Virus record (IMG/VR): IMGVR_UViG_3300024325_000003
Location: 1-39,754 of that record
Strand: one strand, 5' to 3'
Source of the DNA: a virus
Taxonomy: Duplodnaviria > Caudoviricetes
Length of the DNA stretch: 39,754 nt
Part shown: positions 1 to 39,754 of the stretch, piece after piece
How the letters are laid out: the number at the start of each line of letters is the position of its first letter
How positions within the stretch are numbered: the first letter of the stretch is position 1
Notes under the pieces: generated by a model
What the model was told of the DNA's origin: nothing
What the model saw: only the letters and a program-made list of their open reading frames with translations
The model's database searches: none
Position numbers and translations under genes: made by a program

Positions 1-127
1 TGTCGATATTAGCCTGGTTCCATCTTGATTGTTCTATAGGCTGGAATTTGCTGTAAAGATTGTCTAGCCATTGCCTTACGTTACCTTGTGAAGGCTCTAA
101 AGCATTGTCCCATGGTGGATAATAAAA
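1..127. repeat. Terminal direct repeat (circular overlap), copy 1
   Basis: 1-127 is identical to 39628-39754; 127 is a common maximal assembler k-mer; the portal ORF continues across the junction. Confidence 0.95.
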
Positions 128-133
128 AGACGT
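1..133 (-). CDS. Portal protein, N-terminal part (wraps the origin; probable ACG start at 133)
   Basis: GGAGG-cttt-t-ACG TCT TTT TAT TAT CCA CCA TGG... reads open and in frame with the 37619-39541 ORF (SFYYPPWDNALEPSQGNVRQWLDNLYSKF...). Confidence 0.8.
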
Positions 134-227
134 AAAAGCCTCCAACAAAAGAGCATTGGGTGAAAGCTAGAACATATAATAATTATTTTAATTATGCAAC
201 AATCGAATGTAAATCCGCTTTACATGA

Positions 228-1736
228 TTAGAATATACTAGTCCTAGGTCCGAATCGATCTTGTAAATAATCTTTAGGATTATGACCATCGCGATCATTA
301 CGTTGATTAGGCACGAGCATTAAACCAGTCGCTAAAGTTCTAAACGCATCTGCTCCATGTGATGCCCAATTGTGCAGAGGTTGAGATCGCCAGCATGCAT
401 TACGTTCGTCCCAATCCTTTTTGTAGTTGTCTAACGCTTTAATGCCTTTAGCACATTTAGATTCATCGAACCAACATCTATTTAGTATGCCGCGCACCGC
501 ATCTATACCAGGTATAATATCTGTCTTTTGAGCTGGTATTAGGTTAAAACCTAGTTTACGTGCTGATGCTTGTCTTGTCATACCACTACTATATTCATGA
601 ACCATAATATCATGTGGCGCAATATGCTTGTCATATACATAACCTTTAGATTTTACTATTCCAAGCCAATAAGCTAAAGACTCGCCACTTCCCTCATCAT
701 AATCTATCAACCTAATCTCTTTGCCGAAGCATTGGAAATACCATATTGAAGTGCTATCATTATAACCAAGGTCCCAAGCTGTATAAACGGGAATTTGTTC
801 ATCATATGGTACAAACCCAATACGCTTCTCAGCCCTAACTAGATTCATCTGACGTGCATAATATAATCCTTCGTTGGACACTTCCCAGCTTTCTTCTGGA
901 GTTGAAGGATATTCGCGCCTCATATCATCTTTTTGTGTCACCTCACGCGATATATACCAATTCTTTTGCTCTTCATCTAGCTTAATACCAACTCTAGATA
1001 AATGCTCGAAGTACTTTAATATATCTTCACTAGCTGGTAAGCATGATCCGATGCGATATGATGGCTCCAAATACCATGGGAAGAAGTGAAACTTAAAGTC
1101 TAGCTTAGATAATTTAGATTGCATCTGTTTGTTTTGTTGTGCTCGTTTACATATATCGTAAAAATAACCATCTCTTCCTTCAGCGGTTGATTCTATAAAT
1201 ACATATTGGCCAGGAGCAACAGTATTTAAAGACCCTGTAATTATTTCCTGAGCCTTATCTGGATACTTTGCGCATATCTTACCAAACTCTGATATATGTA
1301 AATATTGGAATGTACTAGATCTAAGAGATGTTCCCACGCGTATACTAGAACCGTTTGAGAACTTAAGCATGTTTGTGGTATCATTCTCGGCTGTTAATCT
1401 CTCTTTTATGATATCGGGTAAATTATCGTATGCGAACTTAACACGCCTAAACAACTGTTGAGAGTCTTCAAGTGTGTGTGCAATAATACCTGCGGACATA
1501 TTTGAGTTGAATAAACAGCGATCTAAGAATAGTAATGAAATGAATGTGCTCATACCAAGCTGACGGGCTTTAAGAATTATGTTGCAGTACCACATATCCT
1601 TATACAGCTGATCCTGAGCCCAATTTAATTTGAATTTAACTTTCTTTCCTTGTTTGTTTACAATATAGTATAGATGATTTATACGCCAATATGGGTCTTT
1701 GAATGCTTCTATGGCCTTATCTAGATCACTCTGCAT
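228..1736 (-). CDS. terL: Terminase large subunit
   Basis: Walker A-like ILKARQLGMST, Walker B YLHISE, ESTA coupling motif, nuclease AWDLG and HGADAFR. Confidence 0.95.
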   Translation of the reverse strand: MQSDLDKAIEAFKDPYWRINHLYYIVNKQGKKVKFKLNWAQDQLYKDMWYCNIILKARQLGMSTFISLLFLDRCLFNSNMSAGIIAHTLEDSQQLFRRVKFAYDNLPDIIKERLTAENDTTNMLKFSNGSSIRVGTSLRSSTFQYLHISEFGKICAKYPDKAQEIITGSLNTVAPGQYVFIESTAEGRDGYFYDICKRAQQNKQMQSKLSKLDFKFHFFPWYLEPSYRIGSCLPASEDILKYFEHLSRVGIKLDEEQKNWYISREVTQKDDMRREYPSTPEESWEVSNEGLYYARQMNLVRAEKRIGFVPYDEQIPVYTAWDLGYNDSTSIWYFQCFGKEIRLIDYDEGSGESLAYWLGIVKSKGYVYDKHIAPHDIMVHEYSSGMTRQASARKLGFNLIPAQKTDIIPGIDAVRGILNRCWFDESKCAKGIKALDNYKKDWDERNACWRSQPLHNWASHGADAFRTLATGLMLVPNQRNDRDGHNPKDYLQDRFGPRTSIF

Positions 1737-2160
1737 TATCTATTAAATCCCGGCTATCATCGTTAACAACGGTCATGATTACGCTGAGAGGGTCTTTTGC
1801 ATCTCCACTAATCTTATTCTCTTGCTTAGGAACCATTGCCCAATAATGCCCTAGTAATAGCTGAGCCATGTTATAATTCATTTTCTTTGCTAAAGATCCT
1901 TCCACGAGCATGCTTTTTTGTTTTGTAAGAGCCATATGATACGCGTCTCGAAACCTATCATTTTCTTTTGCCCATATCGAAAGTTTACTATCTGGATAAC
2001 CACGTTCATAAGCAAACTTCTCAAACCATAGAAATTTACCTTTTTCAAGCCATTCTTCCAAAGCATCAGCTTCGGCCTCAATAAATTCCTTAGTATACCT
2101 AAGTGGTCTTCCACCTTCACCATTTTTATTATATGGTTCATGTCCTTTCGGTGCTGGCAT
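1726..2160 (-). CDS. terS: Terminase small subunit (P22 gp3-like DNA packaging protein)
   Basis: Directly upstream of terL; MPAPKG...GGRPLRYT N-terminus typical of TerS; SD GAGGT. Confidence 0.85.
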   Translation of the reverse strand: MPAPKGHEPYNKNGEGGRPLRYTKEFIEAEADALEEWLEKGKFLWFEKFAYERGYPDSKLSIWAKENDRFRDAYHMALTKQKSMLVEGSLAKKMNYNMAQLLLGHYWAMVPKQENKISGDAKDPLSVIMTVVNDDSRDLIDNAE

Positions 2161-2229
2161 AACTACCTCTTGATTAAAATATTAACTATATATAAACAGG
2201 AATAAATAAATTTATCAAGGAGCTAATGC

Positions 2230-2412
2230 ATGTCTGATGAAGAGATTGTGGTTAAACCAAGTAGAAAAGAGCTTGTAGATATGTTGGATGCAACAATACA
2301 GAATATAGAAAATTTACCAGAATCAGCAATGTATAGTCCGATAACGCATGCGGATTTTTGGGCAGCATTAATATTAATTAAACAAATCTTGATATCAGAT
2401 CAGAACATATAA
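2230..2412 (+). CDS. Hypothetical protein (60 aa)
   Basis: SD AAGGAG upstream; opposite strand to its neighbours. Confidence 0.6.
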   Translation: MSDEEIVVKPSRKELVDMLDATIQNIENLPESAMYSPITHADFWAALILIKQILISDQNI

Positions 2413-2882
2413 CCACAGGATGGGCATTCGTGACTCTTTTTCTTATCGTCTTTTGCTTTGGAGTCTGGGGATATTTGCTCTACAACGTCATTAAAAGACC
2501 CTAGATCTTTTAGCTCGAGTCCGCATTCGAGTAGCATATCTATTTCGAATTCGTTAGCAAGAATGTCATAGTCGAATTCGCCGAATGACTTATTATCTAG
2601 GATTATTCGGCGATTCATTACTTCTTCTTTGAGATCATCTTCTACTATGCATGGAATAGACTTCCACTTTAACTTCTTGGCAGCTTGTACGCGTTGATTA
2701 CCTGCATATACTATCATTTTGCCATCAGGTAATTTGTTAATGAGTATTGGCCTTGCATGGAGGAAATCAGGGTCAGTTTCAAGACTAACGATGAGCTTAT
2801 TCATTTGCTCTTTGGATATCTTTCTAGGATTATTTTCTAGAAGTGTGAGTTTCTTTATGTCGACTTGTTCGAATTGTCGCAT
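2400..2882 (-). CDS. ParB/Sulfiredoxin N-terminal domain protein with C-terminal Zn ribbon
   Basis: NNPRKIS, VYAGNQRVQAAKKL, DNKSFGEFD motifs; terminal CPSCG; a usual neighbour of terminase genes. Confidence 0.85.
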   Translation of the reverse strand: MRQFEQVDIKKLTLLENNPRKISKEQMNKLIVSLETDPDFLHARPILINKLPDGKMIVYAGNQRVQAAKKLKWKSIPCIVEDDLKEEVMNRRIILDNKSFGEFDYDILANEFEIDMLLECGLELKDLGSFNDVVEQISPDSKAKDDKKKSHECPSCGYMF

Positions 2883-3067
2883 GTTTCATCCTGTATGGGT
2901 TTAAAGTAAGCTTTCATTTGTATGGATAATCTATATATCTCAAGGCATCTATCAGAGCAAAGAACAATTTTATCATTAGTGGTATTTGAGTAAAGAGTGA
3001 TGCGAGGGCAATCTGAGGGCTTAAAACATTCGGAGCAATCAGGTGGACGTGGTTTAATTGCGCTCAC
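2855..3067 (-). CDS. Small Zn-finger protein (CxxC...CSxxC, TRASH/treble-clef-like)
   Basis: GTG start after AAGGA; CSEC...CSDRC. Confidence 0.55.
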   Translation of the reverse strand: MSAIKPRPPDCSECFKPSDCPRITLYSNTTNDKIVLCSDRCLEIYRLSIQMKAYFKPIQDETCDNSNKST

Positions 3068-3071
3068 ATAT

Positions 3072-3185
3072 TTATTCCTTATGAAAATGTAGCCATAAAA
3101 ACATCGATCCAAAAATTAACACTCCTATCCATAAATAAGGTAGGCAATAATCGGGAAAAGGGCCCATTGGTTTAAAGAATTTCAT
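3072..3185 (-). CDS. Small single-TM protein (37 aa)
   Basis: Hand translation MKFFKPMGPFPDYCLPYLWIGVLIFGSMFLWLHFHKE; fills the gap in the operon. Confidence 0.5.
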   Translation of the reverse strand: MKFFKPMGPFPDYCLPYLWIGVLIFGSMFLWLHFHKE

Positions 3186-3193
3186 ATTTTCAT

Positions 3194-3331
3194 TTATTTT
3201 AATAAATTTATTACTTCAAGAGCCTTCTTGAGAGATATTCTAAACTTTCGCATTAAATAGTATGGTGAAACTCGACCGAACTTCTCTCTAGCGCAATAAG
3301 CTTCGGTTATCATGATATTTAAAGGTGTCAC
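3194..3331 (-). CDS. Stand-alone FtsK-gamma-like winged-helix microprotein (45 aa)
   Basis: Hand translation MTPLNIMITEAYCAREKFGRVSPYYLMRKFRISLKKALEVINLLK; GTG after GGGG. Confidence 0.45.
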   Translation of the reverse strand: MTPLNIMITEAYCAREKFGRVSPYYLMRKFRISLKKALEVINLLK

Positions 3332-3364
3332 GTCTGATAACCCCAATTATGTTGTAAATAACGT

Positions 3365-3910
3365 TTATATGTTTGTTGGAGGATTAATCTTTATATTGAG
3401 ATTGACCTTTCTTATGTTTTTTGTTGATTTATGCAAATTTTGATCAGGTGTTAAATACTGGAGATTAGATAATTGATGTAAGCCACCCTTGCTTAAGGGT
3501 TTAATATGATCAACAACATATCCTTCAGGTGTATTTTTGTAAAATAAACGAATTTCTTCAAGTTCTTCACTAGATGTTTTCCTTTTTGCATGATGCAACC
3601 TTTGCGTTCTTGTTATATGCCCTTTTTTCTGAGATTCTTTTCCTTTTTCTGTAGAAAGATATTTTCTAGTTCGTGCTCGTCTAATTTCATTTGCTTGCTC
3701 AACTAAAGGTTTGCATGTGATTTGAAAATCTTCTATTTCAAGAATTGGTTCGAAAATTTGATTTTCTTCTTTTGGATCTATGGGAATATCCTGTTTTTTA
3801 AAACAAGTTCTACAAAAATATGGTGCATCCATATCCTTAAAGGTCCTTTGATGATATTTAAAGGATGACTCAAAAGAATCGAATTTGCATCTAACGCAGC
3901 GTCTATTCAT
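3365..3910 (-). CDS. HNH endonuclease
   Basis: YVVDHIKPLSKGGLHQLSNLQYLTPDQNLHKS; N-terminal CxxC pairs. Confidence 0.9.
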   Translation of the reverse strand: MNRRCVRCKFDSFESSFKYHQRTFKDMDAPYFCRTCFKKQDIPIDPKEENQIFEPILEIEDFQITCKPLVEQANEIRRARTRKYLSTEKGKESQKKGHITRTQRLHHAKRKTSSEELEEIRLFYKNTPEGYVVDHIKPLSKGGLHQLSNLQYLTPDQNLHKSTKNIRKVNLNIKINPPTNI

Positions 3911-3996
3911 TTTATCCTCTTATACCTAATAAACTCATATATCATGTTACCAATGACGCAACCGATAAAAATAGAAATACAGTCACTAAATCCCAT
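3907..3996 (-). CDS. Small hydrophobic peptide (29 aa)
   Basis: MGFSDCISIFIGCVIGNMIYEFIRYKRIK; ATGA overlap with the HNH start. Confidence 0.45.
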   Translation of the reverse strand: MGFSDCISIFIGCVIGNMIYEFIRYKRIK

Positions 3997-4216
3997 CTTC
4001 AAACCCTTCGGCATATTCTTGGATCTGTTCTAACTGAAGTTTCAATGAACAGATATCTGCTAGTATATGATTATAAGTTTCTACCATGGCATCTATATCT
4101 TGTATATTTTCTATGTAACTCCATTCACCGAGTATATTTTCAAATACATTGTTATCTAATGCTTGATCGATGAGAATCTTTATGCATCCAAGGTCTTCGA
4201 TTCTTTCACGTTTCAT
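3986..4216 (-). CDS. Hypothetical acidic protein
   Basis: ORF track; ATGA overlap with the upstream ORF. Confidence 0.6.
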   Translation of the reverse strand: MKRERIEDLGCIKILIDQALDNNVFENILGEWSYIENIQDIDAMVETYNHILADICSLKLQLEQIQEYAEGFEDGI

Positions 4217-4368
4217 TTCTTCTTCTTTAAGACTTTCTCAGCACGATCTATCTTGCGATCTTGGACTTTGTCCTTTTTAAGGAGAGTCTTTGTGTCTTTA
4301 AGACCTTTCTTGAGGGCTGTTTTTGCACGATTCTCATCAACTTGCACTTTCTTAATTAATTTGTCCAT
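4213..4368 (-). CDS. Lys-rich basic microprotein (51 aa)
   Basis: MDKLIKKVQVDENRAKTALKKGLKDTKTLLKKDKVQDRKIDRAEKVLKKKK; SD AAGGA; ATGA coupling. Confidence 0.7.
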   Translation of the reverse strand: MDKLIKKVQVDENRAKTALKKGLKDTKTLLKKDKVQDRKIDRAEKVLKKKK

Positions 4369-4379
4369 TGAATAAATCC

Positions 4380-4670
4380 TTATTTAGTGTCTTTTTTCTT
4401 ATCATCTTTCTTGCTATTGATCTGTAGGCTTTTCATAGCTATATCCAGAGGCTTTACCTTAGCTATTGTACTCATTTTTGCAACTGGTGGAGACATCATA
4501 ACTGCTAAATTAAATTTATCTGCTCTTTCTTTAGCTAGTTTGTATGTTAAGAAACATTTGTTTGAGCATATCTCAAGGGTTGTTTGTCCGTTTGGTGCTT
4601 TCATTGTGCAGAACATAAATTCTTGAATCTCATTGCACATCCAGCATGTTTTAGCGATTTCGATACTCAT
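4380..4670 (-). CDS. Zn-finger protein (CxxC...CSxxC)
   Basis: CWMC...CSNKC; ATGA coupling. Confidence 0.6.
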   Translation of the reverse strand: MSIEIAKTCWMCNEIQEFMFCTMKAPNGQTTLEICSNKCFLTYKLAKERADKFNLAVMMSPPVAKMSTIAKVKPLDIAMKSLQINSKKDDKKKDTK

Positions 4671-5017
4671 GGATCCTCTTTGTGTACTCGTGAAGTAGGT
4701 TGTAATTCTGTTGGTGCTGAATTAGGTTGTTGATTTGGGGATCTATCTGAAACATATTTTCGGTATTGTTCTTCTGTCATTTTCATTACGCTATCTAATG
4801 TTGTCATATCAGTTGAGGCTAACTTCTGGTGTCTTTTTTCACGCATTTTTTTGTTAAATTTGTTAGCTGCTTCAATACCATCCGCATGAGATGGAGTGCC
4901 AGGCCTTGGAATCTTTTGAACGGTATTTGGAGTGGGGGGTTCTTCTTCATCATTGCAACTACAGTTACATGCACAACCAAACCAACGTTCACAAAAACTC
5001 AATTGAGGAATAGTCAT
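4667..5017 (-). CDS. Cys/Pro-rich, largely disordered hypothetical protein
   Basis: Likely ATG at 5017 (GGAG upstream, ATGA overlap); MTIPQLSFCERWFGCACNCSC... Confidence 0.6.
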   Translation of the reverse strand: MTIPQLSFCERWFGCACNCSCNDEEEPPTPNTVQKIPRPGTPSHADGIEAANKFNKKMREKRHQKLASTDMTTLDSVMKMTEEQYRKYVSDRSPNQQPNSAPTELQPTSRVHKEDP

Positions 5018-5127
5018 GATCTTTGCACTCCTTTGGGTTGGACGGCTCCCCAAGGATGCTTAAAGTCCTTTCCTTTTTTCTTTGGCTTTTTTTCTCTCAA
5101 AAAGTTCTGTATATAATTTTTAGCCAT
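5014..5127 (-). CDS. Basic microprotein (37 aa)
   Basis: MAKNYIQNFLREKKPKKKGKDFKHPWGAVQPKGVQRS; SD GGGGGA; first gene of the leftward operon. Confidence 0.55.
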   Translation of the reverse strand: MAKNYIQNFLREKKPKKKGKDFKHPWGAVQPKGVQRS

Positions 5128-5184
5128 ACATCCCCCGTTTTTAATTCAGATTAATCTTAAGGGAGATTTTTGAGAATATTTTAC

Positions 5185-5212
5185 TTGACTAATAAATATA
5201 AGTCTATAAGAT
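5185..5212 (+). promoter_or_regulatory. Sigma70-type promoter for the RHH operon
   Basis: TTGACT-16 nt-TAAGAT. Confidence 0.45.
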
Positions 5213-5237
5213 TATTATTTTATATGGAGATAAAGAC

Positions 5238-5378
5238 ATGAAGAAGGTATGGATAATCATACAAGTGCCGGAAGATTTTAGACAAAGAGTTAAGCAATCG
5301 GCATTAGACCAAAAGAAAACTATGACATCTTGGGTGATTAAGGCTATAGACAATGAGTTTAAAAGGATTGAGAAATGA
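5238..5378 (+). CDS. Ribbon-helix-helix (Arc/CopG-like) DNA-binding protein (46 aa)
   Basis: MKKVWIIIQVPEDFRQRVKQSALDQKKTMTSWVIKAIDNEFKRIEK: beta-strand followed by two helices; SD GGAG. Confidence 0.7.
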   Translation: MKKVWIIIQVPEDFRQRVKQSALDQKKTMTSWVIKAIDNEFKRIEK

Positions 5379-5662
5379 ATGAAGATGAGCAAGACTATGA
5401 AAAAGTCAGAGAATTAGTTTTTAAAATTGGCATTGTTATTAAAACGGTTAGACCCAATGCGGAAATTTTACTTACCGCCATGAGTGATAGTTTGATAAAA
5501 TCCTGTATTGCCGCTGATTTGAATCTAGATCAATTTAACCGATTAATGCAAAAAATGGTGAATGAATATGAAGGATTTAAAAAGGATTTACACGAATATA
5601 TAAATAGAAATGCTGATGAAATAATGGAAAAGGTTAAGGCTGAACGTGAATCAAAGCAATAA
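5375..5662 (+). CDS. Hypothetical helical protein
   Basis: ATGA coupling to the RHH gene. Confidence 0.65.
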   Translation: MNEDEQDYEKVRELVFKIGIVIKTVRPNAEILLTAMSDSLIKSCIAADLNLDQFNRLMQKMVNEYEGFKKDLHEYINRNADEIMEKVKAERESKQ

Positions 5663-5858
5663 GTATAAGCGATTGATCTACATGATCAATAAATATATAA
5701 AGGCTGAGGGATTAGATACCGATCAGGTGATAAGCTTATTTGCTGTATGTATATGCGAGACAATGAGGGATGAGGGATTTACGGAAGAGTTATTTGATGA
5801 GTATTTAAAAGAAATGCGAAATGTATTTAAGCGTAAGGTAATAGATGATCCAGCTTGA
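5646..5858 (+). CDS. Hypothetical helical protein (weakly similar to 5375-5662)
   Basis: ORF track; overlapping operon layout. Confidence 0.6.
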   Translation: MNQSNKYKRLIYMINKYIKAEGLDTDQVISLFAVCICETMRDEGFTEELFDEYLKEMRNVFKRKVIDDPA

Positions 5859-6060
5859 TTTTTTTGAGAGTCCAGAGCAGAGCGAGATGAAGGATATGCG
5901 TGACAAGATTCGCGGTATTCATCAATCGACTGAGAAGGTTCGTAAAGCATTATTTGCTAAGCATGGAGAAGTTTATAAACTTGTGATGGATATTGATTCT
6001 CGATTGCAAGCTATTGAACGTGGTCTGTGTAAATCTCAATCTTTACAGCATATTCTTTAG
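5845..6060 (+). CDS. Coiled-coil protein with N-terminal QLDFF motif
   Basis: MIQLDFFE...; SD AAGGT. Confidence 0.65.
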   Translation: MIQLDFFESPEQSEMKDMRDKIRGIHQSTEKVRKALFAKHGEVYKLVMDIDSRLQAIERGLCKSQSLQHIL

Positions 6061-6457
6061 GCTCTCCTTTTTCTTGCTTGTAATTCCATTCGATTGTTTT
6101 CGTATCGTCGGCGCGCCCTGGAGATTTGTAAGAAACGAGTTTATGATTATTACCCTTTGTTTTCTTGATATAGCTTACATTAACTTCTTTTTCAGGATAA
6201 ATAAGCACAGCTAAATAATCCTTTATATGCTTGAAACACATGGGAAGATTTTCTTCTGCATCAAGCATTCTTGGAGCAATGCGAGTAAGTACAACGATGC
6301 AGTTAACCGGAATTTCCGGACAACCGTCTAGTCGATAACGCATATTGATCCAATCATGTTGCGCGCGGAATCGCTTTCTTTTCTTCGTCCAGTGGTCGGT
6401 ATTGTTAGCTTCGGAGACTAGCCTTATTGGCAGTCTCCAGTTGATTATTTTATTCAT
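6011..6457 (-). CDS. RusA-like Holliday junction resolvase / endodeoxyribonuclease
   Basis: SEAN..HW, VLTRIAPRMLDAEENL..FKHIKD, ADD motifs; start may be 6457 or 6478. Confidence 0.7.
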   Translation of the reverse strand: MNKIINWRLPIRLVSEANNTDHWTKKRKRFRAQHDWINMRYRLDGCPEIPVNCIVVLTRIAPRMLDAEENLPMCFKHIKDYLAVLIYPEKEVNVSYIKKTKGNNHKLVSYKSPGRADDTKTIEWNYKQEKGEPKEYAVKIEIYTDHVQ

Positions 6458-6501
6458 TTTGTACCAAATTTGTGTCATGTTAAAGTTGCTACATATTTGT
6501 G

Positions 6502-6894
6502 TCAAAAAGGGCATTCATCATCATTGGATGGTTTAGCTTGACCTTTGATCGATGTAGGAAAATCGGGGGAACTTTTGGGATTTGGTGTTTGTTTTTCGGG
6601 CATATCAAAGACACTTGGGTTATTTGCTTTTTGATATTTCTCGAGTTCCTTAAAGAATTCCTTGCGAAATGCTTCGGTCATGTTTTCATTTTCAAATCGA
6701 CAATGCTGGAAGTATTTCTTTTGGCCTTCCTTTTCATATTCCTTTGATGGGAATGAGATCCATCGTTTGTTGTCCTTTTCCCATATGGTGATCCCGTAGA
6801 TCATGAAATTACCCCATAGAGGTAATTTGATATCGCAAGTAGCTATTAAGCAACCCTTACCAACTGGTTTGTAGTTTTGTATTTCTAGGGGCAT
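6502..6894 (-). CDS. SpoVG/PC4-like nucleic-acid-binding protein, probable SSB
   Basis: IATCDIKL...GITIWEKDNKRWISFPSKEY; acidic SSB-like tail DDECPF. Confidence 0.7.
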   Translation of the reverse strand: MPLEIQNYKPVGKGCLIATCDIKLPLWGNFMIYGITIWEKDNKRWISFPSKEYEKEGQKKYFQHCRFENENMTEAFRKEFFKELEKYQKANNPSVFDMPEKQTPNPKSSPDFPTSIKGQAKPSNDDECPF

Positions 6895-7121
6895 ATGTCC
6901 TCTCTTAGTGCTTTGATTAAATATTCCATTGCTTCTTGTTGTGTTTCGAAATTCACCTCAGTGAATGCGCCATTTTTTTCATTTTTTTGTTCAAATTTAA
7001 TAATATATTTATTTTTTAATTCAGGTTTTTGATTAAGATAATCATCATATCTTCCAATGTCGAAATATGAAATAAGATCGATATCGAAAATACTTAAACC
7101 AATTTTTCTCCAATTACTCAT
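6885..7121 (-). CDS. Hypothetical protein
   Basis: ORF track; coupled operon. Confidence 0.55.
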   Translation of the reverse strand: MSNWRKIGLSIFDIDLISYFDIGRYDDYLNQKPELKNKYIIKFEQKNEKNGAFTEVNFETQQEAMEYLIKALREDICP

Positions 7122-7246
7122 TTTTTATCCTTTTTGTGTTTAAATTTACAATATGGACAAACCCATTCATCCATTCGATGTTCCCAATGAGCATCAAGCG
7201 ATTTGCAGTTCGGGCATTCGAAGCGGATTATTGCGGGTCTTGGCAT
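7118..7246 (-). CDS. Zn-ribbon microprotein (42 aa)
   Basis: MPRPAIIRFECPNCKSLDAHWEHRMDEWVCPYCKFKHKKDKK; SD GAGG. Confidence 0.65.
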   Translation of the reverse strand: MPRPAIIRFECPNCKSLDAHWEHRMDEWVCPYCKFKHKKDKK

Positions 7247-7566
7247 GATTCCTCGTAGTATGATTTCCTAAAAGCTTCATAGATTTCGTTTTCATCTTTT
7301 TCTAAATATTCACCTAGTCCATTTAGGTTTTGTAGCTCTTTATCGTTAAAATCATTTGCAAGCATTTCTATCACTTTTTTCACTTCACTGGACATATGGC
7401 ATTCCCCATCCTCTGCTTCTTTTTGACAAGCTAAACAGACGTATAAAGTGCCCATTCGTTGGGCAAAATCAAAGTAATTTTCATTCATATCTCCTTCAAA
7501 ATAAGAACAAATGGAACATTCTTGACGATTATTATGATCATCATGGTGATTGTCATTTTGATTCAT
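7228..7566 (-). CDS. Hypothetical acidic protein with CxxC pairs
   Basis: CSIC...CLAC. Confidence 0.6.
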   Translation of the reverse strand: MNQNDNHHDDHNNRQECSICSYFEGDMNENYFDFAQRMGTLYVCLACQKEAEDGECHMSSEVKKVIEMLANDFNDKELQNLNGLGEYLEKDENEIYEAFRKSYYEESCQDPQ

Positions 7567-7722
7567 TCATTTACCTTTTTTGATAGTAAATTTTTCCTTT
7601 ATCATATCCAAAACCATATCACTTCCAAAATTGAACCCTTTCATATAACCAAGGTTATATCCCCACCTTGAAAAAAAGGCTAAAGATAAAATCCATAGTG
7701 CAAATAGTGTATAATTATTCAT
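7567..7722 (-). CDS. Small TM protein (51 aa)
   Basis: MNNYTLFALWILSLAFFSRWGYNLGYMKGFNFG...; SD AAGGA. Confidence 0.55.
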   Translation of the reverse strand: MNNYTLFALWILSLAFFSRWGYNLGYMKGFNFGSDMVLDMIKEKFTIKKGK

Positions 7723-7880
7723 TGATTTTCCTTTTCTTCTTTTAAAGGCCTTTCCTTGCGTTTTTGATCATATTCGTACTTTGCTATGTCTTTTTGTATT
7801 TTAACGCAACCTTGATATATTTCCTTGCGAATTTGAGGGTCTTTCAAAAGATTCATCCATAGCTTTTTTAACTTATCCGT
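7719..7880 (-). CDS. Small basic protein (45-53 aa; start uncertain, ACG at 7880 or ATG at 7856)
   Basis: Hand translation ...DKLKKLWMNLLKDPQIRKEIYQGCVKIQKDIAKYEYDQKRKERPLKEEKENQ. Confidence 0.5.
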   Translation of the reverse strand, partial: TDKLKKLWMNLLKDPQIRKEIYQGCVKIQKDIAKYEYDQKRKERPLKEEKENQ

Positions 7881-8122
7881 TAATCTTCCTTAATTCGTTT
7901 TTTGAGGATATATTGCTCACCATTATCTTTAAATCTTTGATTAGCCTTCAAAACTCCATTTTCATTGTATAATTCATAATATGACTTCAATGCTTCTTGA
8001 TATGAGATTTCTTCGTCGGGAGATAGAAGACGATTTTTTTTTATATTTTCATAAAGATCCTTCATCATCCAAGGCCACAGATCTTGCATAGTTTTCCAGG
8101 AATAAGCTTCTTCGGTAATCAT
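7880..8122 (-). CDS. Hypothetical protein (80 aa)
   Basis: ATG at 8122 after GGAG; the longer ORF call overlaps dnaB. Confidence 0.6.
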   Translation of the reverse strand: MITEEAYSWKTMQDLWPWMMKDLYENIKKNRLLSPDEEISYQEALKSYYELYNENGVLKANQRFKDNGEQYILKKRIKED

Positions 8123-8123
8123 T

Positions 8124-9524
8124 TTAATTCTCCTTATAAGATTTTGGTAAAAATTGTTCAAATCCCTCTTGAACTGGCAACATTGATTCAACTGGTATAG
8201 CTTCAAAATAGCGATCCGATTCAGCGTAATTACAAGTAAAAGGTATAGTTCTAACGTCACCTAAAATTCTATTTTTAGCGACTATGACATGAATTTGTCC
8301 AGGGCTATCATTTTTGTCATAATATTCTGGTCTATGAAGTAATATACATGCATCTGCATCTTCTTCAATTGAACCAGATTCTCTAAAATCAGAAAGTTGA
8401 GGTCGGTTATTTGCTCTTCCAGTTACTTCACGATTTAGCTGACAAAGACAAACAACAGGAATTTTCAAATCTTTAGCTAATGCCTGTAAAGCTTTTGATA
8501 TTTCACTAATTTTGGAATGCATATTTGGATGTTTATTTTGAGTAGAAATCTGAGATAAATGATCAATAAAAAGCACATCGATGTTGTATGCAAATTTCCA
8601 CCTTCTTGCGCGAGCACAAAGTTTTTCAATTGATAAACCTCCTTGATCATCAGGGTAAAAAGGAATATTGCACATTGAAGGATAGACCGAAGCAAACCTT
8701 TCCCATTCTTCTGAACTTAAATTTCCTTCTTCATAACGTGCATATTTAACCCCGATATGCATGCATACAAGCTTTGCCATTATTTTATCGGCGGGCATTT
8801 CAAGGGAAAAGAAACCAATTTTATATTTAAACATCATATTTCTAAATAGATTTATAATAAAAGTGGTCTTACCCATAGATGTACGGGCACCAATGTAATA
8901 AATACAACTATTTTGAAAAGCTCCAATACATTTATCTAATTTTGAAAATCCTGTTGACACACCTTCAAAAGTTGGCAATCCTTCTGAAAATCTTTTAATT
9001 CTCCATTCAAGATCTTTCATAAAAGAACCTTGTTTGGAAAATTTTTCCATCAAATCCCTGGCAGAATAAGAAGTAGAGGAGGTTAAACCTTGACATTGAA
9101 TCAATTTTTCTTGATGGGAGAATAGAATTTTCTCTGGTTCAGCGTCATCTTTGCATGCCGAAACAATTAATTCCTGTGCTGCATAAACGGATTTTCTAAG
9201 AAATGTAACTTTTTTTAATTGTTCTATGAATTCTTCATATGGCATTCCAGACCAACCAGTAGATTCCACCACAAAAACATATTCTTTTGGAAGTTCTTTT
9301 GTAAGTTTATGCTGATCAAGAAAATGTAAAATTGGAAAAGTTTCAATAGCTCGATCTTCTTGCACAATCAACTGAAAAGCCTTAAAAAGTATTTGATGTT
9401 TTGGATTAAAGAAATCCGAGCTATCTAATTTCGTTAAGCATTCATTTGCAGCATCAAAGCTTTGAAAACATGAAGCAAGAACTAGGACTTCAAGTCTTTC
9501 ATTAATTGGGAGAGGTTTTTGCAT
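8124..9524 (-). CDS. dnaB: Replicative DNA helicase, DnaB family
   Basis: GARTSMGKTT Walker A, FFSLEM, FIDHL, CQLNR, LSDFRESGSIEEDAD, IVAKNR. Confidence 0.96.
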   Translation of the reverse strand: MQKPLPINERLEVLVLASCFQSFDAANECLTKLDSSDFFNPKHQILFKAFQLIVQEDRAIETFPILHFLDQHKLTKELPKEYVFVVESTGWSGMPYEEFIEQLKKVTFLRKSVYAAQELIVSACKDDAEPEKILFSHQEKLIQCQGLTSSTSYSARDLMEKFSKQGSFMKDLEWRIKRFSEGLPTFEGVSTGFSKLDKCIGAFQNSCIYYIGARTSMGKTTFIINLFRNMMFKYKIGFFSLEMPADKIMAKLVCMHIGVKYARYEEGNLSSEEWERFASVYPSMCNIPFYPDDQGGLSIEKLCARARRWKFAYNIDVLFIDHLSQISTQNKHPNMHSKISEISKALQALAKDLKIPVVCLCQLNREVTGRANNRPQLSDFRESGSIEEDADACILLHRPEYYDKNDSPGQIHVIVAKNRILGDVRTIPFTCNYAESDRYFEAIPVESMLPVQEGFEQFLPKSYKEN

Positions 9525-10227
9525 TTTTTACCTTAGATTTTTGTTTGATTTTAATATTTTCTATTTCAATTTTGAAATGCTTGTCTAACCATAAATCTGG
9601 AGTTTTCATCCATGAAATGTCTTTTTGATCAAGAAGATTAGTTAGGACATTACAAAGTGCAGGAGCATTTTCAATATAATAAGATTTGAGTTTGTACGGA
9701 GAGAACTTAAATTTTTTATACTCGCATTTTTCTAACAATAATCCAAAAGCCACCTCCTCATCCTCATTTTGAAAAGAAGGGGTGGGGGTAGTAGTTTCTT
9801 TATTCTTACTTCTTATATCTAGTTTGTGGTCGGGGTGCTGGTCGGGGTGCTGGTCGCTTTGCTGGTCGAAGTGCTGGTCGCTATTTTTATTAAAAGTACT
9901 TGTGACTAGTGTGAAAACAGTAAAAGTGCTGGTCGACTTGCTGGTCACCTTTTTGATAAAGATTAGACCAATTAGTTGTTTTATGCTGGTCCTTATAGTT
10001 CGATGTGATAATCCTGTTTCCTGGGAACACATATCTCTTCCGAACATAAATTCATATGGAGCAAGTTCAAGAATTGTAGATTTATTTTTTAAAGGAATTT
10101 TTTTGTGGTTAGGTGAAATTCTTTTCATGATGAATCTAATCATTTTCATCATAGCAGGGTCATTAATGAAATCATCACTTAAAAATTCTTCAGGAATTGG
10201 TATAAATCGATAAGGAATTTTAGACAT
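9502..10227 (-). CDS. Replication initiator (lambda O-like, N-terminal wHTH)
   Basis: Upstream of dnaB; ETGLSHRTIRTSIKQL HTH; internal iteron repeats. Confidence 0.8.
   Translation of the reverse strand: MSKIPYRFIPIPEEFLSDDFINDPAMMKMIRFIMKRISPNHKKIPLKNKSTILELAPYEFMFGRDMCSQETGLSHRTIRTSIKQLIGLIFIKKVTSKSTSTFTVFTLVTSTFNKNSDQHFDQQSDQHPDQHPDHKLDIRSKNKETTTPTPSFQNEDEEVAFGLLLEKCEYKKFKFSPYKLKSYYIENAPALCNVLTNLLDQKDISWMKTPDLWLDKHFKIEIENIKIKQKSKVKNAKTSPN
9825..9951. repeat. Probable replication origin iterons (12-bp unit, core GCTGGTCG)
   Basis: Five tandem units at 9825-9884, two more at 9928-9951 and a partial at 9985, all inside the initiator gene with AT-rich flanks, as in lambdoid ori. Confidence 0.8.
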
Positions 10228-10244
10228 AGCACCTCAAAAGAGAA

Positions 10245-10273
10245 TTGACGTTAATTCCCGGAGGCGCTACTAT
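10245..10273 (+). promoter_or_regulatory. Antisense sigma70 promoter
   Basis: TTGACG-17 nt-TACTAT. Confidence 0.7.
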
Positions 10274-10279
10274 GTGACT

Positions 10280-10348
10280 ATCACTTCGACATAGTTGTCT
10301 TCCAGGACAGCAAGAAAAGGCTGGCATTTTGCGATGCTGGCCTTTTTC
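10280..10348 (+). ncRNA. Putative antisense sRNA 1 (OOP/ctRNA-like)
   Basis: Lies between the promoter and an intrinsic terminator; no ORF; opposite the initiator leader. Confidence 0.55.
10315..10348 (+). terminator. Rho-independent terminator
   Basis: GGCTGGCAT-tttgcg-ATGCTGGCC-TTTTT; G-U pairs form only on the + strand. Confidence 0.75.
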
Positions 10349-10386
10349 ATTTAGCACTCTATCAATTTGCGTTATTAATGTCATCT

Positions 10387-10692
10387 TCATTCTCTCTCAT
10401 CATCTTGTAAGTGATTTTTTAGGCAAAACCAATGAAGGTTATCTTCTTCAATTTGTAGTCCTAATGGCTTGATTAAAATGCCTTTTTTGTCTTCGTGCGT
10501 TAAGATAAATCCTTGTTCTTCTAGTATTCGGAATTCTTCCGAAAAATCTCCTATAGCATAATCTGCAATGGCAATAGGTTTACATCCCAATCCAACATAC
10601 ATACTAATCAAGGATAATAGATTAAAGTATGTAGATTCATTTTGATGATAAATACGATCAAAGCATTTAGGACAATATCCGATTGTAGTCAT
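10387..10692 (-). CDS. Hypothetical winged-helix-like protein
   Basis: FRILEEQGFILTHEDKKGILIKP pattern; ATGA coupling. Confidence 0.6.
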   Translation of the reverse strand: MTTIGYCPKCFDRIYHQNESTYFNLLSLISMYVGLGCKPIAIADYAIGDFSEEFRILEEQGFILTHEDKKGILIKPLGLQIEEDNLHWFCLKNHLQDDERE

Positions 10693-10988
10693 GGTGTGAG
10701 AGTGTTATCGTCGTAATCCCAATTTACTAGCTCAATCAAAAACCCTTGTTCACATGGGTGTGAGCTAACTAAACCTTCTTTGACTAATGAAAGCAAATTA
10801 TGAGAAAAAGATTGACGAGAATTACAGAAAACTTCTCTGACTTTGTCAAAAGGAATGAAAATTCTATTCTTTTTTTGGGGAAGTCTCCATAAAGTTATAT
10901 AGTCTGTTGCAGCTTTTGGGCAGTTCTTACAAACCTGCTCCCAGTACATTGTAGGAGGGAAAACGAGCTTTTCGTGGCCATCTTTCAT
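10689..10988 (-). CDS. Hypothetical winged-helix-like protein
   Basis: NLLSLVKEGLVSSHPCEQGFLIEL pattern; SD AAGGA. Confidence 0.6.
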   Translation of the reverse strand: MKDGHEKLVFPPTMYWEQVCKNCPKAATDYITLWRLPQKKNRIFIPFDKVREVFCNSRQSFSHNLLSLVKEGLVSSHPCEQGFLIELVNWDYDDNTLTP

Positions 10989-11065
10989 ACATAATTTCCT
11001 TGTAAAGTAATTATTTTAATTTAAGGAAATGTAGATAAAAAAACACGAATGACATATAAGTTATG

Positions 11066-11127
11066 ACAATGTGGTTCTACATTATCCCCGAGGGCCAGCT
11101 CCGGCAAAGAGATGGTCCTCATTTTTT
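11066..11127 (+). ncRNA. Putative antisense sRNA 2
   Basis: TAGATA-17-TATAAG (11032-11060), small hairpin AATGT/ACATT, terminator GAGGGCCA...TGGTCCTC-ATTTTTT. Confidence 0.45.
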
Positions 11128-11162
11128 GCATTAGTCTTGAATAGTTCTTTTAAGACTTATTT

Positions 11163-11399
11163 TCAAGACAATTTGGCTTCTTTCTTTTTCTTCAGAGTGG
11201 AAGGTTTTTCCTTATAATTATTAATCAAATCCATGACACTCACTTCTCCTTTTGTATAATCTTCAATTGCCATTGCAGTTACTATTGTGAAGGCTTTTCC
11301 ATTAATAATGTTGTTTAATGTTAGAGGATCGATTCCAACTGCTTTGGCGAAAAATCCTTTTTTTATGCCTTTTTCTTTTATGTACTGAGCTAAATCCAT
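11163..11399 (-). CDS. Cro/XRE-family HTH regulator
   Basis: MDLAQYIKEKGIKKGFFAKAVGIDPLTLNNII...AMAIEDYTKGEVSVMDL (Cro/YdaS-like); ATG at 11399 after AAGGA. Confidence 0.85.
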   Translation of the reverse strand: MDLAQYIKEKGIKKGFFAKAVGIDPLTLNNIINGKAFTIVTAMAIEDYTKGEVSVMDLINNYKEKPSTLKKKKEAKLS

Positions 11400-11490
11400 A
11401 TTTTTTTCCTTACTTTTAATTATTTCTTGCGTTAAATTCACATATCGGATACATTAAATTCTATGAAAGCAATTAATGTCAAGGAGGAAT

Positions 11491-11667
11491 ATGACAGCCA
11501 TAGAAGAATTAATAGAAACATCGAATCTCTTATGTAAGAGGCTTGATGAAGTAGCGAACGAAGATAAACGTTTGTGCGACAAGATTGCATTACAGCTTGA
11601 AAGATATAGCTGGGAAATGTATAGAATGGCGAATGACCTTAAATCAATGCAGGAGTACATGTTATGA
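11491..11667 (+). CDS. Hypothetical coiled-coil protein
   Basis: ATG after AAGGAGG; divergent from cro. Confidence 0.65.
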   Translation: MTAIEELIETSNLLCKRLDEVANEDKRLCDKIALQLERYSWEMYRMANDLKSMQEYML

Positions 11668-11975
11668 GAGATGAACCAGATTACTCAGAAGATCATCAAC
11701 AAGAGTTGATTGAAAATGAGATGCATAATTACGCACAAGACGTTAGATGGGTTGTAGGTAAAGTTATGCATCCCAAGTATGTGGACGATTTTATTGTATT
11801 ATTGGCTAACTCTTTTTTCGAGGAAGATTGTAGCGCAGTAAGATTAGCAGATGGCTTAGGTTTAAGTCTATTGGATTTATTAGCTATTAAGGGCGATTAT
11901 GCTTGTTTTAAAGAGCTTTACTTGAAAGAAGTTGAAGATAGAATTGGTGAGGTTACGTATGACAGCATGCAATAA
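11664..11975 (+). CDS. Hypothetical protein
   Basis: SD GGAG; ATGA overlap. Confidence 0.65.
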   Translation: MRDEPDYSEDHQQELIENEMHNYAQDVRWVVGKVMHPKYVDDFIVLLANSFFEEDCSAVRLADGLGLSLLDLLAIKGDYACFKELYLKEVEDRIGEVTYDSMQ

Positions 11976-12063
11976 CTGCGGATGCAAGGTATTGATTGTG
12001 TATAAGTCGACATGCATATGTTTGGCTTGTAAGGCTACATATAGCAAAGTTGGTGTAGCGTGA
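11959..12063 (+). CDS. Zn-ribbon microprotein (34 aa)
   Basis: MTACNNCGCKVLIVYKSTCICLACKATYSKVGVA; SD GAGGT; GTGA coupling. Confidence 0.55.
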   Translation: MTACNNCGCKVLIVYKSTCICLACKATYSKVGVA

Positions 12064-12632
12064 GTGAAATTATCCGTGAAGGCTTCGATAGAGTAACTTC
12101 AGTTTTGTCCTTTGCTTCTGGTATGGATAAGATCCCGCCAGAAGTATTAGCCAACGCTTGTGCAAGAGGCTCAGCTGTGCACAACGCAATTGATGGCATC
12201 ATTAAAAACCTTGGAGACTTCTCAGAACCAGAACACCAAGGTTATATTAATTCCTTCAAACTATGGGCTGCGGATAAGAAGTTATTGCCTGCCCCTCCTC
12301 GTTTCTATTGCGATGAGCTTATGATTACCGGGGAAATTGATTGTTATATTCCTCCTAATGTTCACCCTTTAGATCCTGGTTGGATTGTGGATTTTAAAAC
12401 TTCTGCAAAAGAAAGTAAAATGTGGTCCCTTCAGGCAACTGCTTATAGATATTTAGCTAATTTGAAAGGATATGAAATTCATGGATGTATATTCATAAAG
12501 CTTGATAAGAACGGATTATACCCTGAAATTTATGAATATGAATACGATTTTTCCTTATTCAAGGCATACCTAGACGTATACCGTCACAGCTTTAAAAATG
12601 GGAAAGAAGAAATTAACATCGAGGATTTATAA
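12060..12632 (+). CDS. PD-(D/E)XK exonuclease (RecB/lambda-exo-like)
   Basis: RVTSVL, RGSAVH, TGEID, IVDFKTS, LQATAY motifs. Confidence 0.85.
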   Translation: MSEIIREGFDRVTSVLSFASGMDKIPPEVLANACARGSAVHNAIDGIIKNLGDFSEPEHQGYINSFKLWAADKKLLPAPPRFYCDELMITGEIDCYIPPNVHPLDPGWIVDFKTSAKESKMWSLQATAYRYLANLKGYEIHGCIFIKLDKNGLYPEIYEYEYDFSLFKAYLDVYRHSFKNGKEEINIEDL

Positions 12633-12658
12633 AAAAGGCCGGGTAACAACTCCCGGCC
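12631..12658 (-). terminator. Rho-independent terminator on the minus strand
   Basis: GGCCGGG/CCCGGCC stem with the T6 tract only on the minus strand. Confidence 0.7.
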
Positions 12659-12692
12659 CAAGAACATTAACCAAAACAATAGGAGTCTATCT

Positions 12693-12782
12693 ATGAAAGT
12701 CATGCCGACCAGGATTCCCCAATCCATGCGTGATTATCCATTTGATGAGACATCCTTGATACTATTAACCAACACGATTTAA
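12693..12782 (+). CDS. Possible leader/micro-ORF (29 aa)
   Basis: AGGAG SD; MKVMPTRIPQSMRDYPFDETSLILLTNTI. Confidence 0.35.
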   Translation: MKVMPTRIPQSMRDYPFDETSLILLTNTI

Positions 12783-12795
12783 CACAAGGATTTTT

Positions 12796-13551
12796 ATGAC
12801 AGAAAATTTACCCTCTTTAATGCCATCTAATTCAGATTTTCAAGTCTTGCAGATGATTGCTGATAATGCTTCTAAATCTGGTTTATATGCTGGTGTTGGA
12901 AGTCAACAGAAAATATTAATGGTTCTTATGACTGCTAGAGAACTAGGAATTCCTCCTATGCAAGCTTTAAATGGTGGTATTCATAACATACAAGGAAAAG
13001 TAGAAATATCAGCAAGGCTTATGTGTTCAATGATTCGTCGTGCTGGTCATAATATAAACATTATTCAATGTGATTCTAAAGTATGTGTCCTTGAAGGAAA
13101 GCGTAAAGATAATGGCGATACTTTTAAGGCTCAATTTACGATTGAAGATGCTGCGAAAGCAGGATTATCTTCTAGAGATGTTTGGAAAAAATATACAGAA
13201 GATATGCTTTATAGTAGAGCTTTGAGTAGATTAGCTAGGAGATTATTTGCTGACGTTATAGGAACAAGCTATATTGAGGGTGAAATTAGTCTTGCTGAAG
13301 TGGATATAATCGATACAGGATTGAAAGACGATGCACCAATACCTGAAATTGAGATAGATCCAATGCCTAAATTATTAGAACTATGCCCAAGAGAGGATCA
13401 TGCAATGATTATTCAATACATTGATATGCTTGCTGACACATACAAGCAAAAGACAAAAGTTCAGCTTATACATAATTGTATAGAGAAGTTCGAGAAGTTT
13501 CAGGAGAATTTTAACACATGGAAGATCAATCAACTAGCGGAAGGTAAGTAA
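12796..13551 (+). CDS. recT: RecT/Red-beta-like ssDNA annealing recombinase
   Basis: ARELGIPPMQAL, FTIEDAAKAGL, WKKYTEDMLYSRALSRLAR; follows the exonuclease. Confidence 0.85.
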   Translation: MTENLPSLMPSNSDFQVLQMIADNASKSGLYAGVGSQQKILMVLMTARELGIPPMQALNGGIHNIQGKVEISARLMCSMIRRAGHNINIIQCDSKVCVLEGKRKDNGDTFKAQFTIEDAAKAGLSSRDVWKKYTEDMLYSRALSRLARRLFADVIGTSYIEGEISLAEVDIIDTGLKDDAPIPEIEIDPMPKLLELCPREDHAMIIQYIDMLADTYKQKTKVQLIHNCIEKFEKFQENFNTWKINQLAEGK

Positions 13552-13836
13552 TCAATCTTCCAAAACAGCCAAAATCTCATCTTCAGAGATAATCAAATAC
13601 TCGTCATTTGTATCATCTACAGTGACGGGTGTTCCTGCATACATCGGGAATATCACTTTATCATTTATTGCTACTTCCATAGGCATAACATAACCTTCTT
13701 TGGATAATCTCCCTGGACCACTTGCTTTAACATATCCGGTCTTTACCTTCTCATCAGATTTAAGAAGAAGTAAACTACCTTTGATATTTTCTTTGACATA
13801 TATTTTTACAAGTAATCGATTACCTAATGGTGACAT
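13552..13836 (-). CDS. groES: Co-chaperonin GroES (Cpn10)
   Basis: PLGNRLLVK, ASGPG, VAINDKVIFPMYAGTPV, EYLIISEDEILAV. Confidence 0.92.
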   Translation of the reverse strand: MSPLGNRLLVKIYVKENIKGSLLLLKSDEKVKTGYVKASGPGRLSKEGYVMPMEVAINDKVIFPMYAGTPVTVDDTNDEYLIISEDEILAVLED

Positions 13837-13843
13837 TGTTTAC

Positions 13844-14050
13844 CTATTTCGCTGGTGCTGATGCTTTTGGATCTTTATTTAATACATCGACAGATACATG
13901 CACATCGACATCATCGTTTACAAAAGCTTCTTTATCTACATTCACTTCAATCACATTATTCGTTAAAACATCGTCGGCATCCTTAAAAAAGGAATCCATT
14001 CCGGCACAGGAAGAAAGTAAGCTAAGCATAGCAATCTGTATAAGTTTCAT
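13844..14050 (-). CDS. Small lipoprotein
   Basis: Signal peptide with lipobox LLSS-C; SD GAGG. Confidence 0.75.
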   Translation of the reverse strand: MKLIQIAMLSLLSSCAGMDSFFKDADDVLTNNVIEVNVDKEAFVNDDVDVHVSVDVLNKDPKASAPAK

Positions 14051-14095
14051 GTTTTCCTCAAGTAAAGTATATCTAATCTATTTACTAAATTTAAG

Positions 14096-14200
14096 CTACA
14101 TAAGCCACAAACCACCCACAATAATCACGATTAGCATGCCTAGCACTACGCAGGCAATGCCGAACATTACTGTGTCTGATTCGTCGTTTGGAATCTGCAT
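14096..14200 (-). CDS. Single-TM micropeptide (34 aa)
   Basis: MQIPNDESDTVMFGIACVVLGMLIVIIVGGLWLM; SD GGAGGT. Confidence 0.7.
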   Translation of the reverse strand: MQIPNDESDTVMFGIACVVLGMLIVIIVGGLWLM

Positions 14201-14236
14201 AACACCTCCAATGTAAAACGGCTTTACATCAAGATA

Positions 14237-14323
14237 CTACTTTTTCTTTTTCTCATGCTCTTTTTTGTGTTCTTTTTTCATCTTCTCATCTTTCTTTTCA
14301 TGCTTTTCTTCTTTCTTTTTCAT
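14237..14323 (-). CDS. K/E/H-rich charged micropeptide (28 aa)
   Basis: MKKKEEKHEKKDEKMKKEHKKEHEKKKK; SD AGGA. Confidence 0.6.
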   Translation of the reverse strand: MKKKEEKHEKKDEKMKKEHKKEHEKKKK

Positions 14324-14328
14324 ATATC

Positions 14329-14523
14329 CTACTTCTTTTGTGATGTTGATTTATGTGCTTGTAATATTGCTATGGCTGCATCTATAGCCGCATCCCTTGA
14401 ATTACCATCTACCATATATTCTGAGCTAAATTTTTCAATTAAATCTTCCATAAGACTTAAAATACCTGACATATGTCCGATGCCTGCTTTGGCATTGATG
14501 AGAGCAAATAAAGCGTCTAACAT
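14329..14523 (-). CDS. Hypothetical helical protein (64 aa)
   Basis: ATG at 14523 after AAGGA; MLDALFALINAK... Confidence 0.65.
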   Translation of the reverse strand: MLDALFALINAKAGIGHMSGILSLMEDLIEKFSSEYMVDGNSRDAAIDAAIAILQAHKSTSQKK

Positions 14524-14524
14524 A

Positions 14525-14689
14525 TTATTTTCCTTTGGCTTTACGAGATTCTGAGAGGGCAATTGCGACTGCTTGGGGTTTGCTTGTAACCTTAGGGCCC
14601 TTTTTAGAGCCACTATGAAGCTTGCCATGTTTGAATTCTCCCATTACTTTTGAGATCTTTTTTTCTGCTTTATCTTTTTTGTGTGGCAT
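14525..14689 (-). CDS. DUF6496-like small basic phage protein
   Basis: KISKVMGEFKHGKLHSGSKKGPKVTSKPQAVAIALSESRK signature. Confidence 0.8.
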   Translation of the reverse strand: MPHKKDKAEKKISKVMGEFKHGKLHSGSKKGPKVTSKPQAVAIALSESRKAKGK

Positions 14690-14715
14690 GTTAACTTCCT
14701 GTCGGTTCATGAAAT

Positions 14716-14765
14716 GGCGGTACGGATGCCGCCTTTAAAACGTGCCCCTGAATGCGCTCAGGGGC
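14716..14765. terminator. Tandem GC-rich hairpins
   Basis: GGCGGTA/TGCCGCC and GCCCCTGA/TCAGGGGC stems between the tail operon and the small-gene cluster. Confidence 0.5.
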
Positions 14766-14785
14766 TCACATACTAAGGAGAGTAT

Positions 14786-14974
14786 ATGTTAAATTCATAT
14801 ATACCATACATACCAATTACTGAAAAAGAATATATAGAAATTAATTTAAATAATTGCTGCATGGAATATTCTGCTCTAGATAAGGAAGAGAAAAAAGGCT
14901 CGAAGGGAGCATACATTCAAGGGAAATTACATGGTTATGGCGATATTTATTGGAAATATTACGCTCAGGATTAA
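14786..14974 (+). CDS. Hypothetical protein (62 aa)
   Basis: SD TAAGGAG. Confidence 0.55.
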   Translation: MLNSYIPYIPITEKEYIEINLNNCCMEYSALDKEEKKGSKGAYIQGKLHGYGDIYWKYYAQD

Positions 14975-16293
14975 CCTACGCGAGTCGCAGAAATCCTACC
15001 ATATAATTTTAAAGTTCCAACTGTATAATTTCCTCCACCTGTAAGATATACAGTTGTAGTAGCAGCACTTAATGTTAATCTATATGCAGGTATAACTCCA
15101 AAAACATCGGCAGACGCTGTTTGTAAAGGAGGTGAGAAAACTAAATTATCTCCAGCCGTTCCATTAGTTCCTGTTGTAGTTACAATACTTCCATATAATA
15201 ATGTTCCTGTTAGTGCTCCATTGGTCCAACCAATTAAACCGCTAACATCCCAAATACCTGCTGTAAGAGATATACTAGTTATATTTGTTGTTGCTGTATT
15301 AGCAGAGGAAACGGCAGATCCTTGAACGACTGCTGATCTAATTTGTTCACCAATAAAACCAGCTGGTGGGGCTGTATTGGTAGCCGTTCCTCTATATTGT
15401 CCAAGATTATTACCAACCTGAATGTTAATTTGGGAACTTCCCGCATTGATTGTATTTACTAAAAATGTTCCCATTTCTGAAGATGCGGTATTTACAGATA
15501 CTTGTGCCTGTATTGATGCAAATGTTTTTTTAGCCGGTGTAGAGTTTTGAGCGTTAAAATCAAGTTCATAGGCATAATCTGTCGCAACAGTCGCAGCATC
15601 ATGATATAAATCAATTAAAGGTATTGTTCCATGAGCAACTCCATTATCAAGTGCTAATGCAGTTTGGCTGTTAGATCCAATTGTAACAGTTGTAGCTCCG
15701 CTATTTACACCAATGGCTGGGGATGCTGTTATAGAAGGCACACCAGAGCTAGAAGTATTTAATATACCATTATTTGCAGTGGCCAAAGCTGACATCACGT
15801 TTGCCGATGATGCATATAATAATGTATTAATCGCATTTGTATTAGGATAGGTGGATGTTGTAGCAACCCAGTTTGTACCATCAGCACGTAATAAAGTACC
15901 GGTTCCAGTCGCTGTGGAAGGAAATGTAGCTGTTGAATATGTAGGATTAGCTGAAGCACCACCCGATTGCAAGACTTGGCCAGAACTTCCAGCTGCGGTT
16001 GCAGTCACTGGACTTGTGCCTTGACCTATTAAAACTCCATGATTTGTTAATGTATTTACACCTGTACCGCCACCAGAAGGTGAAACAGTTCCAAAAGAAG
16101 GATTACTGGAAGCACCATTTGATATTAACGCTAAACCTAAAGTTGCACTTGGAGCTATACTTGTAACTGAATTTGAGGCTCCTCCAACAAGCACGTTATT
16201 ATTTGTAATCACGCTACCAGTGAAAATTGATACACCATCGAAAGCTACTAATCCCGCTTGAGATATATTTAAGGCATTAGCTGGTCTAGACAT
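14971..16293 (-). CDS. Tail fibre / receptor-binding protein
   Basis: G/S/T/A-rich shaft (GGTG, GQVLQSGGASANP); C-terminal SISLTAGIWDVS...ISATRVG head domain. Confidence 0.75.
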   Translation of the reverse strand: MSRPANALNISQAGLVAFDGVSIFTGSVITNNNVLVGGASNSVTSIAPSATLGLALISNGASSNPSFGTVSPSGGGTGVNTLTNHGVLIGQGTSPVTATAAGSSGQVLQSGGASANPTYSTATFPSTATGTGTLLRADGTNWVATTSTYPNTNAINTLLYASSANVMSALATANNGILNTSSSGVPSITASPAIGVNSGATTVTIGSNSQTALALDNGVAHGTIPLIDLYHDAATVATDYAYELDFNAQNSTPAKKTFASIQAQVSVNTASSEMGTFLVNTINAGSSQINIQVGNNLGQYRGTATNTAPPAGFIGEQIRSAVVQGSAVSSANTATTNITSISLTAGIWDVSGLIGWTNGALTGTLLYGSIVTTTGTNGTAGDNLVFSPPLQTASADVFGVIPAYRLTLSAATTTVYLTGGGNYTVGTLKLYGRISATRVG

Positions 16294-16316
16294 TTTTTAT
16301 CCCATTTAATATATTT

Positions 16317-16826
16317 TTACACAATTGTCCATGTTCCTATTCCTGATAGGTCATGCCAGGTATTATCTGATGGCTTAAAAACTAAATCAAGAATTGAACC
16401 TAATGCAGTGCTAGTCGCACTTCCACCAGAAGATGAAAGTTGATTGCTAACTTGAATAAATTGACCTAGAGGTGCCAAAACAACTACTGGTGAAGCTGTA
16501 TCAACATAGATAATACAAGAATTTCCAATAGTAGGAGCAGGAACAAAAGGTAAAGTAGCCGTTAATGCAGCATTACAAAAGTAACCATTTCCGACTTGTA
16601 TTGAAAAGTCGGCATTCTTTTCGGACCAAGCAAAACCCTCATTTGTAACTGTAACAGTAACTGTCCCTGTTCCTACATTACCTGTTGTTGCTGCTCCAAT
16701 ACCACCTGCTACAATTAATTTATTAGCCAATGGTACTACTTGAGCACCATCATCGGTTTGGAACACTGTAGGTACACTAGGAGGTACAGGGCCTTGAGAA
16801 GTATTGTTTAAACCGGCTTGGCTCAT
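16317..16826 (-). CDS. Virion/tail protein (MSQAG family)
   Basis: Located in the tail operon; beta-rich. Confidence 0.6.
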   Translation of the reverse strand: MSQAGLNNTSQGPVPPSVPTVFQTDDGAQVVPLANKLIVAGGIGAATTGNVGTGTVTVTVTNEGFAWSEKNADFSIQVGNGYFCNAALTATLPFVPAPTIGNSCIIYVDTASPVVVLAPLGQFIQVSNQLSSSGGSATSTALGSILDLVFKPSDNTWHDLSGIGTWTIV

Positions 16827-16833
16827 AAGTATC

Positions 16834-17433
16834 CTAGAATGGTACCGTTAAAAGGGTGTAATAGGTGGTTATTTTCATTGATCCATCCCCTGTCGGTGGG
16901 TCAATTCCACCAGGATTCGCTAAATAAAATTGATAGGTTAACCAATTAGCTTGGCTAACTTCATGCAAAGAAAAAGACCAAGTTTGCGGAAATGTTACAA
17001 AATAATTGGCAGATTGTCCTAACATTCCGAAATTTCCTGAGGTTCCACCTACAGTCAATGCAGCATCATAATAAACACTTAATGCAGTGGAACTCATATC
17101 AAAAGGAATAGTACCAAATAAATACTCTGCCACGCTATACCATATAATATATACTTGCCCTGCAGGTGGGGCTGGAAGTAATGCCTTAGGTACATTAGAT
17201 AAATTCTTTATTTGTGCTGCTGTAACCGTTACAGTATTTGAAAGCAATCCTGCCACTGCTGGAGCTGTTATAACTATTTGGTGAGCATTTCCTGGAGCAG
17301 ATGTGACAGCGCCACCAGCGCCATTAACGGCGACGGTTCCTGCATTTGTCGTAGCGGTTCCTGCATCTGTTACAAATGTTATTGTACCACCGCCTCCACC
17401 ACCGGAAGAATTAACAGTTCCCGCCTGACTCAC
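16834..17433 (-). CDS. Virion/tail protein (MSQAG family)
   Basis: GTG start; Gly linker; TVTAAQIKNL..P..LLPAP motif. Confidence 0.6.
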   Translation of the reverse strand: MSQAGTVNSSGGGGGGTITFVTDAGTATTNAGTVAVNGAGGAVTSAPGNAHQIVITAPAVAGLLSNTVTVTAAQIKNLSNVPKALLPAPPAGQVYIIWYSVAEYLFGTIPFDMSSTALSVYYDAALTVGGTSGNFGMLGQSANYFVTFPQTWSFSLHEVSQANWLTYQFYLANPGGIDPPTGDGSMKITTYYTLLTVPF

Positions 17434-17441
17434 TATTAAAC

Positions 17442-17777
17442 CTATGATTGTATAACATATTGCGATACGAGATATATTAAACCTGTCCCCGCTGCTGAGC
17501 CTTTGACATAAATTTGTGTTCCAGCTGGCATTGAAGGAAACTGAGAATTTATTCCTACTTTTCCTTCATCATATAACCAAAAAGAATTTGCAGGAGCCAC
17601 ATCCATATCATTTATTGCATCTATAGATATAGTCACAAGAACCGTAGAATTATTCACTAGCTTTAAAATATAAGAAGGAAATTTTAATGGAGTTCCTACA
17701 GCCTGGTAAGTATTATTTAACGTAGAAGAATCTATTGTCCTTAACGTTTCCCAAGCAATTCTATTTGTATAGCTCAT
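17442..17777 (-). CDS. Small beta-rich virion protein
   Basis: Tail operon position. Confidence 0.6.
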   Translation of the reverse strand: MSYTNRIAWETLRTIDSSTLNNTYQAVGTPLKFPSYILKLVNNSTVLVTISIDAINDMDVAPANSFWLYDEGKVGINSQFPSMPAGTQIYVKGSAAGTGLIYLVSQYVIQS

Positions 17778-17778
17778 C

Positions 17779-18003
17779 TTAAGCCTGTATTGGTTCTATT
17801 TTTGTTTCTTCGGAAGACTTAGCTTCGGCTTCTGCTTTAGCTTTTTCTTGCTGCAATCTAACATTATCTTCTATTTGGCCTACGTATTTTTGGAATTGAA
17901 ATAATGCTTCTTTAAGGCATTCTAAAGGCGAATCGTTATCGCAGATCAATTGAAATACTTTGTCATTTACTGTGTGTTCTAACTTTACGATATTCTTTAG
18001 CAT
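17779..18003 (-). CDS. Small coiled-coil protein, possible tail-fibre chaperone
   Basis: Downstream of the long spike gene. Confidence 0.55.
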   Translation of the reverse strand: MLKNIVKLEHTVNDKVFQLICDNDSPLECLKEALFQFQKYVGQIEDNVRLQQEKAKAEAEAKSSEETKIEPIQA

Positions 18004-18642
18004 TCAAACCTCTATGTGTTTCCAGTTTTCACCGCGTTTAATTCTAAGAATTGTTGTCTTAGAAACACCATATTGCTTGCCAATATCACGACTTGTCAAG
18101 CCTTTTTCAATTAATTTTTTTATCTCTTTTACCTGATAATCAGATAATTTTGCAGATCCATTTTCAGATCCCCTTTTATAAGGAGGAGGTAATTTTGATT
18201 GCCTGCATTTTCTTACTTTATCATCATTATTTTCTTTATGTGTTCCAATCCAAAGATGTTCAGGATTAGTACAAATAGGGTTGTCGCATGTATGACAAAC
18301 GTACATTCCTTCAGGGATTGCACCTTTATGAATTACCCATGAAGCCCTATGTCCTCGGTCTGGACCAATCTGCTTCCTGCAAGTCATTACAGGATAACCG
18401 CCCTTAGCAATAGAGCCTTTCCAATCCCAACAACCTTCTTTCCTAATAACGTTTTTTTCGAAACTTTTTTTTAATCTTTCAAATTTTTCTTCTGGTGTTG
18501 CATTATCTAATCTAAATTTTCCCCCAGGTGTAAAACCTGTATGTCCTCTACACTCATGACTACAAAATCTTGGAATTGATCTTCCTTTATTTTGGTAAAA
18601 AGGAAAATTTTTACCACATGTTACGCAAGTTAAATCATTCAT
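18004..18642 (-). CDS. HNH homing endonuclease with C-terminal HTH
   Basis: CWDWKG, HRASWVIH, VCHTCDNPICTNPEHLWIGTHKENNDD; true ATG at 18642 after GGAGG. Confidence 0.92.
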   Translation of the reverse strand: MNDLTCVTCGKNFPFYQNKGRSIPRFCSHECRGHTGFTPGGKFRLDNATPEEKFERLKKSFEKNVIRKEGCWDWKGSIAKGGYPVMTCRKQIGPDRGHRASWVIHKGAIPEGMYVCHTCDNPICTNPEHLWIGTHKENNDDKVRKCRQSKLPPPYKRGSENGSAKLSDYQVKEIKKLIEKGLTSRDIGKQYGVSKTTILRIKRGENWKHIEV

Positions 18643-18646
18643 AAAA

Positions 18647-18679
18647 CCTCCTAGGTTATAAAAACTATAACCTAAGAAG
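18647..18679 (-). promoter_or_regulatory. SD-sequestering hairpin upstream of the HNH gene
   Basis: CTTCTTAGGTTATA-gtttt-TATAACCTAGGAGG. Confidence 0.65.
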
Positions 18680-18697
18680 TAATTAATTGGAACACCT

Positions 18698-21220
18698 TTA
18701 TACAGGACGAACGATGAAATATCCGTAGCTTGATACATCGCCGGTCTGAGTCGATCCAGGCGTTCCGACTATGACACTCGTGACCGTAAAGCTAGCACCG
18801 TTAGAGATAGTATAAGTAAATTCCCCTAAAGTCGTAGAAGCATTCACAGCAGTTCTTGTTATGAAGATCATATCGCCGGTGGCAATATTTGTATTATTAA
18901 TAGTCTGGGTTCCCGCAGTAAGAACTCCAGTACCTCTAAAGTCAGTAACAGCACCACCCTTTATGGCTAGGAATTGTCCAGAGGATGCAATTACTAGAGG
19001 TCCCGTTGAGATTTGTACCCCGTGAGTTGCACCCGTACCACCACTAATGGTTGTAGTAGATGTTGAGTTACCAGAACCTAGAGCAACTGTGTTGACCGCA
19101 GCACCGTTACCGATTGCAATTGTATTAGCTGAAGCACCCGCACCGATGTTGATTGTCTTACCACCGGTTGAGTTAGCAATGTTAATAGTCTGAGCACCTG
19201 TACCACCGGCTATTGTGATAGTACCTGTGTTTGCTCCAGTACCTCCGAAGTTGATTGTTCCGGAAGTTGTTGAAGGTGCAAAGGTATAAATAGAAGTTGC
19301 AGCGCCATCAAGTGAGAAGTTACCTGTTCCGACTAATTGAGCTATTCCAGATGCTCCTGTTACGGAACCTATTGTAACAACGTTAGCACCTGCACCATCA
19401 CCAATGTTAATGGTCTTACCACCAGTACTATGTCCAATGTTTATTGTTTGAGCACCTGTACCAGGACCGATAGCTATAGTACCAGTTTGAGCACCTGTAC
19501 CACCAACGGTTACAGTACCAGTTGTCATTGCTGTACCTAGGTTAATCGCACCAGCAACTTGGACCGCAGCGATATTAACTGTACCAGCACCAGCACCATT
19601 AGCAATGGCAACAGTATTAGTTCCAGATGATGAACCAAGGATAATATTACCTGTTTGAGCTGTTCCCCCAATAGTGATTGTACCTGTAGTAGTACTTGCG
19701 CCAACTGCATATATTGATGCTGCGTTACCATCAAGACTGAAGTTACCTGTACCAACAAGCATTGATAAACTTGCAGTACTATTATTTGTACCGATTGTAA
19801 TAACGTTTGCAGAAGCGCCATCACCAATTTGAATCGTCTTAGCACCTGTACCACCATGACCAATCGTGATAGTCTGAGCGCCTGTTCCTGGGGCAATTGC
19901 GACTGTTCCTGTTTGAAGTCCTGTACCACCGACTGTAATAGTACCTGTTGTCATTGCAGCACCAATATTTACAGCACCAGCAACTTGAACGTTTGCAATA
20001 TTTACTGTGGTTGCTCCAGAACCATTTGCTATAAGAAGACTATTTGTACCTGATGAAGAACCAAGAGTCATGGTTCCTGTTTGAGCAGTACCACCAACAG
20101 TGATTGTACCAGTAGTCATACCCGCACCAACGTTTACCGCACCAGCTGTTTGAACGTTGGCTAAGTTTAAAGTAGTAGCGCCCGAACCGTTAGCAATTAG
20201 AAGTGAATTGGTACCAGAAGAACTACCAATAGTCATGGTTCCTGTCTGTGCAGTACCACCTATTGTAATAGTACCAGTTGTCATACCAGCACCAGCAGCA
20301 ATACTACCAGCAGTCTGTACGTTAGCTAATTGTAGAGTTGTAGCACCTGAACCACCGGCAATAACTAGAGTATTAGTTCCTGAAGATGATCCTAGAGTCA
20401 TTGTTCCTGTTGCAGCAGTACCACCGATTGTAAATGTACCGCTTGTTTGTGCAGCTCCCATTGTAACGTTTGTTGTTGCAGCAGTAGTAAGAACGAAATT
20501 CCCTGTACCTGCTTTTAATGTTAAAGCCGCTGCACCTGTTGCAGATCCGACGGTAACTAGGTTTGCTTGTGTAGAATCGCCGATATGGATTGATCTTGCA
20601 GCAGCTCCAGTACCAATATTAATTGTATCAGTTGTAGCATCAGCACCAATACTAATTGCTGTTCCACCTGTCGCCCAAGTTCCACCAGCTGTTCCTGTAG
20701 CAGTTGTAAATCCTAATGTAGTAAATGTAGCCGCTCCAGCTGATGTTCCACCAATTGTCGGAGGAGAGGCAAAAACTGCGGCTAGGTTAGATGGTTGAAC
20801 TGCTAAAGCTGTAACTCCTGGAACTGTTGCTGTTCCAGCTACTGCTTGGGCATCTGTAGCAAGATTTGTAATACCTGTAACAGTTGTTTGAGCTATATTT
20901 GCTCCAGCTAAAACAATACTTTGTACATATGTGAAAACATCATTTGCTAATGGAACTACTGATCCAGAAGGAGCTGTACCACCTTCTAATTGAGCTAAAG
21001 TAGATAATTTAACGCTACCAAATACAGAAGTTGAGGCTGGATTATCTCCACCAGTTACCCATGTTTGTCCATTAAATATATATTCTGTTGGTGGTGATGT
21101 TGAATTATCAAAATATTGTTGACCAAGCGATCCCATGAATGAAGCTGCTGGAGCTCCAACACCTGAGACTGCACCTTGTGGAACTGATATAAGGCCGCCG
21201 ATACCATAGCAGAGAGGCAT
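18698..21220 (-). CDS. Long G/T/A-rich beta-solenoid tail spike/fibre
   Basis: 11-aa periodic repeats grouped into about 55-aa super-repeats; lies in the tail region. Confidence 0.75.
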   Translation of the reverse strand: MPLCYGIGGLISVPQGAVSGVGAPAASFMGSLGQQYFDNSTSPPTEYIFNGQTWVTGGDNPASTSVFGSVKLSTLAQLEGGTAPSGSVVPLANDVFTYVQSIVLAGANIAQTTVTGITNLATDAQAVAGTATVPGVTALAVQPSNLAAVFASPPTIGGTSAGAATFTTLGFTTATGTAGGTWATGGTAISIGADATTDTINIGTGAAARSIHIGDSTQANLVTVGSATGAAALTLKAGTGNFVLTTAATTNVTMGAAQTSGTFTIGGTAATGTMTLGSSSGTNTLVIAGGSGATTLQLANVQTAGSIAAGAGMTTGTITIGGTAQTGTMTIGSSSGTNSLLIANGSGATTLNLANVQTAGAVNVGAGMTTGTITVGGTAQTGTMTLGSSSGTNSLLIANGSGATTVNIANVQVAGAVNIGAAMTTGTITVGGTGLQTGTVAIAPGTGAQTITIGHGGTGAKTIQIGDGASANVITIGTNNSTASLSMLVGTGNFSLDGNAASIYAVGASTTTGTITIGGTAQTGNIILGSSSGTNTVAIANGAGAGTVNIAAVQVAGAINLGTAMTTGTVTVGGTGAQTGTIAIGPGTGAQTINIGHSTGGKTINIGDGAGANVVTIGSVTGASGIAQLVGTGNFSLDGAATSIYTFAPSTTSGTINFGGTGANTGTITIAGGTGAQTINIANSTGGKTINIGAGASANTIAIGNGAAVNTVALGSGNSTSTTTISGGTGATHGVQISTGPLVIASSGQFLAIKGGAVTDFRGTGVLTAGTQTINNTNIATGDMIFITRTAVNASTTLGEFTYTISNGASFTVTSVIVGTPGSTQTGDVSSYGYFIVRPV

Positions 21221-21258
21221 ATGTAATCCTTTGTAGAGAATGTAAACTTTTTATTTTA

Positions 21259-21287
21259 AAAGTACGTTATCCTCAAATCATTGTCAA
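21259..21287 (-). promoter_or_regulatory. Promoter for the spike/fibre operon
   Basis: TTGACA-17-TACTTT. Confidence 0.6.
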
Positions 21288-21313
21288 TAAATTATTTTAA
21301 TTATTAATATTCA

Positions 21314-21342
21314 TTGCTATACATTGACACTTATGTTATAGT
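21314..21342 (+). promoter_or_regulatory. Divergent promoter for the HTH-HNH-TM cassette
   Basis: TTGCTA-17-TATAGT. Confidence 0.55.
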
Positions 21343-21360
21343 TTATGAAAAAGGAGTAAT

Positions 21361-21603
21361 ATGAAAGAAGAAGATAACGCATATTTATCCATCAAAGATT
21401 TTGCTAAAAGACTACGAGTACATCCAAATACCATTAGGAAAGCAATAAAAACTGGTTATATTAATGCATTCCGAGTTGGAAATAGCATTAAATCTAGTTG
21501 GCGTATTCCTACCTCTGAAATCCATAAATTAGCAATGATTGAATGGGAAAGTGTAGTGACTAAAATTGCAAAGGAACAATCAATAAATGTTATTAACATA
21601 TGA
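21361..21603 (+). CDS. Excisionase/MerR-like HTH (HTH_17) DNA-binding protein
   Basis: YLSIKDFAKRLRVHPNTIRKAIKTGYINAFRVG...WRIP; SD AAGGAG. Confidence 0.85.
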   Translation: MKEEDNAYLSIKDFAKRLRVHPNTIRKAIKTGYINAFRVGNSIKSSWRIPTSEIHKLAMIEWESVVTKIAKEQSINVINI

Positions 21604-22078
21604 TCAACAACGTCTTTTTGAAATTTTGAAAAGAGGTAAATTTACAAAGAATAATTGCTTTGAATGGACTGGAGGATGTGATAAAGATGGTTATGGAATT
21701 GCATCTTATACTCCTGAAAAAAATAAAAGAAAATCCTGGAAAGTACACCGTTTGATTTATTTTTTGACATATGGAGAAATTCCTAAAGAATTATGGGTCT
21801 TGCATAAATGCGACAACACTAAATGTTTTAATTTAAAGCATCTTTTCTTAGGAACTCCTAGTGACAATTCGCAAGATAGAGAAAAGAAAGCTAGATCTGG
21901 AAATAATTTTGAATCTGGAATTAATAACCCAATGTGTAATTTAACCGAGGAAATGGTACGAGAAATTAGAAAAATGCATGATAATGGAAAAAAGAATTGT
22001 GAAATAGCGAGACAATTTAAATTGAATCAAGGAACGATTTCAAAAATAGTTCTTAGAACACGATGGAAACACATATAA
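21587..22078 (+). CDS. HNH homing endonuclease with C-terminal HTH
   Basis: CFEWTG..DKDGYG, VHRLIY, VLHKCDNTKCFNLKHLFLGT..DNSQD. Confidence 0.92.
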   Translation: MLLTYDQQRLFEILKRGKFTKNNCFEWTGGCDKDGYGIASYTPEKNKRKSWKVHRLIYFLTYGEIPKELWVLHKCDNTKCFNLKHLFLGTPSDNSQDREKKARSGNNFESGINNPMCNLTEEMVREIRKMHDNGKKNCEIARQFKLNQGTISKIVLRTRWKHI

Positions 22079-22088
22079 AGGAGTGAAT

Positions 22089-22259
22089 ATGGAGAAAGAT
22101 TTAATTATTTGTCTATTTGTCATTTTTTTTATAATGACATTTTGGGCATTTATTTTTACTTGGCAACAGATAGGTTTTTTGAAAAAAGATAATGATAAAT
22201 TTAACCGAATGCTTATCGAATTTGAGATAAATAAAAAATATTGGAATATGGATAAATGA
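22089..22259 (+). CDS. Single-TM protein (56 aa)
   Basis: MEKDLIICLFVIFFIMTFWAFIFTWQQIGFLKKDND...; SD AAGGAG. Confidence 0.7.
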   Translation: MEKDLIICLFVIFFIMTFWAFIFTWQQIGFLKKDNDKFNRMLIEFEINKKYWNMDK

Positions 22260-22260
22260 T

Positions 22261-22479
22261 ATGGAATTAACAGTTTTACTTTGGATATTAGGTGGTGGAT
22301 TTGGTGGAACGTGGGGATTATGTTTATTCTTCATGAATCGCACGGATAATGGAATACAAGAATGTCGTAGAGAAATTACAGAAATAAGAAAAGAAATATC
22401 TGCTCTTCATCATTGCATTAAGGACCATCATGGAAGGCTTTGCATATTAGAAGATAAACAAAACAAGAAGGCGGAGTGA
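22261..22479 (+). CDS. TM plus coiled-coil protein (XhlA/holin-like architecture)
   Basis: N-terminal TM, heptad coil ending DHHGRLCILED. Confidence 0.7.
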   Translation: MELTVLLWILGGGFGGTWGLCLFFMNRTDNGIQECRREITEIRKEISALHHCIKDHHGRLCILEDKQNKKAE

Positions 22480-22480
22480 T

Positions 22481-22561
22481 ATGTTTGATTTATTTATATT
22501 AGCTTGTGGAACTGGAGTTATTGGATATTTGCTTTACCATGTTTTTGACTTTTCTTCATAG
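22481..22561 (+). CDS. Hydrophobic micropeptide (26 aa)
   Basis: MFDLFILACGTGVIGYLLYHVFDFSS; SD GGAG. Confidence 0.4.
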   Translation: MFDLFILACGTGVIGYLLYHVFDFSS

Positions 22562-23852
22562 GTGATTTTTCCAATTCTCTTTCTAAATGATTATAATATT
22601 TAATCATCTCTGGAATGTTTTCTTTAGCGCCCTTAGAAAACATTTCCAAATAGAATTTTCTTGTTGTAGGATTTGCCATTATTCTTTGAATTAATTCAAT
22701 TCCCTGAACTCCGGCAGCTACCGCACCAGCACCCGCGACAGTTGAAATAACAGCTTCAGGTCCTAATGCATAACCTTCAACTATAGCGCCTCCTATAGCT
22801 TTTGCTAGAGGTTTATCCGGTAAGTTTTTAGTTATAAATCTAGATAATTTTTTGCTTTGTTGATAACCAGAAAAAGCTTGATTTGCTTCTCTATATAATT
22901 TTAAAGCATTTCTATCAGGATGGCTTTTTATAACATCGTCAACTGCTTTTTGAAGTTTTGGGAAAAGATGTTGTGCCCTATGATATACATCGGGATCTCC
23001 CGCAATTTCATTTAAACTTCTTTTAGTTGCTATCATATCTCTTAATTCGACCTTGCCATTTTTATCTATCTTTTTAAGGACATTTTCAGCTTGATTTAAA
23101 ACTTTTAACTCAGACGGTGCCCCAGTACCTTCCTTCAATTTATCAATAAGATTTTGAGTTTTATGTTTCAGAAATCTTCCCTCGACTTTTATTCCTTTTG
23201 GTGTTAATGCTTCTACTTGATCATATCTATTTTTCCAAAACTTCTTTATTCCCCCAGGATTAAGTATAGACATCATGGCAATAGTGCCCATTTTAGCAGC
23301 ATTACTAGTAGTTTCTCCTAAACCTAATTTCTTGGAACCTTCTTTGATAGCTTGACCAGCTAAAGATAAACCTAAAGCCTTTCTGAATTTCGTTGGACCT
23401 AGAAAAGAAGCCACAGTTGAGGTTGCTTCATCACCCATTTGTTCTATTTCGTTTTTAGGTTGAAGATATCCTTTAGATAATTTATTTGATTTTTCTTTTA
23501 AATTTTCGGATGTAGGTAATTTAAAAGATACTTCTTCTTTTAATTTTTTTTGTTTTTCATTTAAAGGTATAAGTTTATCTACAAGTGGTTGTATGACCGT
23601 ATTTGCTAAGTCGTTAAAATCACCTGGCATTCCAATAATAGTTTCCAATGCACGCGAAGCAGTCCTAGAAACATGTCTAAGACCCTTTTCATAAATACTT
23701 TCTTCTGGTTTTATGTTTTTTAATCTAACAGATTCAAAAGGATCTTCTTGAGATTTCTCTTCTTCCTGTTGTGGTTCAGGTTGAGTTAATTTTTCAGGAT
23801 TTCTGATATTTTTCATCCTAACTTGTGCAAAAGGATCTTCTTGAGGCATCAT
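22518..23852 (-). CDS. Putative DNA ejection/internal virion protein
   Basis: Helical; third of three after the nozzle gene; duplicated QEDPF..VR(M/L)KNI motif. Confidence 0.6.
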   Translation of the reverse strand: MMPQEDPFAQVRMKNIRNPEKLTQPEPQQEEEKSQEDPFESVRLKNIKPEESIYEKGLRHVSRTASRALETIIGMPGDFNDLANTVIQPLVDKLIPLNEKQKKLKEEVSFKLPTSENLKEKSNKLSKGYLQPKNEIEQMGDEATSTVASFLGPTKFRKALGLSLAGQAIKEGSKKLGLGETTSNAAKMGTIAMMSILNPGGIKKFWKNRYDQVEALTPKGIKVEGRFLKHKTQNLIDKLKEGTGAPSELKVLNQAENVLKKIDKNGKVELRDMIATKRSLNEIAGDPDVYHRAQHLFPKLQKAVDDVIKSHPDRNALKLYREANQAFSGYQQSKKLSRFITKNLPDKPLAKAIGGAIVEGYALGPEAVISTVAGAGAVAAGVQGIELIQRIMANPTTRKFYLEMFSKGAKENIPEMIKYYNHLERELEKSPMKKSQKHGKANIQ

Positions 23853-25081
23853 GGAAGTAAAGCTCCTAAAGATTCATAATAAGGAATTTCTTCTTCTTTT
23901 ACTTGCAAATCTTCTCCATCAGGGGCAATCATTAAAGTATAACCTTTAGGAATACCAAGCTCTTCATTACGTATCATTTTCAAATTGTTTTTCATTTCTT
24001 CAGATCGAGAATGAACGTATTGTTCTAGCTGTTCATTAACTTTTCCTTGAAAATCTGGAGGAATTTTACCATAAGCTTTTTTGATACGATTAGCGATTTT
24101 ATGTTCTTCATTTAATGTATCTTGAACTATTTCTAGATTGGAAATGATTGCTTCATTGGCTTCCTTCGAAAAATCTGGGCTTGGGTATGCGTTTGAAAGT
24201 GTTTGGAATTCCTGTCCAGTTAATTGAGATCCAGCAATATCTTTAAAATCTGTAAATTGGTTTTTAACTTCAGCAGCAAATTCTCTTCTACCATCGCTTG
24301 TAAGACCTATTAACCCAGCTTTTTCAAGTAATTTATCAAATGGTTTTCCTGTGGCACCTTTCTTATTCAATTGCTTTAATCGATTAAGAGATTCTCTTTT
24401 TAGAACAGTGCGTTTCGTAGAGTCTTGCAATTTTGTATTATAGGCAGTGTCGGCTTTTGCTTGATCTTTTGTCAGTTCCTGTTCACGAACATATTCAGGG
24501 CTAGTTCTTCTTTGAGATTCTTCAAATTTCTTTTGTTCTCTTTGTTCACGTAATTTCACGTCTTTAGCATGATTCAAGGAACGAGCCATATTAGGATCAA
24601 TCGCTGAGATGGCAGCTATATCTGCATCGGTTAGTTTTGATACATCTAAACCACCTTCTTGTGCGTCCTGTTGCATTTCTTGAAGGGGTTGACCTTGATT
24701 GTTTTCTCCCCCAAGAGTTTTACCTAGAAATCCAAGTTTCTTTTCTAAAAGGCCTTCTTTATTTGCTCTATCTAATTCATATTTCTGTTGTTGAAGTTGA
24801 CTTTGTCCTGCAAGTTTCTGGCCATATTCTTGTTGATTCTGCCTAGATTGCATTGCTAATGCAAATGCCTTTTGACGCATTTCAGGGCCATATGAAGAAA
24901 TATCGATTCCAAATTCGTTTTTAATAGCTTCATTTTCTTGTTTCATTCTTGCTTCTTCGGATTTTTGATCCTGAAGTTTGCCTAAATGTTCAACTGTTCC
25001 TTGAGCCAATCTAGAAAAGCCACCCGCTAATTGCTCGCCTCTTGATGGACCTTTTTCTCTTGCTCGTATAATTTGTACCAT
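23849..25081 (-). CDS. Putative DNA ejection/internal virion protein
   Basis: Q/E/K-rich coiled coil; podovirus-like position. Confidence 0.6.
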   Translation of the reverse strand: MVQIIRAREKGPSRGEQLAGGFSRLAQGTVEHLGKLQDQKSEEARMKQENEAIKNEFGIDISSYGPEMRQKAFALAMQSRQNQQEYGQKLAGQSQLQQQKYELDRANKEGLLEKKLGFLGKTLGGENNQGQPLQEMQQDAQEGGLDVSKLTDADIAAISAIDPNMARSLNHAKDVKLREQREQKKFEESQRRTSPEYVREQELTKDQAKADTAYNTKLQDSTKRTVLKRESLNRLKQLNKKGATGKPFDKLLEKAGLIGLTSDGRREFAAEVKNQFTDFKDIAGSQLTGQEFQTLSNAYPSPDFSKEANEAIISNLEIVQDTLNEEHKIANRIKKAYGKIPPDFQGKVNEQLEQYVHSRSEEMKNNLKMIRNEELGIPKGYTLMIAPDGEDLQVKEEEIPYYESLGALLP

Positions 25082-25089
25082 AATATCTC

Positions 25090-25704
25090 CTACATTCCAC
25101 CAAACGCTGATGAACCTAATTTAGCTCCCGCTAATGCACCTGCGGGTCCTCCGGCAAAGAAACCAGCTGCACCACCGCCTAGAGCACCTAATGCGCCACC
25201 CCAGCCACCTAATGCTTGTTTCTGTTTTTGTGGTTTTTCAACAAGGAAGTTTTCTTGCGGTCTTTGATTCAATAATTGATTACTAAAATTCATCATATCG
25301 CTTATAGCTCCACGTTGAAGCTCTTGACGCTGTGATTGTAATTGTTGAGCGAAATCTGATGCTGCTTGATTTGCTGTATTTTGAAATCCGGAGCTATTTC
25401 TAGCACCAGTACCACCCATTCCACTAAACCTGGATGCGAGTCCACCCTGAAGACCTGCAAATTGTTTCAATGCCGGTGCTTCCATCTGATTGAACGTTTC
25501 TTCATCGCCACCCGCTAATTTAGATAGATAACTTTCAGGGCCTAATTGACCGAACATCTGTTGAAATAATTGCATCTGCTCTGGAGTGAAATTATTAAGA
25601 GTTCCTTTTTTATAACCCTTAGGAATCTTTTCTTTTGGCATTCCTGTACGACCTGAAGAACTCATTGAACCTGTAGGACCCATACTGCCTGTGAGTGATG
25701 ACAT
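25090..25704 (-). CDS. Putative ejection/pilot protein (P22 gp7-like position)
   Basis: Q-rich body and Gly/Ala-rich C-terminus GGPAGALAG; ATG at 25704 after GAGGT. Confidence 0.65.
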   Translation of the reverse strand: MSSLTGSMGPTGSMSSSGRTGMPKEKIPKGYKKGTLNNFTPEQMQLFQQMFGQLGPESYLSKLAGGDEETFNQMEAPALKQFAGLQGGLASRFSGMGGTGARNSSGFQNTANQAASDFAQQLQSQRQELQRGAISDMMNFSNQLLNQRPQENFLVEKPQKQKQALGGWGGALGALGGGAAGFFAGGPAGALAGAKLGSSAFGGM

Positions 25705-25734
25705 AAGCACCTCGTTTTTTTTTATTTTATCATA

Positions 25735-26202
25735 TTATGGGTTTGATAACCATTCTAACAATATAAATCCCGTTAAATTTCCTCTAGTACCACCAGGAGT
25801 AAAAATAATTTGATTTGGACTTACAAAAATTCCTAAATTATTTGTTGGTACTCCCCCATCCACATATGGAATAGGAAGATAATTCACTCCATCAAATCCT
25901 ATACCAGTAATCTTTGTAAATGTCGTCAAAGAATTAAATTTTATACCATGTGATATCGGATTAAAATTTGTAAATTGAAACACCTGTCTTAAGGTTTGCT
26001 GTCTTTGATTTTTGGATATAAACCATGATTCTCCAGTTATTGCAGGTCTGTTTATAGGAAATATTCCAATCGTTCTTGCATTTACTGTATTTGCTATATC
26101 AATATAAGCTTTATTTAACTCAACAGACAATTCCTTAGCTTCTGTCGGAAAATCCCTTGTGGTACGTATATAGGATACTTGATTGACAACATTTGAACTC
26201 AT
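25735..26202 (-). CDS. Virion structural protein
   Basis: Coupled to the nozzle gene. Confidence 0.6.
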   Translation of the reverse strand: MSSNVVNQVSYIRTTRDFPTEAKELSVELNKAYIDIANTVNARTIGIFPINRPAITGESWFISKNQRQQTLRQVFQFTNFNPISHGIKFNSLTTFTKITGIGFDGVNYLPIPYVDGGVPTNNLGIFVSPNQIIFTPGGTRGNLTGFILLEWLSNP

Positions 26203-29200
26203 GATAACATCTGAGAAGGACTCAGCTCCATATTAAATCCATGTAATTCGATTTCATCAAATTGAATTTCTGCAGAAACTAATGTTGCAAACCCACCTAA
26301 TAAATAAGCATCAAATCCTATTGAGTCAACTCCAATGGTCACTGTTGTAAGATCAGAAGCTAATACAACATAAGTATTTGTATTTAATTGAGTCATTCCC
26401 AATATACCATTAATAGTTACTAAACTTCCCGCTGGAAAACCACCTAAACATGTAAGTACACAAGGATTATCTTGTGTTGCGCCAGTAATAGAAAAAGTAT
26501 TGCCCGGACTTAATGTACGCATTTGTGTATCCGACATTGTAAATCCTAATTGGATAGTATCTCCGATTAAAGAAGTATTTACTCTATGCCAAATTTGTTG
26601 CTGCTGGATAGCTGTGGGCATTTGAAGATTATTATTTGCAGGTGTCAATCCTATATTTGCACTCTCAGGACATGTATAAAGTACTGTGCTATAAATAAGA
26701 GAATTATTTATCGATCCAGGTTCTGGAACAATATTTCCTAAATTATAAGAAAGATCGGCATTTTGATTTAAATATATTTGTAATTGAATTTGTCCTTCTT
26801 CTGTTGTTGTGAGAAGATATTGCTGTGCTCCAATTCTTGTTTTTCTTCCCATATCCCAAGCAGCAGGAAATTGTTTCGTTTGAATTAGTGGAACATACAT
26901 TCTCTGAATTTGTCCACCACCAAAATAGGTTCCTGTACCTACTATAGCTGGATTTAATTGAAATGTATTTGTCGTGGTTACTCCTACAGAAAAAACTCGA
27001 CCATTTATTTCCCAACCAACTGTTCCCAAAGCATTATGGATACTTATATAATCGCCTGTATTCAAGCAATGATTTATTGATGTAATTACATTTCCGGAAA
27101 TGCTTTGAATTGTTAATGAATTAGCTTCGTCTGTGCCTCCTAAATCGGTTTCACCAGCTCGTATGAAAACAAAACCTTGCTGATTTCCAGCAATAATATC
27201 TGGTTGAAATACTGTAGATGAACCTGAATTCCATGGACTATTCCATGACGACCATTTGGGTTGTGGTAAACTTGCACCAACTGTTGCCCAAGTAATTCCA
27301 GTAGAAAATTTAAATTGACCATATGTTGTATAAGTTTCTCTGAAAACAGCCCATGAGTTATCTCTATAATTATATTGAAGCGTTTGAGTAGGGAAGTTAT
27401 AATTTATCTCAGCAAGAGGATAGGTAAAATAAACCCATTCATTAATAAAATCTCTTTGTGCCGTTACTCTTTCAGAACCATTATTTGTCAATTTAATCTC
27501 GAAAACTTCATCAGGAATTTCTAGATCAAATCTTTCTGTTCCTACTTGATTAGAAATAACAAATCCTCTATTTCCTCTAGTCATTACACCTTGATCTAGA
27601 TTAATTGCTGAAAATGTACTTGCAGAACCTAATTCAGAATTTGTAATAAAGAAATTGAAAGGAACAACATCATTTCCTGTAAATACCATTTTTGTTTGGG
27701 TTGTAGCCAAACCAACCATCAAAACGTCTTGATTTGGGGAAACTGTTAAAATAGGCTGCTGAATTCCTATAGTTTGAAATCCACCAAATCCGGTGCTATC
27801 TTCAACATATGCAACCGGTGAAGCAATTTGATTTGTAGGCACTAATATAGGTGTAAAAACTGTTGTAGCTGATAGTGGATCACCAGTAAATGAAGCGGTA
27901 TAATAAGGCGTTCCGTTTTGACTATAAATGACAGTATCTTGTAAATATATTGGAACCCCAGTTGATGCCTGTACTACAGGTCCAAAAAAGCATAATCTAT
28001 CCTTAAATGGAACAATCATTCTTGCCCCAGCTAAGTAATATTGTTTTGGTGGTAGACCTGATATGGAAAATGCCTGACTTGATAATGGTGGCATAAAATT
28101 AACCCACCCATTACCTGGTGTTAATGTTGGGGATGGTGGGTTTCCTAATGTAGGATCTCCATCATACCATCTAATACAATCAATATTTACATTTGATCTA
28201 TTAGTTAGATATTGGACTATACCACCATTAATATAAGCACCAGCTAGTGTAGCTTGAGGAAATACTGCATTAAAACTATTGGCATTTATCACTCCACCAG
28301 CGGGAATATATCCTGTTTGAAAATTTATTCCTGAAATACCATTCACTTCATTAACAAATATAAAATCACCATCTACTAATCCATGATTAGTAATCACGAT
28401 TTGAGCGACTTGGGCTAAAATAGCAGGAATTGCTTCAATTAATCTGAACTGCAGTCCTATTGTTGTTCCAGTAAAGGGAACATCAATTCCATTCGTTACC
28501 CAAAATGCATTTTCATAATTTGTAGACCAAAACTGCTGATAATTTTGACCGTTCCAAGTTGTAGGTGTCCAATTCGCTTTTTGTGTATAACCCGGTGGTG
28601 TACCTGTAGGAGGGTTTTTATAAAAACTAACATCATAACTTGTTGCTGGCACAGAAGTTGTAATATTATAAGAATATTTTGTATCAAACCCTAATGTTCC
28701 TGGGAATTGGGTAGAATTTAAAATTAAATCTTCTAATCCCATAACAGGAAGCGAAGGATAGTAATTAAAAGTGCCAGAAACAGCATTTACTCCTCCACCT
28801 GCTATTACAATTGCACCAGTGGAATAATTTATACTGCTACCAACATCCAAAACAGCATTTCTAAATATAGTACCATCACGATTTGGATCGGTATAGGTTG
28901 CAGCTGCAATCGTTAAATTTAAAGTACCTGGAACGATATTTGCGTTAGTTTGTAATGCAAAACCTGTAATTAGGTTACCTGCTCCACCAACTAAATTAAA
29001 AGATGCAATTGATCCATAGGAAGGATTATTAGAATTGAAAAATCTTTGCAATATAACTAGAAGTGATGTTCCACGTTTTCTTTTGACTCGACCACGCCAT
29101 TGATAGGCATTCAATAATTTAGGAAAAGATTCATTATCAATATTAAATGGCGTGACATCGTTGCGAAGTCCTTTATTGAACGGTCCTACAACAAGCTTTT

Positions 29201-29207
29201 GTCCCAT
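26199..29207 (-). CDS. Tail nozzle / DNA stabilisation protein (P22 gp10/T7 gp12-like) with FCCH-like inserts
   Basis: 1002 aa; GRVKRKRG N-terminal motif; PFKDRL, LQYNYRDNSWAVF; follows the adaptor. Confidence 0.7.
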   Translation of the reverse strand: MGQKLVVGPFNKGLRNDVTPFNIDNESFPKLLNAYQWRGRVKRKRGTSLLVILQRFFNSNNPSYGSIASFNLVGGAGNLITGFALQTNANIVPGTLNLTIAAATYTDPNRDGTIFRNAVLDVGSSINYSTGAIVIAGGGVNAVSGTFNYYPSLPVMGLEDLILNSTQFPGTLGFDTKYSYNITTSVPATSYDVSFYKNPPTGTPPGYTQKANWTPTTWNGQNYQQFWSTNYENAFWVTNGIDVPFTGTTIGLQFRLIEAIPAILAQVAQIVITNHGLVDGDFIFVNEVNGISGINFQTGYIPAGGVINANSFNAVFPQATLAGAYINGGIVQYLTNRSNVNIDCIRWYDGDPTLGNPPSPTLTPGNGWVNFMPPLSSQAFSISGLPPKQYYLAGARMIVPFKDRLCFFGPVVQASTGVPIYLQDTVIYSQNGTPYYTASFTGDPLSATTVFTPILVPTNQIASPVAYVEDSTGFGGFQTIGIQQPILTVSPNQDVLMVGLATTQTKMVFTGNDVVPFNFFITNSELGSASTFSAINLDQGVMTRGNRGFVISNQVGTERFDLEIPDEVFEIKLTNNGSERVTAQRDFINEWVYFTYPLAEINYNFPTQTLQYNYRDNSWAVFRETYTTYGQFKFSTGITWATVGASLPQPKWSSWNSPWNSGSSTVFQPDIIAGNQQGFVFIRAGETDLGGTDEANSLTIQSISGNVITSINHCLNTGDYISIHNALGTVGWEINGRVFSVGVTTTNTFQLNPAIVGTGTYFGGGQIQRMYVPLIQTKQFPAAWDMGRKTRIGAQQYLLTTTEEGQIQLQIYLNQNADLSYNLGNIVPEPGSINNSLIYSTVLYTCPESANIGLTPANNNLQMPTAIQQQQIWHRVNTSLIGDTIQLGFTMSDTQMRTLSPGNTFSITGATQDNPCVLTCLGGFPAGSLVTINGILGMTQLNTNTYVVLASDLTTVTIGVDSIGFDAYLLGGFATLVSAEIQFDEIELHGFNMELSPSQMLS

Positions 29208-29795
29208 TTAATTACCTATCGCTACCCAATAAAAATTTTTAGTGGCATTAGAGTTATTAAATTGAGTGATATGGAATTTAGTTTTATCTACTATATTCGC
29301 TTGATATGATTGACCCGCAGCTGTAACTGTCTGTGGTGTAATATTTACTACGAAAGCATTATTTGGAAAATTTGGTGTGAAAGCTACATCTTGACCGGCT
29401 ATCCCTGCAGCAACTGAAGCTGAGCCCCATTGAACAATAATTCCAGAGAAAAAAGCCCAACCATTATTTGCTGCTGCATTATTACCTGTTATTTGTTCAC
29501 CAGGTGAACCAGCGGCTGTTGAGGTTGATTTATACCATAATTGATTATCCGTTCCAAAATTTGTTGTAGATGTAGAAGTGTAAAATTGACCTGCCGCTGT
29601 ATTTGCAACTATACTTTTGGCCTGTGGAATCATATGAATTAACTTGTGCCATCCACCATTATTCAAATTAAATGATACATGATCTTCTGCTAATATTAGA
29701 TCAGTTGAATTTGTATTTACTTCCATCTTAGGTTGATCTTGAGATGGATCATTTGGTGCATTAGGAATATTATCGTAGTAAGTAAAATTTGTCAT
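29208..29795 (-). CDS. Tail-associated protein with gp53-like/H-type lectin C-terminal domain
   Basis: GIIVQWG...FTPNFPNNAFVV...FYWVAIGN. Confidence 0.7.
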   Translation of the reverse strand: MTNFTYYDNIPNAPNDPSQDQPKMEVNTNSTDLILAEDHVSFNLNNGGWHKLIHMIPQAKSIVANTAAGQFYTSTSTTNFGTDNQLWYKSTSTAAGSPGEQITGNNAAANNGWAFFSGIIVQWGSASVAAGIAGQDVAFTPNFPNNAFVVNITPQTVTAAGQSYQANIVDKTKFHITQFNNSNATKNFYWVAIGN

Positions 29796-29803
29796 ATTAT
29801 CCC

Positions 29804-31009
29804 TTAAAAAGCGTTTCCACCCTGACTAGAATAACCTGTAGAACCTTGCTGCATTCCTTGGCTATAGATAGTTTGGGTGCGTGTACTTGTAAATTGTCTT
29901 TGTGAGCGTTTCCAAACCAATATCTCTTGTTCTCTAAATAATGGTTCGTAAAACTGAAATTGTTCTATATCTCCTGTATCACTCAATATCTTCCTTGCAG
30001 CACCACGGGCTATATATTCTGACATATAACCAAATTGAACGGCCTGTCCTGTAGTTAGGAATGCTGCTGGAGTTAGGTAGCAATCCATTTCAATAAGATA
30101 TTGGGAATCTGGGATATTTCTTAATGTGATCGTATTGTTTTCAAATAATATTCCACGTGGAAGTCCTGATTGGAAGAATAGGCATTGACCGTTAATGTTC
30201 ATTCCCTGTCCGACTGCCGCAGGAAAATTCACAACAGCTGTTCCAGTCATATAATTCACAGTATTATTTGTGGTACTATATGATCCTCCAAATCCTGTAT
30301 AACCATTTGGAGCTGTCCCTGGAACCATTAACAATCCATAATTGGGTTGTTTATTACCAACACCATCTATCAGAAATTGTCCTGAGTCCTGCACAACTAA
30401 AGGATTGTTAAATTGATCTTGGGTCGTGAAATAAACCGCAGGACTTATACTCGTGCTTGATATATTGAAATTTAGATCTGTTCCAAAAATTGGATCTTGA
30501 TTTGCCCCTGAAGCTATAATACCGCTAACATCAACGTGACCTCGCAATATTGCATTAACCGGTGTTGTAATTGGTGTAGAATTGAATGGTGCTACCGGAA
30601 AGGTCAATGTATAAGGGCCAGGACTTCCATTTCCTACAGCCATTACAGGAGCTGTTTGAGTGATATTTGGAAATGTATTAAAGAAATTTCTTCTTTGTGT
30701 TTCAAAATACACACTAACACCATCGACATAACAAGGCTCCATGAATCCTTGATAAACAGGGTAACTATTTATACCCTGATTACCTTGTTCAACTTGTAGA
30801 TCGTATAATGGCATATTATATCGATCTACTCCAGGAACAGTCTGAAATGAATATGTAGTCTTAAGATCAAATAATTGTATACGCGCGTCAACATCGTTAA
30901 TCCAGAAACGATTGATATAATCTATAATTAGATCATCCGTTACTTGCGCGTTCGATGGACTCTTAATTATTCTTCTAACATATGTGACGACGTCGCTTAA
31001 AATATTGAT
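29804..31009 (-). CDS. Head-tail adaptor / tail tubular protein A-like (probable ATC start)
   Basis: LSDVVTYVRRII...IIDYINRF, FQTVPGVDRY, EYIARGAARKIL; GAGG-6 nt-ATC at 31009. Confidence 0.7.
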   Translation of the reverse strand: MNILSDVVTYVRRIIKSPSNAQVTDDLIIDYINRFWINDVDARIQLFDLKTTYSFQTVPGVDRYNMPLYDLQVEQGNQGINSYPVYQGFMEPCYVDGVSVYFETQRRNFFNTFPNITQTAPVMAVGNGSPGPYTLTFPVAPFNSTPITTPVNAILRGHVDVSGIIASGANQDPIFGTDLNFNISSTSISPAVYFTTQDQFNNPLVVQDSGQFLIDGVGNKQPNYGLLMVPGTAPNGYTGFGGSYSTTNNTVNYMTGTAVVNFPAAVGQGMNINGQCLFFQSGLPRGILFENNTITLRNIPDSQYLIEMDCYLTPAAFLTTGQAVQFGYMSEYIARGAARKILSDTGDIEQFQFYEPLFREQEILVWKRSQRQFTSTRTQTIYSQGMQQGSTGYSSQGGNAF

Positions 31010-31010
31010 A

Positions 31011-31466
31011 CTACACCTCAACCGTTCTTGGTGATTTTCTTGAATGACATGCTTGACACAACCATATCACATTTAAAGGTTTGTTATAATCTTCATGATG
31101 ACCATGTGGTTTACACTCTACATTACATTGTGAACATATATTTGGTCTCATAATCTTTGCTGAATTGATTGCATATCTCAATTTTGCATTTGCGTTTCTT
31201 TTTTCTTTATTTTCGTCGCGCCATCTTTTGTTTTTTTCGCTTATCTTTTCTTTATTATTACTCGCCCAATTTCGATGGTGTATTCTGTTTTTTTCGAACC
31301 TATTTGGATCGGAAAGTCTCCTCAAAGATGCGCTTAGAGATATTTTTTCTTTGTTATTCTTTCTATATTCTTCTCTTATCTTTAAGACTTTTTCCCGATT
31401 CTTATAATAATAGTTTCTAGTATATTCTCTTTTTTTTTCAATTTCATCATTTACATATTGTTTCAT
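31011..31466 (-). CDS. HNH-like endonuclease
   Basis: CSQC...HGHHEDYNKPLNVIWLCQACH; basic helical N-terminus. Confidence 0.8.
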   Translation of the reverse strand: MKQYVNDEIEKKREYTRNYYYKNREKVLKIREEYRKNNKEKISLSASLRRLSDPNRFEKNRIHHRNWASNNKEKISEKNKRWRDENKEKRNANAKLRYAINSAKIMRPNICSQCNVECKPHGHHEDYNKPLNVIWLCQACHSRKSPRTVEV

Positions 31467-31523
31467 TCGAATTTCCCTATAATTTTAGGGAAATTATAGC
31501 AACAATAGGTTTTATCTAAAAGA

Positions 31524-32105
31524 TCAGAATGTGTTCGCGCCCATAAATACTGATCTTTTCTTACTTACTGGCAATGCATCTAGCCTTTGTACTGTTGTGT
31601 CAACGGCCATTGTACCATAATACTGACCCATACCATCGCTACCAGCCATTCTATTTTCTTGCATTGTCAATCTATGGTAGAACTTACGCTTAATTTGCTC
31701 TGCAAGATATCTTGGACCCCATACAGGCTTATTTACCGGTACTTTCCACTCTTCCGCAGGCATTCCACCAAATGGCCGAGTCCAGATCTCGATAGACTCA
31801 CCAATAATTTCTTTATTCTCTGCAATAAAATTGACATATTCCTTCGCAAACTCATAGTCTTTACGATAAGCTTCATTGAATTTATCCCTACAACTAATGG
31901 TTTTGATTGGCTTTAGGTAAATATCTTTCATCTTATCCAGATCAGCATTAGCGATCTTAGTTTGAGGCTCTAAGTCAGGTTTGGGAGTTAAATCCATGCG
32001 ATCTTTTGTCATAGCTTTAACTTCATCATCAAACTTCTCAAATTGCTTCTCAGCTTTGTCTAATTCTTTTTCTGCTAATGAATTCTTTGCTTCAGGTCTT
32101 GCCAT
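31524..32105 (-). CDS. Conserved-looking hypothetical protein in the head module
   Basis: SD GAGGT; position after the capsid-associated genes. Confidence 0.65.
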   Translation of the reverse strand: MARPEAKNSLAEKELDKAEKQFEKFDDEVKAMTKDRMDLTPKPDLEPQTKIANADLDKMKDIYLKPIKTISCRDKFNEAYRKDYEFAKEYVNFIAENKEIIGESIEIWTRPFGGMPAEEWKVPVNKPVWGPRYLAEQIKRKFYHRLTMQENRMAGSDGMGQYYGTMAVDTTVQRLDALPVSKKRSVFMGANTF

Positions 32106-32113
32106 GATTTACC

Positions 32114-32770
32114 TCAAATTGGGCTGATATTTTGGAACGAACCAGATATAAACAATTTATTTGAATTTATTCCATTAGTATTTGTCTGTCCAGAGTTTAC
32201 ATCCCCAATTGCTAGTATTTGAGGTACTGCTCCATTTAAAGGAAAGACTGTGGCTGTTCCTCCACTTGTATATGCAGTAAAGAAGGTAGAATCGACATCT
32301 AAAGTAATTGTGGTGGCTGTTTGTCTATCTATTACATAGATATTTCCATTCAGTTGTGTCATACCCCCAACATTTTGAATCAAAACGCTCATGCCATAGA
32401 CTGGATTACTAACCGTTAAAACTGCTTTCGTAGCATTGGTAATGCCCGTAATATTAGCAATAAAAGGATTGGCTACAAATGGATTAACATTTACGGAGGA
32501 GTTAATCATCACTTCTACTTGTGTGGATGAAGGAAGGCTGATAACAATGCCAGATTGTTCGTTTAATTGATTACAACCATAACCTACAGGTATCAATAAT
32601 CTAACCAATTGACCTATGACATAATTATTGGCCACAGATGTCGTCACAATCGTTGTATTGCCAAGTGTAACGTTGGATATGACAAATCTACTTGGCTGAT
32701 AAAACTGAGGTTCTATCGGTAGATTGTTGTAAAGAGCTACTGGGCCCGGATAGGGATAGGGAACTGCCAT
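32114..32770 (-). CDS. Virion protein with FCCH-like repeats
   Basis: ITGITNA...GGMTQLNG; paralogous to the C-terminus of 32817-33947. Confidence 0.65.
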   Translation of the reverse strand: MAVPYPYPGPVALYNNLPIEPQFYQPSRFVISNVTLGNTTIVTTSVANNYVIGQLVRLLIPVGYGCNQLNEQSGIVISLPSSTQVEVMINSSVNVNPFVANPFIANITGITNATKAVLTVSNPVYGMSVLIQNVGGMTQLNGNIYVIDRQTATTITLDVDSTFFTAYTSGGTATVFPLNGAVPQILAIGDVNSGQTNTNGINSNKLFISGSFQNISPI

Positions 32771-32780
32771 TTAACCTCAT

Positions 32781-32808
32781 AAAAAGGGGGACGAATCCCC
32801 CTTTATTT
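32781..32808. terminator. Bidirectional-type Rho-independent terminator
   Basis: AAAAAGGGGGA-cgaa-TCCCCCTTT; TTCG loop and T tract on the minus strand. Confidence 0.8.
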
Positions 32809-32816
32809 ATTTATGT

Positions 32817-33947
32817 CTACGGACTCGAGTAGTCATGCAAAAAAGCACGCCATTCTATTACGTCGTTAGCAGCCATAATTTTTATAGATGTATTATTTGT
32901 AGCTGTACCAGCACCAATAATAAATCCTTGACTTGTGTTATTAACAAATGCACCCCTAATCGCAGGTCCATTAATAGTAGATACACGGCTACTAGAAGTT
33001 GGGAACCTTGGAGCAGGATACAATGAAGATCCAGAGAAAATAACATTTCCACCAGTATTTACATCACCTACAGGAACCACTTGAGGGAAAGTAAGTCCTG
33101 GGACACTTGCCACAGCAATATTGGTTGTAAATGCTGTATAAGCTGATGAATTAATATTAACTACAAAGGTCCAGTTATCAGTAACAGAAATGACATATCC
33201 ATAGACCGGTGATCCAGGGATTACCAAATTTGGTAATGAATTTAACTGGGTTGTTCCCCACGCATTAGGAATTCTAAAAGCAACTTCCTGACCCACTTCA
33301 AAGTTGTGATACATTGAAGTTGTGATAGTAGTTGTTGAACCTGTTGTAATCGCTGTGATTACGTTATCTTGTGGCACGTAGAGGAAAGGATATAAAACCT
33401 TTTCTACAAACGCTGAAGCAGGTGATGCGCTTAGGTTAGTGTAAGCAGCATTATTAGAATTGTAGTTAACAACAAAGTTATTAGCATCTGTGATCGTTGT
33501 AATAGTGAATGGGATTCCATTCATCTGAGGCATACCAGTCGTTGCTGATTGGAATAAACCCCTAAAAATTACAGTATCACCAACTTGATAACCATGTCCA
33601 GTAACCTGAAATGATGTTGTATTACCCTTTGTAGAAGCTACAACTTGCTGAGCTGGCCCAAATTGTTGGGACAAACCAGCATAAAATGTGCTAATACCAT
33701 TTGTTGCAATTACATCACCAACCATTACAGAACCGCTGCTATAGCCTTCAAGCATTGTTGGGTTATTACTCGATACAATTAAAGTATTATCCCAAAAAGC
33801 TCTCAAGGTTTTACTTGCTGCCGCTGCTGCTGCAATGTTTGTATAGTTATTTACTTCTACATAATCAGGTATAAATGGAAGATTAATTATGGCTGTTGAA
33901 GCTGAAGCTGTGAAACTACCCTTAGCCATTCTAGAATATTCAGTCAT
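32817..33947 (-). CDS. Capsid-associated (decoration) protein with FCCH-like repeats
   Basis: Directly after the MCP and before a terminator. Confidence 0.65.
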   Translation of the reverse strand: MTEYSRMAKGSFTASASTAIINLPFIPDYVEVNNYTNIAAAAAASKTLRAFWDNTLIVSSNNPTMLEGYSSGSVMVGDVIATNGISTFYAGLSQQFGPAQQVVASTKGNTTSFQVTGHGYQVGDTVIFRGLFQSATTGMPQMNGIPFTITTITDANNFVVNYNSNNAAYTNLSASPASAFVEKVLYPFLYVPQDNVITAITTGSTTTITTSMYHNFEVGQEVAFRIPNAWGTTQLNSLPNLVIPGSPVYGYVISVTDNWTFVVNINSSAYTAFTTNIAVASVPGLTFPQVVPVGDVNTGGNVIFSGSSLYPAPRFPTSSSRVSTINGPAIRGAFVNNTSQGFIIGAGTATNNTSIKIMAANDVIEWRAFLHDYSSP

Positions 33948-33948
33948 A

Positions 33949-34929
33949 TTACACTCCTAAGTTTGATTGTCTCGTACAGAGAAGTTGTCTAATAGCTGTA
34001 TCCTGTGTGATTGCCTGCGCTTGTGCAAACTTCACCGCTAGAGTAGCGTTTTGGGCCAACATACCACTGTAGTATGGGTCACGATAAATCAAATTCATGC
34101 TATAACCATCTTGATTAATATGCGTAATAGCTTGCTTACCAAGAACGGTATTGTAATACAAATCATTCAAAGTACCTGAACTATTAGCAACTGCATTACG
34201 GGCTACAGGAGCTTCTGAGCTGGTTAGAATACGGATGTTATATACAGAACCATATTCAGAAGGTAGAGCAGACGCATTTGTAGGATAATTCCACTGATTG
34301 AGGAATCCAGATCCAACAAGAGCATCGAAATCGCTTTGTAGTTCAGTTGAGGACAACATGAAATATGCTGAACGAACTGGACCTGTACCGAAACGATCCA
34401 TACCTTCAATACCTGTCATAAACTTGTAGGCATTGTTTGTATCAAGTGTAGTAGCTACTAAAGAGAAATCGGATACGCCCAAATTTGTTGGGTTAAATCC
34501 ATTGCTTCCACCACCTGCATTGATCTCAGATGCGGCAGAAACAATATAGTCTCTCAAAATTAAATCTTCAGCTTGACGCATAGCAACAGCTAAACGCTCT
34601 GATACCCATGCTAATACGCCTTCTTGGTCTTGCAAAATAACTTGTTCGTTAATAATGCAACCTGTACCGAAGAATGCCATCTGAGCATCGATAATATCAC
34701 GCTGTGGAACTTGTGCTGGGGGATCTATACCCGAGTTACCCAACTGTACTGTTGGTGGTTGTAGTGCGCGTGGGCGCATGAATCTGCAAGTTGTACCGCC
34801 GTTTGCTGGCATAGATACCTTGTCGCAGACTGTAATGTAATTCATTGTTGGCGTTGGAACATACAACATAGCAGGCGCTAAGCTCTGCAGAATCATTGGT
34901 CCCAAATTGCCGGTTGTCGTAATCGACAT
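33949..34929 (-). CDS. Major capsid protein (HK97 fold, N4 gp56-like family)
   Basis: MPANGGTTCRFMR, EYGSVYNIR, DPY..MLAQ motifs; follows the scaffold; 326 aa. Confidence 0.85.
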   Translation of the reverse strand: MSITTTGNLGPMILQSLAPAMLYVPTPTMNYITVCDKVSMPANGGTTCRFMRPRALQPPTVQLGNSGIDPPAQVPQRDIIDAQMAFFGTGCIINEQVILQDQEGVLAWVSERLAVAMRQAEDLILRDYIVSAASEINAGGGSNGFNPTNLGVSDFSLVATTLDTNNAYKFMTGIEGMDRFGTGPVRSAYFMLSSTELQSDFDALVGSGFLNQWNYPTNASALPSEYGSVYNIRILTSSEAPVARNAVANSSGTLNDLYYNTVLGKQAITHINQDGYSMNLIYRDPYYSGMLAQNATLAVKFAQAQAITQDTAIRQLLCTRQSNLGV

Positions 34930-35065
34930 GGATACCTCAATTATGAGGTGAATGGGATATGTGATCGGTAGACGAGCCTATTACGTCAGTTCTCGAGCAT
35001 ATCTAATATAAGTTGCGAACCTTACTAACGCGAATGCCCATGACGCAGGACTGGCGAATCTTAAC

Positions 35066-35093
35066 TGTATATTTTAAAATAATTATTTGTCAA
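35066..35093 (-). promoter_or_regulatory. Promoter for the MCP
   Basis: TTGACA-16-TATACA, followed by a ~130-nt leader. Confidence 0.55.
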
Positions 35094-35370
35094 TAAACGC
35101 TTTTAGGTGGTCCATCGCTTCATCTAAACTAACGGATTTCAATTCACTTGAATCAGGTTTAGCAAGAAAAAATGGCTGACGATCTTCCTTAGTCACATTT
35201 ACATGCTTGACGAAACGAAATACACAAGATTTTGTTTCTATCTTACCAAGATCTTCCTTGTAAAATTCTCTTTCTTCCTGGGGATATTCCCAATTGCTTG
35301 TAAAAGTATATAACTCATGAAGATATTTCATATTCTCATGAGTTATTTTAACGAATATATCTTTCTTCAT
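35083..35370 (-). CDS. Hypothetical protein
   Basis: ATGA coupling to the scaffold gene. Confidence 0.6.
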   Translation of the reverse strand: MKKDIFVKITHENMKYLHELYTFTSNWEYPQEEREFYKEDLGKIETKSCVFRFVKHVNVTKEDRQPFFLAKPDSSELKSVSLDEAMDHLKAFIDK

Positions 35371-36026
35371 CCTAATCTCAATCTATTCTTAAGTTCTTGC
35401 ATCTTATCATGTGCTTGCTTTTGGCCAGCTTGGCTAAAATCTGCTTGTGAGGCATAAGGAGCAGTTCCAACGCTTGAAGGTTGATAATATGGTCCTTTCC
35501 TACGTGCATCAACTGTGTCTTGGATAGATGGTTTCTTCTCTTCTGGCTTATGTAAGCCAAATTCCTTTATGTTCTGATAGACGAGTTTTTGTCTTTCGAA
35601 CCCTTCAGGCATCCTAAGAATTGTTTCTGCAAGCTTGGGGCTTCTCTGTGCGAATTTCTCTGCATGACCAAGCACTTCATAGAAGTCTGGATTGTTTTCG
35701 AGCCACATCTCTTGTTTAAGCTCTTCTTTAGCGGCTACTTTTGCCATTTCCATTGCTTTTTGAATATCTGATTGATTCTGTTGAGCAAATTTTCCCATGG
35801 TTCTATTAAGCTTTTTGTTATCTACATATGGCTCTGAATCATCATCTTCAACTTCTTGCTTAGAATGGCTTTGCGCTAAACGTTGAGCCTCTTTTTCTGC
35901 TTCTAATCTTGCCGATCTCTCTTGTGCTAGCTGCTTTTCATACTTTGCCTCAAGCATTCTAAAGTTTAATTCTTTATCGTTTGCTTTTACTTCTGAAACT
36001 GGACTTGGGTTTGTTGGTGCTGTCAT
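35367..36026 (-). CDS. Scaffolding protein (putative)
   Basis: Coiled coil; DKELNFRMLE; located between portal and MCP. Confidence 0.7.
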   Translation of the reverse strand: MTAPTNPSPVSEVKANDKELNFRMLEAKYEKQLAQERSARLEAEKEAQRLAQSHSKQEVEDDDSEPYVDNKKLNRTMGKFAQQNQSDIQKAMEMAKVAAKEELKQEMWLENNPDFYEVLGHAEKFAQRSPKLAETILRMPEGFERQKLVYQNIKEFGLHKPEEKKPSIQDTVDARRKGPYYQPSSVGTAPYASQADFSQAGQKQAHDKMQELKNRLRLG

Positions 36027-36122
36027 GATATCCTTTGCCCTTTACGCTGGACTGCGGTTGGATTAGATTGAATTCAAATTAATTATATAATATATATCAA
36101 TCAAACATGCAAGAGGTAACTC

Positions 36123-36641
36123 ATGAGACTTAACATTTTAGATGCACATGATAGATTGAAAGATCTCAAGAAGAAAGAATTTAGCATAGGTGAATGTTGC
36201 CAAGATCTAATTAATCAAAGGCCATTTGGTGAACATGCGTTTTACATATTTGCTCACCCAAGAACTGATGACGATGGTGTTACTAAAAGAATGATATGGC
36301 AACCGAGGCTTACTAAGCCAAAAGCCCAATCCAACTCAATGCTATTTAAAGCGTATCCTGGAAGTGATTCAATCAAAGTTATATGGATGCTTCCACCTCA
36401 TGAAATGTGGGATCAATATGAGAAAGGATTACTTACAGAGAATGAAACGGTTAGCAATAGCATTTATGATTACAAAAACAATCGGGCTAAACTTGAAATG
36501 AAAGAAGATGATGATCTACCAGATTCAAAGGTAGATGCTATCTATAGAGATTTAGCGTATGCAGCTAGAGAAAAGAAAGTAAAAGAAGCATCTAATAAAG
36601 TGATAGATATTTACAACAACAAGGGAATATTACGAATATGA
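36123..36641 (+). CDS. Hypothetical protein (172 aa), divergent within the head module
   Basis: SD GAGGT; globular composition (IWQPRLTKP, WMLPP). Confidence 0.75.
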   Translation: MRLNILDAHDRLKDLKKKEFSIGECCQDLINQRPFGEHAFYIFAHPRTDDDGVTKRMIWQPRLTKPKAQSNSMLFKAYPGSDSIKVIWMLPPHEMWDQYEKGLLTENETVSNSIYDYKNNRAKLEMKEDDDLPDSKVDAIYRDLAYAAREKKVKEASNKVIDIYNNKGILRI

Positions 36642-36832
36642 TTCATGTTAAACTCTCCCCTGACCTTTTACCCGAAGGTGCTGCATGTATGTGTCTTAAA
36701 GAATTATGCGGTTGGTCGGATGAAAAGTTTGAATCAAAAATGAAAGAAGTCGGCGATTGGGAATTATATCTTAAATTTATGCAAGATTCTTCGGAGGCTT
36801 CCCAATCTTATGAGGAGCAACAGGCTGACTAA
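36638..36832 (+). CDS. Hypothetical protein
   Basis: ATGA coupling; convergent overlap with the next gene. Confidence 0.45.
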   Translation: MIHVKLSPDLLPEGAACMCLKELCGWSDEKFESKMKEVGDWELYLKFMQDSSEASQSYEEQQAD

Positions 36833-36944
36833 TACCATCCTCGCGAATCCTAGCTATAGGATTGCGAATTCCTGTCCCGTAATAATCGCCCATTCCCTTT
36901 GCAGTCGGTGAACAATGTGATTCAACGTGTTTATTAGCCTTCAT
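36777..36944 (-). CDS. Small basic protein (GxxYGxGxRxP motif)
   Basis: MKANKHVESH...GMGDYYGTGIRNPIA; exact ATG uncertain (36944-36950). Confidence 0.65.
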   Translation of the reverse strand: MKANKHVESHCSPTAKGMGDYYGTGIRNPIARIREDGISQPVAPHKIGKPPKNLA

Positions 36945-37260
36945 CATCATCCTGCAATGTATTTCTTCTAGTCTGAGGTAAAACATCTACCACAGATTTA
37001 GGATTTCCTTCATGGCCTACAGGCTGCCTATGACCAACTCCATAATGCGTACCTGCATTAACAAAGTTACTTGATCTTTGATCATATTGAGGACATCTAA
37101 AATCCCAAGGTGAATTCTTTCCGTCTTCTGGCTTACACTCAGGATTTTGATCTTTAATCTTAATCGGATCTGCAAAACCTGATTTATCATTAACTAATGT
37201 ACTCTTTTTTTTCTGTGCAGCCGTATTCTTAACACTTTCAACTGTCTTAGTGCTCTTCAT
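36934..37260 (-). CDS. Small hydrophilic protein (GxxYGxGxRxP motif)
   Basis: NAGTHYGVGHRQPVG; SD AAGGGG. Confidence 0.7.
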   Translation of the reverse strand: MKSTKTVESVKNTAAQKKKSTLVNDKSGFADPIKIKDQNPECKPEDGKNSPWDFRCPQYDQRSSNFVNAGTHYGVGHRQPVGHEGNPKSVVDVLPQTRRNTLQDDDEG

Positions 37261-37341
37261 TTTTACCCCTTAAAAATGGGACTGTACTTCCGGAGGTGTT
37301 CCACTAGAATTCAATGGCTCCTTGTCGCCTTGGTCCCTAAA

Positions 37342-37605
37342 TTAGTTTCTATAGTTAGGCTGCTTCATTGGATGAGCTTTGACTTTCTTAGAGCCTTCCA
37401 TCTGTCCAGCCTTAATAGCTTCTGTAGTATCTTCATACTTCATAACGCTTCCTACGCCTTGAGCTGAACTCTCATCTTTTGTCTTATGTGGTCCATCTGG
37501 AAATCTTGAATCTTTCCCAGGCTTTCCTGCCCAAAAAGAATGATCGTCAATACGTTGTCCGCCACTCTTGAATGAACCTTTGCTTGAATCATCATGTTGC
37601 TTCAT
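37342..37605 (-). CDS. Small basic hydrophilic protein
   Basis: SD GAGGT; immediately after the portal. Confidence 0.7.
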   Translation of the reverse strand: MKQHDDSSKGSFKSGGQRIDDHSFWAGKPGKDSRFPDGPHKTKDESSAQGVGSVMKYEDTTEAIKAGQMEGSKKVKAHPMKQPNYRN

Positions 37606-37618
37606 ATAAACCTCTTGG

Positions 37619-39754
37619 TTATCTCATGGCGCCTTGTGGAGCCTGTTGTTGATTACTACCTTGCATATTAGCATTTCCTAATATTTGCTGCACGAATTCG
37701 TTTGACATCGCTGTACGTTTAGCATCTACTTTTTCCACGTCTTCTTGCTGTTGTTGTTGAAAGTTTACACTATCGAGCTGATTCATCTTAAGCATTGTCT
37801 CAATCTCACCGTATTTAGCTATGACATCTATCATCTTCTCAAGGGCTTCCATCTTCGCTTTTGTTGCCATAGCTCTATTCTGCGTGATCTCGGACAATCT
37901 TTCTTCAAATAGACCAATATCAGCCTCGGCTCTTCCATGTCTTTCACGAGCTGTTGCGAGATTACTTGTTGCCTTACTCATTAATTCCTGCAACTTAGCA
38001 TGTTCAAAGGCATGTGCAACTTGCATTTGTTCGTTCTGAACTTGTGATGCTTGCTGTTCTTGTTGCTCAAGATATTTAACGATCTCGCCTTTTCCTTGAA
38101 TATTCATATCCTTGATAATCATACTAGCAGGTAATACTTCTCTTCCAAACGCAGCATTTATATCCATCATTTGCTGTGCTTGTAAATTCCTTTGAGTAGG
38201 TGTTTCAAGTCCTTCTTCTACAACTGTTTTATATTTAGCAAAGATACGACTAAAGAAATGAGGAGAAATTTGATTAGCTTCCATTCCTATCATCATAGCA
38301 ACTTTTTCAGCATTCCAATTTTGAAGGACTATCTGCAACATACGCTCGCCAAGTATCTTAAGAGATTTATCCCATTGGTCGAAATACTTTTGGAATACCA
38401 TTAAGTTTGCAGCTTGCTTAAGTAATACTGTAAGGCTTGATGTTTGTTTATCTTGTTGCCCAGCCCAATTCTCAAGATTGATCCCAGATACATTATAGAT
38501 TAGATCTGCCATCTGTTGGGCTAATGCCATATCAGATTCAGGAACTCCGCTTGGGATAATCTTCTCAACGTCAGACATATCATATCCTTCGTTAACTATT
38601 ACATCCCATCCTTGACCTGATTTCTTAAGATTGTCTTCATTAGCAACAGCCCCCACCTTACGTTTCCAACCAGCATTTATTGTCGCAGCAGTGATATCGT
38701 TGTTGGTAATAACTTTGTAGTTAAATAGAAACTGAGGTGATCTCATTGGAAATACAAGCGATCTAGATCTTAAATCAAATTGATTGATATGAGGGTCATA
38801 GTTCCAGAAATTAGGAATAAAAGGACACTCTGGACCATCCCATAGAGGGTTATCACCTTGGAACATCAATTGATCATTTAATACCACAGCTAGTTTCCAG
38901 CATGAAGTATCAACAGTTACTTCTTCCATATCCTCAATATGATATAGAATTTGTTCTAGTTGATCATCACCACCTGCAAAGTCGAAGAATTGCTTTCTCT
39001 TCGCTGAATATAATCTCTTCTTCTTCTTATGCCACTTATACCAAACATAGCTCAAAACCATTAAATCATTGCGAGCCATGTTATAGTTCTCAGGAAGGAA
39101 ATAGAAATTACCATATCTCTGTGGAGTTCCGGCCATTGTAGATACATTTAATGTTTTGTCTGGAAATCTAGCTTGTGCTTCTTTCTTGCTAATATATTCC
39201 TGGCACCAAACAAACTGAGCATCACTCATATCAGGATTTCTGAAATATGGATCAACGAGAAATGAATTATATTCCCACACCTTTAATTTAAGCTGTCCTT
39301 GAGCAGGATCGTCACCAGTGAAGTCTAGATATGGCTGTAATAAATTCATGCCCGCCACGGCTGCTAATTCGCAGGATTTAGAGAATTGCTCATCAATCCC
39401 CTCTTTTTGGCATACGTTTTTAATAAGCCTTGTATATTCATCAGTAGTCTGAGGATCTGCTCCATCTGCTGCCTGATATACAATTGATTTGCGATGCTGT
39501 CTTTGATATCCCGTAACCATATTAACAGGTTGCTGAACCAAATTGAAATAGTATTGCTGACTGGTTAATCCAGGGCTGAATGTAAAATTACGATTGATAA
39601 ACGACTGATTTCCCGCATAGAATAGCGTGTCGATATTAGCCTGGTTCCATCTTGATTGTTCTATAGGCTGGAATTTGCTGTAAAGATTGTCTAGCCATTG
39701 CCTTACGTTACCTTGTGAAGGCTCTAAAGCATTGTCCCATGGTGGATAATAAAA
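37619..39754 (-). CDS. Portal protein (P22 gp1-like; continues across the origin, 713 aa total)
   Basis: Follows terL on the circle; PVNMVTGYQRQHR, DMSDAQF, Q-rich barrel C-terminus. Confidence 0.9.
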   Translation of the reverse strand, partial: FYYPPWDNALEPSQGNVRQWLDNLYSKFQPIEQSRWNQANIDTLFYAGNQSFINRNFTFSPGLTSQQYYFNLVQQPVNMVTGYQRQHRKSIVYQAADGADPQTTDEYTRLIKNVCQKEGIDEQFSKSCELAAVAGMNLLQPYLDFTGDDPAQGQLKLKVWEYNSFLVDPYFRNPDMSDAQFVWCQEYISKKEAQARFPDKTLNVSTMAGTPQRYGNFYFLPENYNMARNDLMVLSYVWYKWHKKKKRLYSAKRKQFFDFAGGDDQLEQILYHIEDMEEVTVDTSCWKLAVVLNDQLMFQGDNPLWDGPECPFIPNFWNYDPHINQFDLRSRSLVFPMRSPQFLFNYKVITNNDITAATINAGWKRKVGAVANEDNLKKSGQGWDVIVNEGYDMSDVEKIIPSGVPESDMALAQQMADLIYNVSGINLENWAGQQDKQTSSLTVLLKQAANLMVFQKYFDQWDKSLKILGERMLQIVLQNWNAEKVAMMIGMEANQISPHFFSRIFAKYKTVVEEGLETPTQRNLQAQQMMDINAAFGREVLPASMIIKDMNIQGKGEIVKYLEQQEQQASQVQNEQMQVAHAFEHAKLQELMSKATSNLATARERHGRAEADIGLFEERLSEITQNRAMATKAKMEALEKMIDVIAKYGEIETMLKMNQLDSVNFQQQQQEDVEKVDAKRTAMSNEFVQQILGNANMQGSNQQQAPQGAMR
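39628..39754. repeat. Terminal direct repeat (circular overlap), copy 2
   Basis: Identical to 1-127. Confidence 0.95.

Follow-up and report, generated by a model that had tools for sequence, protein, structure and literature searches.

How does a tailed phage with no recognisable peptidoglycan hydrolase leave its host, and which bacterium would that host be? The question is raised by IMG/VR record IMGVR_UViG_3300024325_000003, the 39,754-nucleotide stretch of DNA that was analysed as a whole and is called the window here. It represents a circular genome of 39,627 bp, with positions 1-127 recurring as 39628-39754. The record is classed in IMG/VR as having direct terminal repeats and as 100% complete, and the portal ORF reads through the circle junction (713 aa, ACG codon at 133). 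On these three grounds the complete circle proposed in an earlier note on this DNA was accepted, and its description of an AT-rich genome with ORFs in nearly every gap was also found correct (GC 36.5%; 95.1% of the circle coding in a 73-gene annotation, biggest gap 220 nt). Its report of housekeeping-sigma promoters was weakened by a scan of positions 1-20000, in which 74 sigma70-like matches were counted versus 79.8 +/- 8.5 in shuffled sequences, not above chance. No integrase was matched in the window using PHROGs and Pfam, and a lytic life cycle, or carriage as a free circle, is therefore probable.

The window is a complete podovirus-type phage with a P22-type portal and an N4-gp56 capsid, and a member of a large uncultured family. 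An HK97-type major capsid protein (MCP), a portal and a terminase are all present (TIGR04387, P22_portal, phrog_2), and neither a tape-measure nor a sheath protein was matched in PHROGs or Pfam. Matches to the phrog_584 'major tail' family were weak and confined to an FCCH-type domain, the SU10_adaptor match (E 3e-5) lay below the cut-off, the ESM Atlas matches of 25735-26202 were unnamed viral clusters, and PDB sequence searches with two of the ejection-like genes came back empty. P22-like and SU10-like podoviruses have in common with the window the P22-like portal, the terminase pair, the below-cut-off adaptor and a gene order that would suit nozzle and ejection proteins, but in the window no lysozyme or spanin cassette was detected. 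Neither the MCP nor the portal gave a tblastn match among 50,697 GenBank phage records, and a literature search covering few subscription journals, with supplements outside its scope, did not retrieve a description of the family or of the palindrome discussed below.

Table 1. Positions, strands and assignments of the main features of the window
Feature	Position	Strand	Evidence or remark
19-bp chlamydial-type palindrome, copy 1	207..225	.	1 mismatch; between TerL and portal
Terminase large subunit (TerL)	228..1736	-	phrog_2, E 6e-31
Terminase small subunit (TerS)	1726..2160	-	33-40% homologues adjoining island TerLs
ParB_N gene	2400-2882		Pfam; short protein, adjoins terminase
DnaB helicase	8124..9524	-	best score vs chlamydial DnaB among those compared
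Exonuclease and RecT-like annealase	12060..13551	+	RecT homologues of ~60% identity on Chlamydiota contigs
GroES co-chaperonin	13552..13836	-	Cpn10, E 5e-18
68-aa predicted lipoprotein	13844..14050	-	lipobox pattern; candidate spanin-like outer-membrane component; no Pfam match
34-aa single-TM peptide	14096..14200	-	strong ribosome-binding site; candidate lysis membrane protein; no Pfam match
19-bp chlamydial-type palindrome, copy 2	14211..14229	.	1 mismatch; directly upstream of TM-peptide/lipoprotein/GroES run
Fibre/spike-like genes	14971..21220	-	MSQAG paralogues, 840-aa repeat protein, one inserted HNH gene; putative roles, from repeats and position
Three small membrane ORFs	22089..22561	+	antisense to virion genes; 56-aa TM, 72-aa TM + coiled coil, 26-aa TM
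Three genes in podovirus ejection-protein position (putative)	22518..25710	-	no lytic domain detected
Short-tail module	25735..31021	-	155-aa conserved virion-type protein, 1002-aa putative nozzle-like protein, Gp53-like_C fibre protein, SU10-type adaptor
Core gene between capsid and adaptor genes	31524..32105	-	27/27 close genomes; model without PDB match
Major capsid protein, N4-gp56 family	33949..34929	-	TIGR04387, 79 bits (cut-off 60)
Core orphan gene	36123..36641	+	27/27 close genomes; antisense to scaffold-like gene in all 25 loci with both genes
P22-like portal	37619..39754	-	P22_portal (PF16510), E 3.5e-55; frame continues over junction to predicted ACG start at 133

Lysozyme, amidase, peptidase and transglycosylase families were absent from the 77 ORFs compared with PHROGs and Pfam, and no peptidoglycan hydrolase was found when 66 ORFs were compared with NCBIfam. 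Comparison of 44 further stop-to-stop frames (at least 75 codons) and eight micro-ORFs with Pfam yielded no lysin family. Six-frame SLT and Phage_lysozyme searches were silent in the window and positive in 8/14 and 3/14 control genomes, respectively. The relatives were screened via one member per family cluster, an approach that may overlook a lytic domain present as a fusion in a different member. The 369 representative proteins, drawn from 26 near-complete relatives and from phage contigs of chlamydial MAGs, yielded no peptidoglycan hydrolase. A PHROG 'protease' match in two relatives (L262:6055-6486) was rejected, as it corresponds to a prohibitin/SPFH-like membrane protein and not to a hydrolase. 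The search for a patatin or another lytic enzyme in place of the endolysin found none, and no lysin was found in the integrated prophage of genome G290 described below. The absence of a recognisable endolysin was thus borne out for known families (Pfam, PHROG, NCBIfam) in both the window and its relatives.

The host was approached through genes shared with bacterial genomes. Identity of the window TerL is 58-68% when it is compared with 13 TerLs on contigs of Chlamydiota, several of which are chromosomes of 2.1-2.9 Mb, and 35-46% when it is compared with six proteobacterial plasmid or prophage TerLs. In the TerL tree five phage TerLs and four TerLs of chlamydial genomic islands were grouped at 99/100, nested within other island TerLs. 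A putative TerL on a Protochlamydia genomic island is mentioned in the accessible part of PMC5010888. The Chlamydiota terminase islands carry a TerS-TerL pair of the same clade as that of the window, but those checked showed no capsid, portal or tail match (for capsid and portal, within ~10 kb). The window genome would be the kind of complete helper that such islands need. The window DnaB scored 234-250 bits versus the top 25 Chlamydiota DnaBs, 161-171 versus five DnaBs of other phyla and 159-189 versus the best phage and plasmid rows listed, in a comparison in which the chlamydial set was chosen as top hits, outgroups numbered five, identity was 32-35% and the phage branch was very long. In one relative the C-terminal domain of Pgp3 was recognised (Pfam Chlam_vir, E 1.3e-7).

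A further link is provided by the 19-bp palindrome, present at one mismatch in two copies in the window versus 0.0 on average over 300 shuffles; one arm of copy 1 overlaps a -35-like hexamer that faces the portal gene. An exact match to its 15-bp core was found in 51/101 genomes of Chlamydiota and in only 4/243 controls (1/101 Pseudomonadota, 2/101 Bacteroidota and 1/41 of the order of the Legionellaceae MAG mentioned below). At up to two mismatches the 19-mer was found in 25/49 relatives, compared with 0/49 for the reversed control, and was absent from the other 24; it was also absent from the G290 element, the other phage contigs of chlamydial MAGs and the islands checked. In several closed chlamydial chromosomes the copies cluster within tens of kb.

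G290:C1 carries a related phage as an insertion of ~42 kb between chlamydial core genes. Its portal and MCP are 25% and 24% identical to those of the window, and fibre and HTH homologues are shared. The flanking pyrG and brkB genes are 90% and 86% identical to those of Chlamydiota genome G049, and lie ~57 kb apart in G290 versus ~15 kb in G049. The element is distant from the window, its TerL is split and no integrase was found in it. Close MCP relatives (71-100%) were found in GTDB on 14 MAG contigs of scattered phyla, only one of them labelled Chlamydiia, with Patescibacteria and Legionellaceae among the others; these labels were not accepted as pointers to the host, since the contigs that were examined look phage-only. 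CRISPR matching was based on 245 distinct spacers from Cas1-positive regions (11 of 400 Chlamydiota genomes had Cas1), and the closest matches to the phage loci had 6-7 mismatches out of 32, no better than those of shuffled sequences. Five short DNA matches were discarded as spacer evidence, all lying outside CRISPR arrays. The guess of a chlamydial host was therefore strengthened by the TerL tree, the palindrome, DnaB and the integrated relative and gained nothing from CRISPR; judged from these sequence comparisons, the host very probably lies within Chlamydiota.

Candidates for an exit without a muralytic enzyme were sought among the small membrane proteins. The at least six tiny TM peptides claimed earlier were not clearly reached: two strongly hydrophobic (14096-14200, 22089-22259), two moderate (22261-22479, 22481-22561) and one weak (7567-7722) ORF were counted, and a stricter script also gave five; the single lipoprotein was confirmed by its lipobox pattern (13844-14050). 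No holin or spanin family was matched in the window. The product of 22261-22479, a 72-aa TM + coil protein with the HGRLC motif, is holin-like by anatomy, and HGRLC-type proteins were present in 19/32 genome sets in addition to the window, with up to seven per genome. The strict lipoprotein filter was positive in only 8/32 genome sets, hence the lipoprotein gene is not core. The earlier statement that the HGRLC family occurs in Chlamydiota proved right (3/120 genomes versus 0/56 Pseudomonadota; in G103 the genes are flanked by housekeeping genes), and that concerning MSQAG proteins was supported weakly, by 1/180 genomes.

The reading we favour, with some reserve, is that the window belongs to a phage of environmental Chlamydiota without a recognisable peptidoglycan hydrolase, which would be released by membrane disruption alone from a host with a probably reduced wall. 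The HGRLC TM + coil proteins and the TM peptides would permeabilise the inner membrane and the small lipoprotein would help to breach the outer one, while a ring-only or absent sacculus would pose no barrier, or host amidases would open it; taken jointly, these steps have a slightly better than even chance of being right. According to the accessible sections of PMC5814848, the peptidoglycan of chlamydiae extends from cases in which none has been isolated to cases with a full sacculus, chemically modified in some chlamydiae, and the complete sacculus of Protochlamydia counts against the reduced-wall step.

An enzyme may have been overlooked in a phage whose host is indeed chlamydial. The chlamydiae with a full sacculus would be suited by a product that degrades the wall or inhibits its synthesis and whose fold has escaped recognition; its best candidates would be 36123-36641 or a small TM peptide that acts like a small phage's single-gene lysis protein, such as phiX174 E, which inhibits MraY. 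The 36123-36641 product is found in all 27 close genomes with seven invariant residues (H9, D10, R11, H45, R47, S72 and D131), and a confident alpha/beta model was obtained (pLDDT 86.6). This model and that of 31524-32105, the only two ORFs folded in the fold check proposed earlier, gave no Foldseek match in the PDB; VIA aligned the C-terminal helix alone in the former (best Z 5.2) and reached Z 4.8 in the latter, and PDB sequence searches were empty for both. The two folds thus stay unassigned, which does not make them new. For 36123-36641 the model matched uncharacterised phage proteins only and ESM Atlas gave nothing. However, the aligned sequences show no hydrophobic export signal, no holin gene lies beside 36123-36641, the family has few members (141 representatives) and no homologue was found in the G290 prophage or the phage contigs of chlamydial MAGs. 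We regard 36123-36641 as the main residual candidate for a lysin of unknown fold or a regulator, and 31524-32105 as likely encoding a structural protein; an unrecognised enzyme or inhibitor is unlikely, and the window phage probably has no hidden lysin of unknown fold.

Active lysis might also be dispensable, with the genome kept as a free circle, the palindromes serving as putative partition sites and the virions freed when the bacterium or the eukaryotic cell breaks. The missing integrase match, the clustering of the palindrome in chlamydial chromosomes and the ParB_N gene would fit such passive release, but half of the relatives are devoid of the palindrome, the ParB_N protein is short and adjoins the terminase, and holin-like proteins occur across much of the family, which makes it improbable. 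Equally little credence is given to a host from another small-genome or intracellular lineage of a shared protist niche (e.g. Babelota, Patescibacteria or Rickettsiales), with the chlamydial links due to gene exchange. The scattered MAG labels and the lack of a spacer match agree with it; nevertheless, four separate kinds of link lead to one phylum and the palindrome is rare in the three control groups compared (Pseudomonadota, Bacteroidota and the order of the Legionellaceae MAG).

Release of the window phage by membrane disruption would have a parallel. The rule that tailed phages of ordinary bacteria need an endolysin, invoked in the earlier note, is known from the literature not to hold for WO, a Wolbachia phage (Wovirus, proposed Symbioviridae), for which the part of PMC9203015 consulted reports no endolysin-holin-spanin system. 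Like the window phage, WO is a tailed dsDNA phage with no recognised endolysin, its host is an obligate intracellular bacterium, and its small holin-like protein resembles that of 22261-22479, both having a single TM helix at the N-terminus, a coiled coil at the C-terminus and a tail of charged residues; in contrast, the patatin phospholipase, ankyrin genes, large serine recombinase and PAAR protein described there were not matched in the window (same excerpt of PMC9203015). The window, unlike WO, has a P22-type portal, an N4-gp56 capsid and host links to Chlamydiota, and no Pfam match to a WO-type eukaryotic association module.

Chlamydiamicrovirus phages are ssDNA Microviridae. These small tail-less phages infect Chlamydiota and were isolated on classical Chlamydia (PMC5010888, as far as its text could be consulted). 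The window, a 40-kb tailed dsDNA phage whose 39.6-kb genome has a portal and a terminase, does not belong among them. The named chlamydial phages in the passages seen of PMC5010888 and PMC12644861 are either isolates of Chlamydiamicrovirus or viruses without a classification, whose assignment was made by software. A wider proposal, put forward tentatively and with somewhat less than even expectation, is that a worldwide tailed-phage family of Chlamydiota has dropped its muralytic enzymes, uses a new exit (HGRLC paralogues with the lipoprotein, or 36123-36641), has borrowed the host palindrome and acts as helper for terminase islands. An abundant family of this kind would explain the CRISPR arrays and terminase islands of environmental chlamydiae and offer a gene-flow route in an obligate intracellular phylum; the helper role, if true, would be an unrecognised route of DNA transfer in Chlamydiota. 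If endolysins are lacking across the family, the condition of the chlamydial wall can be tested by way of its phages, and candidates are at hand for a lysis mechanism that does not depend on the wall.

Among sequencing runs, the stretch was well represented only in the possible source run, with small shares in three others.

The termini of the window, a record from IMG/VR, overlap by 127 nt and close the genome into a circle of 39,627 bp, complete as the earlier note had claimed, whose GC content of 36.5% agrees with the AT-richness reported there. The 73 annotated genes occupy 95.1% of the circle, so that nearly all gaps are indeed filled by ORFs, and since the largest gap measures 220 nt an ordinary endolysin would not fit in any of them. 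The packaging and virion genes comprise TerS/TerL, a P22-like portal, an N4-gp56-family capsid and an SU10-like adaptor (weak match); the remaining recognizable genes encode DnaB, RecT, an exonuclease, GroES and four HNH-type endonucleases. The single lipoprotein was recovered, but the small TM ORFs numbered 4-5 instead of at least six, and the matches to housekeeping-sigma-type promoters, scanned in half of the window, did not rise above chance. The three lysine-rich small ORFs listed in the table are possibly DNA-binding core proteins.

Features of the phage genome and of related loci (L-numbers are fetched loci with local coordinates)
Feature	Position	Observation
Portal start codon	131-133, minus strand	apparently ACG
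Palindrome and promoter-like match	185-225	one arm overlaps TTTACA-17-TAAAAT match facing portal gene
Palindrome copies	207-225; 14211-14229	1 mismatch each; shuffle mean 0.0
TerL	228-1736	island-related type
Lysine-rich small ORFs	4213-4368; 14237-14323; 14525-14689	one is a DUF6496 member
HGRLC-family protein	22261-22479	TM and coiled coil
E1_FCCH (Pfam label) domain	26199-29207 and 32114-33947	in 3 virion-module proteins
Suggested lysin ORF	31524-32105	model pLDDT 75.3
Suggested lysin ORF	36123-36641	model pLDDT 86.6
SPFH/prohibitin-like membrane protein	L300:5031-5462; L262:6055-6486; L378	in 2 relatives; homologue on a chlamydial terminase island
Pgp3 C-terminal domain	L267:16233-16715	Pfam Chlam_vir, E 1.3e-7
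U-box/RING-domain proteins	L299:3763-4803; L265:10357-11370	in 2 related phages

No peptidoglycan hydrolase family was matched by 77 window ORFs (PHROGs, Pfam), 66 ORFs (NCBIfam) or 44 extra stop-to-stop frames and 8 micro-ORFs (Pfam), and six-frame searches of the window for SLT and lysozyme were empty while the built-in controls gave matches; the reported lack of lysozyme, amidase, peptidase and transglycosylase signatures was thus borne out. Both ORFs singled out in the earlier note are core genes present in 27/27 close genomes. The one at 36123-36641 is predicted confidently as an alpha/beta protein matching only uncharacterised phage proteins, the other has no clear match, and these searches revealed no likeness to a hydrolase in either. 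Clustering took in 2,129 ORFs, which came from the window, from 26 near-complete relatives and from 5 phage-like contig sets of Chlamydiota MAGs, and each shared cluster was scanned through a representative member. Pfam found no lysin among these representatives (105) or among the singletons of at least 95 aa (264), nor did a PHROG scan among 112 proteins, most of them without a Pfam match.

Many Chlamydiota genomes have DNA matches to TerL, in some cases on contigs of 2.1-2.9 Mb, and the protein is 58-68% identical to 13 Chlamydiota TerLs in comparison to 35-46% for 6 proteobacterial homologues. In the tree, 5 phage TerLs and 4 TerLs of terminase-bearing chlamydial islands group at 99/100, nested in other island TerLs; no capsid or portal match was found near the 8 islands checked. 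The phage family carries two dissimilar TerL types, the window's being shared by only 5/27 close genomes and the other (cluster 14) occurring in 24 genome sets, which suggests that it has swapped terminases with chlamydial islands. Over 113 aa, the product of a gene on such an island shares 73% identity with the SPFH/prohibitin-like protein of two relatives.

Compared with the top 25 chlamydial DnaBs, the DnaB of the window reaches 234-250 bits, but only 161-171 bits with 5 from other phyla; in a tree of a selected set, with 5 outgroups and a long phage branch, a 100/100 branch places it with the chlamydial proteins. A distant phage relative resides in a Chlamydiota contig (G290:C1) between ribH/ribAB/brkB and kdsB-pyrG-ruvX. 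Its flanks, 86% and 90% identical to Chlamydiota genome G049, are about 15 kb apart in G049 versus about 57 kb in G290, implying a 42-kb insertion. TerL of this element is split, and no integrase, palindrome or lysin was found in it. As the earlier note proposed, HGRLC-family genes occur in chlamydial assemblies (3/120 Chlamydiota versus 0/56 Pseudomonadota), twice between housekeeping genes. One relative encodes the C-terminal domain of the chlamydial plasmid protein Pgp3. A second Chlamydiota contig, G065:C2 (132 kb; L422, L424, L425), bears genes related to the phage family, namely an HTH, TM+coil and RecT (59%) module, DnaB and one fibre-like gene, with no capsid or portal match within the 72 kb fetched. 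The U-box/RING proteins, with their eukaryote-like ubiquitin-ligase domain, would be fitting for a host living inside eukaryotic cells.

A palindrome derived as the commonest one in fetched loci was tested across genomes. Its exact 15-bp core was present in 51/101 Chlamydiota versus 1/101 Pseudomonadota and 2/101 Bacteroidota, and in 1/41 genomes of the order to which a Legionellaceae MAG belongs. The 19-mer with <=2 mismatches occurs in 25/49 relatives (reversed control 0), both between and inside genes. Exact core copies number 25-92 in four Chlamydiota genomes (G059, G076, G089, G105) versus 1-5 in most positives.

IMG/VR contains 271 confirmed relatives of the capsid protein, of which the 80 best matches are 84-95% identical to it; protein relatives number 1,011, and none of 50,697 GenBank phage records matched. 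The capsid gene is interrupted (split matches) in relatives L085, L089, L090 and L094. A non-chlamydial host would agree with the capsid homologues being in just 8/401 Chlamydiota genomes, mostly distant, with close relatives in GTDB lying on phage-like contigs binned to many phyla (Chlamydiia label on 1/14), and with no Chlamydiota CRISPR spacer matching the family. Against this stand the TerL tree, the palindrome, DnaB and the integrated relative, and the guess of Chlamydiae made in the earlier note is very probably correct, the rival host being improbable.

The lack of a recognisable endolysin is a real feature, and endolysin-less tailed phages are known already from WO, a phage of intracellular bacteria (PMC9203015), although the Wovirus features looked for were absent from the window genome. 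For Chlamydiota, PMC5010888 describes isolates of Chlamydiamicrovirus and also a genomic island bearing a terminase, and PMC12644861 unclassified viruses predicted to infect Chlamydiales; word searches of PMC8242063 and PMC9723776 found no tailed phage, and passages of PMC5654357 added nothing further. No description of this phage family was found in the literature searched (main texts outside subscription journals).

We infer membrane-only lysis as the simplest model of phage release. In the window's HGRLC-family protein one N-terminal TM helix is combined with a coiled coil and a tail that is charged, just as described for the WO holin-like protein (PMC9203015); relatives occur in 19/32 genome sets, often as tandem paralogues. 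Directly after the second palindrome copy come genes for a TM peptide (34 aa), a lipoprotein (68 aa) and GroES, the lipoprotein not being core (strict filter positive in 8/32 genome sets). Such candidate holin-like proteins would open the inner membrane, the predicted lipoprotein may assist the outer-membrane breach, and the host would have no wall, or one that is a division ring or that its own enzymes open. Chlamydial walls vary: the sacculus is full in Protochlamydia, C. trachomatis has a ring, and from Simkania none has been isolated (PMC5814848). Less probably, the phage might encode a lysin, or an inhibitor of wall synthesis, whose fold is unknown, or might persist in a plasmid-like state with passive release of virions.

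At the portal-start position, 31 related loci (L003-L087) have TTG (11), ATT (8), ATG (8), ACG (2), ATC (1) or GTG (1), with a clear ribosome-binding site upstream in most of them; across the family, weak start codons may serve to hold portal levels low.
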